From contig CAZGWK010000014.1 in assembly GCA_964529285.1 (NCBI GenBank), positions 3,279 to 67,278 of the forward strand: 64,000 bases of DNA, written 5' to 3'. The stretch is from an uncultured Actinomycetota bacterium. Its GTDB lineage: Bacteria > Actinomycetota > Geothermincolia > Geothermincolales > RBG-13-55-18. Numbering within the stretch: the first letter of the stretch is position 1; each line of letters opens with the position of its first letter. Of the stretch, positions 1 through 64,000 are shown one piece after another. Under the pieces are notes generated by a model. The model was not told the DNA's origin and searched no databases. It was given only the letters and a program-made list of their open reading frames with translations. The translations under genes and the position numbers were made by a program.

Positions 1-1446
1 GCACTCACGGAGGACTACGGCGTGGAAAAGGGCGACAGGGTGGCCATGATCCTCCTGAACAACCCGGAGTTCTGCATCAGTTACCTCGCCATCGCTGCGG
101 TAGGCGCGGTGTCGGTGGTCATCAACGCCAGGCTGGAGACGGAGGAGGTCGGGTTCCAACTGCGGGATTCCGGCGCAAAGTTGCTGTTAGTAGAGGCGGA
201 GCTGTATGAGAGGATCAAGCCCCTGCGCGAGCGGCTGTACGGGCTCGAAGCGATAATAGTGACCGGAAACGAGGGCACAGGCGGTAACGATCCCTATACC
301 AGCCTGCTTGCCCGGAAGGCCCCCGCGCACATAGAGATAGAGGTGAACGAGAAGGACATCTGCAGCATATGTTATACCAGCGGGACGACGGGCAGGCCCA
401 AAGGAAGCATAATCACCCACCGCAACGTGGTCTCCAATGCCATGGCCCAGCTTTCCTGCATGCCCTACCTCATACCCGAAAAATACACCATGGAAGATAT
501 CTACAAGATCAAGCAGATGATATCCGTGCCCCTGTTCCACGTCACCGCGCTGCATACATTGTTCAACCTGTGCCTGCTGGGCGCGGGAGCGGTGGTGCTG
601 CCCATATTCCAGGCGGACCGGGTCATAGAGTCCATGATAGAGGAGGAGGTCAACTTCTTCGTGGGGGTCACCGCCATGTTCTGGCTGCTGCGCATGCAGC
701 CGAATTACCACAAGCTCGTGGACGCGGGACATATCGAGGTCATGTTCCAGGGAGGATCGCCCATGCCGCCCGAGCTGGGGGAGCTCATGCTGAAGGATTT
801 CCCCGCTGCGAAGATAGGAAACGGTTTTGGCATGACCGAGACCACTTCCATCGGCGCGGGGTCGCTGCTCCCCCCCGAGCAGGTCATCAAGAGGGGTTCC
901 TCCATCGGTTGGCCTACACCACCCACGCTGTTCAAGGTGGTGGACGAACGGCTGCAGGAGGTCCCGTTGGGCCAGCCGGGGGAACTGCTGATAAGCGGCT
1001 CGGGCACTTGCCGCGGATACTGGAACCTTGAGGACAAGACCAGGGAGAGCTTCATCATCGACGAGGAGGGGCGCAGGTGGCACCGTTCCGGGGACGTGGT
1101 GATAAAGGACGAGGAAGGCTTCTACACCATAGTGGACCGCAAGAAGGACATGATCCTCAGGGGCGGTGAGAACGTTTACTCGGTAGAGGTGGAAAACCTG
1201 ATAACCATGAACCCGAAGGTGCTGCAGGTAGGGGTGATAGGGGTACCGGACCAGGTCCTCGGAGAGAAGATCAAGGCCGTGGTCTTCCCCATGCCGGGGC
1301 ACAGCATCACCGCCGCTGAGGTCCTCGAGTTCTGCAGGGGCAAGATAGCGGACTACAAGGTTCCCGATTTCGTGGTCATCTCTGATGCGCCGCTGCCCAT
1401 GAACGCGGGCGGCAAGATAATAAAGAGCAGGCTCCACGAATTATAG
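1..1446 (+). CDS. AMP-dependent acyl-CoA synthetase/ligase, 5' end cut by the window edge
   Basis: Frame 1 is open from nt 1. The product has the adenylate-forming signature YTSGTTGRPKG and a C-terminal GGKIIKS lysine motif. Stop codon at 1444-1446. Confidence 0.9.
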   Translation, partial: ALTEDYGVEKGDRVAMILLNNPEFCISYLAIAAVGAVSVVINARLETEEVGFQLRDSGAKLLLVEAELYERIKPLRERLYGLEAIIVTGNEGTGGNDPYTSLLARKAPAHIEIEVNEKDICSICYTSGTTGRPKGSIITHRNVVSNAMAQLSCMPYLIPEKYTMEDIYKIKQMISVPLFHVTALHTLFNLCLLGAGAVVLPIFQADRVIESMIEEEVNFFVGVTAMFWLLRMQPNYHKLVDAGHIEVMFQGGSPMPPELGELMLKDFPAAKIGNGFGMTETTSIGAGSLLPPEQVIKRGSSIGWPTPPTLFKVVDERLQEVPLGQPGELLISGSGTCRGYWNLEDKTRESFIIDEEGRRWHRSGDVVIKDEEGFYTIVDRKKDMILRGGENVYSVEVENLITMNPKVLQVGVIGVPDQVLGEKIKAVVFPMPGHSITAAEVLEFCRGKIADYKVPDFVVISDAPLPMNAGGKIIKSRLHEL

Positions 1447-1539
1447 CTTACGCTTCGATGGTCTGAATCGCGTAAGCTAGCCTTTTCGCGAAGCGAAAAG
1501 GCGTATTGCGAGGAGGCGAAGCCGACGCGGCAAGCTCGC

Positions 1540-1632
1540 TTGAGTATCGCGTTGCGAGAGAAAAACCCCGAATAAGACGGTGTCCCAGCGCCTCCACATT
1601 TCCGAACGTGGAGGCCTGGCACGTGTACGATA
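1540..1632 (-). repeat. Structured intergenic repeat, copy A (reverse orientation, diverged)
   Basis: The reverse complement reads CGTACACGTGCCAGGCC-[CTCCAC..GTGGAG hairpin]-GGCGCTGGGACACCGTC...TCTCTCGCAACGCGATAC. The flanks match copies at 4414-4562 and 42798-42930, but the central stem is different and self-complementary. Confidence 0.5.
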
Positions 1633-1687
1633 CGGTAGAGAGACAACCGTGTGCCATGGCCACAGGGCCTTGGAATGATAATAGGCG

Positions 1688-1710
1688 GGGGCCGGCACGA
1701 TGCCGGCCCC
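1688..1710 (-). terminator. GC-rich hairpin, probable terminator of the SCP2 gene
   Basis: Perfect 10-bp stem GGGGCCGGCA / TGCCGGCCCC with a 3-nt loop, 12 nt past the 3' end of the minus-strand CDS. An A/T-rich stretch follows on the minus strand. It lies between convergent genes. Confidence 0.5.
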
Positions 1711-1721
1711 GTCGTATGCTT

Positions 1722-2261
1722 CTACATGAAGATGTTGCTGAGCGAGAGGCCGAAGGCCATATCCCCCTCCATTTTTATCTTCCCCTGCATGAAGGCCGTG
1801 GGGCCGTTCAGCTCTCCCGTGGCGATCTTGGCGAGGTCCGCGGAGGAGCCCATGATCTTCAGGCTGGGCTGAGAGGCTCCATTGAATACCGTGGATACGG
1901 GCATGGTCCAATCGCCGGGCATGTCGACTTCGAAATCCACGGTACCCTTGGCCTGGCTCGCGGCATCGTATTGCTTGCGCCCCGTGAAGGAAGAGGCCAG
2001 GTCCACCAGGGGCTTGATGAAATCCTCGGACAGGACCACCTCAAGCGTGGGGCCTTCTATCGCTCCCTCCGTCACAGATATCTCCCGCGCGTCCTTGATG
2101 GTTATCCCGAACACGAGAGATTTCTCTCCCTTGATGGTCACCTGAAGCTTGAATGCGGTGCCCTCCATGTCCGCTACGGGTTTTTCGGCCAGACGTTTCG
2201 CCACCAGCTCCGGGATATAGGATTGCACGTATTCCTGGATCCCGATCGAATTCTCCGCCAT
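1722..2261 (-). CDS. SCP2 (sterol-carrier-protein-2 like) lipid-binding domain protein
   Basis: The ORF ends in the SCP2-type motif ...ATGELNGPTAFMQGKIKMEGDMAFGLSL. Start chosen at MAENS because GGGGGAAGG lies just upstream; the track ORF extends to 2285. Confidence 0.75.
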   Translation of the reverse strand: MAENSIGIQEYVQSYIPELVAKRLAEKPVADMEGTAFKLQVTIKGEKSLVFGITIKDAREISVTEGAIEGPTLEVVLSEDFIKPLVDLASSFTGRKQYDAASQAKGTVDFEVDMPGDWTMPVSTVFNGASQPSLKIMGSSADLAKIATGELNGPTAFMQGKIKMEGDMAFGLSLSNIFM

Positions 2262-2342
2262 CGTCCTTCCCCCTTTCCTTTCCACTGTCTTTAACCGCCG
2301 TAAAAGCCCGCCTCCGCCGCCAGCGTTTACGGAGAGCGGGCC

Positions 2343-2780
2343 TCAATCACTTTCCGGCGATCCCGGATACCAGGGATCGCGCAGCTTGTCCACATTTTCG
2401 TCACTGGATACACAGAAAGCCTGTCTCTTTCCCTCCAGGCGCAGCAGCGCCCGGTGGGCGTCCGCTTTCTTCATGGCCAGGGCCTTGCAGATCTCGCCGG
2501 CGGGTGCCCCGGGGCATTCCTCGAGGTAGGTGAGGATCCTGCCGGCGTCCGCTTTGATCTTCGCCATTGTTTCCAGCCCCTTTTCGGAGAGGCCCAGGCG
2601 CTCCAGGGACAGCGATTCCTTTCTCCTGTCCAGGAAGGCCTCGATGTCCTCCTGGGTGACCACGTACCTCTTGCCTACACGCGCCGCTCGCAGTTCCCCC
2701 TTGCGGATGTAGTGGCGGACGGTCTGGATGTTCACGCCCAGTATCTTAGCTACGTGATGGGTGTTCATGTAATTGCGCAA
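2343..2780 (-). CDS. Excisionase/MerR-superfamily helix-turn-helix DNA-binding protein with a C-terminal winged-helix-like extension
   Basis: N-terminal VAKILGVNIQTVRHYIRKGELRAARVGKRYVVTQEDIEAFL is the typical excisionase-family HTH. TTG start with GGGAGA 7 nt upstream. Confidence 0.7.
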   Translation of the reverse strand: MRNYMNTHHVAKILGVNIQTVRHYIRKGELRAARVGKRYVVTQEDIEAFLDRRKESLSLERLGLSEKGLETMAKIKADAGRILTYLEECPGAPAGEICKALAMKKADAHRALLRLEGKRQAFCVSSDENVDKLRDPWYPGSPESD

Positions 2781-2806
2781 TGCGTTGTCTCCCGTATATT
2801 AAGGTT

Positions 2807-2833
2807 GTTACATGTTGTTTCACGTTATGTAAC
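2807..2833. promoter_or_regulatory. Inverted repeat GTTACAT-N13-ATGTAAC upstream of the HTH gene (candidate operator)
   Basis: Perfect 7-bp arms in an AT-rich stretch about 30-50 nt upstream of the 2780 start codon. Confidence 0.3.
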
Positions 2834-2923
2834 ATATATGTGGCGTTGTGTCAAGTTAGCGAGAAAAAACGCTACATGCCCGGCGGAGGTGAAAACCGAC
2901 TTGACGCGAGCGGCGGTGGAGGA

Positions 2924-4366
2924 TCAGCCGTTGAGCAGCGAAAGGGCGCGCATGGCCCGCGGCATGGAGGGGTATACGATAACGCCTCCCTCCAGGAGGC
3001 GTGTCTGCAGGCGCCGCATGACCTCCTCGAAGACGATATCCTCGCTGCCGAGGGCCCTGGAGTAGAGCACTACGACCACGGGTTTGCCCGATTCCTTGCG
3101 GGTGCGCACGAGGATATCCATGGCCGCGTTCAGACCCTCCTCGCCGCCCAGGCCGTAGGCGAAGTTGAGGGCGATATCGAATACGAGGATGTCCGCGGCC
3201 GGGTTGGCGGCCGCCTCACGCATGGCCGCTTCGAATACGGGCAGATGGATAAGCGGCGCCCCTATGTCCAGGGGGTTGCCCACCGCCGCGCCCGGCGCGT
3301 TCAGGATCTCGCGCAGCCGAAACAAGCTCTCATCCGCGAGCGGCGGCACCTCGAGCCCGGAATCCTCCGCGAGGTCCGCGGCATAGGTCCCCAGGCCACC
3401 CCCACCCCCGCTGAGCATCAGCCTTCGCCCCGGCCTGCGTCCCAGGTGCCGCAGGGCCAGGAGCACGTCACAAAGCTCGTCCACACCCGAGACCTCGATA
3501 ACGCCGCTCTGGCGCAGCATGCCCTCCCATATCTCCGCCGAGCCCGCCAGGGACCCGGTATGGGAGACCACGGCCCTGGCCGAGGAAGCGCTCTTCCCCA
3601 CCTTCCATAACACCACGCTCTTGCGCGAGCTTGCCTCCTTCAAGGCCTGCATGAGGAGCCGCCCGTCGGATGTGCCCTCCAGGTAGCCGGCGATGACCGC
3701 GGTCTGAGGGTCCTGGGTGAAGTAACGGATGAGCTCGAGCTCGCCTAAATCGGCGCCGTTGCCGTAACTGACGATGGCGCTGAAATCGATGCCCAGGCTC
3801 TTGCACTGCCTTCCCACGTGTACCGAGAAGCCGCCGCTCTGGGAGATAAAGGCCACGTTTCCGGGGTTGTAAGAAAAGTCGTGGCCGGGAAGGAGGGTGA
3901 GGCGGTTGCGCGGGTTGTAGATCCCGAAGCAGTTGGGTCCGACGATGCGAAAACCTCCCTCGCGGGCCAGGCGCAGCGCTTCCCGTTCCAGTTCCTCCCC
4001 ACCTTCTCCTATCTCCCGGAAACCGGCGGCCATGATGATCACGCCTCTCACCCCGAGGCCGGCACAGTCCCTGAGGATGTCCATGGAGCGGTGTGCGGGG
4101 ATGGTGGTGACGACAAGCTCCGGCACTTGCGGAAGCGATCTCAGATCGGGATAGACCTCCCTGCCCATGATCTCCGTCTCGCCGGGGTTCACCAGGTATA
4201 CCGGACCGGAGAACCCGTAGGTGAGCTGGGAAGCGGTGAAGAGAGAGCCGAATTTGACAGGCTTGGCGGATGCTCCGACGATGGCCATGGAGCGGGCGTT
4301 GACTATAGCGTCGATTTCCGCGAAGGCGAATTGCAATACAACCACGTTCCTTATGATCTGCGACAT
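2924..4366 (-). CDS. CoA-binding / succinyl-CoA-synthetase-like protein (alpha-type subunit of NDP-forming acyl-CoA synthetase family)
   Basis: N-terminal SMAIVGASAKPVKFG CoA-binding Rossmann motif and a phosphohistidine-loop-like VVSHTGSLAGS. 480 aa. No ATP-grasp partner gene is adjacent. Confidence 0.75.
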   Translation of the reverse strand: MSQIIRNVVVLQFAFAEIDAIVNARSMAIVGASAKPVKFGSLFTASQLTYGFSGPVYLVNPGETEIMGREVYPDLRSLPQVPELVVTTIPAHRSMDILRDCAGLGVRGVIIMAAGFREIGEGGEELEREALRLAREGGFRIVGPNCFGIYNPRNRLTLLPGHDFSYNPGNVAFISQSGGFSVHVGRQCKSLGIDFSAIVSYGNGADLGELELIRYFTQDPQTAVIAGYLEGTSDGRLLMQALKEASSRKSVVLWKVGKSASSARAVVSHTGSLAGSAEIWEGMLRQSGVIEVSGVDELCDVLLALRHLGRRPGRRLMLSGGGGGLGTYAADLAEDSGLEVPPLADESLFRLREILNAPGAAVGNPLDIGAPLIHLPVFEAAMREAAANPAADILVFDIALNFAYGLGGEEGLNAAMDILVRTRKESGKPVVVVLYSRALGSEDIVFEEVMRRLQTRLLEGGVIVYPSMPRAMRALSLLNG

Positions 4367-4413
4367 TATATCACGAGGATCTACTGATTATAGGAATGGC
4401 TTTTTTCCTGATA

Positions 4414-4562
4414 GCGTACACGTGCCAGGCCCGGACAAAACATTCTGCATATTGTGTAAGCCCAGCGAACTCAATTGTTTTGTCCAGGCGCTGGACACCG
4501 TCGCGTCTAAGAAGACGCTGTCGCTTACGCGATACAATCCAACGTACGTAGCTGCAGACTCC
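4414..4562 (+). repeat. Structured intergenic repeat, copy B
   Basis: GTACACGTGCCAGGCCCGGACAAAAC...GTTTTGTCCAGGCGCTGGACACC, then hairpin GCGTCT-AAGA-AGACGC, then TCGCTTACGCGATACA ... CTGCAGAC. Collinear with copy C at 42798-42930. Confidence 0.6.
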
Positions 4563-4594
4563 GGATCTACGAGGCGCAGTGCTATACTTGCGAT

Positions 4595-5515
4595 ATGAGT
4601 GGCAACGTGCTGGAGCTGGCGGAGCTGTCGAGTCCCGAGATAGATTCCCTCGATCGGGAGAGGACTCTCTTCGCCATGGCCTTGAGCCCCCTGGAGGTAC
4701 ACGGGCCCCATCTCCCCCTGGGCACCGACGTCTGGCTTGCGGAGGAGGTGCGGGACCGCGCTCTCGCCAAGGTGCGCGAGCGCCACCCGCAGCTGGACTT
4801 CGTCATCTTCCCCTCTTTCTACATGGGGAACGATACCATCCCGGGATCGGTAGAGGTCGACAGCCGGGCCGTCAACCTGGTCCTGCGCGCCAATGCCGCC
4901 TTCCTCGCGGACCGCGGATTCCGCTACCTTCTGGTTACGGACAACCACGGCGGCCCGCGCCACCAGGTAGCCACGGCCAAGGCGGTAAAGCGGTTATACG
5001 ATAAGCGCGGTTTCCACATCGTCGCGCCGTTCCTCTCCTTTTTCCGCCGCATGGTGGAGCTGGATCCCGTTCTCCTTTCGCGCCTGGGAGTGGGCGCGGG
5101 AGCCTGCGGCGACGATCAGGACAGCCATGCGGGGCTGAACGAGACCTCTCTCATGCTCAATGCCATGCCGGATAAAGTGCGTCTCATGTGGAAGGACCTC
5201 ACGCGCGTCAGCATCAATCCGCGTCGCCCGCCCAATCTCGTGCTGGGAACGATCGGCAGGGCCTTGCGCGCCCTGGGACTTGAGGAACTGGGAAAAGATC
5301 TGGGCCACGCGGGGCTGATGCTCTCGTGGGTTACGGAAAAAAACCCCTCGACGTACATCGGTGAACCGAGCGGCGCATCGCCGGAGGCGGGGGAGCGCAT
5401 GCTCGGCGCTTTCGCGGACGAGGCGGCGGACGGGGTCGACGCCGCGCTGGAGGGACGGCCGCCCTACCATACTCCGTTGGGCTGGTCGCTGCGCGTCATC
5501 GAACCCAGCCGCTAG
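4595..5515 (+). CDS. Creatininase-family amidohydrolase
   Basis: Family motifs LEVHGPHLPLGTD, DNHGG and SHAGLNETSLML. Confidence 0.8.
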   Translation: MSGNVLELAELSSPEIDSLDRERTLFAMALSPLEVHGPHLPLGTDVWLAEEVRDRALAKVRERHPQLDFVIFPSFYMGNDTIPGSVEVDSRAVNLVLRANAAFLADRGFRYLLVTDNHGGPRHQVATAKAVKRLYDKRGFHIVAPFLSFFRRMVELDPVLLSRLGVGAGACGDDQDSHAGLNETSLMLNAMPDKVRLMWKDLTRVSINPRRPPNLVLGTIGRALRALGLEELGKDLGHAGLMLSWVTEKNPSTYIGEPSGASPEAGERMLGAFADEAADGVDAALEGRPPYHTPLGWSLRVIEPSR

Positions 5516-5666
5516 AGACCAGAAAGAGCCCGCAGCCGTCCCGATACTTCGCTAAGCTTCCCACTATCCATGCAGAGGCGGTAAGTGCGGGAACAGGCTC
5601 GAGGCTGCCCCGGGGGCATGCGTTAGAATATAATCGAAAAGAAACGTATAACAAGGAGGCACAAGG

Positions 5667-6629
5667 ATGAGGTGGGAGAGCGGCAGGACGCGCAGCATCG
5701 CAAACGGTATACCCTGGGTGGACCCGCACGTGCATATCATGCCGCCCCGCCGCATGGCCGGCCTGGTGCGCTGGGTCAGGAAGTTCACGCCGGGGTTCCC
5801 CTTGAGCGAGGACATAACTGCCGAGGACATCCTGACCAGCATAAGGGAGTCCGAGATACCCTACTTCTTCAACCTCGTTTTCCCGCTCTGGGAGGAGGAG
5901 ACCGCGGACCTCAACCGCTTCAACCGCGATATCTGCGCCGGCATACCAGAGGCCATACCTTTCGGTTCCGTACACATAGAGACGCCGGACAAGGGAGAGG
6001 AAACGCGCCGCTGTATCGAGGACTACGGGTTCATGGGCATGAAACTGCATCCCTTCGCGCAGCGCTTCCCGGCCTTCGGGCCGGAGATGCGCCCCATGTT
6101 CGAGGTACTGAACGAGCACCGGCGGCCTTTCCTGGTACACACGGGATTCGACGTCTTCTACGGTATGTACATGGACCTGGACGAGATGGAGTCGGTCGTA
6201 CGCGATTTCCCCGGCATGCAGATGGTGGCGGTACACTCCCTTTTTCCCCGTTTCCAGCTTGCCCACCGCCTGCTCTCCGAGTATCCCAATTTCTGGCTGG
6301 ACATGACCAACAGCATCTCCTGCATGCGCTTCTTCGAGGACATCAAGGACAACAAAGATGACGTACCACCCATGGCGACGAGCCTGGAGATGGACGACGT
6401 GCGCGACAATTACGATTGGTTCTTCCGCCTTTTCGAGGATTACCCCGGGCGTATAATGTACGGTTCGGATTTTCCGGTAGGTTTCGGATATCACCCAGCC
6501 CTCCTCGAAGACCTGCGATTCTTCGCATTCGGCCGCGAGGTGGAGGAGCAACTGCTCTTCGGGACGGTGCACAGCCTGCTGAGCCGCTGCGGCCGCCCCG
6601 ATATACTGGCTTCGCTGTCTCAGGCATAG
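5667..6629 (+). CDS. Amidohydrolase_2 / TIM-barrel metal-dependent hydrolase
   Basis: N-terminal VDPHVHIMP (HxH metal motif), later VHTG, VAVH and GSDFP. AAGGAGG RBS 7 nt upstream. Confidence 0.8.
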   Translation: MRWESGRTRSIANGIPWVDPHVHIMPPRRMAGLVRWVRKFTPGFPLSEDITAEDILTSIRESEIPYFFNLVFPLWEEETADLNRFNRDICAGIPEAIPFGSVHIETPDKGEETRRCIEDYGFMGMKLHPFAQRFPAFGPEMRPMFEVLNEHRRPFLVHTGFDVFYGMYMDLDEMESVVRDFPGMQMVAVHSLFPRFQLAHRLLSEYPNFWLDMTNSISCMRFFEDIKDNKDDVPPMATSLEMDDVRDNYDWFFRLFEDYPGRIMYGSDFPVGFGYHPALLEDLRFFAFGREVEEQLLFGTVHSLLSRCGRPDILASLSQA

Positions 6630-6693
6630 GGGGCCTGGCATCTTGCCCGGGCCTTATTGACGGAGCCCCGCGGGCCGGCGGATAATTACACTT

Positions 6694-7083
6694 GAGAGAG
6701 TCAGCCGGGTGGTCGCGGGTACTGCCACGGCAGTGTTCGAGGAAAGTCCGGACTCCGAAGGGCAGGGAGCTGGGTAACGCCCAGGCGGGGAGACCCGACG
6801 GAAAGTGCCACAGAAAGGAAACCGCCCTCCGGCGCTTTAGCGCATGCGACGCCGGCGGGTAAGGGTGAAAGGGTGGAGTAAGAGCCCACCAGCGGCCCTG
6901 GTGACAGGGCCGGCTAGGTAAACCCCTCCCGGAGCAAGGCCAAATAGGAGCCGATGCTGTGGCCCGCAGCGCTCGAGGCTCGGGTGGGCCGCTAGAGGCC
7001 GCCGGTAACGGCGGTCCCAGATGGATGACCACCGCCCGGTACCAACCGGGTACAGGATCCGGCTTACAGGCTGGCTCTCTCTC
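6694..7083 (+). ncRNA. rnpB: RNase P RNA, bacterial type A
   Basis: Conserved blocks GAGGAAAGTCCGGAC (P4), CACAGAAAGGAAACCGCC, GGTAAGGGTGAAAGGGTGGAGTAAGAGCCCACC, CAGATGGATGACCACC and ACAGGATCCGGCTTA. The terminal P1 helix pairs GAGAGAGTCAGCC with GGCTGGCTCTCTC. Confidence 0.92.
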
Positions 7084-7337
7084 CCTTTGCCCGCCTGCAT
7101 ATTTCTGGGATGTCTTCTATGTTATTCTAGCCTTTGAGGAAGCAGATCAGGCAATTCGGCTTGAGGTATGTGGCATGTCGCTTCGTGTGTGGAGGGGATG
7201 AAGAGGAGTACACCTGGGAGATACCCGAACCCGGCCTGGTCAAGGTGAAAATCGCGTAGGCGCGGCTTCGGCGCAGATGGTAGACTGTCTGTGACCGCTT
7301 CCCTGCAACCCGCTTAGGTCACGCAACGGGAGGAGAT

Positions 7338-8648
7338 GTGAGCTCAACCCTGACGGGGGACGACTGGAAAAGGCTGGTAGAAGAGTCCAGGCATGTCTTC
7401 GCCGTCAACGAAGTGGACGAGGGAGACATCTATTATCATATGCCCTCCCGCCATCATTACCCTTCCCTTTTCGCATGGGACAGCGGCTTTCATGCTGCGG
7501 CCATGTCCCACATCGACCCCGCAAAGGCGGCGCGTGAGCTCGAGACGCTGTTCCGACAGGTGAGGGCTGACGGTCACCTCCCCCACGAGGTCCTCCTGCC
7601 CCATCGTGCCTCACACCCATGCGTGAGGAAGATGCAGACATGGCTGGTGCGCTGGGAGTTCGACCGCAGCGGAGCATCTTACATGGTAGACCCTCCCAGC
7701 TACCATTTCGCTGCCGAAATCGTCTTCCGCCGCACGCGGGACAAGGCCTGGCTGCAGCGGTTGTGGCCCGAGATGTGCCGCAGCCTCGATTACCTCGTGG
7801 AAGCGAGGGCGGGATACGGAGACGGCCTGGTCACTATCTTCCACCCCTGGGAATCCGGGACCGATATGTCTCCCCAGTTCTTCAGCGCCATGGGTCTTGA
7901 CGGAAAGAGGTGGCTCAACGTACTGCGTTCCCGCCTCTACCCCACCCTTCTCTTTGCCTTCAACCGCATCAAAGGCTGGGATGTGGCAGGGTTGGCGGCC
8001 GCGGACCGCTTCGTGTGCAGGGAGCTCACCATGAACTGCCTGGCTATACGCGCCTGCCGCAGCATGTCCTACCTGGCGCAGGAATCGGGCGATGCCGCGG
8101 GCGTGCAGAGATATTCCCGCCGGGCGGACGCTCTCATGTCGGCCCTGGACGAAGTCTGCTGGGACGAGAGGGAGGGGTGCTATTTCCCGCGTTTCGGCCT
8201 TCGGCGACCTCGGCTTGCCAGGCGCAGGACAGCCGATTCCCTCATGCCCCTGTTCGGCGGGTTATGCAGCCGGGAAAGGGCGCAGAGGTTGATAGAGGAG
8301 CACCTGCTCAACCCGCACGAATTCTGGGGAGAGTACCTGCTGCCCTTTAACCCCCTGGACGAGCTGGCCGGAAGCGGTGAATGGATCGACAGGCACCTGT
8401 GGTCGGGACACTGTATCTGGACCAATTTCTGCTGGATGCTTGCCATAGGGCTGGATGAATATGGATACAGGGAAGAGGCGCGGGAGGTAACCAGGCGCGT
8501 GGTTCGAATGGTCCTGCGCGAGGGGTTCTACGAGTATTACGATTCCCGCACCGGAGAAGGCCGCAGGATAGCGGACTTCTGCTGGCCTGCCCTTGCGCTG
8601 GACATGATGGCTCGTTTCTGGCCCGAAACGGTGTATGTTGCTACCTGA
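7338..8648 (+). CDS. (alpha/alpha)6-barrel glycoside hydrolase, GH63/GH37-like (MGH1-like)
   Basis: Motifs FAWDSGFHAAAM and HPWESGTDMSPQF are typical of six-hairpin glucosidase/trehalase-like enzymes. GTG start preceded by GGGAGGAG. Confidence 0.7.
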   Translation: MSSTLTGDDWKRLVEESRHVFAVNEVDEGDIYYHMPSRHHYPSLFAWDSGFHAAAMSHIDPAKAARELETLFRQVRADGHLPHEVLLPHRASHPCVRKMQTWLVRWEFDRSGASYMVDPPSYHFAAEIVFRRTRDKAWLQRLWPEMCRSLDYLVEARAGYGDGLVTIFHPWESGTDMSPQFFSAMGLDGKRWLNVLRSRLYPTLLFAFNRIKGWDVAGLAAADRFVCRELTMNCLAIRACRSMSYLAQESGDAAGVQRYSRRADALMSALDEVCWDEREGCYFPRFGLRRPRLARRRTADSLMPLFGGLCSRERAQRLIEEHLLNPHEFWGEYLLPFNPLDELAGSGEWIDRHLWSGHCIWTNFCWMLAIGLDEYGYREEAREVTRRVVRMVLREGFYEYYDSRTGEGRRIADFCWPALALDMMARFWPETVYVAT

Positions 8649-8681
8649 AAGAGGGCGTAGCCCTGCGGCCCGCCGCCTTTC

Positions 8682-9095
8682 TCAGTGTCTTACGATACGG
8701 TCCGGGAAAGCGTCGCTCATAACCCCCGTGCGCATGTAATCCAGGTAACGCTGCCTGCGGCGGGCAGCCGCAGCATAGAGCGGGATGAGGACGGCGGCGG
8801 CGATCAGGGTCAACCACGACCGGGAACCGATAGCGACCCCCAGGTTCATGATAGTCCTCGCGGTTATCCTCTGGTAGCTGCGCCGTGCTTGCGCCGTGCT
8901 GTGAGTGGCTGACCCCCGGCGATGGCGCTGCATCACGCTTAAGTTGTAGAGAAGCCCCAGTACCCAGATCATCAATCCGAGGGGTATGGATACGATGATG
9001 GTTACGGGCATGCGCCATCCGGCCGCGAGGCCGGTTATCACGCTGCCCCACAACAAGAGAAAATGTAATACTATAACCCAGTTCGCTTGCGGCAT
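8682..9095 (-). CDS. Small integral membrane protein (3 predicted TM segments), unknown function
   Basis: Hydrophobic segments WVIVLHFLLLWGSVITGLAAGW, VTIIVSIPLGLMIWVLGLLY and WLTLIAAAVLIPLYAAA. An internal Met was chosen because the upstream part of the track ORF lies in AT-rich, non-coding-looking DNA. Confidence 0.4.
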   Translation of the reverse strand: MPQANWVIVLHFLLLWGSVITGLAAGWRMPVTIIVSIPLGLMIWVLGLLYNLSVMQRHRRGSATHSTAQARRSYQRITARTIMNLGVAIGSRSWLTLIAAAVLIPLYAAAARRRQRYLDYMRTGVMSDAFPDRIVRH

Positions 9096-9338
9096 AAGCT
9101 CTATATACCCACAGTTCGGCATGGAAAAACAAGACCCCGGATGCACGCGTTGTACGGAAATGAGGCGATGAATAGAGGTCAACGGGATTATCGTGCAGAA
9201 GATTTGCATATAATAATAAGTACAAAGCGGAGACAGATCAGCGCTGGAAATGCCGCCGTGCGGGCTGTCCCGCCAGAGGGCTTTTCCGCAAATCAGCCAT
9301 ATATGTATCAATCATGCAAGAGAAAGGAGGATGGTTGG

Positions 9339-9944
9339 GTGAATAGGGTTGCAGAGATAAAACAGCGCATGCAACATCTCGTGGAGCTGAGTGCCCGCAT
9401 GAAACAACAACTCGATAAGTTGAAGGGCGCGGAAGGTATAGAGATGCGCAAAAAGGCCAAGGAGGCCGGCACGCGCCTGGGGATCGGAGCGGGTATCTCC
9501 GCATTCGGGCTTACCATCATCGCGGTGGCGTCCGTGTACATAATCGCCGTCGTCATACTGCTGGTCAACATCGCTCTCGACCGCATGTGGTTATCCGCCC
9601 TGATAGTGGTAGCGGGTTTCCTGCTCATCGGGGCTGCGGTAGCGGTTATCGGCGTGACCATGGCGAGAAAGGCCGCAAAAGACATACCGAAGATAGGAAG
9701 CGAAGTCGTGCAGGAGCTCAAGGATGCCAGCGAGGAGATGAAAAAGACCGTCGAAGAGGTGCAGGCTATCGCCAAACAGGAGGCGGATCAACGCCAGGAA
9801 CAGATGAAGGAGATGATGGGGCAGGCCATGAAGGTGGCTCCGATCGTAATCGGGGCATATGTCGGATACCGGCTGGTAAAGAAGGTCGTCCGTAATCGCA
9901 GGACCAGGAGCAGGATAATACGGGAGGAATTTGAGGAGGAGTAA
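9339..9944 (+). CDS. Phage-holin-family / Holin-X (DUF1469-like) two-TM membrane protein
   Basis: GTG start 5 nt after AAAGGAGGATGG. Coiled N-terminus, two long TM helices (GIGAGISAFGLTIIAVASVYIIAVVILLV; LSALIVVAGFLLIGAAVAVIGV), then a charged C-terminus and a further short hydrophobic stretch. Confidence 0.55.
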   Translation: MNRVAEIKQRMQHLVELSARMKQQLDKLKGAEGIEMRKKAKEAGTRLGIGAGISAFGLTIIAVASVYIIAVVILLVNIALDRMWLSALIVVAGFLLIGAAVAVIGVTMARKAAKDIPKIGSEVVQELKDASEEMKKTVEEVQAIAKQEADQRQEQMKEMMGQAMKVAPIVIGAYVGYRLVKKVVRNRRTRSRIIREEFEEE

Positions 9945-9964
9945 GCCCAAGGGGAACAGGAGCG

Positions 9965-9991
9965 GAAGGGGCCGGCGGGACCGGCCCCTTC
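9965..9991. terminator. Hairpin between convergent genes (probable bidirectional terminator)
   Basis: Perfect 11-bp stem GAAGGGGCCGG / CCGGCCCCTTC with a 5-nt loop, followed by GACTTTATA. Confidence 0.55.
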
Positions 9992-10089
9992 GACTTTATA
10001 CGGGAAGCCCGCAGCCCCCGTGATCGCCTTCACCGCGTCACGCTACACGCGCAGGGGCATGCTGCCAGGCGGGGGTTTGTGCAGAGATA

Positions 10090-10902
10090 TCAGGCCTCCA
10101 GGAAGGCGAGCACTTCTCCTGCGAGCTTGTCGGGGTACATGGCTTGAAACCCGTGTCCGGCGCCTTCGATTTCCACCAGCCGGCTGTCTGGTATGGCTTC
10201 CGCCAGGATGCGCGAATTCTCGGGCGGTATGAGTACGTCCTTGCTCCCGGTGACGATAAGCGTGGGGTGGCGCAGGCTCGCCAGGCGGGAATGACAGGAC
10301 CACGTGGACACGCCGGTTATCTGCCACACGAAACACCTGGGTTCGATGGGAGCAATGAGGTAGGTCTCGAGTACCTCTTCCATCAATTCCGGGTTCTCCT
10401 CGATATAGCGCTGCGGGAAGAGCAGGGGCAGCGAGAGGCGGGCCATGTCCTCTGCGCTTAGGCCTTCCCTGGGCGTATGCAGAAGGTTGTATACCTCCGG
10501 GGCGGCCAGCACCTGTTCGCGGCCGCCGCAGTTGGTGCATAACAATATCAGGCGCCGCACGCGGTCCGGATGATCCAGTGCCAGTTCCTGTGCGATCATC
10601 CCGCCCATGGAGGCTCCCATGACGTGGGCCGATTCCCATCCCAGGTGATCCATGAGCCCCACAGCGTCGGCGGCCATGAGGGGGATGGGATAGGGACCTT
10701 CGGGCTTGCCCGACCTTCCGGCGCCGCGGTTATCGTAAGTCACTACGTGAAAGCGTTCGGCGAGCGGCTCGAGGAACCTTTCGCCCCACCAGTCTGCATT
10801 GGCGCTCAGGCCCATGATCAGAAGCAGGGGCTCGCCCTCGCCATATTCGCGGTAGTATATGTTGATACCGTTGATCTCTGCCTCGTTCTCCTTTGCTTTC
10901 AT
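10090..10902 (-). CDS. Alpha/beta-fold hydrolase
   Basis: Nucleophile elbow GASMGG, HGF near the C-terminus, and N-terminal INGINIYYREYGEGEPLLLIMG. Its start overlaps the stop of the upstream MFS gene (ATGA). Confidence 0.85.
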   Translation of the reverse strand: MKAKENEAEINGINIYYREYGEGEPLLLIMGLSANADWWGERFLEPLAERFHVVTYDNRGAGRSGKPEGPYPIPLMAADAVGLMDHLGWESAHVMGASMGGMIAQELALDHPDRVRRLILLCTNCGGREQVLAAPEVYNLLHTPREGLSAEDMARLSLPLLFPQRYIEENPELMEEVLETYLIAPIEPRCFVWQITGVSTWSCHSRLASLRHPTLIVTGSKDVLIPPENSRILAEAIPDSRLVEIEGAGHGFQAMYPDKLAGEVLAFLEA

Positions 10903-12092
10903 GTCAGGCCTGGACCTCCTTTCGCTTGACCCCCAGCGCCGCCAGCAGTGAGAAAGAGGAAAAAGAGCAGGCCCGTCAGGCCGATGGCGGCGCTTGCCAG
11001 GTACATGGTGGTGTAATTCCACAGGTCTGCCAGCGGGCCGAGCGCCAGGCTGCCCAAGCCGATCCCTACATCGAAGACGGCCATGAAGATGCCCAGCGCT
11101 GCGCCGCGGTCACTTTCCGGGGTATGGTCAAGGAGAAGGGCGGACAGGGTAGTGGGCAGATAGGCGAATCCCAGTGCGTAGATAAAAGTCCCAGCGAAAA
11201 GGAGGGCGATGCTGGAGGCGAAGGCGATGATCACCAGGCCGACCAGGGTCGCACATGCCGACGCCACTATCAGGGGACGCCGCGGCCAGCGGTCCGCTTT
11301 CCTTCCTACGCCAACGCGGAAAACGATGAGGGTCACCGCGAATATGGTGAAAAAGAGCTGCCCAAGCTCGATGCCCTTGGCCTCGGAGGAGAGGATGACG
11401 AAGGCCTGCAGCGTTCCCAGGGTCAGCGTGAAGCACATGGTGTTTACGAATATCGCCTTCTGCAGCGCGGTCAGCTTGATGCGCGTCCGCTTTCCCCTCT
11501 CTTTTTTTACTCCCCTGGTGCCCGTCTCCCTTAAGGCCAGGGATGCGAACATGGCCAGGACCGCCAGGCTCGCCGCGATTATATAAACGGGCGTGAACCC
11601 CCAGGCTTCCTCAACGGCCAGTGCAGCCCAGGGAGCGGCGGCAATGGAAACGTCCACCGACATGTAAAAGATCGCAATGGCCTGCAGGCGCCGCGAGGAG
11701 GGGGCGAGATCGCCGATGACGGCATAAGCGGCGGTATGGAATGCGGCCAGCCCCAGACCGTTTACAAAACGGACGAAGAAAAGAGGCAGCGCGGAGTCGA
11801 AGGCCGCATAGAGAAAAGTAGAGATGCCCAGCAGCATGGTCCCCAGGAATATCACGAGCTTGCGGCCACTCATATCCGCCGCTCGCCCGAAAAGGGGACG
11901 CAGGAGCGCCGCCACCGTGAGCATGGCCATCAAGGCGCCGATGAGCGCGTTCGAGTAGCCTTTCTCCTCGAGGAACAGGGGAAGTACGGGGACGATCATG
12001 TAGATGGAAAAAAATGCTAGCAGGTTGCTGGTGCACACGGCCATGAAATCACGCCTGAACAACCTTTCATCTGCGGCCGGCGTTCTTTCCAT
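10899..12092 (-). CDS. MFS transporter
   Basis: About 12 hydrophobic segments, with the MFS loop motif GRAADMSGRK between TM2 and TM3 and a second GRKADRWPRR. Confidence 0.85.
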   Translation of the reverse strand: MERTPAADERLFRRDFMAVCTSNLLAFFSIYMIVPVLPLFLEEKGYSNALIGALMAMLTVAALLRPLFGRAADMSGRKLVIFLGTMLLGISTFLYAAFDSALPLFFVRFVNGLGLAAFHTAAYAVIGDLAPSSRRLQAIAIFYMSVDVSIAAAPWAALAVEEAWGFTPVYIIAASLAVLAMFASLALRETGTRGVKKERGKRTRIKLTALQKAIFVNTMCFTLTLGTLQAFVILSSEAKGIELGQLFFTIFAVTLIVFRVGVGRKADRWPRRPLIVASACATLVGLVIIAFASSIALLFAGTFIYALGFAYLPTTLSALLLDHTPESDRGAALGIFMAVFDVGIGLGSLALGPLADLWNYTTMYLASAAIGLTGLLFFLFLTAGGAGGQAKGGPGLT

Positions 12093-12185
12093 GATCTCTC
12101 CTGAGTAAGCGGTCTCTGTATTCGGGTTTTATCTATTCTCGGCCAGCGCAAGTCAGAGGTCAATCGTTATTCGACTTCTCCGGAC

Positions 12186-12857
12186 CTAGGAGAAGTTCTC
12201 GGTGATGTAGACCTCGCCCTCCACAGTAACGTAGACACCAATGCCTTCACGCGTAAAGGGTGCCAGTATGTTCTCACGGTGCCCCGGGCTCTGCATCCAT
12301 CCCTGTACCGTGGAGCTGGCGATCTCGTCGAGGTCGCTGTAGATATAGTCGAGCTTCTCTCCTGTCTCCTGGTCATAGGTATATGAGCGGACTACGTTGT
12401 TCAGAAACAGGTTCTCCCCTCCCACGTAGACGCGGTCCCCTATGCGGGTCTCCAGGTTGTAGCCCGCCTTTTCGTAGCGGTCGGCGAAATCGTCCCCTTC
12501 GGGGCTGATATGATCGAAATAATCCCTTTTGGCCATGTCCATGCTGTGAGCGTATGCGATATCCGCCAGCGCCTCGTCCCACTGCAGGGCAGCGAGGCCG
12601 TTCTTCGCGCGTTCCTCGTTGACGAGATCGTGTATGGCGGATGCGAGGACCTGTGAGTCATCTCTGACCTGCGCGATCTCTTCCTGCAGCTCTGCCTGCA
12701 GCTCGCTCTGCAGTGCGGCCTGCAGGTCAGCCTGGTCTTCTTCGGTGTTGTGATCGCCGGGGACCGTAGCTTCAAGGCACCCTCCTGCCAGGGCGAGAGC
12801 CGAGATAAGGAACAGGTACATCATCGCCAGCAGAAAGGCCTTACGGCCGGCATCCAT
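12186..12857 (-). CDS. CAP/SCP (YkwD-like) domain lipoprotein
   Basis: Lipobox LALAGGC after a signal peptide, and CAP-domain motifs NEERAKNGLAALQWDEAL and GWMQSPGHRENIL. GGAGGTGA RBS. Confidence 0.8.
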   Translation of the reverse strand: MDAGRKAFLLAMMYLFLISALALAGGCLEATVPGDHNTEEDQADLQAALQSELQAELQEEIAQVRDDSQVLASAIHDLVNEERAKNGLAALQWDEALADIAYAHSMDMAKRDYFDHISPEGDDFADRYEKAGYNLETRIGDRVYVGGENLFLNNVVRSYTYDQETGEKLDYIYSDLDEIASSTVQGWMQSPGHRENILAPFTREGIGVYVTVEGEVYITENFS

Positions 12858-13104
12858 TGTCGCTCACCTCCATGCACATTCTATCAGAGGGAAACCCGAA
12901 AAACGCGGCGAACTTCGCACTCGCCACAGCACGCGCGGTAGTGGGACCTGAAATGCACGGAATAGACCAAGCTGCATACAGCCGGAGGTATAATACTTGT
13001 GGCGCGGGCATGCAGGAGGAGGAGCGCGGTAGCCGTATCGTCAGGAAGGACGTGGTTCTTTTAGGGGGAACCGTGCGGCGCAGAAACGCAAGGAGGGGAC
13101 GGAG

Positions 13105-13836
13105 ATGAGGATCGCATTGGTGGGAGCGGGGGCCATGGGCACGATCATCGGTGCCTTGATCGCCAAAGGCGGAGAGGACATCGTGATGGTGGACGTGAAC
13201 GAGCCGCATGTAAAGGCCTTGAACGAAAAGGGGGCCACGATAACGGGACACATGGATATCACCGTCCCGGTGAATGCGGTCACCCCGGACGGCATGGAGG
13301 GCACCTACGACCTCGTCATCTATCTCGTGAAGACCACGTACGACGACAAGGCTCTGCCTGAGATACTGCCGTTTATCGGCGACGGCAGTATGGTCATCAC
13401 GCTGCAGAACGGGGTTCCCGAGGAGAGGGTCGCCGCGGTCGTGGGCAGGGAAAGGACGCTGGGCGGCGCCATCGGATGGGGGGCTACCTTCATCGGCCCC
13501 GGTGTCTCCGAGCTCACCTACGACCCGGTCGAGATGACCTACGATATCGGCGAGCTGGACGGCTCGCTCAGCAAGCGCATCAAGGCGGTGAAGGGTGTCC
13601 TGGACCTGGCGGGGAGTGCCGAGATCTCCGACAACCTGGTGGGTACGCGCTGGGTCAAGCTCATGGTCAACGTGTCCATGAGCGGACTGAGTGCCGCCCT
13701 GGACTGCACGTATGGGGATATCCTGGATAACGACAAGGTGACCGAGATAATAAGGGGCATAGAGGACCGCAGGTACCCGCTGAGTTTCGATAACCTGGAT
13801 ATGATCGAGGTTCGGCCGCTCGAGGAGATAATCTGA
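13105..13836 (+). CDS. Ketopantoate-reductase (ApbA/PanE) family oxidoreductase, apparently C-terminally short
   Basis: N-terminal MRIALVGAGAMGTIIGALIAKGG Rossmann motif and WVKLMVNVSMSGLSAAL at the start of the C-domain. It is only 243 aa, against about 300 in typical family members. Confidence 0.65.
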   Translation: MRIALVGAGAMGTIIGALIAKGGEDIVMVDVNEPHVKALNEKGATITGHMDITVPVNAVTPDGMEGTYDLVIYLVKTTYDDKALPEILPFIGDGSMVITLQNGVPEERVAAVVGRERTLGGAIGWGATFIGPGVSELTYDPVEMTYDIGELDGSLSKRIKAVKGVLDLAGSAEISDNLVGTRWVKLMVNVSMSGLSAALDCTYGDILDNDKVTEIIRGIEDRRYPLSFDNLDMIEVRPLEEII

Positions 13837-13974
13837 ACCCGGGGCGGACGGCCTGCGCGGGGTCCCCGGCTTAGGGATTTCGGGGGACGGGGGCGGCGAG
13901 TCGACGTTTGCGTGGTTCAGATATAGATATGCAACACGGTACGGAAGGGACGCGAGGGGGAGGAAGGTAGTTTA

Positions 13975-14463
13975 ATGAACGAGGAAATGACCCTTGAGGA
14001 GATAAGGAAACGCATCTTCGGGCTGCTTAACGAATCGCCGTTCTACCGCCATATCGGCATGGTCGTGGTGGAGGCGGGCGAAGGCCGTGCCACGTTGGAG
14101 CTGCCGGTGAAAGAGGAGCTCAAGAACCTCTACGGGATACTGCACGGCGGAGTGATAGCGGCGCTTCTCGATTCCTCCTGTTCCATAGCAGTCGGCACGC
14201 TGCTTGGGTTTGACGAGGCTGCCGTCACCATAGACCAGCGCATCAATTACATCTCCAACGTCAAGGGCGGGATGCTCTACGGTGAGGGCAAGGCATTGCA
14301 CAAGGGGAGGTACACCGGGGTCAGCCAGGCGGAGGTAAGGGACGAAGACGGTAACCTGGTGGCCGCCGGGATGACCACCCAGTTCATAATCAAAAGGGGA
14401 GAGAGCCAGGTCAGGGACTCAAAGGACCCCGTCGATGACCGGCTGAAGAAGCCCGAAGCCTGA
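13975..14463 (+). CDS. PaaI-type hotdog-fold thioesterase
   Basis: Motif NLYGILHGGVIAALLDSSCS, and the size fits the PaaI/YbgC-like 4HBT family. Confidence 0.85.
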   Translation: MNEEMTLEEIRKRIFGLLNESPFYRHIGMVVVEAGEGRATLELPVKEELKNLYGILHGGVIAALLDSSCSIAVGTLLGFDEAAVTIDQRINYISNVKGGMLYGEGKALHKGRYTGVSQAEVRDEDGNLVAAGMTTQFIIKRGESQVRDSKDPVDDRLKKPEA

Positions 14464-14620
14464 ATACTCGAGAGAAGGGGATCTCCCTGGCGGAAACACC
14501 CTGCGAGCGTACGCAGCGGGTGGCAGGACTGCATGCGCATCGAGATGTATGAGAATAATGGCTCTGCGGTTATCATAATGGATAACCAGAAGGCATGCGC
14601 TGTGTAAGGGGGTAACTGAT

Positions 14621-15460
14621 ATGCGGGATTTCAACGGCAAGGTGGTGGTGATAACCGGAGCCGCAAGCGGCATCGGCAGGGAGATGGCGCTGGCCTTTGC
14701 GCGGCGGGGGGCGAGGATGGCCTTGGCCGATATCGATGCCGGGGGCCTGGAGAGGGTGCGGGGCGAGCTGGGTGGCCGGGGCACCGGCGTTTATACGCAG
14801 GTGGTCGACGTCTCTGTCGCCGCCGAGGTGGAAGCATTCTGCGACAGCATCTACCGGGAAATGGGAAGGGTGGACGTCCTCTGCAACAACGCTGGCGTGG
14901 CCGTGGGCGGCTGGATGGAGGACGTCTCCATGGACGATTGGAGCTGGCAGCTCGGCCCCAACCTCTGGGGGGTCATACACGGATGCCACTATTTCTACCC
15001 GCGCATGATCGCGCAGGGTGGAGGTGGTCATATCGTCAATACGGCGTCCGGAGCCGGCCTCATCCCTCTTCCCATCACCGTCGCCTACAATACCACCAAG
15101 TTCGCGGTGGTAGGTTTCTCCGAGACCCTGCGCGCCGAGGCGGCCATGTACGGCATCGGGGTCTCCGCAGTGTGCCCGGGCTTCGTCATCACCCGGGTGG
15201 TGGATAATGCGAGGATAGTCTCCGGGACGGAGCGTTCGTCGCCCGCGGAACTGAAGCAGCGGTTCGCGCGCTTCTTCGAGCGGCGCAACTATACTCCCGA
15301 CAAGGTGGCGGCGGCGGTGATCAAAGGGATCGAGCGCAACAGGAGCGTGATCGTAATAGGCCCGGAGACTAGGTTGGGTGATATTTCCATGCGCTTGAGC
15401 CGCGGTCTGGTGATCTTCGTCATGCAGCAAGCCGCCCGCTTCATCAAGAAGTATGTATGA
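14621..15460 (+). CDS. Classical SDR oxidoreductase, tandem paralog 1
   Basis: TGAASGIGRE cofactor motif, NNAG, and catalytic S...YNTTK. Confidence 0.9.
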   Translation: MRDFNGKVVVITGAASGIGREMALAFARRGARMALADIDAGGLERVRGELGGRGTGVYTQVVDVSVAAEVEAFCDSIYREMGRVDVLCNNAGVAVGGWMEDVSMDDWSWQLGPNLWGVIHGCHYFYPRMIAQGGGGHIVNTASGAGLIPLPITVAYNTTKFAVVGFSETLRAEAAMYGIGVSAVCPGFVITRVVDNARIVSGTERSSPAELKQRFARFFERRNYTPDKVAAAVIKGIERNRSVIVIGPETRLGDISMRLSRGLVIFVMQQAARFIKKYV

Positions 15461-15615
15461 GAACGAGAGTCTCGCGGAGACAAAGACCATGGAAGCCGTG
15501 GAGCGGGAACGGGCTCCCTCGACCTGAGGGGCGGCGGGCAAGTCGCCCGCGCGAGCGCGGCTCCTGCGAAACGTGATAACTATGCCGCCAGGCGCGGTGT
15601 AAGAAGGAGACGAAA

Positions 15616-16461
15616 ATGCCGGGGATGAAGGACTTCGCGGGAAAGGTCGTGGTGGTAACGGGTGCCGCGAACGGCATCGGTCGGGAGATGTCCCTGGCCT
15701 TTGCGAGACGGGGGGCGAGGCTGGCACTTGCCGATATCGATGGCGAGGGCCTGCGCAAGGTGCGGGCGGAGCTGGATGCGCTTGGAACCGACGCCTACAT
15801 CCAGGTGGTCGACGTCTCGGTCGCCGCCGAGGTGGAAACATTCCGCGACAGCATCTACCGGGAAATGGGAAAGGTCGACGTCCTCTGCAACAACGCGGGA
15901 GTGGCGTTGGGAGGAGATTTCGAACTCATGACGTTAGGGGATATGCACTGGCAGGTAGGAGCGAACCTCATGGGGGTCATCCACGGCTGCCATTATTTCT
16001 ATCCCCGTATGCTGGCGCAGGGGAGCGGTCATATCGTAAACACGGCTTCCGCTGCGGGGCTGATACCTTTCTCGGGCCTGGCCCTGTACAGCGGCACGAA
16101 GCATGGTGTAGTCGGCCTGTCCGAGACCCTGCGCGCCGAGGCAGCCCTTCACGGTATAGGGATTACGGTCATCTGCCCGGGTGTCATCGCCACCGACATC
16201 GTTAAGAGGAGCAGGATCGTAGCGGGGTCCGGGAGGTCGACTTCTCACGAGCTGGCTGAGAAGATGGATCGCATCCTGCAATCGCGGGGCTTTACGCCGG
16301 ACCGGGTGGCGCGCGCGGCGGTGCGCGCGGTCGCACGGGACACCGGGGTGGCGCGGATAACACCGGAGACTTATGCCCTGGACTGGCTGCACCGCTTCAG
16401 CCGCGCCGTCTTCGGGCTGATGATGAAAACCGGCTCCCGCGCTGCCAGGTCGATATTGTAG
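15616..16461 (+). CDS. Classical SDR oxidoreductase, tandem paralog 2
   Basis: TGAANGIGRE, NNAG, S...YSGTK. AAGAAGGAG RBS. Confidence 0.9.
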   Translation: MPGMKDFAGKVVVVTGAANGIGREMSLAFARRGARLALADIDGEGLRKVRAELDALGTDAYIQVVDVSVAAEVETFRDSIYREMGKVDVLCNNAGVALGGDFELMTLGDMHWQVGANLMGVIHGCHYFYPRMLAQGSGHIVNTASAAGLIPFSGLALYSGTKHGVVGLSETLRAEAALHGIGITVICPGVIATDIVKRSRIVAGSGRSTSHELAEKMDRILQSRGFTPDRVARAAVRAVARDTGVARITPETYALDWLHRFSRAVFGLMMKTGSRAARSIL

Positions 16462-16517
16462 GCTTTTCGGCCGGGAAAGCACTCGGCGCGGAACGTCTCG
16501 ATAGGAAAGGGGTGCCC

Positions 16518-17354
16518 ATGGAATTGAAGGGAAAAGCAGTGGCCGTGACCGGCGCGGCCAGCGGCATCGGCAGGGAAACGGCCCTGGCTTTTGCCCGCCG
16601 CGGGGCGAGATTGGCAGTAGCGGATATCGACGGAGAGCGCCTGCGGGAAGTCAGGCGGGAGCTGGAGGAAACGGGCGCAGAGGCTTTTGCGGGAGTGGTG
16701 GATGTCTGCGACGCGGAACAGGTCGGGGGATGGTGCGATGAAGTATACCGCGAGCTGGGAAGGGTCGACGTCCTGTGTAACAATGCAGGCATCGGTATAG
16801 GCGGGCGCTTCGAGGACGTAAGCCTGCAGGACTGGGAGTGGATCGTCGGCGTCAACCTCTGGGGGGTCATACACGGCTGTCATTTCTTCTATCCGCGCAT
16901 GATCGCGCAGGGCGGCGGGGGGCATATCGTGAACACGGCGTCCGGAGCCGGCCTGGCGCCGCTTCCCCTCATGACCGCGTATTGTTGTACGAAATACGCC
17001 GTTGTCGGCCTGTCCGAGACATTGCGCGCCGAGGCGGCCCTGCACGGTATCGGCGTCAGCGCTACCTGCCCGGGTATCGTGGACACGCCCATCACCAGGG
17101 CGGTCAAGCTCTGCTCGGGGACCGACCGCTCCACCCCGCAGGAGCTGCAGGACAGGATCGTGCGCATTTACAGGCGGCGCGGCTATACCCCGGACCGCGT
17201 GGCGGCGGCGGTGGTGAAAGCAGTGGAGAAGAACAAGGGAGTGGTGCCGGTCTGCCCCGAGACCTATGCCGGCGACTGGCTGCACCGCTTGAGCCGCAGC
17301 CTCAACGACGCCGGGTTGAAGAGGTCCGTAAAGGTCTTTCTCAAGCGGCTGTAG
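16518..17354 (+). CDS. Classical SDR oxidoreductase, tandem paralog 3
   Basis: TGAASGIGRE, NNAG, S...YCCTK. ATG at 16518 is preferred over the GTG at 16512 because of GGAAAGGGG spacing. Confidence 0.9.
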   Translation: MELKGKAVAVTGAASGIGRETALAFARRGARLAVADIDGERLREVRRELEETGAEAFAGVVDVCDAEQVGGWCDEVYRELGRVDVLCNNAGIGIGGRFEDVSLQDWEWIVGVNLWGVIHGCHFFYPRMIAQGGGGHIVNTASGAGLAPLPLMTAYCCTKYAVVGLSETLRAEAALHGIGVSATCPGIVDTPITRAVKLCSGTDRSTPQELQDRIVRIYRRRGYTPDRVAAAVVKAVEKNKGVVPVCPETYAGDWLHRLSRSLNDAGLKRSVKVFLKRL

Positions 17355-17453
17355 GCATCCAGAAGGTATCGCATAAGGGCATGGGGGGGGCTTAAGGCAT
17401 CCGTTCCGGCCGGATAATCGTGGACAGGGTTAAACGGAAAGGCAGATGAAGGT

Positions 17454-18299
17454 ATGGATTATCGCGATAAGGTTGTCGTCGTGACGGGTGCGGGCTCGGG
17501 TATCGGGAGGGAGATCGCCCTTACCTTCGCGGGGCGCGGGACCAGGCTGGCGCTGGCGGACATCAGCGAAAAAGGATTGTGCGCAGTCCGCGATGAACTG
17601 GGGACCGGCGGAAATACGCTGTACACAGAGACAGTCGACGTCTCCAGGGCGGACGAGTGCGGCGAATTCTGCGACGCCGTATACCGGGAGATGGGCAGGG
17701 TAGATATACTGTGCAACAATGCCGGGGTAGCCGTGGGCGGAGATTTCCAGGACGTAAGCCTGCAGGACTGGGAGTGGATCGTCGGCGTCAACCTCTGGGG
17801 GGTCATACACGGCTGTCATTTCTTCTATCCGCGCATGATCGCGCAGGGCGGAGGGGGACATATCGTGAACATTGCGTCCGCGGCCGGGTTGTTCCCGGCC
17901 CCGTTTTCGATCCCTTACGTAAGCACGAAGCACGGCGTGGTGGGTCTTTCGCAGACCCTGCGCTCTGAGGCGGCGCTTCACGGCATCGGCGTCAGCGCCA
18001 TCTGCCCGGGTTTCGTTCTCTCCAATATCTACCGCAACGCCAGGCAGTGCACACCCCCGGCCAGCGGCACGCAGGATGAGAGCATTGCGGAAACGGAAAG
18101 GAAGATGGCGAAACGCAGGTTTACCGCCGCTTCGGTGGCCGAAGCGGTAGTGGAAGCGGTGGACGGGAACAAGGGCGTGATGCGGCTCTGCCCCGAGACC
18201 TATGCCTGCGATGTCCTGCACCGTGTGAGCAGAGGTGTTTTCGGCTCTCTCATGGCCCTCGTCGTTGCCGCGAGCAAGCGCGGCACGGGTAAAACCTAG
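17454..18299 (+). CDS. Classical SDR oxidoreductase, tandem paralog 4
   Basis: TGAGSGIGRE, NNAG, S...YVSTK. Confidence 0.9.
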   Translation: MDYRDKVVVVTGAGSGIGREIALTFAGRGTRLALADISEKGLCAVRDELGTGGNTLYTETVDVSRADECGEFCDAVYREMGRVDILCNNAGVAVGGDFQDVSLQDWEWIVGVNLWGVIHGCHFFYPRMIAQGGGGHIVNIASAAGLFPAPFSIPYVSTKHGVVGLSQTLRSEAALHGIGVSAICPGFVLSNIYRNARQCTPPASGTQDESIAETERKMAKRRFTAASVAEAVVEAVDGNKGVMRLCPETYACDVLHRVSRGVFGSLMALVVAASKRGTGKT

Positions 18300-18330
18300 A
18301 TCGCTTATTGCTCGCCTCTCTGCGGGGGGG

Positions 18331-18650
18331 GAGCGCAGATGGTGCTTTATCGGCCCGGGTCCGGGGGTAACGGTCCTTGCTCCCCACTCGCAGGTTGCAT
18401 ATCCGAAGCGCGGTCCTTCTCTCGCGTATACTGCTCGCGACGGTCGCTTCGTACCGACCCCGCAGTCCCCGGGCAAGGGGGAGCGCAGATGGTGCTTTAT
18501 CGGCCCGGGTCCGGGGGTAACGGTCCTTGCTCCCCACTCGCAGGTTGCATATCCGAAGCGCGGTCCTTCTCTCGCGTATACTGCTCGCGACGGTCGCTTC
18601 GTACCGACCCCGCAGTCCCCGGGCAAGGGGGAGCGCAGACGGTGCTTTTG
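18331..18650. repeat. Perfect 150-bp tandem duplication plus a partial third unit
   Basis: 18331-18480 and 18481-18630 are identical at all 150 positions. A third unit starts at 18631 (GAGCGCAGACGGTGCTTTT) and then breaks off. Confidence 0.9.
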
Positions 18651-18654
18651 GGGG

Positions 18655-18688
18655 GATTAAAAAGGGGAGGGGTCGGACCCCTCCCCTT
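18655..18688 (-). terminator. Rho-independent-type terminator of divIVA
   Basis: 11-bp stem AAGGGGAGGGG / CCCCTCCCCTT with a 5-nt loop, 15 nt past the divIVA stop. TTTAAT follows on the minus strand. Confidence 0.6.
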
Positions 18689-18702
18689 GTTGCTGCGCTT
18701 AC

Positions 18703-19350
18703 CTATTCCCAGACGTATTTATCTTTCTCCTCTGCGGAAGCCTCCTCGACCTGTACGTCAGCTTCTTGGGAGCTTGGCGCCGCGGTCTCCTCAACTACTA
18801 CTTCGCTTTCTGCCACATCCTCCGTATCTTCGGGCAGCACTTCCTTTTCGACTCCCGCGGACTCGGCGGCCGCAGCGAGGTCCGCCCTGGTGGTGTACTC
18901 TTCGTACTCGATGAGGAGGCTCTGGCTCTTGACCAGCAGCTCACGCATGGGTGAAATCTGTTCAACGATCTGGTCGCGGATGGCGGAGAAAGAAGAGAGG
19001 ATATGGCTCTTTTCGCGCTCCAGGTCCTCGAGGATGCGATCGCTGCGGTCCTGGGCTCGCTTGATGATGGCGGCGGCCTGGCTGCGCGCTTCCTGAAGGA
19101 TGTTGCCGGCGCTCCTCTGTGCATTCATCAAAGCGGTCTGCAGCGTTTTCTGCATCTCGTCGAACTGGGAGACCTTGCGGTCCATGCTGGCTACTGCATC
19201 CTCCAGTTCCTTGTTCTTGTTGGCCAGCTTCTCCAGCTCGTCCGCTACCACATCCAGGAAGGAATCTACCTCTTCCTTATCGTAGCCTTCCGTGCTTACC
19301 GTACTGAACTCCTTAAGATGGAGGTCCATCGGGATGATCGCCACTGCCAT
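18703..19350 (-). CDS. divIVA: DivIVA-domain cell-division/polarity protein
   Basis: N-terminal IIPMDLHLKEFSTVSTEGYDKEEVDSFLDVVADELEKL is the DivIVA signature, followed by coiled coil and an acidic tail. Start chosen at MAVA with GAAGGAGGAG upstream. Confidence 0.85.
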   Translation of the reverse strand: MAVAIIPMDLHLKEFSTVSTEGYDKEEVDSFLDVVADELEKLANKNKELEDAVASMDRKVSQFDEMQKTLQTALMNAQRSAGNILQEARSQAAAIIKRAQDRSDRILEDLEREKSHILSSFSAIRDQIVEQISPMRELLVKSQSLLIEYEEYTTRADLAAAAESAGVEKEVLPEDTEDVAESEVVVEETAAPSSQEADVQVEEASAEEKDKYVWE

Positions 19351-19436
19351 CTCCTCCTTCAAGAAGGTCCGCCGCCTCAACGAGGCAGCTTTTCGGCCTC
19401 ACCCTAAAATATATAATCTCGCTGGTTTTTACGCTA

Positions 19437-19520
19437 CTATAACAGCTTTTTCGTCAATTTGCGATAAACCAGGCCAACGTTCACAATCAGGTTCATAGTC
19501 ATACTTGACGGCGTCATCAT
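19437..19520 (-). CDS. Candidate 27-aa hydrophobic/basic peptide (speculative)
   Basis: AAGGAGGAAG lies 10 nt upstream of ATGATG. The product would be MMTPSSMTMNLIVNVGLVYRKLTKKLL. The ORF sits in an AT-rich intergenic region upstream of divIVA. There is no homology support. Confidence 0.2.
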   Translation of the reverse strand: MMTPSSMTMNLIVNVGLVYRKLTKKLL

Positions 19521-19870
19521 TAGTATTCTTCCTCCTTGTCGCTCCGTCCTTCCGCGGCATAACGGCCGAGCCCCGTCCCAGCCCGGACCCGGAGGGTTCA
19601 GTATGGGCGTTTTCGCGTTATTGCGGTAGATCCCATACGCGGTCAACGCCATCTTCACCGAGCCTTGACATGCATTCATATATAATAGATGTTAATGTAG
19701 GCGTATTTCGTTAACTTCCCAGTAATAATGCTGGAAGTGCATTAGGGCAAGCCGCCTTGAAAGTGCCGGATAGTAGCGGTTGGCCGAGAAAGTATGAATA
19801 TCCGCGGCGGCCGGGGGGGCTGGAGCGAGATCGATCCCGTCTGGCGTTGGAGAAAGAGGGGAGAGCATAG

Positions 19871-22800
19871 GTGAGCGGATTCAAGTTACACAAGTCCCGT
19901 TTCGTCAAGCCGAACATCGAGAAGATGGAGGCGAAGAGGGATGTAAACGGCCTCGTGCAGGCCTTGAAGAACGAAAACGTGAATCTTCGCATCAATGCAG
20001 CTCTTGCCCTGGGTAAACTCAAAAGGGCCCGCGCCGTAGCTCCGCTTATCGAGGCGCTCAGGGATGAGGACGAAGACGTGCGCTGGGGAGCGGCATGGGC
20101 GTTGGGGGAGATAGGAAAACCTGCGGCCCGCCCCCTGATCCAGGTCTTGAACGACCAGGATGGCGACGTGAAATGGAAGGCGGCCTGGGCCTTGGAGAAG
20201 ATAGGCAAGCCGGTCGTCGAGTCGCTCATCCAGGCTCTCAAGGTGGAGTCAGGGGAAGCAAAAGCGAAGGTAGCGCTGGTACTCGGCTCGATCGGCGACA
20301 TCAGGTCGGTCAGGCCGCTGGTGCAGGCCTTGAGGGATGAGGACGAGAACGTGCGCTGGGGGGCGGCCTGGGCGCTGGAAAAGATCGGCGGGGCCGCGGC
20401 GAAAGCGCTCGTGAAATCACTGTCCGACGAAGACTATGAGGTGCGCAGGGATGCGGCCGTAGCCCTGGGGATCATCCGCGACGAGACAGCAATAGACCCG
20501 CTCCTGATGGCCATAAGAGATGAGGACGCAGGGGTAAGGCGGGAAGCGGCGACCGCGCTCATCAATATCGGAGATAAGAAATCCATCTCCAGCCTGCGTA
20601 AATTGCTCAAGGACAGCGACGAAGACAAGCGCAGGCTGGCGGCTGCCGTGCTGGGAAGCCTGGGCTGGCAACCAGACGAAGAAGTCGACAAGTTGCAGTT
20701 CCATATAGCCAACCGGCAGTGGAAGGAAGTCATAGGCCTGGGTGAGGAGTCCATGCAGCCTCTCCTGAAAGCCCTGAAAGAGGAGAGCTGGGAGGTGCGC
20801 AGACAGGCAGCCCTCGCCCTCAGGGAAAAGGGCGAGCCCATGATAGGGGCGCTTGTGGACGCGATGGACGACGAGGATGAAGATGTGCGCCGCGAGGCGG
20901 CACTGGTCTTCAAGGAACTCGGTGACGAAACAACCCTCGACGAGCTCATCTCGGCCCTCGGAAATCAGGATTGGTTCGTGCGCCGCAGCGTGGCGCTCAC
21001 CCTTGGAGAGATTGGAAACGACAGGGCGATAGCCCCCCTCATAGAGTCCTTGACCGACGAAGACGAGGACGTACGGCGGGTTGCCGCCTGGGCCCTGGGC
21101 AGGCTCGGGGAGATAGCTGTGGACCCCCTGCTGGAAGCTCTCCGTGACGAGGATGCCAATAAGCGGCGTGGGGCGGCCTGGGCCCTGGGTGTAATCGGGG
21201 ACGCAAAGGCCTGCGATCTTTTGATCGCGGCTTTGAAGGACGGGGACGAAGACGTCCGGCGCGGCGCCGCCTGGGCCTTGTCGGAGATCGGGGAGGAAGC
21301 GAAAGAACGGTTGAACGAGGCCCTGGCCGACGAGGATATCAGGGATATCATAGAGGAGATCCTGATAAAACTGGGCGCCAAGGTAGAAGCCGAGGTCAGA
21401 CAGCCGGAACTGGCGAGCGAGGTCTCCATGGCCAGGGAGGCGGGTCTCGAGGAAAAAGTTGAGGCGCCCGCGCAGCCAGAAGCCGGGGAGAAAGAAGAGG
21501 AGATAGCGGAGGTTACCTCCGCGGTGATGGACAAGCTGGGCTGGAAGCAGGATGACGAAAGCGGGAAAGCGGATTATTTCATCGCCAAGAGGCAGTGGGA
21601 CCAGGTCACCGAACTGGGAGACGACGCCGTAGATCCGCTTATCCAGGCGCTCGGGGACGCCGACGAAGAGGTTCGCGGAAGGGCGGCCTGGGCCCTGGGC
21701 GTCATCGGTAATGTAAGAGCCATAGAACCCCTCGTGGAGAGGTTGGGGGACGCCGAGAGGGACGTCAGGGTGAAATCGGCGGGAGCTTTGAAAAAGATCG
21801 GGGAAGCATCCGTAGACCCCCTTATAGAAGCGCTCGGATCCGAGGATGCGGAATTGCGTAAAGAAGCGGCGCGCGTACTGGGCGAGATAAGGGATATACG
21901 AGCTACCGCGCCTCTTATCAGGGCGCTCCGGGACGAAGACGAAAAAGTTCGCGGAAGGGTCGCGAATGCCTTGGAAAAAATAGGTAAACCTGCCATAGAA
22001 TCGCTCCAGGAGGCCCTGCACGACGAGGATCCCACCGTAAGGCAGCTGGCCTCCTCCATACTGACCAGGTTGGGTTGGAAGCCGTCGGAGGTGGAACTGC
22101 CGTCCGAGCCCGGGTTGCCCGCCGCCGAAGAGCTGCCCCTGATGCCGGAGATGCCCCCGGTAGGGGAGGAAGCCGTAAGGGAGACAGTGCCGGAAACGGC
22201 GTGGGAACCCGAGAAGGTCGAGGCCGCCGAGGAAGAGGAAACGGCCGCCGAAGAAGTCCCCGTGCCGGAATTGCCTATCATACCCATGGCACCCGTAGAG
22301 GAAGTGGCCCCGGAGAGCAGGGCGAGGAGGCTGATCCTGGACGGAAAATGGGAACAGGTTGTCGCTTTGGGCGAGGAAGCACTGGAGACGCTCCTGGAAG
22401 CCCTCGAAATGGAGGATCCGGACGTACGCCGGGGGTCGGCGTGGGCCCTGGGAGTGATAAGGGACAAGAGGGCTACGGAGCACTTGATCGCGGTCCTGGA
22501 CGACCCGGATACCTCGGTTCGCCGCGGTGTTGCCTGGGCGTTGGGAGTCATAGGCGATCCCGAAGCCACTATGGCACTTACCGCTTCTCTGGGCGACGAG
22601 GACGCCGAGATGAGGAGGAAGACGGCGTGGGCCCTGGGGGAGATCGGCGACGAGCGGGCCGTGGAGCCGCTCATCGCAGCCCTGCGCGACGAGGATGAGG
22701 ACGTACGCAGGGTGTCACTGCTCGTACTGGAAAAGCTGGGATGGCAGCCTCCCAGTGAGGCCGAGGAGATAAGAAGGCTCATCGCCGAGCGGCAGTGGGA

Positions 22801-24190
22801 CCGCCTGGCGGGATTGGGAGACGTGGCGGTGGAATCACTGATGCAGGCCTTGCGGGATGGAGACAGGGACACGCGCTTGAAGGCGGCCTGGGCCCTGGGG
22901 GAGATAGGCGACGAGCGGGCCCTCAATACGCTGATCCTTGCGCTGGACGATATAGAGGCGTCGGTACGGGAGAAAGCGGCGCTGGCGCTGGGAATGATGG
23001 GTGACGAAGGCGCCGTCGGTCAACTCATCAGGACCACCGAGGATGGCGACGAAAATGTGCGCGCGGCCGCCGCGGCAGCCCTGAAAGATCTGGGTTGGGA
23101 GCCCGAACCCGTCGTCCAGGAAATCACCGTAGAGGAGGTCACCGTAGAGGAGGTAGCGGAAACCGCGTGGGAGCCCGAGAAGGTGGAACCCGCGCCGGCA
23201 CCCGAGCCAGCGGTACGCGAGGAAATCACCGTAGAGGAGGTGGCGGAAACCGCGTGGGAGCCCGAGAAGGTGGAACCCGCGCCGGCACCCGAGCCAGCGG
23301 TACGCGAGGAAATCACCGTAGAGGAGGTCACCGTCGAGATAACGGAAACGGTACTGGAGCCCGCCCGGGTCCTCACTCCCGACGAGGAAGCGCGGAGATT
23401 GATAAGCGAGGGCAAGTGGACGGATGTGGTCGACATCGGAGAGGCCGCGGTAGTTCCTCTCATCCATGCCCTGGTGGATGCGGACTGGAGCGTACGCAGA
23501 AAAGCAGCCAGGGCCCTCGGGGAGATAGGCGAGTCAGCAGTCGATGAACTGCTCAAGGTGCTGAAGAGCCCCGATGAGGACGTACGCGCCCTGGCGGCTG
23601 AGGTACTCTCCAGGCTGGGGGTGGAAACCGGAGACGAAGCCGAAAAGGCTCGCCGTCTCATCGCCGCCAGGAAGTGGGACGAGGTCGCCAAGATCGGATA
23701 TCCTGCCGTCAACGCACTCGTGCACGCCTTGAATACCGAGGATTCCGAGGCGCGCAAGCAGGCGGCGGCGGTGCTGGGTGTCCTGGGCGACGAACGGGCC
23801 CTGGAAGCGCTCGCTGGAGCGCTCAAGGACAGCGATACCGACGTGAGGAGGAAGGCGGCATGGGCCCTGGGAAAGATAGGGGACGAACGCGTGGTCGAGC
23901 CCCTCATGGAGGCGATCGCGGACGAGGACGCAGACGTTCGCGCCAGGGCCGCGTCAGTGCTGGACCGACTGGACCGTGTGCCAACCGAAGGCAGAGAAAA
24001 GGCCGCCTACCTTATCGCGAAGAAGAAATGGGACAAACTCGCTGAGCTCGGTGACGCGGCGGTCGGTCCCCTCGAGGCAAGGCTCGAAGACGAAGACGAG
24101 CAAGTGCGCGAAGAGGCGCGGTGGATACTGAACGAGATAAAGAGCGCAAAGGAGCTGGAAGCCCTCTTCGGGAGCCTGAAGAGGGAATGA
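19871..24190 (+). CDS. Giant HEAT-repeat (PBS-lyase HEAT-like) protein, 1439 aa
   Basis: Dozens of copies of the 31-aa motif LIxALxDEDxxVRxxAAWALGxIGDxRAVEPL, separated by acidic Glu/Pro linkers. GTG start after GAGGGGAG. Confidence 0.85.
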   Translation: MSGFKLHKSRFVKPNIEKMEAKRDVNGLVQALKNENVNLRINAALALGKLKRARAVAPLIEALRDEDEDVRWGAAWALGEIGKPAARPLIQVLNDQDGDVKWKAAWALEKIGKPVVESLIQALKVESGEAKAKVALVLGSIGDIRSVRPLVQALRDEDENVRWGAAWALEKIGGAAAKALVKSLSDEDYEVRRDAAVALGIIRDETAIDPLLMAIRDEDAGVRREAATALINIGDKKSISSLRKLLKDSDEDKRRLAAAVLGSLGWQPDEEVDKLQFHIANRQWKEVIGLGEESMQPLLKALKEESWEVRRQAALALREKGEPMIGALVDAMDDEDEDVRREAALVFKELGDETTLDELISALGNQDWFVRRSVALTLGEIGNDRAIAPLIESLTDEDEDVRRVAAWALGRLGEIAVDPLLEALRDEDANKRRGAAWALGVIGDAKACDLLIAALKDGDEDVRRGAAWALSEIGEEAKERLNEALADEDIRDIIEEILIKLGAKVEAEVRQPELASEVSMAREAGLEEKVEAPAQPEAGEKEEEIAEVTSAVMDKLGWKQDDESGKADYFIAKRQWDQVTELGDDAVDPLIQALGDADEEVRGRAAWALGVIGNVRAIEPLVERLGDAERDVRVKSAGALKKIGEASVDPLIEALGSEDAELRKEAARVLGEIRDIRATAPLIRALRDEDEKVRGRVANALEKIGKPAIESLQEALHDEDPTVRQLASSILTRLGWKPSEVELPSEPGLPAAEELPLMPEMPPVGEEAVRETVPETAWEPEKVEAAEEEETAAEEVPVPELPIIPMAPVEEVAPESRARRLILDGKWEQVVALGEEALETLLEALEMEDPDVRRGSAWALGVIRDKRATEHLIAVLDDPDTSVRRGVAWALGVIGDPEATMALTASLGDEDAEMRRKTAWALGEIGDERAVEPLIAALRDEDEDVRRVSLLVLEKLGWQPPSEAEEIRRLIAERQWDRLAGLGDVAVESLMQALRDGDRDTRLKAAWALGEIGDERALNTLILALDDIEASVREKAALALGMMGDEGAVGQLIRTTEDGDENVRAAAAAALKDLGWEPEPVVQEITVEEVTVEEVAETAWEPEKVEPAPAPEPAVREEITVEEVAETAWEPEKVEPAPAPEPAVREEITVEEVTVEITETVLEPARVLTPDEEARRLISEGKWTDVVDIGEAAVVPLIHALVDADWSVRRKAARALGEIGESAVDELLKVLKSPDEDVRALAAEVLSRLGVETGDEAEKARRLIAARKWDEVAKIGYPAVNALVHALNTEDSEARKQAAAVLGVLGDERALEALAGALKDSDTDVRRKAAWALGKIGDERVVEPLMEAIADEDADVRARAASVLDRLDRVPTEGREKAAYLIAKKKWDKLAELGDAAVGPLEARLEDEDEQVREEARWILNEIKSAKELEALFGSLKRE
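23120..23335 (+). repeat. In-frame 87-bp tandem repeat inside the HEAT gene
   Basis: The units starting at 23135 and 23222 differ at 1 of 87 nt (GTA/GTG). They encode EEVAETAWEPEKVEPAPAPEPAVREEITV twice. A 15-nt (EEVTV) extra copy lies at the 5' side and a partial unit begins at 23309. Confidence 0.85.
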
Positions 24191-24281
24191 ACCTCCACGC
24201 GTGCCCCATCGGAATATCGACACCATCACCAGCCACGGAGACGTAGTGCTGTCGTAATGAGGAAATAAGTTCGGGAGGGAC

Positions 24282-24785
24282 ATGGAAACGGAAAAATGCA
24301 TCCGCGAACGGCGCAGCGTACGCAGGTATGCGGAGGGCAGAATAAGCGAGGAGGATATTGCGGCCATCCTGGAGGCGGCCAGGTGGGCTCCCTCGGGCTT
24401 GAACAACCAGCCCTGGCGGGTGGCCGTAGTAGAGGACAGGGACAAGGCTGAAGAAATCGCGGCCTGCACGAAATATTCATCCATAGTAGCGGGAGCGCCG
24501 CTGCTGCTCGCGGTCTTCCTGGATCGGGAAGCATCCTACGACCGCGACAAGGACCTCATGGCCGTCGGGGCCTTTATTCAGAACGCCTTACTCACCATAC
24601 ACTCCAGGGGATTGGGAGCGGTTTGGCTTGGTGAGATCCTGAACCAGAAGGACAGCGTAGCCCGCATACTCGAGGTTCCCGGGGATATGGAGCTCGTGGC
24701 GGTGCTGGCCATTGGAAAGCCGTCGGGAGAGCCGGGCGCAGGCTCCCGCAGGGAGCTGGAAGAGCTGATTATAAGACGCCTGTAG
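24282..24785 (+). CDS. Nitroreductase-family FMN oxidoreductase
   Basis: N-terminal CIRERRSVRRY, APSGLNNQPWR, and the size fit the nitroreductase fold. GGGAGGGA RBS. Confidence 0.85.
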   Translation: METEKCIRERRSVRRYAEGRISEEDIAAILEAARWAPSGLNNQPWRVAVVEDRDKAEEIAACTKYSSIVAGAPLLLAVFLDREASYDRDKDLMAVGAFIQNALLTIHSRGLGAVWLGEILNQKDSVARILEVPGDMELVAVLAIGKPSGEPGAGSRRELEELIIRRL

Positions 24786-24789
24786 CGGC

Positions 24790-26346
24790 TCAGGTTACCC
24801 GGCGTTCCTTCACTCCCCAGAATGCCTCCCGCACCTGCATGGCGTCTATCTTCATGATCGGCGTTTTAGGCAGCGCAGCAACGAACTTTACGATGCGGGG
24901 GCACTTATAACCCGCCAGACGTTCCCTGCAGAAGGAAACCAGATCATCGGCGTCCAGGGAGCCACCCTCTTTCAGCACGACGACCGCTGCCACCGTCTCT
25001 CCCCATGTCTCGTCGGGGGCGCTGACTACGGCGGCCTCGCTAACCGCTGGATGCTCGTAGATAACGTCTTCCACCTCCTTGGGATATACGTTCTCACCCC
25101 CGGTGATGATCATGAACTGCTTGCGGTCGACGATGAACAGGTAGCGGTCCTCGTCGAAGTAACCCATGTCGTTGGAGTGCAACCAGCCGTTGCGGATACG
25201 GTCGGCGGTCTGTTCGGGATCTCTCCAGTACCCTTTCATGACGTTGGGACCTCTGATCACGATCTCTCCCACCTCGCCCGGGGGCAACTCCGTGCCCTCC
25301 TCATCAACCACCCTGACCTCGTTGTGCAGGGCCTCCCTGCCGGCGGACTGCAGCCGTTTTGCGGCGGTTGGGTCGCTCGAGAGTACGTGGGCCTCGGATC
25401 CCAGTACGGTGGCCAGGAGGGTGCACTCGGTAAGGCCGTATCCCTGGGAGAACCTGGGTTGCATGCTCGCGAGGCACTTCTCCAGGACGGCTGTGGGTAT
25501 GGGGGAGCCGCCGTAAGTGACGTTGCGCAGAGACGAGAAGTCGTAGTCCTCGAAGTCGGGGTCGTTGACTATCCAGTTGAGGAGGACGGGAACCAGGTTT
25601 ATATGCGTGATCCCCTCCCTTGTGAAGAGCCCCATGACGTGATGGAGATCGAGGCGCTTGTTGAGAACGGATTTGGCCCCGATATAGTGGGCGATGAGGG
25701 TTTGCCAGATGGTGAGGTGAAAAGGCGGCAGTACCTGGAGGGTCACGTCGTCCGCTGTCAGGTCTCCATAGATGAGGATGGTGCGCATGACGGTGAAGAA
25801 ATTGCGGTGGGTGAGCATGGCGCCCTTGGGAAGCCCGGTCGTTCCCCCCGTATAGGAGATAAGGGCTACCTCGTCCTCGCCGACCTCTATACCCGGTTCG
25901 GCCGCGGAGGATCTTGCGAGGATGTCCTCGTATTCATGCATTCCCGGAACCGGACCGTCGAAGGACACCATCGTCTTCACGTGCTCCATCCTTTCCCGGT
26001 TCTCCTCCACGAAGTCGAGATATTCCGACCCGACGAAGAGGACCCTGGAGCCGGAAATATTTAGGAGGTAAAGCATCTCGTCAGGGCTCAAGCGGTAGTT
26101 GACGGGGGCCATGATCGCACCGATCTTGAAGCTGGCGTAGTAAAGTTCGTAGTACTGGTTGCAGTTTTGCGCCAGCGCGGAGATGGTATCGCCGGTCCCG
26201 AAGCCCTGGTGCAGAAGCCAGTTTGCGAGGCGGTTGATCCTGTCGTTCAAAGCCGACCAGCTGATCCTCCGGTCCTCGAAGACCAGGGCCTCCCTGGAGG
26301 GGGACAGACCGGCGTATCTCTTTGGTATATCTCCCAGGGTCCTCAT
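24790..26346 (-). CDS. AMP-dependent acyl-CoA synthetase
   Basis: YTGGTTGLPKGAMLTHRN adenylation motif and C-terminal PKTPIMKI. The start lies 1 nt after the stop of the upstream OYE gene. Confidence 0.9.
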   Translation of the reverse strand: MRTLGDIPKRYAGLSPSREALVFEDRRISWSALNDRINRLANWLLHQGFGTGDTISALAQNCNQYYELYYASFKIGAIMAPVNYRLSPDEMLYLLNISGSRVLFVGSEYLDFVEENRERMEHVKTMVSFDGPVPGMHEYEDILARSSAAEPGIEVGEDEVALISYTGGTTGLPKGAMLTHRNFFTVMRTILIYGDLTADDVTLQVLPPFHLTIWQTLIAHYIGAKSVLNKRLDLHHVMGLFTREGITHINLVPVLLNWIVNDPDFEDYDFSSLRNVTYGGSPIPTAVLEKCLASMQPRFSQGYGLTECTLLATVLGSEAHVLSSDPTAAKRLQSAGREALHNEVRVVDEEGTELPPGEVGEIVIRGPNVMKGYWRDPEQTADRIRNGWLHSNDMGYFDEDRYLFIVDRKQFMIITGGENVYPKEVEDVIYEHPAVSEAAVVSAPDETWGETVAAVVVLKEGGSLDADDLVSFCRERLAGYKCPRIVKFVAALPKTPIMKIDAMQVREAFWGVKERRVT

Positions 26347-26347
26347 G

Positions 26348-27742
26348 TCATCTACCGCCCTCTGGATCCTCGAGGCCTCCCCTTCTGTCCAGGAACCTCT
26401 CTATCTTGCTGCGCCGCCGCGGAGAGTTCACCGGCCAGTTCTCGGGCATGTATTTCTCGTAGCCCACCAGGGGGTTGACGGTGCAGCTGACCTTTGTGGC
26501 CTCGAAGATGGAGAGCAGGCAGTTACAGCATCGAGTGCATCTCACGATATCCTTCACGCGGCCGGCCCTGACCTTTTTCGGCCAGTCGGGATCGGCCACC
26601 AGCGCGCGCGCCAGGGAGATTATATCCGTCACGCCCTCCTCTATTGCCCTGACGGCGTTGGCGGGATCGTGTATTCCCGGGACCAGTACGGGGATGTCGA
26701 AATGTTCCTTGAAGCTGCGTGCGTGCCGGTTCATCATGTCGTCCTCATAGGGAAACATGGTGTTGCAGGCGTCGTAACAGCCGGCGGAGGTGTTGATATA
26801 GTCGATATATGGCTCGCACATCTTCAGCACTTCCAGCACCGCCTCGTGATGCAAGCCGCCGGGCAACTCCTCGTCGCCGGATATGCGCATGCCGATGCAG
26901 AAGTCCTCGCCGCAGGCATCTCTCGCCTTCCTGAGCATGTTGACGATGTGACGAGCCCGGTTCTCCAGGCTGCCCCCGTACTCGTCCTTCCTGCGGTTGG
27001 TCCGGGGAGAGAGAAAATTCGCGCCCAGGTATCCGTGGGAGGTATGGAGTTCGACGCCGTCACCCTCCATCTCCTTGACCAGGAGAGCCGCCGCGGCGAA
27101 CCTGTCCTCCAGGTAGACGATCTCGTGGTGTTCCAGGGCCCTGGGTATCTCGCCGTCGATGAGGGACCTTATCTTGGGGCTTCTCTCGCCGATCAAGTCA
27201 TAGACCATCTTCTCGAAGGCATAGTACTCATCGTCGCTCAACCCCTCCACGACGTCGATATCAATGAGCTTCATCTCATCCGGGAAACGCGACCGCAGCC
27301 CCTTGTAAAAGGACCGCACCGAATAGCGCATGTCCACCTTGTGAGCGACGGCGGAGGGTGCGGCGGAGGGCACACCGCTGGCCACGTGATGCTTTCCCTG
27401 ATATCCGAAACCGGTCATCAGCTGGCATATGACCTTGCAGTCGTAGTCATGCACCGCTCGCGCCATCTCGTTGAAGATGCGGCCGTAGCGGAGATCGCTC
27501 ATGCGCGCGTTGACGGTATGGGAGGTGCCATGCCAGTCGTCGGAGATGGGCACGGTGGCCTCGGTGATAACGGCGCTCACACCTCCCCTGGCCCTGGAGA
27601 CGTACCAGGCCTGGGTCTGTTCGTCCCCGAAACCCTCCGGATCGGACATGATCATATTCATGGGCGACATCACCAGGCGGTTCTTGAGCTCCAGTTTCCC
27701 GTTGAGCGAGATGGGTTCGAAAAGCAAGTCATAGCCTGACAT
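26348..27742 (-). CDS. OYE/FadH-like FMN oxidoreductase with C-terminal [4Fe-4S] motif, lacking the FAD/NAD(P)H domain (paralog 1, 464 aa)
   Basis: N-terminal LKNRLVMSPMN OYE motif, HTSHGYLGANFLSPRTNRRKDEYGGS, and the cluster motif CTRCCNC...C..NP. The protein ends about 45 aa later. Confidence 0.85.
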   Translation of the reverse strand: MSGYDLLFEPISLNGKLELKNRLVMSPMNMIMSDPEGFGDEQTQAWYVSRARGGVSAVITEATVPISDDWHGTSHTVNARMSDLRYGRIFNEMARAVHDYDCKVICQLMTGFGYQGKHHVASGVPSAAPSAVAHKVDMRYSVRSFYKGLRSRFPDEMKLIDIDVVEGLSDDEYYAFEKMVYDLIGERSPKIRSLIDGEIPRALEHHEIVYLEDRFAAAALLVKEMEGDGVELHTSHGYLGANFLSPRTNRRKDEYGGSLENRARHIVNMLRKARDACGEDFCIGMRISGDEELPGGLHHEAVLEVLKMCEPYIDYINTSAGCYDACNTMFPYEDDMMNRHARSFKEHFDIPVLVPGIHDPANAVRAIEEGVTDIISLARALVADPDWPKKVRAGRVKDIVRCTRCCNCLLSIFEATKVSCTVNPLVGYEKYMPENWPVNSPRRRSKIERFLDRRGGLEDPEGGR

Positions 27743-27838
27743 CTTGCCCCTCCTTAAAATCCGTGGCCGGTCGTATCGACAGGGCCCGCGTACGGTACCG
27801 CGCCGCTTGAGCCGAGAAGGATCGCTCCGGCAGCCATC

Positions 27839-28654
27839 TCATACCCCCTCCATCCTCTCCCTGGCCAGATCGACGATGCCCTTGACCCCCTCGCCGCGCA
27901 TTATGTCTTGAAACTCGCGGTCGGCCTGGTGGCAGTGGGCGAGGATATCCATCTCCGAGCCGAGGACGATGGCGTCCCTGACCCCCAGGCGGTCGTAGAT
28001 AAAACGGAAACAGAACTTACCCAGCCGCACCGTCTCCGGCAGGATCCTGGAGATTATCTCGGCCGTCTCCAGGACATGGTCCTCGAGGCGGTCTCGCGGC
28101 AAGCATTTATTGACCAGTCCGCAATCCTCCGCTTCCCGTCCGTTGAATCCCTTGGTTATCAGGAGCTCCTTCGCCTTGCGCATGCCTATGATCCAGGGAA
28201 GGATGAGAGAGGGAGAGAAGGCGACGCTTACGGTTGAGATGGGCCAGTATGTGAACACGGATTCCTCGGAGCAGAAGGCTGCGTCCGCGAAGCAGCTCAG
28301 CTCTATTCCTCCCGCTATGGCCGTGCCGTCGATCTTGCAGATAACCGGCTTGCTGTAATCCCACCAGCGCTGGTACCAGTCCCGCCTGAGAAATTCCAGG
28401 AATTCCCTCCAGGATTCCTGGGTGGTGGGCGGCGAACCGACGGGGATCTCCTCGGAGATATCATGTCCCGCGCTGAACACCGAACCCTCGGCGTCCAGGA
28501 TCACCACCCTGCATTCCTCGTTCCTCTCGGCCTTTGCCATGGCGTCCCAGACCTCGGACATGAGCTGCTTGCCGAGAGCGTTTCGGCGACCGGGGTCGTT
28601 GAGGGTCAGGCGCGATACGACGCCCTCGCTGAAAAGGATCTTCTCGTATTCCAT
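27839..28654 (-). CDS. Enoyl-CoA hydratase/isomerase (crotonase) family protein
   Basis: LNDPGRRNAL, VVILDAEGSVFSAGHD and GTAIAGGIELSCFADA oxyanion-hole regions. AGGAGGAGG RBS. Confidence 0.85.
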   Translation of the reverse strand: MEYEKILFSEGVVSRLTLNDPGRRNALGKQLMSEVWDAMAKAERNEECRVVILDAEGSVFSAGHDISEEIPVGSPPTTQESWREFLEFLRRDWYQRWWDYSKPVICKIDGTAIAGGIELSCFADAAFCSEESVFTYWPISTVSVAFSPSLILPWIIGMRKAKELLITKGFNGREAEDCGLVNKCLPRDRLEDHVLETAEIISRILPETVRLGKFCFRFIYDRLGVRDAIVLGSEMDILAHCHQADREFQDIMRGEGVKGIVDLARERMEGV

Positions 28655-28691
28655 AATCCGCCTCCTCCTGGTTAACGAGCTTGCATATCAG

Positions 28692-28709
28692 GGAACGATA
28701 TATCATTCC
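28692..28709. promoter_or_regulatory. 18-bp near-perfect palindrome GGAACGATATATCATTCC (candidate operator of the MerR-TetR regulator)
   Basis: Located 38 nt upstream of the crotonase start, directly after a TATAGT hexamer on the minus strand. It matches the perfect palindrome at 46061-46078 in the paralogous control region. Confidence 0.5.
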
Positions 28710-28801
28710 AACTATATAATTCCCGAGACATCAATGGGCTATTTATGTCCGCAAAACCATTAATAACGACAAATAAAGGTGCAGTCAAGTCAGTTTAGGG
28801 G

Positions 28802-28830
28802 TTGACGCAATACTTTTATAACTAAATAAT
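28802..28830 (+). promoter_or_regulatory. Candidate sigma70-type promoter of the regulator gene
   Basis: TTGACG-N17-AATAAT about 50 nt upstream of the ATG at 28881, in AT-rich DNA. Confidence 0.4.
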
Positions 28831-28880
28831 ATAGCTACATAGTTTTGTGGGAGTTTTATATAGTATGCGGGAGCAGCGAG

Positions 28881-29735
28881 ATGGAGGAAGCCAGAGGAAC
28901 GGACCTGCGCATATCCGACCTGGAGAGGATCACGGGGACAGGCAGGAGCACGATCCATTATTACCTGCGCCGGGGTCTTCTTTCCGCGCCCAGGCGGTCC
29001 GGCAGGACCATGGCCTATTACGACCAGGAGCACGTGAAGGACCTCAAGGCCATCAGGAAATGGCGCAGGGAGGGTTACCCGCTCACCATGATCGAGAGGA
29101 AGCTCCAGGAGGCAAGAAAACGGAAGGGCGGCGGGGGAGGTGGCGGGGAGTCCGTACGCACGGGTAGAAGGCAGCTGATCATGGACGCGGCGGTCGGTGT
29201 GTTCGCCCGCAAGGGCTACCACAAGGCCAGGATCAGCGATATAACCAGTGCCGCCGGGGTCGGCTACAGCACCTTTTACCTCTATTTCCCCGATAAACTT
29301 GACCTGCTGGCGCAGAGCGTGGACGAGATCCTCCAGGCCATGTTCGCCGACGTGATAGAGGAGATAAGGCACGAGACCGATCCCCTGAAGCGCTTGAGGA
29401 AGAGGGCCGAGGTGGCCGTGGTAGCGCACCCCGAATTCGTCGACATCCTTTCGGTGCTGCGGGGAACCACGGAGGAGGAACCGCGTCTCGAGGCGAAGCG
29501 CAGGGAACTCTACGAGTACATAGCCGAGCACGTCGGGAGGGACCTCGAAAGGGCCGTCCAGATGGGCCTGCTGCCCCCTATGGACGTGGAGATGACGGCG
29601 TTCATGCTGGTGGTAGGGGTGCTCGAATCCGCGGCCCTTCTCACCAGGAAGGGCCGGGAGTCCGAAGCGTACCGGCTGCTGGACTGCTTTCAGGATATGC
29701 TTCTTCCCCGCGGGAAGCCCCTTCAGCCCTTATGA
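28881..29735 (+). CDS. MerR-type HTH fused to a full TetR/AcrR regulator (paralog 1)
   Basis: N-terminal LRISDLERITGTGRSTIHYYLRRGLLSAPRRSGRTMAYYDQEHVKDLKAIRKWRREGYPL (MerR HTH). A Gly7 linker follows, then IMDAAVGVFARKGYHKARISDITSAAGVGYSTFYLYFPDK (TetR HTH) and a ligand-domain-sized C-terminus. Confidence 0.8.
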   Translation: MEEARGTDLRISDLERITGTGRSTIHYYLRRGLLSAPRRSGRTMAYYDQEHVKDLKAIRKWRREGYPLTMIERKLQEARKRKGGGGGGGESVRTGRRQLIMDAAVGVFARKGYHKARISDITSAAGVGYSTFYLYFPDKLDLLAQSVDEILQAMFADVIEEIRHETDPLKRLRKRAEVAVVAHPEFVDILSVLRGTTEEEPRLEAKRRELYEYIAEHVGRDLERAVQMGLLPPMDVEMTAFMLVVGVLESAALLTRKGRESEAYRLLDCFQDMLLPRGKPLQPL

Positions 29736-29852
29736 ACCGGTCCTACACGGGATTTAAGATCCCATTAAGGCAAGTTCCATTCTCTATGTCCGCCATCGTC
29801 CGCTGACTGCAGCCGCGCTCCTTTCGATCGACCTCCAGCAGAAGATCTTAAC

Positions 29853-30866
29853 CTAAACGCCCACTCTTCTCTGCGAGGTATCCACTCCCAGAAGCCTGGC
29901 GAGGTTGAGGCCGAAGATCTTGGCGCGGTCCTCGTCGCTGAGGGCCGGGTAACCGTAGCCCTCCTGCATATCCTCGGGGAACTGGAAATCGCGCAGCCCC
30001 TGCACCGCTCCCTTGAGCTGCATGCCGAAACCCGCGTAGTCGGTGCCCCAGATGATGCGGTCCGGTCCCACGAAGCGCATGGCCTCGCCCAGGATCCTGG
30101 CGAACTTGCGCGGTGCCGAGGCGGCCCAGGGCACCAGCAGGGACAGGCAGGGATAGACATTGGGATGACCCAAGGCTACCATGTTGAGGTCGTCGCAGTA
30201 GGGATAGCCCATATGGAAGGCGACTATCTTGAGGTCGGGGAAGTCCCGCGCAACGTCGTCGAGCTGGATGGGAAGGGCGTACTTGCTCTTTCCCGGCGGC
30301 ACCCAGCAGAAGCCGGTGTGGATGTCCAGGACGATGTCCAGCTCCTCCGCTTTGGCGTAGAAGGGCCACAGGTCGGGGTCGTTGATATAGGTATCCTCGG
30401 GAGGGTAGAACTTGAAGATCTTCGCTCCCCTCTCCTTGACCCAGTACTCCAGCTCCCAGACGGTGTTCTTCACCCCCTTGAACTTGATGGGGGAGATGTT
30501 GGGCTGGTACATGAAGCGGTCGGGGTGGGCGTCGGCCACCCTGGCCATCTCGCCGTTGGTGACCCAGCGGCTGGTGTAGCCGGTGGTGTCCATCATGGAC
30601 TCCGGCAGCAGGCAGGCGATGTCCACCCCGTACTTGTCCATGTACGCGAGGAGGGCCTCCGGGTCCAACTGCTTGGTAAGCTCCTTGGGTTCCATCCCCT
30701 CCAGCATCTCCGGTTTGATGCCCATGATGAAGGGAAGCTTGATGGCGTCAATGGCCCGCCACCACATCTGCACCCCGGGGAAGTGGTTGATGGGCTCCAT
30801 ATCCCCGATGAGATGTGCCTCGGGGTCGATCTTGAAGAAATCGTCCCTCTCGAATCCGTCGCTCAT
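29853..30866 (-). CDS. Amidohydrolase_2 family protein (metal-dependent hydrolase/decarboxylase fold)
   Basis: KIFKFYP, LDIHTG, VAFHMGYP and WGTDYA strand-end motifs of the PF04909-type TIM barrel. AGGAGGAGGAG RBS. Confidence 0.75.
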   Translation of the reverse strand: MSDGFERDDFFKIDPEAHLIGDMEPINHFPGVQMWWRAIDAIKLPFIMGIKPEMLEGMEPKELTKQLDPEALLAYMDKYGVDIACLLPESMMDTTGYTSRWVTNGEMARVADAHPDRFMYQPNISPIKFKGVKNTVWELEYWVKERGAKIFKFYPPEDTYINDPDLWPFYAKAEELDIVLDIHTGFCWVPPGKSKYALPIQLDDVARDFPDLKIVAFHMGYPYCDDLNMVALGHPNVYPCLSLLVPWAASAPRKFARILGEAMRFVGPDRIIWGTDYAGFGMQLKGAVQGLRDFQFPEDMQEGYGYPALSDEDRAKIFGLNLARLLGVDTSQRRVGV

Positions 30867-30926
30867 GATCTCCTCCTCCTGGTCTCTCCGACTTCGAATC
30901 CGTTTCTCTATATACGCAATGCCGTA

Positions 30927-33095
30927 TCATCCGGACAGACTGCTGGTATTCACCGTTGACCCTTCGTCTCCTTTCGACCTGTATATCCTGCACAGCAGCG
31001 CCCTCAGCTGGTAGGTGCCCATGGCGGGGTCGTAAGGAGGTCCGTTGTCCGTGAGCAGGTTGGCGTTGGACCTCCAGATGCCGTGCTCCGGTCCCTCTTC
31101 CTCGGGGAACCACCAGCCGTGCTCCACGTGCACCACGCGGGGGTCTATTCCCTCGCTGAGACTGGCCCGCTGCTCGATCCTGCCCCGGCGCGTCTCTATA
31201 CACACCCAATCGTCTTGCGAGATGCCGTGTTCCGCTGCCGTGCGCGGGTGGATCTGTACCAGTGGATGGGGATGCCTGCGCCGCAGCGATGGTATCTGGC
31301 GGTGCTCGGAATGGAAGAAACAGGGCACCCTGCCGCCGGTGATAAGTATATAGGGGTATTCCCGCGCGAGTTCCGGGGTGCTGCTCGGGCTCTCCGGCGG
31401 TTCCCGGTAACTGGGGAGGGGGTCGTATCCCAGGTTCTCCAGTATGCTGGAGTAGAGCTCCACCTTGCCGGAGGGGGTCAGAAAGCCCCCCATGTCTTCG
31501 TACTTGCGGTACTTCATGGGAGGAAAGACGAAGCCTTCTTCCTTGAGCTGGTCGAAGTCGACACCCAGCGGCTCCAGCTGAAAGTCCAATACCTCCCGCA
31601 GCGGCTCCCCGCCCCTCTCCAGGCCCATCCTGCGGGCCAGCGCGATCATGATCTCCTCGTCCTGCCTGGCCTCTCCCACCTCCACCAGTTTCCGCTGGGC
31701 CAGCACCATCAGGTCGGCCACGATGGGGAAACCCTGGACGCAGTCCACCTCCAGCCAGGTGGCCGCGGGCAGGACGATGTCCGCCAGCTCGGCGGTGGGG
31801 GTCATGTAGATGTCCGTGACCACCAGGAGGTCCAGCTCGAGCAGGGATTCGCGCACCTGCCGTGGATTGGCGTAGGTGGCCAGGGCGTTGTTGCCGAAGA
31901 TGAGGAAGGCCTTGATCGGGTAGGGCTCGCCGCTGCGCATGGCCTCGAAGAGGGTGGGGACATGCGAGGAGGGGAGAAGTGCCTGGGGGCCGGCCAGCAC
32001 CTTGAAGGTGTCCGCGCCCAGCCTCTTCTCCCTGGCCTCCTGGCCCAGGTTCTCGGCCAGGTAGGGAAAGATGTTTATGGGGTGGCTGCTGAATATCCAG
32101 CCTCCGGGGATGTCTATGTTTCCCGTGAGTGCCGGCAGCATGGCCAGGGCCCGGCCGGTCTGGAAGCAGTTGGGGGTATGCTCGAAGGCCACCCCCCAGT
32201 CCAGGGCGGCGGGTTTGGACGCGGCGAACATGCGCGCCGCCTCCCTGATGCGCTCCGCCGGTATCCAGGTGATCTCCTCCGCCCACTGCGGCGTATATTC
32301 CTCCACGCGTTCGGCCAGGCGGTCGAAGCCGGAGGTCCACCGGCTCACGAAATCCCCGTCGTATAGTTCCTCGTTTATGATGGTGTTTATCATGCTCAGG
32401 GCGAGGGCGTCGTCGCTGCCCGGCCGGAGCTGCAGCCAGAGGTCGGCCTTGCGCGCCGTCTCGGTCTTCCGGGGGTCGATCACTATGAGCCTGGAGCCCC
32501 TCTTGATGGCGTCCCTCATCGTGAACTGCACCTCGCCGTCCGGACCGGTGATCAGGGGATTGTGGCCCCAGACCAGTATGCATGCGGGGGCGGTATCGCC
32601 GTAATAGTCGCAGAAGAGGAAGTCGCCGTAAGTGAGCACGCTTATGTTCAGCCGCGGTATGAAGCATTGGGCCGTGCCCGGCTCGCACCAGTTGGGCGTG
32701 CCCAGCGCGTTGGCGAACCTGGCCACGAAATGGTAGTGGTGCCTGCCCGTGCCGGTGCCCAGAGCGATGCTCTCCGGACCATACTCCCCCTTGATGCGGT
32801 TCAGCTCGCCCGCGATATGGCCCAGGGCCTCGTCCCACGAGATGCGCTCCCAGCGGCCCTCCCCTCTCTCTCCTGCCCGCCTCATGGGATGGGTCAGGCG
32901 GTGGGGATTATATACGTGTTCAAGGCTGGCCAGGCCCTTGGCACAGAGTCTGCCCCGGTTCAAGGGGGAATCCGGGTCGCCCTCGATTTTTACTATCTTT
33001 CCGTCTTTCAACTGCAGGAGCACGCCGCAACCCCCGTGGCACATCTTGCAGGAGCTCCTGTAAATCCCGTCTTCGACCAGCGCATCGCCTTCCAT
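30927..33095 (-). CDS. Cytoplasmic molybdopterin (Mo/W-bisPGD, DMSO-reductase superfamily) enzyme, paralog B, 722 aa
   Basis: N-terminal C-K-M-C-H-G-G-C...C-A-K-G 4Fe-4S motif. WLQLRPGSDDALAL and a C-terminal molybdopterin-binding barrel (ILITGGR...HSEHRQIP...VCIETRRG). No twin-arginine leader. Confidence 0.85.
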   Translation of the reverse strand: MEGDALVEDGIYRSSCKMCHGGCGVLLQLKDGKIVKIEGDPDSPLNRGRLCAKGLASLEHVYNPHRLTHPMRRAGERGEGRWERISWDEALGHIAGELNRIKGEYGPESIALGTGTGRHHYHFVARFANALGTPNWCEPGTAQCFIPRLNISVLTYGDFLFCDYYGDTAPACILVWGHNPLITGPDGEVQFTMRDAIKRGSRLIVIDPRKTETARKADLWLQLRPGSDDALALSMINTIINEELYDGDFVSRWTSGFDRLAERVEEYTPQWAEEITWIPAERIREAARMFAASKPAALDWGVAFEHTPNCFQTGRALAMLPALTGNIDIPGGWIFSSHPINIFPYLAENLGQEAREKRLGADTFKVLAGPQALLPSSHVPTLFEAMRSGEPYPIKAFLIFGNNALATYANPRQVRESLLELDLLVVTDIYMTPTAELADIVLPAATWLEVDCVQGFPIVADLMVLAQRKLVEVGEARQDEEIMIALARRMGLERGGEPLREVLDFQLEPLGVDFDQLKEEGFVFPPMKYRKYEDMGGFLTPSGKVELYSSILENLGYDPLPSYREPPESPSSTPELAREYPYILITGGRVPCFFHSEHRQIPSLRRRHPHPLVQIHPRTAAEHGISQDDWVCIETRRGRIEQRASLSEGIDPRVVHVEHGWWFPEEEGPEHGIWRSNANLLTDNGPPYDPAMGTYQLRALLCRIYRSKGDEGSTVNTSSLSG

Positions 33096-33153
33096 CAGAC
33101 CTCCGTTCTATCCCACGCAATCGACTGTCGGGTTCGCCGCTCTGTGCGGACCG

Positions 33154-34266
33154 TCATCTCACCAGTTCGATCAGCTTGTCCGTGTTCTTCGTCTTCCTGA
33201 ACGCGGGCTTCTCGGCCATGATCTCCTCGCGGCCCAGCACCTCTCCCGTACGCTCGTAGTGGTCGAGCACCTCGCGGGGGCCGTAGCGGTGCAGGGGGCA
33301 GGAGTTGATGCACACCGCGCAGGTATGCCACCCGGTGAAGAAAGCCCAGCACTTGAGGTCGTTTATCTTGCGCTTGTATACGCCCCGCCACCACATGGGT
33401 TTCTCGGGGATGGCCTTCGCCGGGCACTTGGCCACGCACAGGAGACAAGATTCGCACAACTCGGCCAGGCCGTAGTCCCCGGGTTCGTCCAGGGGCAGGT
33501 CGGAGTCCACGGTGATCAGGCCCCAGCGCTGCCGGGGACCGAACTGCGGGGTGATCACGCCGCCGAAGGCCCCCAGCTCCCCCAGGCCGGCGGTGATAGC
33601 ATGGGTAGGATAAACCACGGCGCCGTCGAAGGGGATGCGGGCCGAGCAGGATACGCCCTGACGGCGTATGAAGTTGGCCAGCTTGTGCGTGCCCCTGCTC
33701 GCCCTGCGGTATACGTCGTAGTCAGGATAATTGCGCAGGCGGTAGTTGGGGGACTGCAGAAGGAATTCCTTGCGCATCTCCATACCCAGGACGACGGCCA
33801 CGTTATAGGGAAACTTGCCGTCGTTGCCCCCGGTCACGAAGCGGCGGTCCAGGAGGGTGACCCCGCAGAGCGCGAAACCCAGGGAGGCTGCATAATCCTT
33901 GATGTCCTGTTTGAGCCCCACGGGATCGGGCCTTTGACCCGAATATTTTTTGACCAGCTTCCTGTCCACCATACCCTGCAGCGCCTCCATATAGATCAGG
34001 TCTGGAAGGGTCGGGGAAATCTCGGGTATCACCTCTCTCTTGTGGTGGACGAAAACGTAGCTCAACTTGTTGGAGCCGCGCAGGGGAGGTACGTTCTCCT
34101 GCAGGGGATCCACCTCGGAATAGAGGTTCAACTCCTCCGGCCTGTACTCCAGGTTGGGGATGAGGGCGACGCGGTCCTGTTCTATGTCGTTGGGGCGGAA
34201 CTTGACGCGCTGGCCGCGGTATTCCCTCAAACGCAGCTGCTTTCTTTCGCCTTTGTTCATGTTCAT
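33154..34266 (-). CDS. Reductive-dehalogenase / epoxyqueuosine-reductase (RdhA/QueG) superfamily Fe-S protein, no TAT signal
   Basis: IKDYAASLGFALCGV, AVVLGMEM and AGLGELGAFGGVITPQFGPRQRWGLITVDSDLPLD. Cluster motifs are CESCLLCVAKCP and C-x10-CAVCINSCP. The start ATG overlaps the stop of the upstream Mo/W gene (ATGA). Confidence 0.7.
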   Translation of the reverse strand: MNMNKGERKQLRLREYRGQRVKFRPNDIEQDRVALIPNLEYRPEELNLYSEVDPLQENVPPLRGSNKLSYVFVHHKREVIPEISPTLPDLIYMEALQGMVDRKLVKKYSGQRPDPVGLKQDIKDYAASLGFALCGVTLLDRRFVTGGNDGKFPYNVAVVLGMEMRKEFLLQSPNYRLRNYPDYDVYRRASRGTHKLANFIRRQGVSCSARIPFDGAVVYPTHAITAGLGELGAFGGVITPQFGPRQRWGLITVDSDLPLDEPGDYGLAELCESCLLCVAKCPAKAIPEKPMWWRGVYKRKINDLKCWAFFTGWHTCAVCINSCPLHRYGPREVLDHYERTGEVLGREEIMAEKPAFRKTKNTDKLIELVR

Positions 34267-36443
34267 ACATCACTCCCGTCAGGTTTCTCATCATATCCTT
34301 CGCGCTTCGTTCTCCGGGAGGTCTGGGAATCAGGGCTTTTATATACCCTGCACAGCGCGCTGCGCAGGCATTCCGATCCGGAATCAGGGTCGTACTCCAT
34401 CTCCCCGAAGAGGAGGTTTACGTTACTGCGCCTCCACCCGTGTTCGGGCGGATCTTCCTCCGGGAACCACCAGGCATGCTCGGCGCTGACCACGTCGGGG
34501 GCGATGCCGTCGGACAGCCTGGCGCGCATCCTTACCCTGTCGCGGGGCGTCTCCACCCATACCCAGTCCCCCTCGCCGATATCCAGGGATGCCGCCGTCT
34601 CGGGATGTATCTCCACCAGCGGATCGGGGTGCTTGCCTCTCAAGCTTGCGATCTGCCTTCCCTCGCTGTGAAAGAATTCCCTTATCTTGGCTCCCGTGGT
34701 CAGGATGAAGGGGTAGTCGCCGTACAGTTCCGGGCGGGAGAGCGGAGATAGTGGCGGCTCGCGGTAGACGGGCAGCGGGGATACCCCCATCGACTCCAGG
34801 ACGCTCGAATAGATCTCGAACTTGCCGGAGGCGGTCGCAAAACCCTGCTCGCGGTACTTGCGGTAGCGCATCTCTCCCTGCAGTATTCCCAGCTCGCAGA
34901 ACGCATCGAAGTCCATGCCCGTCTCCTCAAGCGCCCAGTCGAGGTGCTCCCGCCAGCTCTGCCAGGGGAAGGCCTCCCAAAGATCCAGGCGGTGCGCGAG
35001 ATCGAAGATAACCTCCCGGTCGTCACGCGCCTCGCCGACCTGGGCCACCTTCACCCGCGCCAGCACGCACCAGATCTTGTGCAGGTTGACCACGTCCTCT
35101 TGCTCCAGCCAGGTGGCGGCGGGGAGCACCAGGTCCGCCAGCTGGGCGGTGGGGGTGAGAAAGAAGTCCGAGACCACCAGGTATTCCAGCAGGCGCAGGG
35201 CCCTCTCTGTCTGCAACGGATCGGTCATGGTGAGCAGGGGATTGGAGCCCACTATCCACAAGGCCCGCATGCGGTAAGGGTCTCCTTCCACGATGGATCG
35301 CCAGAAGGTGGGGGGATGGGTGATGGGGCATACGGGATACCTCCCACCGTCCACCTCCCGGGATACCGCCTCCGGCGGACGGAACTGCAGCCCCGGCACC
35401 TCGAGGTTCATGAACAGCGAGCGCTGCTTTACTCCCGCCGGTGGGACCCATAGGACGTCGCCTCCCGGACGGTCGATGTTCCCGCTGAGGGCGCGCAGGA
35501 TGAGCAGAGAACGGGCGGTCTGGGCGTTGCAGGCGCTCATGTCCACGGCGTTTCCCCACTGTATGCAGGCGGGCGAGGTGGTCGCATAGGTGCGGGCGGC
35601 GGCGCGGATCTCCTCCGCATCCAGGCGGGTTATGGGCGCGGCCCATTCGGGAGTGAAGGGCGCTACATGCTCCACCAGCCGCTCGTATCCCACCGTGTAG
35701 CCGTCCACGAAATCGCGGTCCACCAGTCCTTCGGAGATGATGGTGTTGATCATGGCCAGGGCCAGGGCGCCGTCGCTCCCGGGCCGCAGCTGCAGCCAGT
35801 GATCGGCCTTCTCCGCCGCGTCGATGCGCCTGGGGTCCACCACGATGACCTTGTCCGCCTCCCTCAAGGCCCTCTGGAACATACCCCCGCACATGCCGTC
35901 GGAGGCGCCGCTGCGCGCGATGTCACATCCCCAGAGCAGGATGCAGGCGGGATACTCTCCACCGGACCCGTAGATGTCGCAGATGGGGAGCTGCCCCAGG
36001 GTATAGAGGCTCACCAGCCAGCGCGGAAGATAGCAGAGGTGCGCCACGCCGGTGAAATTGGGAGTGCCGAAGGCGTTGGCGAAGCGCGTGGTGTATCCGG
36101 TATAGGGCCGCCCTGTTCCCTGCAGCATGGCGAAGTATTCGGGTCCGCTCTCCTCCTTTATCGCGGCAAGGCGCCGGGCCATCTCGTCCAGGGCATCGTC
36201 CCACGAGATGCGCTCCCACCTGTTCTCCCCGCGCTCTCCCGCCCGGCGCAGGGGATGAAGCACGCGGTCTGGATGGTAGAGGAGCTCGGGCGACGCCTTT
36301 CCCTTGGGGCAGATGTAGCCGCGGCTGGTGGGGGAGTCGGGGTCGCCGGTCACCTCGACCACGCGGCCGTCCTCGAGGTGAACCAGCACCTGGCACACCC
36401 CGTGGCACATGCGGCAGGCCGACCTGACCACTCTATCGCTCAA
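34263..36443 (-). CDS. Cytoplasmic molybdopterin (Mo/W-bisPGD) enzyme, paralog A, 726 aa
   Basis: C-R-M-C-H-G-V-C...C-P-K-G motif and WLQLRPGSDGALAL, with a C-terminal barrel as in paralog B. TTG start about 11 nt after AAGGAG. No TAT leader. Confidence 0.85.
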   Translation of the reverse strand: MSDRVVRSACRMCHGVCQVLVHLEDGRVVEVTGDPDSPTSRGYICPKGKASPELLYHPDRVLHPLRRAGERGENRWERISWDDALDEMARRLAAIKEESGPEYFAMLQGTGRPYTGYTTRFANAFGTPNFTGVAHLCYLPRWLVSLYTLGQLPICDIYGSGGEYPACILLWGCDIARSGASDGMCGGMFQRALREADKVIVVDPRRIDAAEKADHWLQLRPGSDGALALAMINTIISEGLVDRDFVDGYTVGYERLVEHVAPFTPEWAAPITRLDAEEIRAAARTYATTSPACIQWGNAVDMSACNAQTARSLLILRALSGNIDRPGGDVLWVPPAGVKQRSLFMNLEVPGLQFRPPEAVSREVDGGRYPVCPITHPPTFWRSIVEGDPYRMRALWIVGSNPLLTMTDPLQTERALRLLEYLVVSDFFLTPTAQLADLVLPAATWLEQEDVVNLHKIWCVLARVKVAQVGEARDDREVIFDLAHRLDLWEAFPWQSWREHLDWALEETGMDFDAFCELGILQGEMRYRKYREQGFATASGKFEIYSSVLESMGVSPLPVYREPPLSPLSRPELYGDYPFILTTGAKIREFFHSEGRQIASLRGKHPDPLVEIHPETAASLDIGEGDWVWVETPRDRVRMRARLSDGIAPDVVSAEHAWWFPEEDPPEHGWRRSNVNLLFGEMEYDPDSGSECLRSALCRVYKSPDSQTSRRTKREGYDEKPDGSDV

Positions 36444-36477
36444 ATCTTGCCATCTCCTTACGCACTACACCGCATAT

Positions 36478-37617
36478 CTACCTGTACTTGAGCACGGACT
36501 TAAACATCGCCTTCGCGTTCTCCGGTTTGGAATCGATGGGCATGGTGCATCCCGAACTGAGGATGAACCCGCCGTCCGCCCCTACTTCGGTGATTAGTCT
36601 GCGGCAGTACTCGTCCACCTCCTCCGGCTCCCCGAGTTTGAGCAAGGCGGCGGGCACGTCGCCCATGATGCACATGTGGTCGCCCAGCTGGTCCTTGGCC
36701 GCGAATATGTTCGAGGTGCCGTCCAGGTTCAGGATGCACTTGCCTTTGGGCAGGTTTTTCAGATAAGGGTAGAAACCCGTCCAGTCGCTGTCGAAATGAA
36801 GCAGCGGGGTGATGCCTTTGCCCACCCAGTACTCGCACATCTCCTGCCATTCCGGCAGGGCGAATTCCTCGAACTGCTTGGGGCTGAGGAAGGATGCGCT
36901 GGTCCGCGTCCCCCCCATGAAAACGCGCTTGAGGCCGCTGAGCTTCACCATCATCATCCCCTGCAGCTGCATCGTCTTCATGAGGGCACGGCTGGCCTCT
37001 TTGACTTCCTCGGGGTGGCGGAAGAGGTCCAGGATGAAATCGTTGAAGGAGCGCAGGAAGAGAGAGATGTATTCCATGGGGGTGAAAACGATATTGTAAG
37101 CGACCATGGATTCGACCCCCTTGCTCTGCCACCGCCGCATGGAGCGCCTGGCCTTCATGATGTCCGCGCTCACGCCCGCGAAGGTCTTGAGCATCCCTAA
37201 CGGGTTTCCCAGCTGGGGATTGGATAACTTCATCTTGTCCATGATCCAGCGCAGAGGGCCGCGCTGCTTTATCTGCTCGTATTCCTCCCACTCCATGACC
37301 GTCTTCTCCACGAACTGGAACTGGCCGTCTGCGGGTTCCCCGCCCACCCCCGGCATGATGGGAGGTGTGGGGAAGATCACCTGCATTATCCTGCCGAGTC
37401 CGGCATAGGAGAGGTTCTGCCCGTCGATGGGACCCAGGTCGCGCAGGGTCTTCTCCAGCGCCGCGTCCGCCTTCTGGATGTCGAAGAACATGTCGTGCTG
37501 GGTGATTCCGCCGTAACGGCCGGCGAAGAAATCGATGATGGGCACCACGGGCACGCGGTCCGGCTTGCCCAGCCTGACGGCGGTGTCGATGCGTTCGCGA
37601 GCGGTCATGTCGGCCAC
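36478..37617 (-). CDS. Uroporphyrinogen-decarboxylase (URO-D) family protein lacking the MT2 zinc motif
   Basis: N-terminal RERIDTAVRLGKPDRVPV and C-terminal GGFILSSGCTMP fit the URO-D/MtaA fold. The position of the HxC zinc ligands reads LLHFDSD. GTG start after AAGGAGGTGA. Confidence 0.7.
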   Translation of the reverse strand: MADMTARERIDTAVRLGKPDRVPVVPIIDFFAGRYGGITQHDMFFDIQKADAALEKTLRDLGPIDGQNLSYAGLGRIMQVIFPTPPIMPGVGGEPADGQFQFVEKTVMEWEEYEQIKQRGPLRWIMDKMKLSNPQLGNPLGMLKTFAGVSADIMKARRSMRRWQSKGVESMVAYNIVFTPMEYISLFLRSFNDFILDLFRHPEEVKEASRALMKTMQLQGMMMVKLSGLKRVFMGGTRTSASFLSPKQFEEFALPEWQEMCEYWVGKGITPLLHFDSDWTGFYPYLKNLPKGKCILNLDGTSNIFAAKDQLGDHMCIMGDVPAALLKLGEPEEVDEYCRRLITEVGADGGFILSSGCTMPIDSKPENAKAMFKSVLKYR

Positions 37618-37662
37618 GGTTCACCTCCTTGCCCTCCCGGGCGTCTTCGCTCTTCCACCCCC

Positions 37663-39201
37663 TCAGTCCTGGAGCGCTTCTCGCACCTGGCGGCGCAGCA
37701 CCTTGCCCAGGGCCGAAGTGGGGATGCTCTCCATGAACACAACCATTTTCGGGCACTTGTAACCGGCGATCTTCTCCCGGCACAAGGCGATCAGTTCCTC
37801 CTCTGTGGCCTCGGCATCCTGCCTCAAAGAGACGACGGCGGTCACCTCCTCGCCCCACTTCTCGCTCTTGAGGCCCACCACCGCAGCCGTCAGCACCGCG
37901 GGGTGCTCGTAGAGCACCTGCTCCACCTCGAAGGGATAGACGTTCTCGCCCCCGGTGATGATCATATCGTTCTTGCGGTCCACGATGTAGATGAACCCGT
38001 ACTCGTCCACCGTGGCCAGGTCGCCGGTGTGCAGCCAGCCGCCGCGCAGTGTCCGCGCGGTCAGTTCGGGGTCCTTCCAGTATCCGCGCATGACGTTCTT
38101 GCCGCGGATTACGATCTCCCCGATATCGCCCACTGGCACCTCATTATCCTCTTCGTCCACCACCCTCACCTCGGTGACCAGGGTCTCGCGCCCGCAGGAG
38201 TTGATGCGCCGCACCACTTCCGGCGGCCCCTCCAGCCGGCACTGGTCCTCTTCCAGCAGTATGGTGCCCAGGGGCGCGGCCTCGGTGAGGCCGTATCCCT
38301 GCTGGAAGATGGGGCCGAACCTGGCGATGCAGCGCCTGAGCACCTCCTCCGGCATGGGGGCGCCTGCGTAGGAGAAATACCTGATGCTGGAGAGGTCGTA
38401 TTTACCCGCGTCGGGGAAATCCAGGAGCCAGGAGAAGAGCACCGGCACCATGTTGATGTGGGTGACCTTCTCCCTCTCCGCCGTGGCCAGGATCTCGCTG
38501 AAGTCGAAGCGCCGGGCGATGACCGCCCTGCATCCTGCGAGGTGGTGGATGAGTATGGGCCACCAGGCGGTATGGAAGATGGGCAACACCTGCAGGGTGG
38601 TGTAGTGAGGCTCGAACGCCAGAGCCAGCCCCATACCGATGCCCGTGGTCAGGTAATTGCGGTTGGTGATCATCACCCCCTTGGGCAGGCCGGTGGTGCC
38701 GCCGGTGTACTGCAGGTGGCAGAGGTCGTCCTCAGAGACTTCCGCTTCGGGCTCGGCGTCTGACGCCCCCGCGAGCATATCCTCGTAGTCCATCCAGCCC
38801 TCCGCCTCCGCGTCGAAGACGATGTGATTGCGGACATTCTCAAGTTGGGAAAGGATCTGTTTCGCCATCTCGAGGGTGTTGTGGTCCACGACGAGCACCT
38901 CGGCGTCGGAGTGGTTGATGATGTAAACAAGCTCCTCAGGCGCCAGCCGGAAGTTCAGGGGGACGGCCACGGCCCCCAGCTTGGAGGTGGCGTAATATAT
39001 CTCCACCAGGCGGTGGCAGTTGAGGGCCAGGGTGGCCACCTTGGTGCCCTTCTTCGCGCCAAGATCCCTGAGGGCGTTGGCAAGGCGGTTCACCCTCTCG
39101 TTGAGCTGCTTCCAGGTCAGCCTGACGTCGTCGCAGACCACGCACTCCTTGTCCGGGTCGAGGCGGGCATGTTTTCTGGGGATATCGCCCAAGGTAAGCA
39201 T
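37663..39201 (-). CDS. AMP-dependent acyl-CoA synthetase
   Basis: YTGGTTGLPKGVMITNRN motif. Start chosen at MLTLGDIPRK with GGAGGGAAGGAG upstream; the track ORF extends to 39369. Confidence 0.9.
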   Translation of the reverse strand: MLTLGDIPRKHARLDPDKECVVCDDVRLTWKQLNERVNRLANALRDLGAKKGTKVATLALNCHRLVEIYYATSKLGAVAVPLNFRLAPEELVYIINHSDAEVLVVDHNTLEMAKQILSQLENVRNHIVFDAEAEGWMDYEDMLAGASDAEPEAEVSEDDLCHLQYTGGTTGLPKGVMITNRNYLTTGIGMGLALAFEPHYTTLQVLPIFHTAWWPILIHHLAGCRAVIARRFDFSEILATAEREKVTHINMVPVLFSWLLDFPDAGKYDLSSIRYFSYAGAPMPEEVLRRCIARFGPIFQQGYGLTEAAPLGTILLEEDQCRLEGPPEVVRRINSCGRETLVTEVRVVDEEDNEVPVGDIGEIVIRGKNVMRGYWKDPELTARTLRGGWLHTGDLATVDEYGFIYIVDRKNDMIITGGENVYPFEVEQVLYEHPAVLTAAVVGLKSEKWGEEVTAVVSLRQDAEATEEELIALCREKIAGYKCPKMVVFMESIPTSALGKVLRRQVREALQD

Positions 39202-39233
39202 CTCTTCTCTCCTTCCCTCCGTATGATACCTGT

Positions 39234-40619
39234 CTATATCAACGGCAGACCTTCCGCCTTGGCCATGAACTTCTCCACCTTGCCTTTGACCGCCGGGGCG
39301 TTCACGCGCCATAACTCGGGTATGTAGCGCTCGAAGCCAGCGGTGGGATTGACGCTGCAGCGCAGCCACTTATGCTCGAAGAGGTTCATCAGGCAGGTGT
39401 TGCAGCGTGTGCACTTCACGATGTCCTGCACCCGTCCCGCCTTCACTTTGGCTGGCCAGAACGGGTCGGCGATGGCCTGGCGCCCCAGCATCACAAGGTC
39501 GGTAACACCGTCCTTAAGCGCCTTCGCGGCTGCACGCGGGGTCTTGAAGGTGGGCGTCATCACCGGCAGGCCGGAGGCCTCCTTGAATCCGGGAGCGTAC
39601 TTGAGCATCTCCCCCTCGCCGTCCGGCTCGAAGGCCGCCGGGTTCTCGTAGCATCCCTGGGAGATACTCACGTAGGTGAGGCCCTCCCGCGCGGCCATGG
39701 CCACGAACTGCTTCATCTCCTCGTTACCGGCGCCATCGGGCATGAGCTCGTCGCCGGAGAAGCGCGCTCCCAGCACGCGGTCGGGCCCGATGCGCGCCCG
39801 TATCTTGCGGATTATATTGAGAAGGAAACGGGCGCGGTTCTCCACGCTGCCGCCGTATGCGTCGGTCCTCTTGTTGGAGCGGCCCGAGAGGAACTCGTGG
39901 ATGAGGTAACCGTGGGGGCTGTGCAACTCCACGCCGTCGAAGCCGTAGCGAAGAGCTTCCGCGCTAATCTCCGCCATCTTCTCCTCCATGAATACGATCT
40001 CGTCTATAGACAGCTCGCGCGGCACCTCGCCCTTCCACACCTTGAGCAGGGAAGGGTCCTCGTTTATAAGCACCTGCTCCAGCACCTTCTCCAGCTCCGC
40101 GTATTGCTCGTCATCCATGGCGCGTATGGTATCCAGCCCTCCCAGGTCCTTGACCAGCTTGGGCGCCAGGCGCTTCAGTTGTTTCTCCCAACCCTTGTTA
40201 AGGTTGCGCAGGTCGATGCGCATGGGTATGGGGGACGGCGCTCCGGCGGCCAGGTGGGGAGCGGCCGCGGAAGCATGGCCCTGGCGGCCGAATCCCGGTG
40301 AGAGCTGTATGAAGACCTTGGCCCCGAAGGCGTGTATGTTGTCGGCCATCTCGCCCAGCCTGCGCCCGTACCTCTCGTCGCTGAAGAGATGGGTGTTGAG
40401 GTGGTCCGACCCCCGCCAGGTGTAAGGGTTGACCACGGTGGCGTCGGTGACGATAAGCCCGAAGCCCCCCTTGGCGCGGGCGGCGTACCAGGCCAGCCAT
40501 TGTTCGGAGTTGTAGCCGTCCGCGTCGCAATAGACCATGTTCATGGGGGCCATGACCACGCGGTTCTTCAGCTTCACGTCCCCGATCTTGAACGGCTCGA
40601 AAAGTATGTCGTAATCCAT
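39234..40619 (-). CDS. OYE/FadH-like FMN-[4Fe-4S] oxidoreductase lacking the FAD/NAD(P)H domain (paralog 2, 461 aa)
   Basis: LKNRVVMAPMN, HSPHGYLIHEFLSGRSNKRTDAYGGS, and CTRCNTC...C..NP near the C-terminus. Confidence 0.85.
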   Translation of the reverse strand: MDYDILFEPFKIGDVKLKNRVVMAPMNMVYCDADGYNSEQWLAWYAARAKGGFGLIVTDATVVNPYTWRGSDHLNTHLFSDERYGRRLGEMADNIHAFGAKVFIQLSPGFGRQGHASAAAPHLAAGAPSPIPMRIDLRNLNKGWEKQLKRLAPKLVKDLGGLDTIRAMDDEQYAELEKVLEQVLINEDPSLLKVWKGEVPRELSIDEIVFMEEKMAEISAEALRYGFDGVELHSPHGYLIHEFLSGRSNKRTDAYGGSVENRARFLLNIIRKIRARIGPDRVLGARFSGDELMPDGAGNEEMKQFVAMAAREGLTYVSISQGCYENPAAFEPDGEGEMLKYAPGFKEASGLPVMTPTFKTPRAAAKALKDGVTDLVMLGRQAIADPFWPAKVKAGRVQDIVKCTRCNTCLMNLFEHKWLRCSVNPTAGFERYIPELWRVNAPAVKGKVEKFMAKAEGLPLI

Positions 40620-40765
40620 CTTTCCCCCTTGTACGTTACTGCGGGTGAGTCTCTACCCGCTACCTTCACCTGTACCGGCCTGTCCCGACGACCGTCCGCA
40701 CCGGAGAGATCTTCATGGAGCTCCCCACCCTCCGAACATCGCCGCTGCACCTCTTCCACATATCT

Positions 40766-40791
40766 TCAGACTTCAGAGATCAGACTTCAGA
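40766..40791 (-). repeat. 12-nt direct repeat x2 immediately 3' of the acyl-CoA dehydrogenase stop
   Basis: Plus strand TCAGACTTCAGA-GA-TCAGACTTCAGA (minus-strand transcript TCTGAAGTCTGA x2), at the edge of a 172-nt intra-operon spacer. Confidence 0.6.
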
Positions 40792-41955
40792 CTAGAAAGA
40801 CTTGGGTAGTCCGTAGCACTGCGCGATGAAATTCTTGCTCATCTCGTTGGACAGGGGGCTGAAGACCATCTGCTGCGAGTCGCGCCAGTAGCGCTGGATG
40901 TCCGCCTCCATGGTCACCCCGTAGCCGCCGAATATCTCCATGCCCACGGTGGCCGCGTCGAGGGCCATCTGGGAGGCGTAGAGGCCGGCCATGGTCGCCT
41001 CGATGTGGTAAGGCCTGCCGGTATCGGCCAGCCAGGCACATTTGTATACCAGGTTGCGTGCGTTCTCGATGCCTACCGCCATGTCCGCCAGGTAATGCTG
41101 GATGATCATGAACTGCCCGATGGGTTTGCCGAACGCCTCGCGCTGCTTGGCGTAGGCGAGACAGTCCTCGAAGATCTTTTCCGCCAGCCCCACCGATATC
41201 ATGGCCACGCCGATACGCTCGGGGTTGAGGGTGGAGAGCACGTCGTACCAGCCGTTGTTGAGCTGACCGAGCAGGTTGGTCTTGGGCACCCGCACGTTGT
41301 CGTAGAAGACCTCGCAGGAGCCGCAGCAGTGCGTGCTAACCTTGGGGATGGTGCGGATGTCTATGCCCGGGGCGTTCGCCGCTACCATGATGATAGAGAG
41401 CGCGTGCGAGCGCTTGGGGTTGTCGCGGTCTGTTATGGCCACCGTGGTCAGGTAGTCCGCCACGTGCGCCCCGGTGATGTAGATCTTCTGCCCGCTGATG
41501 ACGAAGTCGTCCCCGTCGGAGTCGGCGTAGGTGGATATCGCCCCCAGGATGTCGGTGCCCCCCGCGGGCTCGGTCAGCGCGAGGGAGAACCTGAGCTTGC
41601 CCTCGGCGATGCGGGGAAGGAACTCCCGCTTCTGTTCCTCGCTTCCCAGCTCCACTATGGGCCTGGTGCCGAAGCCGATGGTCGCCCCGACGCCGAGGGC
41701 GACCGCCGTCGAAGCCTTGGATATCTCCTCGAAGCCGACCATGGCGGTGACCATGTCGGCGCCGTCGCCGCCGTACTCCTCGGGGACCGACGCGGCGAAG
41801 AGCCCCATGGCTGCGGCCTTGTCCCACACCTCCTGGGGCATGAAGTCCAGTGTCTCCTCCCACTCGCGTATCTTCTCGCTGGTTATCTCCTTGGCGCAGA
41901 ACTCGCGCACCGCGGCGCGCATGAGTTCCTGCTCTTGGGTGAACGCAAAGTCCAT
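40792..41955 (-). CDS. Acyl-CoA dehydrogenase
   Basis: ACAD three-domain layout: ALTEPAGGTD, ...GQKIYITGA..., and C-terminal YWRDSQQMVFSPLSNEM. Confidence 0.9.
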   Translation of the reverse strand: MDFAFTQEQELMRAAVREFCAKEITSEKIREWEETLDFMPQEVWDKAAAMGLFAASVPEEYGGDGADMVTAMVGFEEISKASTAVALGVGATIGFGTRPIVELGSEEQKREFLPRIAEGKLRFSLALTEPAGGTDILGAISTYADSDGDDFVISGQKIYITGAHVADYLTTVAITDRDNPKRSHALSIIMVAANAPGIDIRTIPKVSTHCCGSCEVFYDNVRVPKTNLLGQLNNGWYDVLSTLNPERIGVAMISVGLAEKIFEDCLAYAKQREAFGKPIGQFMIIQHYLADMAVGIENARNLVYKCAWLADTGRPYHIEATMAGLYASQMALDAATVGMEIFGGYGVTMEADIQRYWRDSQQMVFSPLSNEMSKNFIAQCYGLPKSF

Positions 41956-41961
41956 ATGCGG

Positions 41962-42771
41962 CTATCCTCCTTGTTCCTGTTTCTTCATGGCCTCCAGGGC
42001 CTGCAGCGCCATGTTGCGCAGTGCGGTGGTGTGCTCGGAGTGGAAGAGCCAGGCGATGGCCTCGCGCTCGACGGCCATGGCCGCGTCCCAGGGCATGCCC
42101 TGGAAGGAATAGTTGAGCACCGCCTTGCCCATGCGCAGGGAGTCGGCGGGATTGGCGCACAGCACCGCCACCATCTCGTCCACCTTGGTGTCGAACTCAT
42201 CATCCGCATATACGCGCGTGAGCAACCCCATGTCGTAGAACTCGCTGGCGGTGTAGTCCTTGCGCCCGGTGAGGAGGATCTCGCGGCCGCGGAAGATGGG
42301 CAGGCACCTGGCCAGGCGCACCGTCCCGCCCCAGCCGGGCAGGATGCCCATGGTGACCTCGGTGACCCCGAACTTGGTCCTCTCGGATGCGTAGATGAGG
42401 TCGCAGGCCAGCGCCAGTTCCAGGCCTCCGGCAATACAGTGGCCCTTGACCTTGGCCACCACCACCTTCTCGCTCTCGGTGATGGCCCGCACGATGTCCT
42501 GCCCGGTCCGACCCATCCAGTCCATCACGGAATAATGGTTGAAGGTGGGCAGGACGGAAAGGTCGCCACCGGCGCAGAAGGACTTGCCGGCCCCGGTGAG
42601 AACGACTACTTTCACACCTTGCTCGTCCCGCGCGCTGGTGAGGGCTTCCAGCAGTTCCTCCGCCAGTTCCACGTTGATGGCGTTGCGCTGCTCGGGGCGG
42701 TTCATGGAGATGGTGCACACGGCATCCTCAGGACCGCTTATCTCGTAGAGGATCGTGTTGTAGTCAGTCAT
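41962..42771 (-). CDS. Enoyl-CoA hydratase/isomerase (crotonase) family protein
   Basis: NRPEQRNAI, VVVLTGAGKSFCAGGD and GHCIAGGLELALACD. Confidence 0.9.
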   Translation of the reverse strand: MTDYNTILYEISGPEDAVCTISMNRPEQRNAINVELAEELLEALTSARDEQGVKVVVLTGAGKSFCAGGDLSVLPTFNHYSVMDWMGRTGQDIVRAITESEKVVVAKVKGHCIAGGLELALACDLIYASERTKFGVTEVTMGILPGWGGTVRLARCLPIFRGREILLTGRKDYTASEFYDMGLLTRVYADDEFDTKVDEMVAVLCANPADSLRMGKAVLNYSFQGMPWDAAMAVEREAIAWLFHSEHTTALRNMALQALEAMKKQEQGG

Positions 42772-42797
42772 CTAGACCTCCTTCATACTTGAGCTAT

Positions 42798-42930
42798 GTA
42801 CACGTGCCAGGCCTGGACAAGTCGTGCCACAATAACGGGATTCGTCAGCGAGGCCGGACTTGTCCAGGCACTGGACACCACCGTGCCGCAGACGGCACGG
42901 TCGCTTGCGCGATGCATACTGTCGATCGTT
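42798..42930 (+). repeat. Structured intergenic repeat, copy C (inside the minus-strand operon)
   Basis: GTACACGTGCCAGGCCTGGACAAGTC...GACTTGTCCAGGCACTGGACACC, then hairpin CCGTGCCG-CAGA-CGGCACGG, then TCGCTTGCGCGATGCA ... CTGCAGAC. Collinear with copy B. Confidence 0.6.
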
Positions 42931-42941
42931 CCTGCAGACAC

Positions 42942-44261
42942 CTAGAAGTCTTCTTTCATCTCCGGGAGCTTGGGAGGAACGCGCATCTTGGTAACCGGCG
43001 TGGCCTTGATGGGCGGACGCCAGTACTCGGGCATGTACTTCTCCCGACCGGTGTTGGGGTTGCGTACACAGCGCACCGGCATACCGGCAGCCGTGCGCAT
43101 CAGGCACTCGTTGCAGCGTATGCAGCGGGTGATGTCTTCGACCCTGCCCTCCGCCACCTTGTTGCCCCATTCCGGGTCGGTGAACATCTGGCGCCCCAGG
43201 GATACGATGTCGCACTGTCCCGTGGCGATGGCCTTCTCGGCGAGCTCCGGATCGTGTACCGAGGGGCAGAACACCGGAACGGCCACTGCCTTCTTGAAAT
43301 TGGCCGATTCCTCGAGCATGGCCCCGTCTTCGTCGGGGAAGAAATACTTGAGCGCTTCGTAAGACCCGTCGGACAGGTGGATGTAATCGGCGCCCATGGC
43401 CGCCAGGGTGCGCGCAACCTCCAGCGCCTCCTCGTGGGTTATGCCGCCCTGCAGGTGCTCGTCCGCCGACATGCGCACCCCCAGGATGTAATCGTGCCCC
43501 ACCGATTCGCGCACCTTCAGGTAGACTTCCATCATGAAGCGCATGCGGTTCTCGAGGCTGCCGCCGTAGAGATCGGTCCGCCTGTTCGATATCGGCGAGA
43601 GGAACTGGTGCTCCAGGTAGCCGTGGGGCGCGTGCAGCTCGATACCGTCGAACTGGGCGGCCATCGCGAAGCGGCAGGAGTTTGCGAACTCGTCTTGCTC
43701 TGCCCGTATCTCGGCCACCGTCATCTCGTAGGGCATCTCGCCCATGGCACGCTCGATGAGCTGCGGGTGCGCTTCGAGCGCCTTTGCGAAGCCGCGGGGC
43801 ATGAGCTCGGGCCTGACCATCATGGGCACTATGGAGGGGGCGGGGGGATGCTCGCCTGCATGGGAGTGTCCCTGCCTGCCGAAGCCGATGGACATCTGCA
43901 CGAAGCAGGCCGAGCCGAAGGCATGGACCGTCTCCGCAACCTCGAAGAGCCCCGGCATGTGCGAGGTGTTGTAGCAGTGCAGGTTGGTGGTGTAGGGGTA
44001 GCGCGAGGCCAGCCGCGTGCCCAGCACGCACTCGGTGATGATCAGCCCGCACCCTCCCCTGGCGCGCGCCCCGTAGTAGGCGAGTATCTGCTCGTTGACG
44101 TAGCCGCGGTTGTCCAGAGAGAAGAGGGTGTTCATGGGGGCCAGGGCGATGCGGTTGCGTATCTCTACCCCCTTGATCTCCATGGGGGAGAGCAGGTGCT
44201 TGAAGTCACCTTTTCCCGATCCCTTCTTCGCAGGCTTCTTGGCCGCTTTTTTATCTGCCAT
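42942..44261 (-). CDS. OYE/FadH-like FMN-[4Fe-4S] oxidoreductase lacking the FAD/NAD(P)H domain (paralog 3, 440 aa)
   Basis: Start at MADKKAAKKPAKK with AGGAGG upstream; the track ORF extends to 44606. IRNRIALAPMN, HAPHGYLEHQFLSPISNRRTDLYGGS, CIRCNEC...C..NP. Confidence 0.85.
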   Translation of the reverse strand: MADKKAAKKPAKKGSGKGDFKHLLSPMEIKGVEIRNRIALAPMNTLFSLDNRGYVNEQILAYYGARARGGCGLIITECVLGTRLASRYPYTTNLHCYNTSHMPGLFEVAETVHAFGSACFVQMSIGFGRQGHSHAGEHPPAPSIVPMMVRPELMPRGFAKALEAHPQLIERAMGEMPYEMTVAEIRAEQDEFANSCRFAMAAQFDGIELHAPHGYLEHQFLSPISNRRTDLYGGSLENRMRFMMEVYLKVRESVGHDYILGVRMSADEHLQGGITHEEALEVARTLAAMGADYIHLSDGSYEALKYFFPDEDGAMLEESANFKKAVAVPVFCPSVHDPELAEKAIATGQCDIVSLGRQMFTDPEWGNKVAEGRVEDITRCIRCNECLMRTAAGMPVRCVRNPNTGREKYMPEYWRPPIKATPVTKMRVPPKLPEMKEDF

Positions 44262-44290
44262 CTGCTGATACCTCCTGGGATATGTGCCAC

Positions 44291-44764
44291 TTATTTCTTC
44301 ACCGGGCGCCACTTGGGCAGGGTGACCTCGCCTGTGACGTCGTCGAAGACCACCTCCAGCTTCATGCCGTTCTCGATCTTCTCGAAATCGTCGCACTCCA
44401 CGATGTTGGATATCATGCGCACGCCCTCCTCGAGGTCCACCATGCCCAGGACGTAGGGGAGGTCGGCCCAGAAGGGGAAGGGCACCCCGAAGTGATTTAT
44501 GGCGTAGGCGAAGAGGGTGCCCTTGCCGGAGGCCTCGATCCATTCGTGCTCGTCGGCGTGGCAGGCGGTGCAGTAGAGATAAGGGGGGTGGTCGATGTTG
44601 CCGCACTTAGAGCACTTCCTGAGCACGAGGCGGTGCTCCCGGGCAGCGTCCCAGAATGGCTGGGACCACTTGGTGGGTAGCGGAAGGGGCTTCTCGAGGT
44701 CCTCGTCCGTGAGGTTCATCATCGCCTTGATGGTCTCGATGTCGATGTGCTGTTTCTCGGCCAT
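44291..44764 (-). CDS. DUF35 Zn-ribbon/OB-fold protein (thiolase partner, BbsA/archaeal-thiolase-scaffold type)
   Basis: CSKCGNIDHPPYLYCTAC zinc ribbon followed by an OB-fold segment. It lies directly downstream of a thiolase gene. Confidence 0.85.
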   Translation of the reverse strand: MAEKQHIDIETIKAMMNLTDEDLEKPLPLPTKWSQPFWDAAREHRLVLRKCSKCGNIDHPPYLYCTACHADEHEWIEASGKGTLFAYAINHFGVPFPFWADLPYVLGMVDLEEGVRMISNIVECDDFEKIENGMKLEVVFDDVTGEVTLPKWRPVKK

Positions 44765-44782
44765 TGCTTTCCTCCTATCCCT

Positions 44783-45985
44783 CTAGCCGGGTATCTCGTT
44801 GCCCAGGACACTGAAGTGACAGTCCATAAAGGCCCCACCGCCGGTGTTCTCGATGAGGAACTTCGCGCCCTCCACCTGGGCCTTGCCCGCCTTGCCCTGC
44901 AGCTGCCGTACCGATTCCACCAGCAGGGCGATGCCTACCCCGGTGCCGGTATGTCCGAAGGACAGCGCCTCTCCGTTGGTGGTCACGGGGTACTTGCCCC
45001 CCGGAGATGTCTCGCCCGATTCCACCAGGGCTCCTGATGTCCCCGGCTCGCAGATGCCCAGGGCGTCCATGATGATCAGCTGGATGCAGGGATAGGAGCC
45101 GTAGACCTGGTATATGTCCATGTCATCGGGCCCCAGCCCCGCCCTCTCGTAGGCCATCCCGGCCGTGGGTTTGAGGTACTCGGCCATGGAGGCGAAATCC
45201 TTCATCTCAGCCCGGGTGATGGTGCGGTGGGAGTAATTGGATGCGTCTCCGAGTGTGTAGACGGGCTTGCTCGTAACCTTTCTCGCCTTCTCCGCCGTGG
45301 TCATCACGAAGGCGCTGCCTCCGTCCCCCAGCACGTTACACATCAGGGTGGTGAGGGGATAGGAGACCATGCGGGCGTTCACCACCTTGTCCACGGTGAT
45401 CTCCTTGTTGTTGAACATGGCGTTGGGCTGCAGCATGGCCCAGCGGCGGTTGGCCACGCACACCGAGGCCACCTGCTCGATGGTGGTGCCGGTGATGTTC
45501 ATGTAGGCCTGGGTGATCATAGCCGCCAGGGCGTTGTAGGTCATGCCGTAGGGTACTTCCCACTCCACGTCGGAGCCGGCGATGGAGAAATACCTGGCCT
45601 GCTCGTTGGGGGTGAACTGGCTGAACCTCTCCGCGTGGACCACCAGGACGGTGTCGGTCTCGCCGGAATGCAGGATGCCCTCGGCGGTCTTGCGCAGGGA
45701 GAAACTGGAGGCTCCTCCCGAGGAGGTCATGCAGGTTATCTTGCACCCCCTGGCTCCGATGGCCTCCGGCAGGCGCCCGAACACCATCTCCGTGTTGTAG
45801 TCGTTCTCCGGGTTGGACATGATGTGCTGCGCGCAGAGGATGGCGCCGATCTCGTCCTTGTCTATACCCGCGTCCCGGATGGCCTCCCGGGCCACGGTGT
45901 AGGCTATCTCGAACTCGGTGCGCTCCGGGTAGTTGCCGCAGGGCACCTCCCCGGTGCCGATGATGGCGAACTCGCCTCTGCTCAT
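44783..45985 (-). CDS. Thiolase-fold protein (SCP-x / BbsB-like thiolase)
   Basis: FAIIGTGEVPCG N-terminus, MTSSGGASS active-site Cys-loop region, and C-terminal GHTGTGVG and ENTGGG. Start chosen at MSRGE because GGGAAGGGAG lies 6 nt upstream; the track ORF starts at 46006. Confidence 0.85.
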   Translation of the reverse strand: MSRGEFAIIGTGEVPCGNYPERTEFEIAYTVAREAIRDAGIDKDEIGAILCAQHIMSNPENDYNTEMVFGRLPEAIGARGCKITCMTSSGGASSFSLRKTAEGILHSGETDTVLVVHAERFSQFTPNEQARYFSIAGSDVEWEVPYGMTYNALAAMITQAYMNITGTTIEQVASVCVANRRWAMLQPNAMFNNKEITVDKVVNARMVSYPLTTLMCNVLGDGGSAFVMTTAEKARKVTSKPVYTLGDASNYSHRTITRAEMKDFASMAEYLKPTAGMAYERAGLGPDDMDIYQVYGSYPCIQLIIMDALGICEPGTSGALVESGETSPGGKYPVTTNGEALSFGHTGTGVGIALLVESVRQLQGKAGKAQVEGAKFLIENTGGGAFMDCHFSVLGNEIPG

Positions 45986-46060
45986 GATCATCTCCCTTCC
46001 CTTCATGCCTCCGGTAGAGGTCCGGTGGCCTTGCCGTATAAGCGCTCATTAACGCTGATG

Positions 46061-46078
46061 GGAATGACTAGTCATTCC
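46061..46078. promoter_or_regulatory. Perfect 18-bp palindrome GGAATGACTAGTCATTCC (candidate operator)
   Basis: Perfect 9+9 inverted repeat in the divergent control region. It follows a TATGAT hexamer on the minus strand and shares GGAAYGA-N4-TCATTCC with 28692-28709. Confidence 0.55.
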
Positions 46079-46185
46079 TGAATCATAGTGACTGCTTAGT
46101 TATTGGGGCCTTGATTTATCCAGCGATGCGGCTATTATATTAGGAATAAAGGGGTTAATGCAAGAATTATCTTATGGTTTCGCTA

Positions 46186-46214
46186 TTGACACGTTGTTTA
46201 AATGACTTTACTAT
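46186..46214 (+). promoter_or_regulatory. Candidate sigma70-type promoter of the second regulator gene
   Basis: TTGACA-N17-TACTAT, 37 nt upstream of the ATG at 46251. Confidence 0.45.
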
Positions 46215-46250
46215 AACTTAACAGTAACTTAATAGTTGCAGGAGCAGGAA

Positions 46251-47114
46251 ATGGAACATGACGAGAACAGGCCGCTCAAGATATCCGACCTGGAGAAGAT
46301 ATCGGGCATAGGCCGCAGCACCATCCATTATTACCTGCGCGAGGGCCTGCTCACCCCACCGCGCAGGACGGGAAAGACCATGGCCTATTACCATGCAGGT
46401 CATGTCGAGGAACTGCGCCGCATCCGCGGGCTGCAGGAAGAGGGGTATCCCCTCACCATCATAAAGGAGATGAAGGAGGGCTCGCGGACGTGGCAGGAAA
46501 GGACGGGCGAAGAGGCGGCGCCTGCGGCCGACAGGAAGCTGCAGATCATGGAGAAGGCGGTGGAGGTCTTCGCCCGCAAGGGTTACCACAAGGCGAGGAT
46601 AAGCGATATCACCCGGGCCGTCGGCCTCGGCCACAGTACTTTCTACCTCTACTTCCCGAGTAAGAAAGCCCTTTTCGTGGAGTGCGTAGACCAGGTCTTC
46701 CAGGCCATGTTCAGCGGAGTGTGGGAGGAGATCAAGCACGAGAAGGACCCCATCAGGCGCATGCGCATGCGGGCGGAGGTGGTGCTCAAATCGCACCCCC
46801 AGTTCATAGACATCCTGCAGGTGCTGCACGGCACGATGGAGGAGGACCCCCGCCTGGAATCGAAGCGCAGGGAGATATACGCTTCGGTGGCCAGGACGGT
46901 GCAGAGGGACATCGTCAAGGCCATGGAAGAGGGCATCATAAAACCCATAAACACCGAGATCGCCAGCTACATGATGGTGGGATGGCTGGAGACCGCGCCT
47001 CTGCTCATGGGGCCTGACAAGGGGTACTCGCCCGACGACATGCTCGACACCCTGGAGACCATGATGTCTTACTCCATCAGACGGGACGACGGCGGGTCCG
47101 GCAGTGGGTGCTAA
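46251..47114 (+). CDS. MerR-type HTH fused to a full TetR/AcrR regulator (paralog 2)
   Basis: LKISDLEKISGIGRSTIHYYLREGLLTPPRRTGKTMAYYHAGHVEELRRIRGLQEEGYPL, then IMEKAVEVFARKGYHKARISDITRAVGLGHSTFYLYFPSK. Collinear with 28881-29735. Confidence 0.8.
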   Translation: MEHDENRPLKISDLEKISGIGRSTIHYYLREGLLTPPRRTGKTMAYYHAGHVEELRRIRGLQEEGYPLTIIKEMKEGSRTWQERTGEEAAPAADRKLQIMEKAVEVFARKGYHKARISDITRAVGLGHSTFYLYFPSKKALFVECVDQVFQAMFSGVWEEIKHEKDPIRRMRMRAEVVLKSHPQFIDILQVLHGTMEEDPRLESKRREIYASVARTVQRDIVKAMEEGIIKPINTEIASYMMVGWLETAPLLMGPDKGYSPDDMLDTLETMMSYSIRRDDGGSGSGC

Positions 47115-47342
47115 AAAGCCGGTATTTGATGTACAATAGCGCTACAATCAGTATGATTGATCCTTCGGCTCACGGGGGAACGCTACCGGAGGCCGCAAAG
47201 AGGGATCGCCGGGTATTTATCATAGATAAGGGGGTATTCTATGATAGGTTAATCCTTTGCTTTCCGTACGCGCATGCCTTTTTTCGCGTGCAGTGGAAGC
47301 CGGCGGCGGCTTGATACCTACAAAATTTTTGGGGGGATTGAT

Positions 47343-47591
47343 GTGAACAAATACGTGCGCAACGCCATCCTGGCGGTCGTCCTGGCCGTGGTGGCGTTCT
47401 TCTGGATCTGGTTCTTCGATTACCTGCTGGCGGAGAAGCCGGTGGAGGCCATACCCCGCGCCATCACCACCCTCTTCGGCGTGGTACTCTCCCTCCTCAT
47501 CGGCATGCTCCTGGCCGCCCTCCTGGACGCCGTGCTCTCCCCCGGCCGGGACGCCAAGGCCGCGGAAGCGCCCGCGCTAGCGGAGCAATAG
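47343..47591 (+). CDS. Small two-TM membrane protein (82 aa)
   Basis: GTG start after GGGGGG. Hydrophobic segments AILAVVLAVVAFFWIWFF and LFGVVLSLLIGMLLAALL. Its stop codon abuts the start of the next gene. Confidence 0.45.
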   Translation: MNKYVRNAILAVVLAVVAFFWIWFFDYLLAEKPVEAIPRAITTLFGVVLSLLIGMLLAALLDAVLSPGRDAKAAEAPALAEQ

Positions 47592-50483
47592 GTGGTGATG
47601 GAGATGAAGAGGATAAAGCGCCGCGGCAAGGTACTTCTCGGCGTTGCGGTTGCCGCGATGGCCGTCTTCACCATGATCGCTTTCTTCCCGGCCGCCAGCG
47701 CGGAGCCGGCGAAGAACGAAATAGAGGTTTTCAGCTCCGAGGCGGTGATACTGGATACCGATCACAGTGGGACCATCGAGTCGGCCAGGATAGTGACCTT
47801 CTTCGGCCTCACAGGCGATGGAAGTGTGGACGTGGTCAAGGAAAGGGCCCTGGAAGGGGACAGCCCCTGGCAGGGCGTGCACGGTTACACCACGCCGGTG
47901 GTCGAGGGCGATACCCTGGTGTGGAAGGGGCTCGACGTCGACGGACTCAGGAACGTGATGAGCTCTACGGAGATAAAGTCGGATGAGATGGTCAGGGAAG
48001 TGCGCATGCGCATCCCCCTGTCCTTGAAATATATCTACGAATGGAACGGCGAGATCATCTCCGATCCTGAGGAGATCACCGGTGAGGACGGACATTTCAG
48101 GCTCTCCCTGCTCATGCAGAACACGAGCAAGGAGGCGACGGTTCTCGAGTACGAGGACCCGGTCACGGGCGAGACCGTGAGCGAGGAAGTGGAGACCCAT
48201 CTCCCCCTGGTCATGCTGCCCTACGACTGGTACTTCCCCAACGACATCTTTTTCAACCTGGAGGCGGACCCCACGGGTATAGTGGTGCCGCTTCCCGACC
48301 ATTACCAGGTGGGCTGGTCCATCCCCCTCTTCCCGCCTGCCACCGAGGAAAAAAACCTTATCTGGATCGAGGCGGACGTGAAGGACTTCGCCATGCCACC
48401 CCTGGTACTATCGGCGAATTTCGTCTTCCCCCATACCAACCAGCGCGACACCCTGCCCGAGTTCATCATCGGGCTGGAGATGATGTTCGACGGCGTGAGG
48501 CAATTGAATGAAGGCATAGGCAGCACCGAGACGGAGGACACGCTTCTCTACGGCGCCGCCGCGGTAAAGGACGGCTTGCAGCAGATGGCCGCCGGCCTGC
48601 CCGAGGCGGAGGCGGCCCTGAACACGCAGCTCATACCCGGAGTTGACGAGGCGGTTGCCGGCATCGGCGATCCCGGCACCCCGGATACCTTGAGCTATGC
48701 CATCGATGCAACCTCGCTTGGCTTGATGAGTATGCTGGGAGGTATAGGCGCACCTGACGTGGCCAACTCCGCCCTCTACGCCCTGGACGCCATGAGTACC
48801 GGCCTGCAGGATATGGTGGCGGGCATCGGTACCGTCGACACCCCGGACACGCTGCTCTACGGCGTGGACCAGGCAACCCTGGGGCTCGAGGACATGCTTT
48901 CGGGTATCGGGAGCGCGACCATGGAGGACACCCTGCTCTATGCCATGGACCAGATGGGAATCGGGCTGGGTGATGTAAAGGCAGGAATCGGATCGGCTAC
49001 TACAGCCGACACCCTCCTCTACGCCATGGCGGCCATGGGGGACGGCCTGGAGCAGTCCAAGGCGGGAATCGGCTCCGCCACTACTCCGGACACCCTCCTC
49101 TACGCCATGGCGGCCATGGCGGATGGCCTCAACACCATGTATGCGGGAATCGGCTCCGCCACCACCCCGGACACGCTGCTCTACGGTATCGACCAGGTCA
49201 CCAAGGGAATAAGCAGCGGCTCCGCGGCGGACCCCGGCCTTAAGGAAGGCATCCAGGAGATCGAGAGCGGTCTCGTCGAGATGTACGATGCCACGTCCAC
49301 CAGCGGAGAGTTATGGCAGGCCACCAACCTCATCAGGCTCATGGCCCCCTGGACCGGACCCATCGTGGACCAGCTCGAGCAGGGAATCATCCTGAGCACC
49401 GATCCCGACAACCCGTCCATGCATTACGGCATCGGGCTCATGCTCGACGGGATAGACCAGATGCTGACCGGCATCGGCTCCGGCACCACCACCGATACAC
49501 TTCTCTACGGCACCGAGCAGATAAAGGCGGGGCTGGAGGAGATGAAGGCAGGTATCGGAGGGAGCGGCGACACCCTGCTCTACGCCGTATCCCAGGTGCA
49601 GGGAGGCCTGGAGCAGATGAAGGCGGGCATAGGGTCCACCTCGACCCCCGACACCCTGCTCTTCGCCGTGGACCAGGTGCAGGGAGGCCTGGACTTCATA
49701 CTCGCGGGCATAGGGACTCCGGTTACGCAGGACTCGCTTCTATATGCGGTAGCCCAGGTGGAGAGCGGCCTTGAGTTGATGAAGGCGGGCATCGGCGCGG
49801 AGAATGCCGATGACACCCTGCTCTATGCCATGTCCGCCATGACCGGCGGACTCAACGAGATGAAAGAGGGTATAGGCGCTGCGACCACAACCGATACCCT
49901 GCTCTATGCCGTGGCCCAGGTAGGCAACGGCCTCGAGCTCATGAAGGAGGGCATCGGCGCCGAGGGAGCGCCGGACACCCTGCTCTACGCCATGGCCCAG
50001 GTGCAGCACGGGCTGTACCAGATGAAGTCGGGATTGGCCAGCGGAGACCCCAACAACCCAGGACTCAAGGAAGGGTTGATAATGATCTCCGCCGGCTTGG
50101 GCGACGCACTGGACGGTCTGGGAAGCACAACGACACCCGACACCCTTCTCTACGGAGCAGACCAGGTTGAAGCAGGCCTTGTCCAGGTCAGCGATGGTAC
50201 CATGCAGATGTACGAGGGATTGGCAGGGAACCTGGGAGAGCTATACCTCACCGAGTCGCAGCTGGAGGCCATCGAGATAAGGGGCGAGGAGTTTGACCAC
50301 ATCATGGGACGCACCGAGGATGCGGAGAACAGCCTGGCCTTCATCTACCAGACTCCGCCCACGTACAACTACAAGCAGGGCAACACTGCCAGCTGGCTGG
50401 TGGCGGGGATAATCTCGCTGATCGTCATTATCGCCCTGTTGATCTACGGCCTGCTCGTGCGGCGGAGACCCGTGATAGGCTAG
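47592..50483 (+). CDS. Signal-peptide, C-terminally membrane-anchored repeat protein (XXXLXXG-heptad / YhgE-Pip-repeat-like), 963 aa
   Basis: N-terminal KRRGKVLLGVAVAAMAVFTMIAFFPAASA signal and a roughly 270-aa unique domain. It carries 16 copies of GIGsxtTpDTLLYAxxQvxxGLxxMKA and ends in the TM helix WLVAGIISLIVIIALLIYGLLV followed by RRRP. The exact start could be 47592, 47598 or 47604. Confidence 0.8.
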   Translation: MVMEMKRIKRRGKVLLGVAVAAMAVFTMIAFFPAASAEPAKNEIEVFSSEAVILDTDHSGTIESARIVTFFGLTGDGSVDVVKERALEGDSPWQGVHGYTTPVVEGDTLVWKGLDVDGLRNVMSSTEIKSDEMVREVRMRIPLSLKYIYEWNGEIISDPEEITGEDGHFRLSLLMQNTSKEATVLEYEDPVTGETVSEEVETHLPLVMLPYDWYFPNDIFFNLEADPTGIVVPLPDHYQVGWSIPLFPPATEEKNLIWIEADVKDFAMPPLVLSANFVFPHTNQRDTLPEFIIGLEMMFDGVRQLNEGIGSTETEDTLLYGAAAVKDGLQQMAAGLPEAEAALNTQLIPGVDEAVAGIGDPGTPDTLSYAIDATSLGLMSMLGGIGAPDVANSALYALDAMSTGLQDMVAGIGTVDTPDTLLYGVDQATLGLEDMLSGIGSATMEDTLLYAMDQMGIGLGDVKAGIGSATTADTLLYAMAAMGDGLEQSKAGIGSATTPDTLLYAMAAMADGLNTMYAGIGSATTPDTLLYGIDQVTKGISSGSAADPGLKEGIQEIESGLVEMYDATSTSGELWQATNLIRLMAPWTGPIVDQLEQGIILSTDPDNPSMHYGIGLMLDGIDQMLTGIGSGTTTDTLLYGTEQIKAGLEEMKAGIGGSGDTLLYAVSQVQGGLEQMKAGIGSTSTPDTLLFAVDQVQGGLDFILAGIGTPVTQDSLLYAVAQVESGLELMKAGIGAENADDTLLYAMSAMTGGLNEMKEGIGAATTTDTLLYAVAQVGNGLELMKEGIGAEGAPDTLLYAMAQVQHGLYQMKSGLASGDPNNPGLKEGLIMISAGLGDALDGLGSTTTPDTLLYGADQVEAGLVQVSDGTMQMYEGLAGNLGELYLTESQLEAIEIRGEEFDHIMGRTEDAENSLAFIYQTPPTYNYKQGNTASWLVAGIISLIVIIALLIYGLLVRRRPVIG
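48513..50200 (+). repeat. Coding tandem array: 8 + 8 copies of an 81-bp (27-aa) unit separated by a spacer of about 75 aa
   Basis: The GGAATCGG unit starts at 48985, 49066 and 49147, exactly 81 bp apart. The motif DTLLY (variants DTLSY, SALY, DTLLF, DSLLY) was counted 16 times in the translation. Confidence 0.8.
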
Positions 50484-50507
50484 GGCAAACACTTATGTGA
50501 ATATCAG

Positions 50508-50542
50508 GAGAGGCGCCCCCCGGGGGCGCCTCTCTCTTCGTT
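50508..50542 (+). terminator. Rho-independent-type terminator after the repeat-protein gene
   Basis: 12-bp stem GAGAGGCGCCCC / GGGGCGCCTCTC with a 3-nt loop, followed by TCTTCGTT. It starts 25 nt after the stop. Confidence 0.65.
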
Positions 50543-50697
50543 CGCTCCGGCAGATGATGCTCGTGCGGGCAGACAGGCTGGGGGATGCCTGAACGGCGCA
50601 GGGGAGATCCAGCAATGTATCGCTGGCGGCCTTGGCGCGTGTATGCGTCGTATGCCTGGTTTATAATCTTTCGTAGCGGTGCTGCGAGTAAGAGTTC

Positions 50698-52101
50698 GTG
50701 GAGAGGGCATTGGACGAAAAGAAAGAGACCGTTCTCAAGGGCCGCTACCGCCTGCTGGGGACACTGGGGCGAGGGGCCATGGGCACCGTCTTCCTGGCCC
50801 ACGACTCGGTGATGGACCGACGCGTGGCCGTCAAGATACTGCGCCTTCCCGAGGGCCTCTCGGACCAGGCAAGGGAGGAGGCGGTGCAGCGCTTCTACCG
50901 CGAGGCTCGCCTGGCGGGAAGGCTGATCCATCCCAACATCATTGCGACATTCGATATAGACCGGGACGGCGCATACCAGTTCATATCCATGGAACTGGTG
51001 GAGGGGCGGACCCTGGCCGAAACGCTCGAGGAAGGCCACCCCATAGAGCCCGCTGCCGCCGTGAGCATTGCTCTGCGGGTATGCCGGGCGCTGGAGTTCG
51101 CCCACTCCCGGGGAGTGGTCCATCGTGACATAAAGCCGGGGAACATCTTCGTATGCGGCGAGGATGAAGTAAAAGTAGGGGACTTCGGCATCGCGCGTTC
51201 CATGGACTCTGCCACGCTGACCCAGACCGGATACTCCATGGGCACGCCGCAGTATATGAGCCCGGAACAGGTGCGGGGGGAGCCGCTGGACCCGCGTTCG
51301 GACATATTCTCGCTGGGAGTGGTGTTATACGAGATGCTGGAGGGGACCAACCCCTTTGCGGCGGATACTCCGCCGACGGTGATCTACAACATACTCGAGA
51401 AAGAACCCCCGTCCCTGCGGGATAAGGTATACGCCATGCCCGGGCTCACGCGGGTGCTCTCAAGGGCACTGCATAAGGACGTCGCTTCACGTTACGGGAA
51501 CGCGAGCGAGATGGCGTGGGAACTGCGGGCGCTTCTCGAGGGTTCGGGGGAGATAGCTGCCTCTCCGCCAGCCCCACTTAACCCTCCCGGCGACCCTCCA
51601 TCTCCGGCCGGGGGGGAGGAAACCAGCGGCAAGGCGAGAAAGGCAGCCAGAGGCGGCAGGAAGAAGTGGCTTATAATCTCCATAGCGGCCGCCATCGTGG
51701 TCTGCGTAACCCTGGCCGTGCTGCTGCCGCTTCTGCTGCTCGGCGGCGGCGAAAATGGGGCGCGGCCCGACCCGGCCGAGACGATAACCGCCTTCCTGGC
51801 AGCTCTGCGGCAGGGAGAGCTGGCCGATGCAGCGTCACAGTTATCGCGCAGGGCCAGACAGGAACTGGACCTGGAACTCATAGCCGGCATGATGCGGGAA
51901 CAGGAGGGACAGTCGCAGAACGCTGACCTCGAATTCGTAGTGGTGGAGGAAACAGAGCGGACGATCTACCTGGAAGTATGGGCTGTGGGGGGCGGAAGGC
52001 GGGTAAGTCTCGGCCTGTGGGTTTTATACTGGAATAGCGACAGGTGGCTTATAGAAAAACCGGGAGTCCTCGCCCAGCTGGAGGATGAAGAAACCGGATA
52101 G
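50698..52101 (+). CDS. Hanks-type Ser/Thr protein kinase with one TM helix and a small extracytoplasmic domain
   Basis: GRGAMGTVF...VAVK, HRDIKPGNIF, DFGIAR, GTPQYMSPEQ. TM helix WLIISIAAAIVVCVTLAVLLPLLLL. Confidence 0.9.
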   Translation: MERALDEKKETVLKGRYRLLGTLGRGAMGTVFLAHDSVMDRRVAVKILRLPEGLSDQAREEAVQRFYREARLAGRLIHPNIIATFDIDRDGAYQFISMELVEGRTLAETLEEGHPIEPAAAVSIALRVCRALEFAHSRGVVHRDIKPGNIFVCGEDEVKVGDFGIARSMDSATLTQTGYSMGTPQYMSPEQVRGEPLDPRSDIFSLGVVLYEMLEGTNPFAADTPPTVIYNILEKEPPSLRDKVYAMPGLTRVLSRALHKDVASRYGNASEMAWELRALLEGSGEIAASPPAPLNPPGDPPSPAGGEETSGKARKAARGGRKKWLIISIAAAIVVCVTLAVLLPLLLLGGGENGARPDPAETITAFLAALRQGELADAASQLSRRARQELDLELIAGMMREQEGQSQNADLEFVVVEETERTIYLEVWAVGGGRRVSLGLWVLYWNSDRWLIEKPGVLAQLEDEETG

Positions 52102-52342
52102 GCCCGAGGAACAGCATGAGGAGAATACTCAAGATCACGCAAGGCAGGCGGCCGGGTGCGGTAAATGTGCGAACAATGCTCCGTAAGGGAAGGAATAAGT
52201 GAACGTAAGTGAAATATTTATACAGGAATCTTGTTACCGGGCGGAAACTCGGTTTCGGCCGGTTTGTCGTGCTCTGAAAAAAAGGAAGAAAATGGAGGAT
52301 GACACAGGGGAGAAAGTAGTAGACGGAGGGAGAAGGTTGAAT

Positions 52343-55300
52343 ATGGATCTCAAGGACGCGGTCGATCTCTATCGAGATGTCCTGCAACGGTATTCACAGG
52401 GATTTTCCCTCGAGGAAGTCCTGGGGGGCGTCGCCGGGGCGCTGGGAGGAGAATGCGCGGTACTCTTCATCCGCAACGAAATGTCCTCGTTCCTCGAGCC
52501 ACGGCTTGCATGCAACATGGACGAGGAGGACAGAAAACGCATAAGCGAGCGGCTCCTGCCCCTGGAATGGGTCGCCCGGCAGCCCGCCCGCCGCTACATC
52601 GTAGTTGACAGGTCCAAGCTCTCTGAGCTCGGATTGGAGCATATCTGCGGCAGGCCGTCGGACATGGTGCTGCTCTTTCCCGTAAGGAGTCATGCGCACC
52701 TGCGGGCAGCACTTCTGGCGGTTATCCCGCGCGAGTCCTCCATCCCGGACCAGCAGTCCTACCGTGCCGCCGCTATAAGCGCGGTACTGGAGAGGATGAT
52801 CGACCTCTTTGCCTTCGATGAGAAAGCGAGCGGCAGCGAGGAGGAAAACGAGACTTCATCGGTGGAGTTGGGCATCCTTTCCAGCTACCTCATGGGTAAG
52901 GCGGACCATGCCCGGGCCGCTTCTCTCTCCCTCGACCTGCTCATCAAGTTGCTGAACGTAGATGGGGGCACGGTGCACCGCGTAAGCGGCGTTCCCGGCG
53001 AACAGCAGGCCACCCTGGTGGCATCCAGGGGATGGGGCGGTATGCCGGAGATAATAGACCATCTGTTCGAGAACAAGCTCATCGATGTCCTGCAGGCCAT
53101 GCGGCAGGCCCAGGAAGTGGACTTCAGCCTGGATGCGGGGCGCATAGCCGAATACTTCCCGGGGGTGAAGCCGTTTTTCCATGCCAACCAGGTCAAGTCC
53201 TTTCTCCTCACGCCCATATTCCATGAGGACAGGCTGGTAGGCCTGCTAACCCTTTTCGGGAAAGCCTATACGGCCATGGGGCCCAGGGATATGGAGCTGC
53301 TGGTCCAGCTCTCCTATCGCCTCGGTTCGCTCTTTTCCGGAGCGGAGTCGGGAGCTCGCCCCATGAGGGGAGAGTCCGCCGACCTTGAGTTCCCAGCCAT
53401 GATCGAGGACCTTACCCGCATCTCCAACGGGGCGCTGAACGTCGAAGATTTCCTTTCCACGGCCCTGCGATCGGTATCGGTCGAGCTGGGCGCGAACATG
53501 TCCTTCGCGTATTTTGGAGAGGATCTGTCTTCCGAGCGGAGCTTCCTTTGGTTCGCCGACTCGGTTTACGGTGGTGAAAGCGTATTCAGGAGTACGCCCG
53601 GGTTGGAGCGCATGATTTCCCACCTGCAGCGCATGGCGGTGGTCAAGCCGGACAACCCGGCCATGAAGGAGCTTCCCGCGGCGGGGCAGGCCGCCGCCGA
53701 GAACCTCGTACTGCTGCTGGTTCCGGCCAGGGAGAGGAACGTGTTCCTGCTGACCGGTTATTATTTTCCCGCACAGAGGAGGTTGACGAAGGCCGAGATA
53801 GATTCGCTGCAACCCTTGACGGCCGTCCTGCTCAGTCTGGCCAGGGGATTGAACGAAAGGTCGCAGGCCGAGGGATATCGCCGTTCGCTGGAGATGTTGA
53901 CCGAGATCGAGGGAGAGCTGACGGCGTGCGAGAATCCCGAGCGCGTCCTGCGTATCCTGGCCAGGGGAGGGAGAGAACTGCTGGACTGCGATCGCAGCGC
54001 GATAGTGGTCGTTGACGATAAGGCCGGTACGTTCGAAGGAGCCGTTGAGACTGCGGAAGGTTCCGAGACGGCCGACCTCAACCTCATGGCAGGCCGGGAG
54101 ATTGCGGAGGTCATGGAGAGAGGCCACGCGCTCTACGGCAGGGAACCCCGGGAAGAGGCGGAAGAGACGGAAGAGGACCAGGCCGTGCCGGGGGCAGGCC
54201 GCTCCTTTATCGCGGTCCCCCTTAGCGGAAGAAAAGGAAGGCTGGGGGCGCTGGTTTTCGAGAAGTTCGGCCGCGACGGCCTCTTTGGTGAGTTCCACCG
54301 CAGGCTGGCCCATTTCCTGGCCGGGCAGGCCGTTTCCGTCCTCGAGACCTACATGGAGGGCGCGAGGTTTGAAGCGGCTGCGGACGAGAACAGGGTACTG
54401 CTGCGCATATCGCGCCGCCTTTCGTCGGCACTAACCCTGGAGGAGCTCTGCGGCGGACTCTACAAGGAACTCGACGCGACCATCGGGGCGGACCTCATGC
54501 TCCTCTCCTTCTACGGGAAGGCAGGCATCAGAAGACTGGCGTGGCTTAAGGGCGAGGAGGACGATGCCGGATGCTACGAAGAACTGCTCGAGGCACAAGG
54601 TCCCCTGATGATGGCCCTTTCCCGCGCCGGAAAACTGGTACGCAATAACATCAATACTTTCCTGCGCGGACCGGGGGAGGACGAACTGGCGATGAAGAGC
54701 ATCCGTTCTTACATGGCCATAGCCTTGCAGGGAGAGGATATGAAGGGAGTGATGCTTGTCGGCAGCTCCCGTGGCGGTGCCTTCAGCGAGCGCGAGGTGG
54801 CACTCGTCGAAAGGACGGCCGGCCTTCTGGGCACTTTCGCCGTTGCGCCGATGCGCCATGACTCGCTGCAGGGACGTATCCGTCTCCTGGAGGAGATGTG
54901 CCGCTCGGAGGAGGAGAAAGTCAAGAGCAAGACCGACCTCATCAACATGGCGGCACACGAGATCCGCCACCCGTTGACCTTGATCATGGGATTCTCGGAA
55001 GTGCTCAGAGATTACGGCGATACCCTGGACGCGGTGGAGAGCCACGAGGTGGCGGGAAAGCTGGGCAAGGCAGCTGACAGGCTGCGCCGCAGCGTGGTGA
55101 ACATGATGGAGGTATCGCACCTGGAGTCGGGAAAACTCGCTTTGAACGCGGAGGAAGTCGACTTGAACGCACTCCTCGGAAGCCTGGTGGATGAGCTGCA
55201 GGCCCGATCCGTGGAACACGCCGTCGAAGTCGATGTGGACGAGGGCGCGGAGAGGATAGTCGCGGACCGGGACAAGCTGGAGATAATACTCTTCAACCTC

Positions 55301-55651
55301 ATGGACAACGCAGCGAAGTATTCACCCCCCGGAAGCAGGATAGAGGTGTTTGCCAGGCGTTCTGGAAGGGAGGCACTCATCGCTGTGCGCGATCATGGGC
55401 AGGGGATGAGCGAGGAGAGCGTCAATTTCATCTTTCAACCCTTCCGGCAGGGGGAGGGCAGGGAGTTCGGCACTATGAAAGGTATGGGATTGGGCCTGTA
55501 TATCGTCAACCGCCTGGTCGAAGCTCATGGCGGGCGCATCGAGGTAAGGAGCGAGCATGCCAGAGGCTCCACCTTTACCGCGCATATACCCCAGCCCGAT
55601 ACGGGGCAGGAGGCGGGCACTACCGAACGCCCTGACGCAATGCGTGCTTGA
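52343..55651 (+). CDS. Cytoplasmic multi-GAF sensor histidine kinase
   Basis: About 800 aa of GAF-like repeats, then H-box MAAHEIRHPLT, N-box LFNLMDNAAKYS, and G-boxes RDHGQGM and GMGLGLYIV. ATG at 52343 follows GGAGGGAGAAGG; the track ORF starts at 52199 in AT-rich DNA. Confidence 0.85.
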   Translation: MDLKDAVDLYRDVLQRYSQGFSLEEVLGGVAGALGGECAVLFIRNEMSSFLEPRLACNMDEEDRKRISERLLPLEWVARQPARRYIVVDRSKLSELGLEHICGRPSDMVLLFPVRSHAHLRAALLAVIPRESSIPDQQSYRAAAISAVLERMIDLFAFDEKASGSEEENETSSVELGILSSYLMGKADHARAASLSLDLLIKLLNVDGGTVHRVSGVPGEQQATLVASRGWGGMPEIIDHLFENKLIDVLQAMRQAQEVDFSLDAGRIAEYFPGVKPFFHANQVKSFLLTPIFHEDRLVGLLTLFGKAYTAMGPRDMELLVQLSYRLGSLFSGAESGARPMRGESADLEFPAMIEDLTRISNGALNVEDFLSTALRSVSVELGANMSFAYFGEDLSSERSFLWFADSVYGGESVFRSTPGLERMISHLQRMAVVKPDNPAMKELPAAGQAAAENLVLLLVPARERNVFLLTGYYFPAQRRLTKAEIDSLQPLTAVLLSLARGLNERSQAEGYRRSLEMLTEIEGELTACENPERVLRILARGGRELLDCDRSAIVVVDDKAGTFEGAVETAEGSETADLNLMAGREIAEVMERGHALYGREPREEAEETEEDQAVPGAGRSFIAVPLSGRKGRLGALVFEKFGRDGLFGEFHRRLAHFLAGQAVSVLETYMEGARFEAAADENRVLLRISRRLSSALTLEELCGGLYKELDATIGADLMLLSFYGKAGIRRLAWLKGEEDDAGCYEELLEAQGPLMMALSRAGKLVRNNINTFLRGPGEDELAMKSIRSYMAIALQGEDMKGVMLVGSSRGGAFSEREVALVERTAGLLGTFAVAPMRHDSLQGRIRLLEEMCRSEEEKVKSKTDLINMAAHEIRHPLTLIMGFSEVLRDYGDTLDAVESHEVAGKLGKAADRLRRSVVNMMEVSHLESGKLALNAEEVDLNALLGSLVDELQARSVEHAVEVDVDEGAERIVADRDKLEIILFNLMDNAAKYSPPGSRIEVFARRSGREALIAVRDHGQGMSEESVNFIFQPFRQGEGREFGTMKGMGLGLYIVNRLVEAHGGRIEVRSEHARGSTFTAHIPQPDTGQEAGTTERPDAMRA

Positions 55652-55697
55652 GTGCTTTGAATATACCCGGTAACCGGCTGAGGCTGGGGGAGCTGAT

Positions 55698-56594
55698 TTG
55701 AGAATCGCCTACACCAGTGATCTGCATGTGGACATATCTCAGCGCAACTGGGAACTCGTTCCCTATCTCGCCGAGGTCCTGAAGATCATCGATCCCGATG
55801 TGTTCGTCATCGCGGGAGACGTCAGCCCGGAACTCGGGGACCTGGAATACGCATTGGACTGCTTTGCTAAGCTGCAATGCCTCAAGCTCTTCGTCCCGGG
55901 CAACCAGGATATCTGGGTCCTCTCGGAGGAGATGCAGGAGAAGGGGCACGATTCATACGAGAAGTATTACTTCTATTTGCCCGAGGTATGCCGGCGAAAT
56001 GGGTTCATCCCCCTGTGGATGGAGCCGGTGACCTGCGGCGGCGTAGGATTCGTGGGAAGCATAGGCTGGTACGATCATACCGTATCGGGTGCGGACTCGG
56101 CTGCCTTCCCCCGCGAATCCCATTACCTGCTGGACAACGTGTGGAACGACATGCGCTGGGCCTGCTGGAGTGATATCTCCATGATGATGGAAGGAAAACT
56201 CTGGCCTGCCAGGAGGCCCGATACCGAGGTAGCCCGCGAGTTCAACCTGCGCCTGGACCAGGACATCGAGGCTTTCTGCCGCGACCCGTTCGTAAGCGAG
56301 GTCGTGGTAGTCACGCATTATCCTCCGTTCACCGCGCTCTCGCTGGAGGGTGTGCCCTTCCCCGGCTCGCGCGACACGGCGGGCATCCTTTTCTCCCACG
56401 AAAAGGTGATCATCTCCATATCCGGTCATATACACGACAAGAGGGACCTGCTGGTAAGGGACATCAGGGCGGTACGCTGCCCCGTGGGATACCTCAAGTG
56501 GGAGCAGCGTAAGTACCAGGACATGGTAAAGGATTGCCTGGAGGTCATCCATCTCATCGACCACGAGGATTTTCTCCCGCAAGGCCAGTCATAG
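55698..56594 (+). CDS. Calcineurin-like metallophosphoesterase
   Basis: Motifs SDLHVD, GDVS, GNQD, VTHYPP and SGHIHD. TTG start after GGGGGAG. Confidence 0.8.
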   Translation: MRIAYTSDLHVDISQRNWELVPYLAEVLKIIDPDVFVIAGDVSPELGDLEYALDCFAKLQCLKLFVPGNQDIWVLSEEMQEKGHDSYEKYYFYLPEVCRRNGFIPLWMEPVTCGGVGFVGSIGWYDHTVSGADSAAFPRESHYLLDNVWNDMRWACWSDISMMMEGKLWPARRPDTEVAREFNLRLDQDIEAFCRDPFVSEVVVVTHYPPFTALSLEGVPFPGSRDTAGILFSHEKVIISISGHIHDKRDLLVRDIRAVRCPVGYLKWEQRKYQDMVKDCLEVIHLIDHEDFLPQGQS

Positions 56595-56942
56595 ATGTGA
56601 CTAAAGGAAGGCGCCGGCGGGCATTTTTTTCGTCTCAGCCGCGTTCGATGCATTATGAGTACGGATTCCTTCGAGCCCTCGCTTGCGCTTGCCGGCAAGC
56701 CATTGCATGCCGCAGGAATATCTGTAAAGGTTATAGAAATATGCTTACAGGCTGGTGTTATGTGAGTCGGCGAGCGGTATTTGGGGTTACGGGTGAAAGT
56801 TCCATACGAAGGGGAACAATATGCGGGCAGTCTTTTAAAGGAGGTGAAGAGGCCGAGCCGTTCCCGTGTCGAGGCGGACGCAAGCGCCGCTAAGGAAGCT
56901 GCAAGTCATGCAGCGTAATGGAACCGTGTTCAAGGAGGTCAC

Positions 56943-57500
56943 ATGGAAGTAGATATCTTACGCAGCAGCTGGTGGTCGTACGTGCTGAGGGGCGTCGTGG
57001 CGCTGGTATTCGGCATCCTGTTTCTCGCCTATCCCGGGGCGACACTCAGGACCTTTGCGGTCCTGCTGGGTGTTCTCCTGATCCTGGACGGGGTTATCAG
57101 CTTAATACGCTCCTTAGTCTTTATCTGGCGCAAGGAGGCATTCGGCTGGACGCTGGTCTGGGGCCTGGTCGGCCTGCTTATCGGGCTGATACTCATTAAT
57201 CGTACGTTCGAGGTGATCGGCTTCGTGGCCATACTCGTCGGCATCTGGGTGATAATCATGGGCGTTGCCGAGATAGCCGTCGCCTTCGACATGCCGCCGG
57301 AATCAGGAAGGGGCATTCTGGGAGTGTTCGGCCTGATATCCATCGGCTTCGGTATCGCGATCCTCGCCTGGACGGCCGGAACCGTATATGCCCTCATGGT
57401 CCTCTTCGGGATCTACCTGCTGGTGGTCGCGGTGATGGATTTCATCATCGGCATCTACGTGGGGCGCATGCAGCACGAGGTCAAAGGGGAGATGGAGTAA
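56943..57500 (+). CDS. HdeD/DUF308-family membrane protein
   Basis: WWSYVLRGVVALVFGILFLAYP and repeated GxxxI/L TM pairs. AAGGAGG RBS. Confidence 0.8.
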   Translation: MEVDILRSSWWSYVLRGVVALVFGILFLAYPGATLRTFAVLLGVLLILDGVISLIRSLVFIWRKEAFGWTLVWGLVGLLIGLILINRTFEVIGFVAILVGIWVIIMGVAEIAVAFDMPPESGRGILGVFGLISIGFGIAILAWTAGTVYALMVLFGIYLLVVAVMDFIIGIYVGRMQHEVKGEME

Positions 57501-57525
57501 GCATCCAGGGCAAGTTTTATGACTC

Positions 57526-57618
57526 CAGGGTCAGCCGTTCATATGATACTTACGGAGAAGGCTCTACCCGGCCGCCGTTTGGCGCGATTGATACATGTCA
57601 TTTCAACGGCTGACCCTG
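57526..57618. repeat. 14-bp inverted repeat CAGGGTCAGCCGTT ... AACGGCTGACCCTG (65-nt spacer) between convergent genes
   Basis: Perfect arms at 57526-57539 and 57605-57618. A third AACGGCTGACC lies at 57654-57664. A degenerate CCTGGCACCACGTGTA motif related to the 4414/42798 repeat flank follows at about 57634. Confidence 0.6.
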
Positions 57619-57672
57619 TTCTCTCGCGAACACCTGGCACCACGTGTATTCTTAACGGCTGACCACAGGGGT

Positions 57673-58014
57673 CTACATACCGGAAGATGGGATGGTGCAG
57701 ATGAAGCGCAGCAGTTGTTCGCCTGGGTTCCTGATCTGGTGCAGTTCCTCGCCCGGGATGAAGATGGCGGTGCCCGGCCGCACGGCGGCGCTTCCTTCTT
57801 CCTGCACTATCTCTCCTTCCCCGGAGAGGATATATACCTCGTGTTCCCAGGGATGGCTGTGCAGGGGAGAATAGCCTCCCGGCGCGATCTCGAATACCCT
57901 CATGTAATAGGTGGGCGCTCCGTCTCCCTCGGATATAACCCTTCTGATGGTGACGCCCCTGGTCTCTCCTCCCGGGTTCTCTGCCGGGACATCGCTATAG
58001 TGTATGATTTTCAT
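57673..58014 (-). CDS. Cupin_2 domain protein
   Basis: GGYSPLHSHPWEHEVYILSGEG...PGEELHQIRN cupin metal motifs. An alternative start lies at 58029. Confidence 0.8.
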   Translation of the reverse strand: MKIIHYSDVPAENPGGETRGVTIRRVISEGDGAPTYYMRVFEIAPGGYSPLHSHPWEHEVYILSGEGEIVQEEGSAAVRPGTAIFIPGEELHQIRNPGEQLLRFICTIPSSGM

Positions 58015-58032
58015 GCCCCAATTATACATGGT

Positions 58033-58611
58033 TCAGGAGCGTCGCCTGATCATGATCCCTCCGCACAGGATGAGGAGGGCGGAGAGTATAAAGACGAACA
58101 CCCCCACGTGTGGGTAAGCGGTTATGGAGAGCCGCTCGCGGATGACCGATTCCACCAGCGGCCCTACCATGGGCAGGCTCCTCACAAAATCCAACAGCTG
58201 GCGGTAAAAACCCAGAAAGTCGAAGGCGTCATCGATGAGGCTTATGACGTATGCGGCGGAACCGGCGAGGAGTAAGGCCGCAGCGGCAATGGATATGGTT
58301 CCGGCCCGACGCCTCCACAGGAGGCCTGCCAGGCATACGGCCGCTACGGATATGAGCGCTGCTGCGAGCCAGGGGTTGTCCGTGAGCCTGAAGGTAAATA
58401 TTCCCAGGTCAGCATCGGTCTCGAAAAGGATGGTCCTCCACGTGACATCCGCCCTTGCCCAGGGGAGAGCGGCCGCCGCCACGACGCACAGGACGCTCCC
58501 CGCCGCCACTATTGCCTCCCCCCATCCCCAGCGCGGGGATGGGGGGAGGTCCGCCAGCGGTGGCCGTTCGTCCCCGCTCGTCACACCTTGCACCAGCCGT
58601 CCTTTCCGCAA
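58033..58611 (-). CDS. Integral membrane protein, unknown function
   Basis: Four hydrophobic segments. Its stop lies 3 nt before the cupin ORF. No recognisable motif. Confidence 0.5.
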   Translation of the reverse strand: MRKGRLVQGVTSGDERPPLADLPPSPRWGWGEAIVAAGSVLCVVAAAALPWARADVTWRTILFETDADLGIFTFRLTDNPWLAAALISVAAVCLAGLLWRRRAGTISIAAAALLLAGSAAYVISLIDDAFDFLGFYRQLLDFVRSLPMVGPLVESVIRERLSITAYPHVGVFVFILSALLILCGGIMIRRRS

Positions 58612-58645
58612 TCTCGATTATCGTTTGAGGGAATTATAGGCCAAA

Positions 58646-58784
58646 ACATACCTGGGGTCAGCCCTCCATTTTCAACACTGAGGGTCAGGCCTCAACGTTA
58701 TACATCCACTCGCTTGCATTACATACCTGGGGTCAGCCCTCCATTTTCAACACTGAGGGTCAGGCCTCAACGTTATACATCCAC
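58646..58784. repeat. 64-bp perfect direct repeat x2 (11-nt spacer) carrying GGTCAGSCC motifs
   Basis: 58646-58709 equals 58721-58784. GGTCAGCC/GGTCAGGCC occurs at 58656, 58683, 58731 and 58758, and again at 58794. It lies in a divergent intergenic region. Confidence 0.85.
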
Positions 58785-58956
58785 ATTCTAAGAGGTCAGG
58801 CCCCATAACAGACACAACGTTGGCCTGGCCTGCTGAATGATTTATTCTTATTGTGACCACGTTTCCGTCAAAAGGGACCACGCTATATGGAGGTAAGGGC
58901 AGGATGAAAGTATGCAGCAAGGGAAAAAAGAGGCCGGCTGCAAGGAGATGTAGCGC

Positions 58957-59955
58957 ATGAATCTCCTGGACCGGGTGGTGAGCCAGAACGAGCGCATGGT
59001 AGCGCCCATGGCCGGTTATCCCGGCGTGAGGCTTATGGGGCGTTCGGTGCGGGAAGCCTTGAACGATCCTGCCTTGCAGTTGCAGGCCCTGGAGAACCTG
59101 GAGGAGAGACTGCGGCCTGACATCGTCTTTACCCTGCTGGACCTGACAGTGGAAGCCGAGTCCATGGGGCTGGGCGTGGACTTCTCCGAAAGGATGCCCC
59201 CCAGCCTTGCCGAGCAGCGGCTGCCGAAGTTGGAGAGGTTTTACGAACTGGGCCTTCCCGATCCCGAAAAAACAGCGCGCATGCCCGTTTTTCTCGAAGT
59301 CGCCGAAGGCCTGGGCAAGGGCGAAGGCAGGTTGAGCGCCGCCTACGTTACGGGTTCATTCACGCTGCTGGCGCAACTCATGGGCACGCAGGAGCTGATG
59401 GACGGCGTTAAGCTGGGAGACACCTTGACCGAACCTCTCGGGTTTACCACCTCGGTCATCGGCGAATATGCTGCGGCACTGGCGGCGCGCGTTGATTTAG
59501 TCGTGGTCGTGGACCCCATGGCCGAAGCACTCCAGGTCGAGGAATACGGTCTGCTCTACCGTCCTTACATGGACGGGCTGGCGGGGATAATCAGGTCCTC
59601 GGGCGCGATCTGCCTGCTTCACATTTGCGGTGACGTGACCCACCTGCTGAAAGAGTTGGCGCTCACCGGCGTCGAGGGCATCTGCTTCGACTCCAGGGTC
59701 AACCTGCCCCGCGAGATCGAGAGAGTGCCGGCCAACATAGTCGTATTCGGCAATATCGACCCTAAGCGCATCATCCAGCGAGGCACGACGGAAGACGTGC
59801 GCTGGGAAGTGCGGCGCCTTCTGCGCCACATGCACGGTGTGCGCAACTTCGTCCTCTCGACCGGATGCGACGTAGCGGCCGAGGCGCCGGTGCGCAACCT
59901 GGAGGCGATGATGGACGAGGCGCGAAACTGGAGGCCGCGCGGCAGCATTTTCTGA
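58957..59955 (+). CDS. URO-D family protein of the MT2/MtaA methyltransferase type (zinc motif present)
   Basis: LLHICGDV (HxC) and LSTGCDV supply the Zn ligands typical of corrinoid:acceptor methyltransferases, on a URO-D fold overall. Confidence 0.75.
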   Translation: MNLLDRVVSQNERMVAPMAGYPGVRLMGRSVREALNDPALQLQALENLEERLRPDIVFTLLDLTVEAESMGLGVDFSERMPPSLAEQRLPKLERFYELGLPDPEKTARMPVFLEVAEGLGKGEGRLSAAYVTGSFTLLAQLMGTQELMDGVKLGDTLTEPLGFTTSVIGEYAAALAARVDLVVVVDPMAEALQVEEYGLLYRPYMDGLAGIIRSSGAICLLHICGDVTHLLKELALTGVEGICFDSRVNLPREIERVPANIVVFGNIDPKRIIQRGTTEDVRWEVRRLLRHMHGVRNFVLSTGCDVAAEAPVRNLEAMMDEARNWRPRGSIF

Positions 59956-60061
59956 TCACCGCTTCCCGCCCGTTTCAACCTGCTGGAACCACCGCTTTGC
60001 CGCTCACCCGATAAACGGATACCATAACAGCGTAAAAACGATCCTCTGGTGAGGAGGTCCC

Positions 60062-62197
60062 TTGGGTTGTCACGGATTCCGTAAGGGCATGTTGCCCAGG
60101 AGATTGGGGGCACTGCTGGCGGTATGTGTATTGCTCGCTGCGCCGGCGGTCGAGATGGAAGGCGCGAGCGCGCAGGATGAAGCGGCCGGACCGCAGCTCC
60201 CCATATTGCTTCTTAATGGAGCGGTCTATGCGGAGCAGTACGATGAGGGCACCATCCCCGCGTCTTTCCGGGTGGGGGGCTACCCCTCCCGGGTTACGGC
60301 CCTCTACATGGTGCAGTGCGAGGGACCCGTGAAAGAAGCCTGGGTGGAAGACCTGCGGCGCATAGGAGGTGAACCCCGGGGTTACCTGCCCTATAACGCG
60401 CTGCTGGTGGGGATGGACGGCAACACCCGTTCGCGCATGGGAGAACTGGACTTCGTGGCCTGGTACGGGCTGTACCAGCCTTACTTCAAGATCTCACCCG
60501 CCCTGCAGCTCCGGCTTTCCCAGGGGGGAGAGGTGGATGCGCTGGCCTTAGTATTTTCAGCTCGTTTCCTCGCCGATACCCTGAACGCACTGGATGCATT
60601 GCCCGTGCAGGTCATCGCCGCGGAGTCCGACACCTGGTGCGCGGTGATCGCGCTGCACATGCCCGTGGACGCCATAAGCGGCGTAGCCGCACTTCCGGCG
60701 GTGGAATGGGTGGAGTTAAACACGCATGGAACGCTCCCGGGTTTGGGCGCGGGCGACTTCGATATAGAAGGCAGCGAGGCGATCTTACCCCAGGCGTTAA
60801 GCGATGAGAAAGAGCTCCTGGCCCTGGTAGACACGGGACTCGGTACAGGAGGCATGCAAGGCCTCCCGGCCGAGTTGGCCGGAAACGTAGTCTCCCTCGA
60901 CAGTTTGCGGGGAGACGATGGAGCGGATCCCGACGGTCACGGTACGGCGGTAGCGGGGTGTGTGTCGAGTGCGAAGTATCCCGGGGTGGCTGCCAGCCCT
61001 TCCGCCAGGCCGGCGATCATCGCTTACGCCGGCGGTTACGGCATGTCATGTCCCCCGCTGCCCCTGTCTCTCTACGCGCTGCTGGACAAGGCGTACGCGC
61101 GCGGCGCAAGGGTCTTCCTATCGGGCAGTGTGCCAGAGGGCAGGGAATCCCTTGGCGCATACGGTATCTATGCATCGCAGCGCGATGCCTTTGTGTGGAA
61201 ACATCCCGACATGATGGTCGTGGAGCCGGCTGGCAACGAGGGTACTGATGCGGATAAGGACGGGATCGTGGACAGCGGCAGCTTGCTGGGGGGGGCGGCG
61301 GCGAAAAACGTCCTCAGCGTGGGGGGATGTGAAAGCCCCGCCCCCGTTTCCGAAAGCGAAGCGGCGCTGAGCTATGCGGAGCTGGAGAGTATCTTTCCCG
61401 GCGTTTTCCCGTCTCAGCCACTGCGGGACGACTCCAGTGCGGACGCCGAGGCGGGCATGGCAGCCTTCAGTTCACGCGGTCCCACGCGGGACGACAGGAT
61501 CAAGCCCGACCTGGTTGCACCGGCGACGGATATTCCGACCATCTCCTCTGGAGGCACGGAAACGGCGGCCGGCTTACTCGCCTCCCAGGCGCCGGGCATC
61601 GTTCGTGCTTACGGCACAAGTATGGCTGCCGCTCAGGCCGCGGCAAACCTGGCCGGCATGCGCCTCCCGTTATCCGTTGCTCAGACGGTGGATCCGTCCG
61701 CCGCGCTGCTCAAGGCTTTCGCCGTCAACGGGGCGGTGGACTTGAGCCCGGGGCAATACGGCGAGGAGGACATGGAGGTCCCGCGCGCCCCCAATGCGGT
61801 TGAGGGCTGGGGCAGGCTTGACCTGGACGCTTTCACGCGGACGAGTTCCTGGATTAAAGTGCTCGACGACACTGAGGGTATGCGCCAGGGGGAGTCCCGC
61901 GTCTACCGCATAGAGGTCAGCACCGGCAGCGAGCTGCGGGTGACCCTCGCATGGTGCGACTACCCCTCGCTCCCGGAGGCCAGGCTCCACCTGGTGAACG
62001 ACTTGGATATGCGGCTCGTGGATCCCGAAGGCAAGGTTTACTATCCCAACGGCAGGAATTCCAGGGATCCACTGAACAACGTGGAGAGGATCGTCCTCGA
62101 TATAGGGGACAAGCCCGGGGACTACACCGTCGAGCTGGAAGGCTGGAACACGCCTTTTTCGCCGCAGCCCTTCGCCCTGGTGGCCCAGGTCCTGTAG
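60062..62197 (+). CDS. Secreted subtilisin-like (S8) serine peptidase with a C-terminal P-domain-like module
   Basis: Signal peptide LGALLAVCVLLAAPAVE. Catalytic triad contexts VDTGLG, HGTAVAG and GTSMAAAQAA. TTG start 5 nt after GGTGAGGAGG. Confidence 0.85.
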   Translation: MGCHGFRKGMLPRRLGALLAVCVLLAAPAVEMEGASAQDEAAGPQLPILLLNGAVYAEQYDEGTIPASFRVGGYPSRVTALYMVQCEGPVKEAWVEDLRRIGGEPRGYLPYNALLVGMDGNTRSRMGELDFVAWYGLYQPYFKISPALQLRLSQGGEVDALALVFSARFLADTLNALDALPVQVIAAESDTWCAVIALHMPVDAISGVAALPAVEWVELNTHGTLPGLGAGDFDIEGSEAILPQALSDEKELLALVDTGLGTGGMQGLPAELAGNVVSLDSLRGDDGADPDGHGTAVAGCVSSAKYPGVAASPSARPAIIAYAGGYGMSCPPLPLSLYALLDKAYARGARVFLSGSVPEGRESLGAYGIYASQRDAFVWKHPDMMVVEPAGNEGTDADKDGIVDSGSLLGGAAAKNVLSVGGCESPAPVSESEAALSYAELESIFPGVFPSQPLRDDSSADAEAGMAAFSSRGPTRDDRIKPDLVAPATDIPTISSGGTETAAGLLASQAPGIVRAYGTSMAAAQAAANLAGMRLPLSVAQTVDPSAALLKAFAVNGAVDLSPGQYGEEDMEVPRAPNAVEGWGRLDLDAFTRTSSWIKVLDDTEGMRQGESRVYRIEVSTGSELRVTLAWCDYPSLPEARLHLVNDLDMRLVDPEGKVYYPNGRNSRDPLNNVERIVLDIGDKPGDYTVELEGWNTPFSPQPFALVAQVL

Positions 62198-62255
62198 GTT
62201 ACATGCGGGCTCCGCCGCCCGCAAGCCGGTTGTTTGATGGTAAGGGGTGATACGG

Positions 62256-63353
62256 ATGGCCGGGGATAATAACATCAATGCACGACATGACGATGTTTAT
62301 GAAAACTTGCGCGCATTCCTCGACCGCTTCCCCCTGGGTTTTCCCTCCACCGAGTCCGGCGTTGAGATAAGGATATTGCGGAGGCTCTTCTCCCCTGAGG
62401 AAGCCGAGGCGGCCGTGCTGCTCTCACCCATGCCGGAGGGCGTCGAACAGATAGCCGCACGCGCGGGTTGCGAACCCGAGGAACTCGCGCGCAAGCTCGA
62501 GGCGATGTCCAGAAAGGGGCTGGTTTTCCGTTCCCGCAGGGAGGGTCGGACCATGTACAACGCCGCTCCTTTCATGATCGGGCTCTACGAATATTCGGTG
62601 GAGGAGATAGACGAGGAACTCGCCGCCCTCTACAAGGAATATTACGAGACGGCTTACCTGGATGAGATGGGGGCGAGCGGCGTTCCAGGTTTTCGGGTCT
62701 TCCCCATCGGCGAGAGCGTAGAGGCGGACATCACCCTGTATCCCTTCCTGGATCTGGTAGAGCGGGTGAAGGAGGCGCGGGTGATATCGGTCGCAGATTG
62801 TATATGCCGCAAGGAGGCGCGACTCATCGGGGCGGGATGCGACCATCCCATGGAGACCTGCCTGAGTTTCGGGGTAGCGGCCGAATACTATATCGAGAAC
62901 GGTATCGGGCGCGAGATATCGGCTGACGAGGCTATCGATATCCTGCAAGAAGCGGACAGGGCGGGCCTGGTCCACGCCGGCGTCAACACCCGGCACCTTT
63001 CCAATATCTGCAACTGCTGCCCCTGCTGCTGTGCGTCGATGAAAGGTATAACCCGCAGGGGCATGGACAAACACCTGTTCATGAACGCCCTCTTCGAGGC
63101 GGTCGTGGACACCGGCGCCTGCAGCGCATGCGGTGAATGCGTGGAACGCTGCCCGGTTGGCGCTATCGACCTGGATGATACGGCCGGGGTGGACAGGGAG
63201 AGATGCCTGGGATGCGGGCTTTGCGCGGGCGCATGCCCCGACGATGCCATCACCATGATCCTGCGCGAGGACCGCGAGGAGCCTTTCGACCGCGTGCTGA
63301 GCATGGGTATGGCCATCATGGAGGGCAAGCTTAAGCGGGAAGACCGGGGCTAG
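62256..63353 (+). CDS. 4Fe-4S dicluster protein with an additional Cys-rich CNCCPCCC module
   Basis: CSACGECVERCP and CLGCGLCAGACP ferredoxin motifs, preceded by DCICRKE...GCDHPMETC and NICNCCPCCCASM. ATG follows AAGGGGTGA. Confidence 0.7.
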   Translation: MAGDNNINARHDDVYENLRAFLDRFPLGFPSTESGVEIRILRRLFSPEEAEAAVLLSPMPEGVEQIAARAGCEPEELARKLEAMSRKGLVFRSRREGRTMYNAAPFMIGLYEYSVEEIDEELAALYKEYYETAYLDEMGASGVPGFRVFPIGESVEADITLYPFLDLVERVKEARVISVADCICRKEARLIGAGCDHPMETCLSFGVAAEYYIENGIGREISADEAIDILQEADRAGLVHAGVNTRHLSNICNCCPCCCASMKGITRRGMDKHLFMNALFEAVVDTGACSACGECVERCPVGAIDLDDTAGVDRERCLGCGLCAGACPDDAITMILREDREEPFDRVLSMGMAIMEGKLKREDRG

Positions 63354-63375
63354 AGGGCCCCAAAGCCTGCCACCG

Positions 63376-64000
63376 CTAATAGATCGGAAAGGTCAGCAGT
63401 ATACCGGCACCTATGCACAGTATAGCGACGGCCAATACGAGAAACGATATCTGCATCCATCTCGCTTTGAACTTGGTGCAGATTCCCGCGAAAAAAAGCA
63501 CCGTGGCGAAGAGGACCGCCAGCAGCACGTAGTTGTCGGAGCGTTGGTTGTCTTTCAGCGCATCGCTGCGGTACGAATCGGCGAGGATCTCGTACGAACG
63601 AGATAGCTCGAGCGCAGCGCTGGTATACTCCGGCATGTCGAAGGGAGAATTTGGTGAATCGGGGTTGTTGATAGGGTCCGTGGCCAGCCAGGCGTCCGTG
63701 GCCGCTTTCAGCTCTTGCGAAAACCACCTGTTCTTGACGAAATCGGCGAGTTCCTGTTGGTCGTTGATCGCGGAGTTTACGTATTCGGTGAACATGCCGA
63801 CGTCGACCTGTATCAATTGGCCGCCCGCCGTTTGTGTCTTTACCGACTCGGTCCTGGCCGTATTGGACCTGGTGAAGTTGATGGTCATCAAGCCGCTCCA
63901 GCGCGCCGATTGGTAGGCGCACCAGGCCGTGGCTATGGTGGCAAGGGCGAGAATCGCGGCCGAGATGATCTCTACCCACTCCGCGCGGAACCTGACGCCT
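63376..64000 (-). CDS. Membrane protein, 5' end beyond the window
   Basis: The frame stays open from 63891 to nt 64000 (…EIISAAILALATIATAWCAYQSARWSG…). A C-terminal TM pair is present. No family recognised. Confidence 0.45.
   Translation of the reverse strand, partial: GVRFRAEWVEIISAAILALATIATAWCAYQSARWSGLMTINFTRSNTARTESVKTQTAGGQLIQVDVGMFTEYVNSAINDQQELADFVKNRWFSQELKAATDAWLATDPINNPDSPNSPFDMPEYTSAALELSRSYEILADSYRSDALKDNQRSDNYVLLAVLFATVLFFAGICTKFKARWMQISFLVLAVAILCIGAGILLTFPIY

Follow-up and report, generated by a model that had tools for sequence, protein, structure and literature searches.

The only known aldolases of the thiolase fold act on steroid side chains (PMC12329534). In the bile-acid aldolase CtSal, whose partner is a DUF35 domain, the Tyr of a YDCY motif constitutes the catalytic base, while TcLtp2 uses YDHF (PMC12329534). 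DUF35 also serves as the scaffold in the archaeal thiolase and PhlACB complexes (PMC12329534). In the thn pathway, a lyase is needed at a tertiary alcohol and a putative amidohydrolase, ThnN, is included (PMC12016498).

The locus described here is a real and conserved cluster of an uncultured anaerobic actinobacterium, without earlier characterisation; a literature search found no paper describing the cassette. The host is a metagenome-assembled genome (MAG) of the class Geothermincolia (3.4 Mb, 96% complete), and the window, the whole stretch analysed, comprises 64,000 nucleotides. The 15 minus-strand genes listed in an initial annotation are all present, and Pfam and NCBIfam agree with the families it gave them. 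Its reading of the locus as catabolic for CoA thioesters and arranged in two units is supported; each unit has a divergent regulator. The island probably degrades the CoA ester of a substituted organic acid. Its features are as follows.

24790–26346, minus: ACS1, AMP-forming acyl-CoA ligase, operon 1 (Pfam AMP-binding, E 3e-88; NCBIfam PRK06187 above cut-off)
26348–27742, minus: OYE1, short FMN/[4Fe-4S] Old Yellow Enzyme, operon 1 (Pfam Oxidored_FMN)
27839–28654, minus: ECH1, crotonase fold, operon 1 (Pfam ECH_1)
28692–28709, no strand: predicted operator copy 1, 18-bp palindrome GGAACGATATATCATTCC
28881–29735, plus: Reg1, MerR-HTH::TetR fusion regulator, divergent from operon 1 (Pfam MerR_1 and TetR_N)
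29853–30866, minus: AH2, amidohydrolase_2 metal-dependent TIM barrel, core member (Pfam PF04909)
30927–33095, minus: Mo/W-B, cytoplasmic bis-PGD enzyme (three Pfam domains)
33154–34266, minus: compact cytoplasmic RdhA-like corrinoid/2x[4Fe-4S] protein (TIGR02486 below cut-off; PceA match)
34263–36443, minus: Mo/W-A, acetylene-hydratase-like cytoplasmic bis-PGD enzyme (full-length match to PDB 2e7z)
36478–37617, minus: URO-D-fold protein, CdmB-like putative substrate:corrinoid methyltransferase, MT-I (Pfam URO-D)
37663–39201, minus: ACS2, core acyl-CoA ligase (Pfam, NCBIfam; start from orthologues beginning MITLGDIPRKH)
39234–40619, minus: OYE2, short FMN/[4Fe-4S] OYE, core (Pfam)
40792–41955, minus: ACAD (Pfam)
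41962–42771, minus: ECH2, crotonase-type enoyl-CoA hydratase (Pfam ECH_1, E 1e-52)
42811–42869, no strand: imperfect hairpin in the 170-nt OYE3–ECH2 spacer (inverted repeat I6, 27-nt arms, 5-nt loop, 78% complementary)
42942–44234, minus: OYE3, short FMN/[4Fe-4S] OYE (Pfam; start corrected)
44291–44764, minus: stand-alone DUF35 protein, Zn ribbon and OB fold (Pfam zf-ChsH2 and OB_ChsH2_C)
44783–45985 (first called 44783–46006), minus: thiolase-fold protein, putative retro-aldolase (Pfam Thiolase_C_1)
46061–46078, no strand: predicted operator copy 2, 18-bp palindrome GGAATGACTAGTCATTCC
46251–47114, plus: Reg2, MerR-HTH::TetR fusion regulator, divergent from operon 2 (Pfam)

The starts of OYE3, ACS2 and the thiolase-like gene were corrected from orthologue lengths; the 554-aa open reading frame of OYE3 extends too far upstream, and for the thiolase-like gene, whose homologues are 400 aa long, 45985 is the most likely start. 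On this basis, junctions are mostly 60 nt or less, as had been proposed, except for two spacers of about 170 nt: they measure 18, 56, 170, 6, 172, 32, 45, 34, -4, 58 and 60 nt from the thiolase-like gene to AH2 in operon 2, and 96 nt (ECH1–OYE1) and 1 nt (OYE1–ACS1) in operon 1.

Three parts make up the island. The first is a conserved core cassette, which many Geothermincolia and a Chloroflexia MAG possess; it comprises a MerR-TetR regulator, thiolase-like protein, DUF35, OYE, crotonase, ACAD, OYE, acyl-CoA ligase and amidohydrolase_2. The second is a variable accessory block with a CdmB-like URO-D methyltransferase, a pair of Mo/W enzymes resembling acetylene hydratase and the compact cytoplasmic RdhA, and the third is a rare 5-kb add-on, operon 1. 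What had been read as a single 12-gene operon is a composite of core and accessory block, and operon 1 is a rare insertion. The search of public genomes for this gene order, suggested at the outset, returned 13 Geothermincolia loci in related MAGs that keep the order Reg, THL (thiolase-like), DUF35, [AH2], [OYE3], ECH2, ACAD, OYE2, ACS2; OYE3 is missing from the cassettes of some relatives. The order also recurs in relatives found by DNA search, and the ACS, OYE, ACAD, THL, DUF35, AH2 and ECH families are found together on a Chloroflexia MAG chromosome. The recurrence in the 13 loci and the DNA-search relatives indicates that the arrangement is far beyond chance. Moreover, the cassette is widespread in other genomes and the host itself carries three paralogous copies, this island being one; the third, distant one lies on C13, and URO-D-like and RdhA-like genes recur with it. 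Operon 1 may be a recent partial duplicate of the regulator, crotonase, OYE and ligase. ACS1 and ACS2 are 47% identical, Reg1 and Reg2 51%, and ECH1 and ECH2 only 25%, while OYE1 is 41% identical to OYE2 and 36% to OYE3.

The 18-bp palindrome lies in both control regions, with two matches in the window against 0.04 expected, and these copies are its sole exact sites in the 3.4-Mb genome. It is kept 60–80 bp upstream of the thiolase-like gene in eight related loci, and a Reg2-type regulator is divergent in ten. The two paralogous fusion regulators are predicted to act via this shared operator and to control both units. That the genes are chance neighbours drawn from unrelated housekeeping pathways, the outcome that the initial annotation had named against itself, is barely credible. 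Every family is generic and NCBIfam offers generic names only, but the synteny across three Geothermincolia families and into another phylum already contradicts this reading, as do the paralogous cassettes, the operator private to both units and the separate canonical beta-oxidation (ACAD-ECH-3HCDH) sets on C10 and C18.

Central to the reading proposed below is the thiolase-like protein. The PDB alignment places Thr94 at the position of the nucleophilic Cys, which is present in the archaeal thiolase 7yvy. Further, the protein reads Y302-G-S-Y where BbsB, 7yvy and 6esq have HDAF or HDCF (Tyr for His), and N-T-GGG at the C-terminal Cys position, so that no Cys occupies any of the three catalytic positions. 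The 121 homologues examined, namely those at 70% identity or more, have Thr94 and Tyr302 without exception, and against the Cys and HDAF of BbsB this led us to reject the earlier suggestion of a Bbs-type thiolase. No enzyme of the thiolase superfamily is known to carry out thiolysis without a Cys nucleophile. Second among the solved relatives ranks CtSal (9MYR; E 3e-40), to which the protein is overall about as close as to the archaeal thiolases (E 5e-39); BbsB is a clear relative (E 1e-34) and PhlC is also among the solved ones. The DUF35 protein retains CxxC...CxxC and matches BbsA weakly. Overall, this 'thiolase' without thiolase cysteines looks like an aldolase. Since a C304S change abolished the activity of CtSal (PMC12329534) and the motif here is Y-G-S-Y, the acid catalyst, if any, must differ.

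Given the kinship with archaeal thiolases and PhlC, and a DUF35 scaffold common to their complexes, the pair could be imagined to work in the condensing or acyl-transfer direction, in the manner of archaeal thiolase/HMG-CoA synthase/DUF35 or PhlACB, within a biosynthetic cluster. We regard this as highly improbable: those enzymes use the Cys nucleophile that the cassette protein lacks, Pfam found no HMG-CoA synthase or PhlA-like partner in the island, and the combination of two acyl-CoA ligases with an ACAD, a two-Glu hydratase and a ligand-responsive regulator of the TetR type is typical of catabolism.

Pfam finds neither a 3HCDH nor an SDR domain in the island, confirming the reported lack of a 3-hydroxyacyl-CoA dehydrogenase. 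The aldolase reading would explain this absence, as ACAD and hydratase followed by a retro-aldol cleavage can do without a dehydrogenase. The four tandem SDRs of the window, formerly the dehydrogenase candidates, are not linked to the cassette: they occur in nine of nine congeneric genomes, two of which lack it, they sit on different contigs from it in the others, and they are only 29–36% identical to an SDR inside some relatives' cassettes. That SDR, FabG/3-hydroxybutyrate-dehydrogenase-like, lies between ACS2 and the accessory genes in at least three related cassettes, L022 probably being a fourth, and could be a 3-hydroxyacyl-CoA dehydrogenase. It could be argued that the island degrades an aromatic or alicyclic acyl-CoA by ordinary, Bbs-type thiolytic beta-oxidation, with a true thiolase/DUF35 pair related to BbsAB and a dehydrogenase supplied in trans, for which the host offers five canonical 3HCDH_N genes, all on other contigs; the distant C13 paralogue even retains the nucleophilic Cys. 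We consider this unlikely. The missing cysteines speak against it, the SDR-bearing relatives have an equally Cys-less thiolase-like protein, and no orthologue of their SDR was found in the 96%-complete host genome, where the best match is 39% identical.

From the directly observed gene content, conservation, active-site substitutions and operator we infer every reaction and the substrate, the order of reactions being drawn from family chemistry and active-site residues. ACS2 would form the acyl-CoA, in which ACAD would introduce a 2,3-double bond. Aligned to 5lnx, ACAD has Pro opposite the Glu of YEG, and a Glu is present in LNPERIG; the LNPERIG and FSP features are kept in all close cassette orthologues and in Chloroflexia, and the protein is 81–96% identical across Geothermincolia. 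The likely catalytic Glu would thus lie on helix G, the position used by isovaleryl-CoA and long-chain acyl-CoA dehydrogenases, and would therefore leave space for bulk at C3. Hydration is assigned to ECH2, which has both catalytic Glu residues, with AGGLELAL and FGVTEVTMG kept in close cassette orthologues and Chloroflexia; ECH1, by inspection, lacks the second, reading ..FTYWPIS.. at that place. Against this scheme, known aldolase systems rely on MaoC hydratases and not on crotonases. The 3-hydroxyacyl-CoA would then be split by retro-aldol chemistry on the thiolase-fold protein, which the DUF35 protein would hold, giving acetyl-CoA or another short acyl-CoA together with an aldehyde or a ketone; no thiolysis would be needed.

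The short OYEs may reduce or desaturate a conjugated C=C in either the thioester or the carbonyl product. OYE1 lacks the FAD and NAD(P)H domains, its match to the 640-aa FadH/BaiCD-type models of NCBIfam being confined to their N-terminal ~380 positions, and the C-x2-C-x2-C...C motif of OYE2 is kept in 14 orthologues. The best solved relative of OYE3 is 2-naphthoyl-CoA reductase (6qkg, E 1.5e-45), followed by chromate reductase-type OYEs and the 2,4-dienoyl-CoA reductase DCR (1ps9), so the likeness of these truncated FMN/[4Fe-4S] proteins to dienoyl- and aryl-CoA reductases, remarked on previously, holds. Without an NAD(P)H module, an external electron carrier would be required. On the remainder, AH2 could catalyse a metal-dependent decarboxylation, hydration or C–C hydrolysis. 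Its metal ligands (D14, E16, H18, H183, H218, D276) are invariant in 34 homologues, proteins at least 75% identical to it are spread over several phyla, and its AlphaFold model (pLDDT 85.5) has BB4693, 2,6-dihydroxybenzoate decarboxylase, LigW, LigJ and LigY as Foldseek neighbours at 15–20% identity.

The accessory block is envisaged to remove or rework ring substituents: O-methyl, hydroxyl and possibly halogen. Mo/W-A, whose best relative is acetylene hydratase (2e7z, E 7e-106), keeps the Cys ligand and has His where that enzyme has an Asp beside the second cluster Cys; MAGs of Syntrophomonadaceae, Dehalococcoidia and Deltaproteobacteria encode homologues that are at least 67% identical. Its paralogue Mo/W-B (49% identical) has an N-terminal C-x2-C-H-x2-C motif and no TAT motif. 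The closest relatives reported for acetylene hydratase are catechol dehydroxylases, with soluble non-TAT forms in Actinobacteria (PMC7028382). The RdhA-like protein scores 79 bits on TIGR02486 against a cut-off of 160; it aligns with PceA over residues 157–326 (E 1.4e-17), and its orthologues keep both Fe-S motifs and the Tyr and Arg that align with PceA residues counted as 246 and 305. The URO-D-like protein is closest among solved structures to CdmB (9rui, E 8.6e-32), which is zinc-independent (PMC13222342), and a classical corrinoid protein adjoins the URO-D-like gene in two cassettes related by paralogy or orthology, L026 and the one on C13.

The same ACAD–hydratase–aldolase logic could serve an alicyclic, isoprenoid or steroid-like acid, such as a ring-acetic acid, hydrated at C3 to a tertiary alcohol; cleavage would leave a cyclic ketone that the OYEs desaturate, the Mo/W enzymes hydrate and the amidohydrolase opens. 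The steroid provenance of the thiolase-fold aldolases, the helix-G Glu, the BaiCD-type OYE matches (cyclic enones being classical OYE substrates), the hydratase nearest to the Mo/W enzymes, the C–C hydrolase LigY near AH2, an SCP2 gene at 1722–2285 and the thn parallel all lean this way. It is nevertheless a doubtful alternative, as the CdmB-like methyltransferase with its corrinoid neighbours, the RdhA-like protein and the decarboxylase-like neighbours of AH2 better fit aromatic ring substituents, the Asp of acetylene hydratase is replaced, and no steroid-specific genes were seen. Our best guess for the substrate is a phenylpropanoid-type aromatic acid that carries methoxyl or hydroxyl groups, taken solely from the substrates of distant relatives of each family. 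We give about an even chance to the reading in which the island represents a widespread anaerobic CoA-thioester catabolic cassette with retro-aldol cleavage, most likely of such a substrate.

With BbsAB the cassette shares the DUF35 partner, but the nucleophilic Cys and HDAF motif of BbsB and the archaeal thiolases are both missing from its thiolase-fold protein. In these replacements the protein agrees with the steroid side-chain aldolases Sal and Ltp2, which are likewise paired with DUF35, and CtSal also has no Cys at the aligned nucleophile position; the difference lies in the motif, YDCY or YDHF in those enzymes and Y-G-S-Y in the cassette protein.

The genes that the initial annotation named on the minus strand at 24790-46006 are all present in the order it gave, as established by ORF listing together with Pfam and NCBIfam scans. 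The Pfam scans also bear out its statement that this island has no 3-hydroxyacyl-CoA dehydrogenase (HADH), since no 3HCDH or SDR domain falls within 24790-46006. Its interpretation has stood in part: that of a CoA-thioester catabolic cluster without an HADH holds, while the Bbs-type thiolase and the tandem SDRs proposed as partners do not. The members of the two predicted operons, as identified by Pfam and NCBIfam, are as follows.

27839-28654, minus strand: ECH1, crotonase, operon 1
26348-27742, minus strand: OYE1, Old Yellow Enzyme (OYE), operon 1
24790-26346, minus strand: ACS1, acyl-CoA ligase, operon 1
Operon 2, minus strand, in order: thiolase-like, DUF35, OYE3, ECH2 (crotonase), ACAD (acyl-CoA dehydrogenase), OYE2, ACS2 (acyl-CoA ligase), URO-D-like, Mo/W-A, RdhA-like, Mo/W-B, AH2 (amidohydrolase_2)

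Three gene starts were corrected from orthologue lengths, giving OYE3 at 42942-44234, ACS2 at 37663-39201 and a thiolase-like gene that probably starts at 45985. With these starts the junctions of operon 2 measure 18, 56, 170, 6, 172, 32, 45, 34, -4, 58 and 60 nt, and those of operon 1 measure 96 and 1 nt. An imperfect hairpin with 27-nt arms (42811-42869) lies within the 170 nt that separate OYE3 from ECH2. Scans for promoters and terminators gave counts close to the shuffled expectation, with no clear internal terminator seen, and are uninformative.

Central to the island is the thiolase-like protein, whose solved relatives are, best first, 4u4e (uncharacterised, 3e-42), CtSal 9myr (3e-40) and the archaeal thiolase 7yvy (5e-39), with BbsB (1e-34) and Ltp2 (9e-24) further down. 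In the alignment with 7yvy the nucleophilic Cys stands opposite Thr94 of the query; in those with BbsB and 6esq it falls three residues off, opposite a Gly, and no query Cys matches it. A paralogue on contig C13 of the same genome (41% identical) aligns without gaps and reads FVCASGG, and Thr94 is therefore the nucleophile position. Neither the nucleophilic Cys that thiolases carry at the N-terminal end of their active-site helix (C-A-S-G), nor the His of HD[AC]F, nor an acid/base Cys (in HDCF or the C-terminal CxGGG) is found; the GH histidine is retained. The query has Y302-G-S-Y against HDAF or HDCF in 7yvy, BbsB and 6esq, and N-T-GGG at the CxGGG position, a reading (N-T-G-G-G) seen in this genus. 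Each of 121 database homologues of at least 70% identity keeps Thr94, Tyr302 and the GH histidine, and the Bbs-type true thiolase first suggested is contradicted by the alignments and by the invariance of Thr94 and Tyr302.

Sal (YDCY) and Ltp2 (YDHF) are thiolase-fold retro-aldolases in which this Tyr serves as the base and to which a DUF35 domain binds; their second catalytic residue is Cys304 in Sal and a His, together with Tyr344, in Ltp2, and the C304S mutation inactivates CtSal (PMC12329534). The protein of the island likewise lacks a Cys where the nucleophile aligns and places a Tyr first in the YD[CH][YF] motif, and the DUF35 gene lies 18 nt downstream of the thiolase-like gene at every locus. 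The second catalytic residue is absent, with Ser or Ala at the Cys/His position. Since the Tyr, the Cys-less nucleophile position and the putative DUF35 partner are common with Sal and Ltp2 and the second residue is not, the protein would, on sequence grounds, be aldolase-like, its membership of the Sal/Ltp2 family being unproven.

ECH2 keeps both crotonase Glu residues, a trait shared by the orthologue from Chloroflexia and by every close orthologue in the cassettes, though not by the C13 paralogue, and inspection of the sequence shows ECH1 to be without the second Glu. ACAD has Pro at the canonical YEG Glu position and a Glu in LNPERIG, and its close orthologues and the Chloroflexia protein retain both features; the LNPERIG Glu would sit at the helix-G position that serves isovaleryl-CoA and long-chain acyl-CoA dehydrogenases. 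An ACAD, a hydratase and a retro-aldol step constitute the dehydrogenase-free logic of steroid side-chain degradation, and we propose this as the explanation of the 'missing' HADH. The genome itself holds five canonical 3HCDH_N genes, all outside the island and on other contigs, and two of them, on C10 and C18, have ACAD and crotonase genes beside them, so that separate ordinary beta-oxidation sets exist.

Four tandem SDRs had been put forward as the only HADH candidates in the window, a role their distribution argues against: all nine congeners have them, even G003 and G005, where the cassette is missing, and they sit on other contigs than the cassette in G002, G006, G008 and G009. The array to which they belong (13105-18299) comprises an ApbA-like reductase, a 4HBT thioesterase and the four SDRs (57-61% mutual identity), and is kept genus-wide, independent of the cassette. 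A caveat to the proposed explanation of the 'missing' HADH is that a FabG-like SDR lies inside at least three related cassettes, with a fourth (locus L022) probable, where it co-occurs with thiolase-like proteins equally devoid of the Cys. It has no orthologue in the window's genome (best match 39%), and the window's four tandem SDRs are, at 29-36% identity, not related to it.

The host MAG, of which the window is contig C14, is 3.4 Mb in size and 96% complete. Conservation was surveyed by a DNA search of 40 relatives and by tblastn of 17 island proteins against 14 loci. The conserved layout consists of a divergent MerR-TetR regulator followed by thiolase-like, DUF35, ECH2, ACAD, OYE2 and ACS2 genes, with AH2 and OYE3 variably present between DUF35 and ECH2, and SDR, URO-D, Mo/W-A, RdhA, Mo/W-B and AH2 genes variable after ACS2. 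A Chloroflexia chromosome (locus L034) groups ACS, OYE, ACAD, thiolase-like, DUF35, AH2 and ECH genes, its AH2 being 73% identical to that of the window. An even sample of 401 Actinomycetota genomes yielded thiolase-like orthologues in 13 of the 31 Geothermincolia genomes apart from that of the window, while the 369 others had none. Some thiolase-like homologues of at least 70% identity are labelled Deltaproteobacteria, and homologues of AH2 and Mo/W-A at 67-82% identity bear the labels Dehalococcoidia, Desulfomonilaceae, Desulfobacteraceae and Syntrophomonadaceae; the cultured Desulfosporosinus shakirovi encodes an AH2 homologue of 77% identity. One thiolase-like homologue (P0253, 85% identity) is labelled 'Candidatus Methanomethyliaceae archaeon', which would be due to mis-binning of the contig or else to transfer into archaea. 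The cassette is abundant among sediment and subsurface MAGs, and its patchy yet highly conserved distribution is consistent with horizontal spread. In the literature we found no description of this gene combination.

The genome carries three cassettes, namely the island, C20:20059-28597 and the distant C13:21754-35382; together with the loci in relatives they rule out an island that is unique or genome-specific. Most members of the C20 cassette are 58-90% identical to those of the island, with its ECH at 40% and its RdhA truncated. What is left of the latter (C20:21094-21603, between ligase and AH2) is just the C-terminal 170 residues, the Fe-S half, at 81% identity; it represents the remnant of a deletion or else a ferredoxin-like ORF that stands alone. 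The C13 cassette runs crotonase, PFK-like gene, TetR, amidohydrolase_2 (HxH type), MaoC, ACAD, ligase and OYE, followed by a thiolase with the nucleophilic Cys, DUF35, corrinoid protein, URO-D-like and RdhA-like genes. Apart from the cassettes, a second amidohydrolase_2 in the window (5667-6629) is 48% identical to the one just downstream of the cassette at locus L026 (13134-14027), and may be functionally linked to the cassette. The left end of the window holds an SCP2 sterol-carrier-like gene (1722-2285) and another acyl-CoA ligase gene (22-1446), with a gene resembling ADP-forming CoA ligases alongside.

Operon 1 reads as a partial duplicate of the regulator, crotonase, OYE and ligase. Beyond the window's genome it is found in full, with its regulator Reg1, only in the congener G008, at the same position, and in part in G011; since the nitroreductase gene abuts AH2 in G006, operon 1 is seen as an insertion of ~5 kb. 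The palindrome GGAAYGA-N4-TCRTTCC occurs in both control regions (2 sites against 0.04 expected), has no further exact site in the genome, and is kept in eight related loci, where it lies upstream of the thiolase-like gene by 60-80 bp. Its confinement to the two control regions and its retention in relatives suggest that the two units form one small regulon, with control predicted to lie with the paralogous MerR-TetR fusions.

The accessory block of operon 2 comprises the URO-D-like, Mo/W and RdhA-like genes. Mo/W-A, which retains the Cys ligand, gives a full-length match to acetylene hydratase (7e-106), and neither Mo/W enzyme has a TAT motif. In both, as in all eight Mo/W-A orthologues examined, His replaces the Asp beside the second cluster Cys (C-x2-C-D), which we take to be catalytic in acetylene hydratase, and acetylene hydratase proper is ruled out by this replacement. 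The closest relatives reported for acetylene hydratase are the catechol dehydroxylases, with soluble forms in Actinobacteria (PMC7028382). By analogy, kinship of the Mo/W enzymes with catechol dehydroxylases is a possible lead.

The RdhA-like protein belongs by its features to the RdhA/QueG corrinoid Fe-S superfamily: both [4Fe-4S] motifs are present, along with residues that align with PceA Tyr246 and Arg305 (against 4uqu), whose roles in PceA we presume, and these are kept in the orthologues. It scores 79 bits with TIGR02486 against a cut-off of 160, no RR/TAT motif is apparent by eye at its N-terminus, and no small membrane-protein (anchor) gene adjoins it; the low score, the lack of a TAT motif and the lack of an RdhB anchor gene rule out a respiratory RdhA. 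The URO-D-like protein has the URO-D fold without the zinc motif, its nearest solved relative being CdmB, a zinc-independent substrate:corrinoid methyltransferase from a family that includes O-demethylases (PMC13222342). Classical corrinoid proteins adjoin the URO-D-like gene at locus L026 and in the C13 cassette; there is none in this island. Elsewhere in the window, a stand-alone MtaA-type URO-D methyltransferase (58957-59955) has no adjacent corrinoid protein, and near it lies a 368-aa protein with a C-terminal 2x[4Fe-4S] domain (62247-63353).

OYE1-3 are OYE barrels that end ~30-55 residues past a conserved four-Cys motif, at 430-464 aa against 640-714 aa for FadH, NCR and BaiCD, and their profile matches reach no further than about position 380 of 640. 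Barrel and cluster motif are present, the C-terminal FAD/NAD(P)H module is not; without that half, they would, as predicted from sequence, have to trade electrons with a separate carrier. Among solved structures OYE3 matches NCR best, only marginally ahead of plain OYEs. AH2 is a TIM barrel with the E/H-x-H, His, His and Asp metal ligands, in which D14, E16, H18, H183, H218 and D276 are invariant. The folds nearest to its confident model (pLDDT 85.5), at 15-20% identity, are BB4693, 2,6- and 2,3-dihydroxybenzoate decarboxylases, LigW, LigJ, LigY and ACMSD, with 2dvt, 4qro, 4l6d, 6dxs and 5vn5 among the fold matches.

Taken as a pathway, the core cassette would use ACAD, hydratase and aldolase to clip a short acyl-CoA from an activated acid, the OYEs and AH2 would then rework the carbonyl product, and the accessory block would process substituents. 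Since the characterised relatives of nearly all members act on hydroxylated or methoxylated aromatic acids, a phenylpropanoid-type substrate is favoured by analogy, if tentatively and at somewhat less than an even chance; the main alternative is an acid of alicyclic or isoprenoid type whose C3 bears a tertiary alcohol. A bolder and rather unlikely proposal is that the cassette encodes an undescribed, horizontally shared, O2-independent route in three stages for substituted aromatic acids derived from lignin or humic matter. Retro-aldol side-chain removal would take place on the thiolase fold, without dehydrogenase or thiolase; the CdmB-like methyltransferase, the acetylene-hydratase-like Mo/W enzymes and the cytoplasmic RdhA would strip ring substituents; and ferredoxin-dependent short OYEs would reduce the conjugated system. 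Horizontal transfer would have proceeded among Geothermincolia, Chloroflexota, Desulfobacterota and Firmicutes of anoxic sediments.

The genome further encodes at least 14 HGD-D family proteins, of the 2-hydroxyacyl-CoA dehydratase or benzoyl-CoA reductase type, as well as 4-5 tungsten enzymes of the AOR family, a radical and tungsten enzyme repertoire unusually rich for 3.4 Mb. A genome without candidate dearomatising enzymes is thereby ruled out, and no argument can be made from their absence. One AOR gene, on contig C46, directly adjoins an acyl-CoA ligase.

Should the thiolase-fold protein prove to be an aldolase, Ltp2/Sal-type C-C cleavage would not be a steroid speciality of aerobes, and strict anaerobes of several phyla would use it as a general device. 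In that case 'acetyl-CoA acetyltransferase' annotations would be wrong, and reconstructions seeking a 'missing' dehydrogenase would be misled. Moreover, the cassette ties four poorly understood enzyme groups, namely short Fe-S OYEs, a highly conserved amidohydrolase_2, acetylene-hydratase-like Mo/W enzymes and non-respiratory RdhA homologues, to one CoA-ester pathway, and so offers a handle on the anaerobic turnover of recalcitrant organic acids. Desulfosporosinus shakirovi could make the question testable, should the rest of the cassette be present there.

Among known systems, 2-naphthoyl-CoA reductase (NCR), the 2,4-dienoyl-CoA reductase FadH and BaiCD have the same OYE TIM barrel followed by a four-Cys cluster motif, the C-terminal half being missing here. 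The Mo/W enzymes resemble acetylene hydratase of Pelobacter acetylenicus in being cytoplasmic bis-PGD enzymes of ~725 aa with an N-terminal [4Fe-4S] cluster and a Cys metal ligand, and, among the related catechol dehydroxylases of Coriobacteriia, the soluble Gordonibacter-type ones in having no TAT signal; no small ferredoxin gene was found adjacent to the Mo/W genes. With CdmB and the O-demethylase MT-I the island shares a URO-D fold without zinc motif, and a corrinoid protein is adjacent in the paralogous cassettes. Unlike those systems, it has neither a classical corrinoid protein nor an MT-II, the RdhA-like protein being the sole B12-type neighbour. The thn (naphthalene degrader N47) and bam (Geobacter) clusters are likewise anaerobic CoA-ester clusters with ACADs, crotonases, OYE-type reductases and a putative enzyme of the amidohydrolase superfamily (ThnN/BamU) (PMC12016498); thn, however, has HADHs, true thiolases, MaoC hydratases and AtuA-like lyases, and is without DUF35, Mo/W, RdhA and URO-D genes.

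BbsAB, the benzoylsuccinyl-CoA thiolase of the anaerobic toluene pathway, similarly pairs a stand-alone DUF35 protein with an SCP2-type thiolase-fold subunit in a CoA-ester pathway with ACAD and crotonase, but the catalytic Cys and HDAF of BbsB, and the BbsCD dehydrogenase of that pathway, are all absent here. Steroid and bile-acid side-chain systems consist of an ACAD (ChsE/Scd), a hydratase (ChsH1-H2/Shy) and a thiolase-fold aldolase (Ltp2/Sal) on a DUF35 domain. The cassette differs from them in its crotonase-type rather than MaoC hydratase, its separate DUF35 protein (theirs being fused to the hydratase), its YGSY in place of YDCY or YDHF, its strictly anaerobic host, its additional FMN/Fe-S OYEs and amidohydrolase_2, and the absence of steroid genes. 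What it has in common with them is an ACAD, a hydratase, a Cys-less thiolase-fold protein with a Tyr for the thiolase His, a DUF35 protein, and a sequence of steps that needs no dehydrogenase.

Follow-up and report, generated by a model that had tools for sequence, protein, structure and literature searches.

A conserved cluster pairing a new RdhA-superfamily branch with acetylene-hydratase-like Mo/W enzymes in a predicted CoA-dependent breakdown pathway

Reductive dehalogenases of the RdhA superfamily include the respiratory enzyme PceA and the catabolic, non-respiratory NpRdhA/BhbA, and NpRdhA is cytoplasmic, without a TAT signal or RdhB. In the organohalide-respiration complex of Dehalococcoides, RdhA is reportedly joined to the bis-PGD protein OmeA without a quinone; that respiratory complex is exported by the TAT route, resides in the membrane and contains a hydrogenase and RdhB. 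Acetylene hydratase of Pelobacter acetylenicus (2e7z) is a cytoplasmic, single-subunit enzyme with an FS0 cluster. The catechol dehydroxylases of gut Actinobacteria (Dadh, Hcdh, Cadh and Dodh) have been reported as its closest relatives or sister group; the Gordonibacter-type enzymes are smaller, soluble proteins that lack a TAT signal and have a 4Fe-4S partner encoded with them, and homologs have been reported in environmental aromatic degraders (PMC7028382). The MT I enzymes CdmB, MtvB, OdmB, VdmB and MtoB share a UroD-superfamily TIM barrel without a canonical zinc site (PMC13222342). ThnN and BamU are amidohydrolases of unknown role, encoded beside OYE-type reductases in CoA-dependent anaerobic naphthalene and benzoate clusters (PMC12016498).

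Here we analyzed a 64,000-nucleotide stretch of a contig from an uncultured Actinomycetota bacterium (the window), and compared its cluster with 31 non-redundant related loci, designated by L numbers. A 12-gene minus-strand operon, with short gaps or overlaps between genes, runs from 46006 down to 29853. It opens with a thiolase-like protein (44783..46006; Pfam Thiolase_C_1), whose NCBIfam matches to thiolase, lipid-transfer and BbsB-like profiles were all below cut-off and whose orthologs in L001, L009 and L093 are 76-81% identical. The next gene encodes a DUF35 protein (44291..44764; Pfam zf-ChsH2 and OB_ChsH2_C). DUF35 proteins are usual partners of thiolase-like aldolases and thiolases, and this gene adjoins the thiolase also in L001, L009, L010, L025, L030 and L093. 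There follow an Old-Yellow-Enzyme-family flavoprotein of about 430-440 residues (OYE_a; 42942..44270, start approximate; Pfam Oxidored_FMN, 201 bits), an enoyl-CoA hydratase/isomerase (41962..42771; ECH_1 by Pfam and NCBIfam) and a Pfam-assigned acyl-CoA dehydrogenase (40792..41955), for which the top NCBIfam profiles (generic acyl-CoA dehydrogenase, acryloyl-CoA reductase and glutaryl-CoA dehydrogenase) all scored below cut-off. A second OYE-family protein (OYE_b; 39234..40619, 461 residues; Pfam) and an AMP-forming acyl-CoA ligase (lig_1; 37663..39201, 512 residues; Pfam, start corrected against the longest ORF) come next. lig_1 exceeded the cut-off of NCBIfam subfamily PRK06187 (548 bits), and its orthologs are 67-89% identical.

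In the middle of this operon lie the five minus-strand genes of the original prediction, all of which were present, encoding a URO-D-like protein, Mo/W enzymes A (MoA) and B (MoB), an RdhA-like protein between them (RdhL) and an Amidohydro_2 protein; Pfam and NCBIfam profile searches bore out each family assignment. The operon is followed by a paralogous three-gene minus-strand block (24790..28654), all assigned by Pfam, with ECH_2 (27839-28654), OYE_c (26348-27742; 41% identical to OYE_b) and the CoA ligase lig_2 (24790-26346; 47% identical to lig_1), which recurs in L014 at 84-92% identity. Two plus-strand MerR-TetR fusion regulators (Pfam; 51% identical paralogs) are divergent from the operon, one between both minus-strand blocks (28845..29735) and one at the thiolase end (46236..47114). 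Orthologs of the former flank the cluster in L001, L009, L014 and L025, and those of the latter, 60-64% identical, occur in L001, L009, L010 and L021. Taken together, the operon and the three-gene block make up a catabolic island that is shared by uncultured anaerobic members of the Actinomycetota, and a rearranged version was found in MAGs labelled Thermodesulfobacteriota or Proteobacteria. As stated originally, a Pfam scan of genes in the 22-kb cluster revealed neither an RdhB nor an FeS beta subunit or a cytochrome, the closest separate FeS protein (62247-63353) being 25 kb away.

RdhL (33154..34266, minus strand, 370 residues) was recognized by profile, fold and motifs. Its best NCBIfam profile was reductive dehalogenase TIGR02486 at 79 bits (cut-off 160), followed by QueG at 32 bits (cut-off 200), which places it within the RdhA/QueG superfamily as proposed. 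A Pfam search gave no match to PF13486, and annotation pipelines assign Fer4 domains only. Because RdhL scores below the RdhA threshold and lacks a PF13486 match, corrinoid binding is only predicted. The motifs CESCLLCVAKCP and AGLGELG..ITPQFGPR were read directly in the protein, as claimed, but the second cluster motif is C-x9-CAVCINSCP rather than C-x10. Both [4Fe-4S] motifs are kept; Tyr186 aligns with PceA Tyr246 and NpRdhA Tyr426, and Arg247 with PceA Arg305 and NpRdhA Lys488. Across 26 members of the family with identities as low as 35%, these two residues and all eight cluster cysteines were invariant, and the AGLGELG...ITPQFGPRQRW block was invariant or nearly so down to the same identity. 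The AF2 model (pLDDT 80.7) matched PceA, NpRdhA and a membrane RDH complex in Foldseek (E about 1e-13 to 1e-14, probability 1.0), with QueG (about 1e-6) and then CblC as weaker matches, and it superposed on full RdhA structures across about 280-290 columns.

RdhL shares with NpRdhA/BhbA and PceA the modelled fold, the two cluster motifs and the Tyr and Arg/Lys positions. Like NpRdhA, RdhL has no twin-arginine leader (its N-terminus lacks an RR motif with a hydrophobic stretch) and is predicted to be cytoplasmic and without a membrane anchor, and its catabolic, non-respiratory context is that of NpRdhA/BhbA. In contrast, it is only 20-25% identical to these enzymes and much shorter, has its own N-terminal region of about 150 residues, lacks the fused NAD(P)H reductase domain and has Mo/W enzyme partners, and its substrate need not be an organohalide. 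The family is set apart by score, with about 70 clusters at or above 232 bits, one outlier at 159 bits and the rest at or below 103 bits. RdhL is a member of a new, discrete and rare clade of the RdhA superfamily.

MoA (34263..36443) and MoB (30927..33095), both on the minus strand, each matched Molybdop_Fe4S4, Molybdopterin and Molydop_binding. Their proposed paralogy was confirmed (49% identity over 715 residues), and the motifs CRMCHGVC, CKMCHGGC, AHLCYLPR and AQCFIPR were found by direct reading. Each has a Cys metal ligand and an FS0 [4Fe-4S] motif that begins at residue 10 in MoA and residue 16 in MoB; neither carries a twin-arginine leader, and both are predicted to be cytoplasmic bis-PGD enzymes, in agreement with the earlier claims. 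The stop codon of MoA overlaps the start of RdhL by 4 bp (ATGA), as had been noted and as was seen in the DNA. The closest solved relative of both enzymes was acetylene hydratase (E = 7e-106 and 7e-124), which they resemble in size, predicted location and single-subunit FS0 architecture. Both retain the FS0 cysteines, Lys48 and Cys141 as ligand, whereas Asp13 is replaced by an invariant His, Ile14 by Gly, Ile142 by Tyr or Phe and Trp179 by Gly. Assignment as acetylene hydratases was rejected, since the essential Asp13 and the hydrophobic ring (Ile14, Ile142 and Trp179) are lost. Both proteins also scored below every NCBIfam equivalog cut-off, with FDH-alpha and PhsA among the stronger matches; the Sec/Cys-His pair of formate dehydrogenases is absent, Tyr or Phe rather than His following the ligand Cys, and no PsrBC partner was found for either. 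These results agree with the view that MoA and MoB fall outside the characterized clades. Catechol dehydroxylases, to which they are likened by description only, act on hydroxylated aromatic acids and would fit the pathway context, but those enzymes are respiratory and have a small ferredoxin partner, whereas MoA and MoB have a 370-residue RdhA-like partner and a catabolic CoA pathway. The MoA ortholog group is rare, with just two representative clusters at or above 58% identity. That of MoB is widespread (62-66% identity in other phyla), and MoB-type enzymes usually stand alone, mostly without RdhL or any RdhA-like gene.

The URO-D-superfamily, MT I-like protein (36478..37617, minus strand) scored 85 bits against Pfam URO-D, the match being confined to its C-terminal two thirds. 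As predicted, it lacks the MtaA-type H-x-C...C zinc motif (HFD...SSGC), whereas a second URO-D paralog in the window (58957-59955) retains it (HICG...STGC). Its best PDB match was CdmB (9rui, E = 8.6e-32), versus E = 0.003 for uroporphyrinogen decarboxylase; CdmB is an MT I that lacks zinc and has aromatic O-demethylases as relatives (PMC13222342). The protein thus appears most like the zinc-free corrinoid methyltransferases of the O-demethylase/CdmB type, and the decarboxylase role suggested originally is less likely. Unlike the described MT I systems, it has no neighboring gene in the window for a Rossmann-type corrinoid protein, an MT II or an activating enzyme; RdhL is the sole predicted corrinoid protein near this gene. 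The Amidohydro_2 protein (29853..30866, minus strand; Pfam, 129 bits), of metal-dependent hydrolase fold, had also been put forward as a decarboxylase, but it matched no characterized decarboxylase in the PDB at a detectable level, its sole match being the uncharacterized 3irs. It is the most conserved RdhL partner, with orthologs 74-88% identical across phyla, and resembles ThnN and BamU by cluster context alone.

Neighbor genes recurred over the 31 loci, indicating that the arrangement is not due to chance. The proposed connection with the neighboring CoA-dependent genes proved genuine and conserved. The commonest RdhL partners were Amidohydro_2, OYE, CoA ligase, acyl-CoA dehydrogenase, enoyl-CoA hydratase and thiolase/DUF35; because these are the most widespread, we regard RdhL as core and the Mo enzymes as accessory. 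The Amidohydro_2/OYE/CoA block is kept in other phyla (Amidohydro_2 identity 74-77%). The two-Mo sandwich is not the conserved unit, being confined to the window, L014, L017 and L020 (frameshifted); most relatives have one, A-type, Mo enzyme and some have none (L009, L010, L016, L025 and L030). A Mo enzyme lay directly beside RdhL (at most 72 bp away or overlapping) in 10 of the 31 loci (L001/L021, L007, L011, L013, L014, L017, L020, L094 and L034), and these neighbors, whose genes often overlap that of RdhL, comprise three subtypes in several lineages. The order is reversed in L001/L021, with RdhL before the Mo gene. In L094 the neighbor is of MoB type and accompanied by URO-D, and a classical URO-D and B12-binding corrinoid-protein pair is also encoded. 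In L034, from a Syntrophorhabdaceae MAG, RdhL and a third Mo subtype form an isolated, overlapping two-gene unit, with no other redox gene found nearby. Since RdhL occurs without a Mo enzyme in some loci and MoB mostly without RdhL, an obligate complex is not required. A literature search turned up no characterized pathway with this synteny, consistent with the original prediction.

The cluster probably strips substituents off plant- or humus-derived aromatic acids. Our preferred reading, to which we give a probability of about 45%, is that it is a substituent-removal module feeding reductive, CoA-dependent ring degradation, with corrinoid-dependent elimination by RdhL, probably in complex with a Mo enzyme. 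The substrates would be benzoates or phenylpropanoids bearing methoxy, hydroxy and/or halogen substituents. O-methyl groups would be taken off by the URO-D-like protein, and MoA and MoB would act on the ring through Mo/W-dependent oxygen chemistry, with catechol-type reductive dehydroxylation as the nearest functional analogue and the invariant His as a candidate acid/base. The RdhL corrinoid, supplied by the two [4Fe-4S] clusters, would reductively eliminate a ring substituent, halide being the most conservative guess, and RdhL and the neighboring Mo enzyme would probably form a two-protein complex in which RdhL and FS0 exchange electrons. The stripped ring would then be reduced by the OYE enzymes and opened or decarboxylated by Amidohydro_2, before activation by the CoA ligases and completion by beta-oxidation-like steps. 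Among the PDB matches of OYE_b are 2-naphthoyl-CoA reductase NCR (E = 9e-44) and 2,4-dienoyl-CoA reductase; the window OYEs are short (430-464 residues), without the additional FAD/FeS domains that NCR carries. Because the CoA ligases match a generic fatty-acyl subfamily and a Pfam scan of the pathway's genes found no benzoyl-CoA reductase, the substrate may instead be alicyclic or aliphatic.

RdhL could instead be a degenerate, non-catalytic RdhA serving as a di-cluster, ferredoxin-like electron-transfer subunit for Mo enzymes and, elsewhere, flavoenzymes. Its sub-threshold score and Fer4-only annotation would fit, as would its varied redox neighbors: the three Mo subtypes, a FAD_binding_4 gene that RdhL overlaps in L093, together with CCG, and a FAD_binding_3-like gene directly after RdhL in L007. 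Such a subunit would mirror the small 4Fe-4S partner reported for soluble Gordonibacter dehydroxylases. We nevertheless consider this unlikely, because the entire RdhA core is kept to 35% identity and fits full RdhA structures, RdhL in L009/L010 overlaps an alpha/beta hydrolase gene with no redox partner beside it, and MoB-type enzymes usually manage alone. Slightly less probable still is that the proteins are independent, merely co-regulated enzymes of one pathway that are not coupled physically or electronically, and that the sandwich arose by a lineage-specific accident. The restriction of the sandwich to four loci, the variable gene order and the occurrence of every component alone elsewhere are consistent with this, but adjacency or overlap recurs across distant lineages and three Mo subtypes, once as a two-gene island, and this and the 4-bp overlap in the window argue for more than shared regulation.

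Tighter coupling is also conceivable. MoA or MoB together with RdhL might be a self-contained, redox-neutral two-site enzyme for net transhydroxylation or halide-to-hydroxyl exchange: the Mo/W site would hydroxylate with water, electrons would pass via FS0 and both clusters of RdhL to the corrinoid, and the corrinoid would reductively remove another substituent, leaving a meta-hydroxylated ring reducible by the OYE enzymes. The isolated L034 pair and the absence from the pair of any donor module, NAD(P)H-binding or otherwise, point this way, and OYE-type reductases in place of benzoyl-CoA reductase fit easily reducible resorcinol- or phloroglucinol-type rings (PMC10470551). This coupling is pure inference without precedent, however; ferredoxins could dock instead, and many genomes have only one of the two components, so we hold it improbable. 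Least probable by our estimate, and very doubtful, is that the Mo enzymes oxidize a small donor and feed electrons to RdhL, as a cytoplasmic, catabolic-operon analogue of the OmeA-RdhA pairing of Dehalococcoides. Adjacency and overlap with RdhL and the FDH-alpha and PhsA matches would suit this, but every score falls well short of its equivalog cut-off, the ligand Cys is not followed by His as in formate dehydrogenases, and the closest structure is acetylene hydratase. Two paralogous inputs around one acceptor would also be odd, and MoB orthologs mostly lack an RdhA-like gene.

Two further genomic contexts were observed. In L011, phloroglucinol/phloretin-type genes (Cyclase, SDR and DAPG_hydrolase) adjoin the cluster. 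The isolate Desulfosporosinus shakirovi carries an OYE_a-type gene (45% identity) adjacent to an Amidohydro_2 ortholog without the rest of the cluster, and this pair is accompanied by arylsulfotransferase and MFS genes.

The five minus-strand open reading frames that the original prediction had placed at 29853-37617 were found exactly as described, and profile searches assigned all five as claimed: a URO-D-family protein (36478-37617), the Mo/W enzyme A (34263-36443; MoA type), a protein of the RdhA/QueG superfamily (33154-34266; RdhL), the Mo/W enzyme B (30927-33095; MoB type) and an Amidohydro_2 protein (29853-30866). A and B each contained Molybdop_Fe4S4, Molybdopterin and Molydop_binding domains and, as predicted, are paralogs, with 49% identity across 715 residues. 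The stop codon of A and the start codon of RdhL do share an ATGA. All of the quoted motifs were present, with the second cluster motif of RdhL corrected from C-x10 to C-x9-C-x2-C-x3-CP. The claimed absences also held: no twin-arginine leader was found, and no RdhB, FeS beta subunit or cytochrome was encoded among the cluster genes scanned. GC3-guided gene calling combined with Pfam scans showed that the five genes are at the centre of a 12-gene minus-strand operon, in the order thiolase-like, DUF35, OYE_a (an Old-Yellow-Enzyme-family flavoprotein), ECH, ACAD, OYE_b, CoA ligase (true start at 39201), URO-D-like, MoA, RdhL, MoB and Amidohydro_2. This operon is followed by a paralogous block of ECH, OYE_c and a second ligase. 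At each of the two blocks there is a divergent plus-strand regulator with a MerR HTH fused to TetR_N (28845-29735 and 46236-47114), the two being paralogs of 51% identity; orthologs of these regulators border the cluster both in Actinomycetota and in MAGs with the label Thermodesulfobacteriota or Proteobacteria.

RdhL matched the reductive-dehalogenase profile TIGR02486 best (79 bits, cut-off 160) and scored 32 bits against the QueG model TIGR00276 (cut-off 200). The Pfam family PF13486 (Dehalogenase) gave no match in RdhL, whereas ordinary RdhAs recovered in the same protein search carry it. Two C-terminal [4Fe-4S] motifs (CxxCxxCxxxCP and Cx(n)CxxCxxxCP) were present, and their residues C271/274/277/281-P and C306/316/319/323-P were invariant across 26 family members; conservation of the AGLGELG...ITPQFGPRQRW block was nearly complete. 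When aligned with PDB sequences, Tyr186 corresponds to Tyr246 of PceA and Tyr426 of NpRdhA, and Arg247 to Arg305 of PceA and Lys488 of NpRdhA; both residues are invariant in the family. The top matches of an AlphaFold2 model (pLDDT 80.7, pTM 0.84) were PceA, NpRdhA and a membrane RDH complex (E ~1e-14, probability 1.0, TM 0.53-0.58). QueG structures ranked far below the RdhAs (E ~1e-6) and CblC also came after them. The modelled chain retains the corrinoid-binding core fold and may bind the cofactor. The sub-cut-off score together with the weaker structural match ruled out QueG. Because of the invariant cysteines, the aligned Tyr and Arg and the fold match, we conclude that RdhL is a genuine member of the RdhA superfamily whose active site looks intact. 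It falls below the curated family thresholds, and databases annotate it just as 'ferredoxin' or '4Fe-4S protein'. Respiratory-type features were not detected, as RdhL has no RR leader and the operon genes scanned included no small membrane protein that could be an RdhB anchor. Catabolic RdhAs need neither a TAT leader nor an RdhB anchor.

The RdhL family constitutes a new clade of the RdhA superfamily with an intact catalytic dyad, and it is discrete and rare. In a search of 5.8 billion proteins, ~70 clusters scored at least 232 bits, followed by a single outlier at 159 bits and by ordinary RdhAs at 103 bits or less. Among 185,579 species genomes, members with 59-92% identity came almost exclusively from MAGs labelled Actinomycetota (Geothermincolia and Anoxymicrobiaceae among them); two MAGs labelled no further than 'uncultured bacterium' and one labelled Acidimicrobium ferrooxidans were the exceptions. 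The best-matching genome was 'Actinomycetota bacterium Zod_Metabat.1188', whose RdhL is 92% identical. A clade at ~40% identity was found in MAGs labelled Thermodesulfobacteriota, Proteobacteria/Pseudomonadota, Syntrophorhabdaceae, Desulfatiglandales and Chloroflexota. Subsurface genomes of Dehalococcoidia and Desulfatiglans had already been shown to contain cytoplasmic rdhA homologs that lack a TAT leader and RdhB and whose roles are speculative (PMC6129605).

The Chloroflexota paralogs (loci L002-L006 and L026-L029; ~40% identity) stand alone. Two contexts (within L002-L006) were inspected, and there the neighbours were xanthine-dehydrogenase-type, Amidohydro_1, OTCase-like, carbamate-kinase, PALP and M20 peptidase genes, an unrelated setting that looks like anaerobic purine or N-heterocycle catabolism; the RdhL family may therefore act on heteroaromatic rings as well. 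The next-closest relatives were many RdhA-like genes of Promethearchaeota/Asgard MAGs (L037-L058), with 31-36% identity over residues 120-325. Near the end of the window, the plus strand encodes a protein of 368 aa whose C-terminal domain is a di-cluster ferredoxin (62247-63353). Its homologs (27-38% identity, usually duplicated) adjoin RdhL loci (L007, 13620-16078; L095, 13924-16308) and also Asgard RdhA-like loci (two copies in L053, 372-2486; one match in L037, 2077-3129). Proteins of this type are possibly dedicated electron donors for cytoplasmic RdhA-like enzymes.

Among solved structures, acetylene hydratase matched both Mo/W enzymes best by a wide margin (B, 418 bits; A, 358 bits), ahead of PsrA (276 and 262 bits, respectively) and, for B, FdhF (250 bits). 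In acetylene hydratase, Asp13 adjoins the second cysteine of the [4Fe-4S] cluster FS0 and activates the W-bound water, and Ile14, Ile113, Ile142, Trp179, Trp293 and Trp472 form a hydrophobic substrate ring. Alignment showed that A and B keep the FS0 cysteines, Lys48 and the metal ligand Cys141. In contrast, Asp13 is His in every MoA-type and MoB-type sequence examined; Ile14 and Trp179 are replaced by Gly, Ile142 by Tyr (MoA type) or Phe (MoB type), positions 113 and 472 are gaps, and Trp293 alone remains of the ring. These substitutions indicate that A and B are not acetylene hydratases. The original prediction would have failed if they fell inside a well-characterised clade such as formate dehydrogenase or PsrA, and neither of these two clades accommodates them. 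Formate dehydrogenase was rejected because the Sec/Cys-His pair is absent, the ligand Cys being followed by Tyr in A and Phe in B, and the scores against the FDH-alpha model TIGR01591 were 286 and 339 bits (cut-off 666). PsrA/PhsA was rejected on scores of 300 and 350 bits against NF012032 (cut-off 694) and on the lack of a leader and of partners, as no PsrB/PsrC-type FeS beta or membrane subunit was among the cluster genes scanned.

The MoA and MoB types are distinct ortholog groups. The MoA type is rare: just two representatives from a library clustered at 50% identity reached at least 58% identity and the next stood at 45%. At least 150 representative clusters outscored acetylene hydratase against MoA (>385 versus 358 bits). 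Enzymes of the MoB type, with 62-66% identity, are spread widely over MAGs labelled Desulfobacteraceae, Thermodesulfobacteriota, Chloroflexi and Thermoleophilia, and often stand alone. Catechol dehydroxylases of Gordonibacter are soluble and TAT-less and have a 4Fe-4S partner, and homologs occur in environmental aromatic degraders (PMC7028382). Judged from that account, the nearest functional analogue of A and B would be reductive dehydroxylation; the one link shown between the Dadh/Dodh-type dehydroxylases and A/B is acetylene hydratase as their common nearest characterised relative.

Synteny was counted across 31 non-redundant RdhL loci. A Mo enzyme adjoins or overlaps RdhL in 10 of them. 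The genetic coupling of RdhL to Mo/W enzymes of the acetylene hydratase clade is recurrent and non-random. The order of the two genes is reversed in L001 and L021. Locus L094 has a set of URO-D, MoB-type, RdhL and DUF1638 genes next to a classical pair of URO-D and corrinoid protein. In a Syntrophorhabdaceae MAG (L034), RdhL overlaps a Mo enzyme of a third subtype, and the pair stands isolated. The A-RdhL-B arrangement was limited to the window, L014, L017 and the frameshifted L020, which rules it out as the conserved unit. In L020 (5181-9872), the Mo-enzyme fragments that flank RdhL are broken into several ORFs, probably through assembly errors that shift the frame, and the arrangement shows only on inspection of the fragments. 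Amidohydro_2 lies within 10 kb of RdhL in 16/31 loci and directly adjoins it in five. The block of OYE, ligase, ACAD, ECH, thiolase and DUF35 genes still travels with RdhL in the clade of 40% identity from other phyla (L025, L030, L036 and L093). The window cluster is a conserved catabolic island. RdhL also overlaps a FAD_binding_4 gene with CCG (L093) or an alpha/beta hydrolase gene (L009/L010), and a FAD_binding_3-like gene directly follows it in L007.

The URO-D-like protein had CdmB as its best solved relative (E = 8.6e-32), versus E = 0.003 for uroporphyrinogen decarboxylase, and scored 26.6 bits against the HemE model TIGR01464 (cut-off 303), which rules out uroporphyrinogen decarboxylase. 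CdmB, a close relative of aromatic O-demethylases, is an MT I methyltransferase that depends on a corrinoid and lacks zinc, and MT I homologs are enriched in Asgardarchaeota (PMC13222342). By similarity, the URO-D-like protein is an MT I-like methyltransferase, a UroD-superfamily barrel with the MT I clade as its nearest relatives. A conserved HxC zinc site at its 'DHMC' was ruled out, since both His and Cys vary among orthologs. The zinc motif of MtaA is replaced in this protein and intact in a second, full-length URO-D gene of the MtaA/CmuA type, which lies 21 kb away from the cluster on the plus strand (58957-59955; Pfam 148 bits). Because its H-x-C...C motif is intact (HICG...STGC), this paralog is possibly an MT II-type methyltransferase. 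No Rossmann-type corrinoid protein (B12-binding PF02310), MT II or activating enzyme was found among the window genes scanned; a URO-D and B12-binding pair was found in L094.

The Amidohydro_2 protein matched its superfamily in Pfam and had no detectable sequence similarity in PDB to characterised LigW or gamma-resorcylate-type decarboxylases, its sole match there being the uncharacterised BB4693 (E = 3e-10). It is extremely conserved, with 74-88% identity across phyla and 729 matches at E <= 1e-30. The cultured isolate Desulfosporosinus shakirovi (GCA_020595055.1; L100, 8524-12404) has an ortholog of 77% identity, which forms a group with just a flavoprotein of the OYE_a type and another Amidohydro_2. 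Genes for LysR regulators, an arylsulfotransferase and two MFS transporters adjoin this group, and L100 contained no CoA ligase and no RdhL. This gene context suggests that OYE_a and Amidohydro_2 form a two-enzyme module acting on a free phenolic compound. The OYE and Amidohydro_2 pair is deeply conserved, and L100 offers an experimentally accessible way in. Such a module may be an anoxic route for phenolic carbon breakdown without benzoyl-CoA reductase, which would bear on how carbon is preserved in peat, sediments and the deep subsurface.

Taken as a whole, we infer that the cluster removes ring substituents. The URO-D-like protein would remove O-methyl groups, MoA and MoB would carry out hydroxyl or related oxygen chemistry, and RdhL would remove a halide or another leaving group. 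The substrates would be aromatic acids from plants, humus or fungi, and the ring would afterwards be reduced, opened and degraded via CoA esters. Gene adjacency and overlaps suggest, although they do not prove, that RdhL and a Mo enzyme exchange electrons as a complex. The same arrangement could be read with RdhL as merely an electron-transfer subunit, with the Mo enzyme as an electron-input module, or with the genes as simply co-regulated. A bolder proposal, which we consider quite unlikely, is that RdhL and the adjacent Mo/W enzyme form a self-contained, redox-neutral cytoplasmic enzyme with two sites. Water-dependent hydroxylation at the Mo/W centre would release electrons that pass through three [4Fe-4S] clusters to the corrinoid, where a different ring substituent (hydroxyl, methoxy or halide) would be reductively taken off, the net reaction being a substituent swap by cofactor relay. 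In a related variant, the MT I-like URO-D protein would hand its methyl group to the corrinoid of RdhL.

Dehalococcoides provides a respiratory precedent for an RdhA that works together with a bis-PGD protein. Our literature searches returned nothing on the RdhL family, its catalytic-site conservation, its coupling to Mo/W enzymes other than acetylene hydratase or its catabolic operon, and nothing specific joining RdhA-like, acetylene-hydratase-like, OYE or amidohydrolase genes; in keeping with the original expectation, these searches found no characterised pathway with a matching synteny. There is a modest chance of a new two-cofactor mechanism. If the two-site proposal were true, it would represent a new mechanistic class joining bis-PGD and B12 chemistry, and strict anaerobes could dearomatise phenolics without benzoyl-CoA reductase. 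Subsurface genomes are rich in anchor-less cytoplasmic rdhA homologs, and the RdhL family is a tractable case for studying their function. Its catalytic dyad is conserved, its catabolic operon is defined, and the Mo/W partner that recurs with it narrows down the chemistry.

Known pathways were also compared. Beside the RdhL cluster of one Actinomycetota MAG (L011, 11710-19108), there are IclR, Cyclase (PF04199), cupin, SDR, 3HCDH and two DAPG_hydrolase-family genes, which resemble phloroglucinol and phloretin degradation genes. A phloroglucinol pathway was rejected for the window, as these genes are absent from it and present only beside the cluster in L011. The naphthalene thn operon was rejected because the gene sets differ; the analogy is a loose one, to an OYE and an amidohydrolase of unknown role.

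Several other genes of the window were recorded. Directly downstream of the cluster, a 1439-aa protein consists nearly entirely of HEAT/PBS-lyase-type repeats (19871-24190, plus strand). At 13105-18299 (plus strand), genes for a PanE/ApbA-like reductase and a 4HBT thioesterase precede four tandem ORFs of ~280 aa, two of which are SDRs by Pfam and the other two of which have a TGxxxGIG signature. A 963-aa ORF with high GC3 (47592-50483, plus strand) had no Pfam or NCBIfam match and is followed by a Ser/Thr kinase and a 1150-aa GAF histidine kinase. The start of the window (1-6629) contains CoA metabolism genes, namely an AMP-ligase (22-1446), SCP2 (1722-2285) and an ADP-forming CoA-ligase-like gene (2924-4366), and then a creatininase-family protein (4595-5515) and a further Amidohydro_2 (5667-6629).
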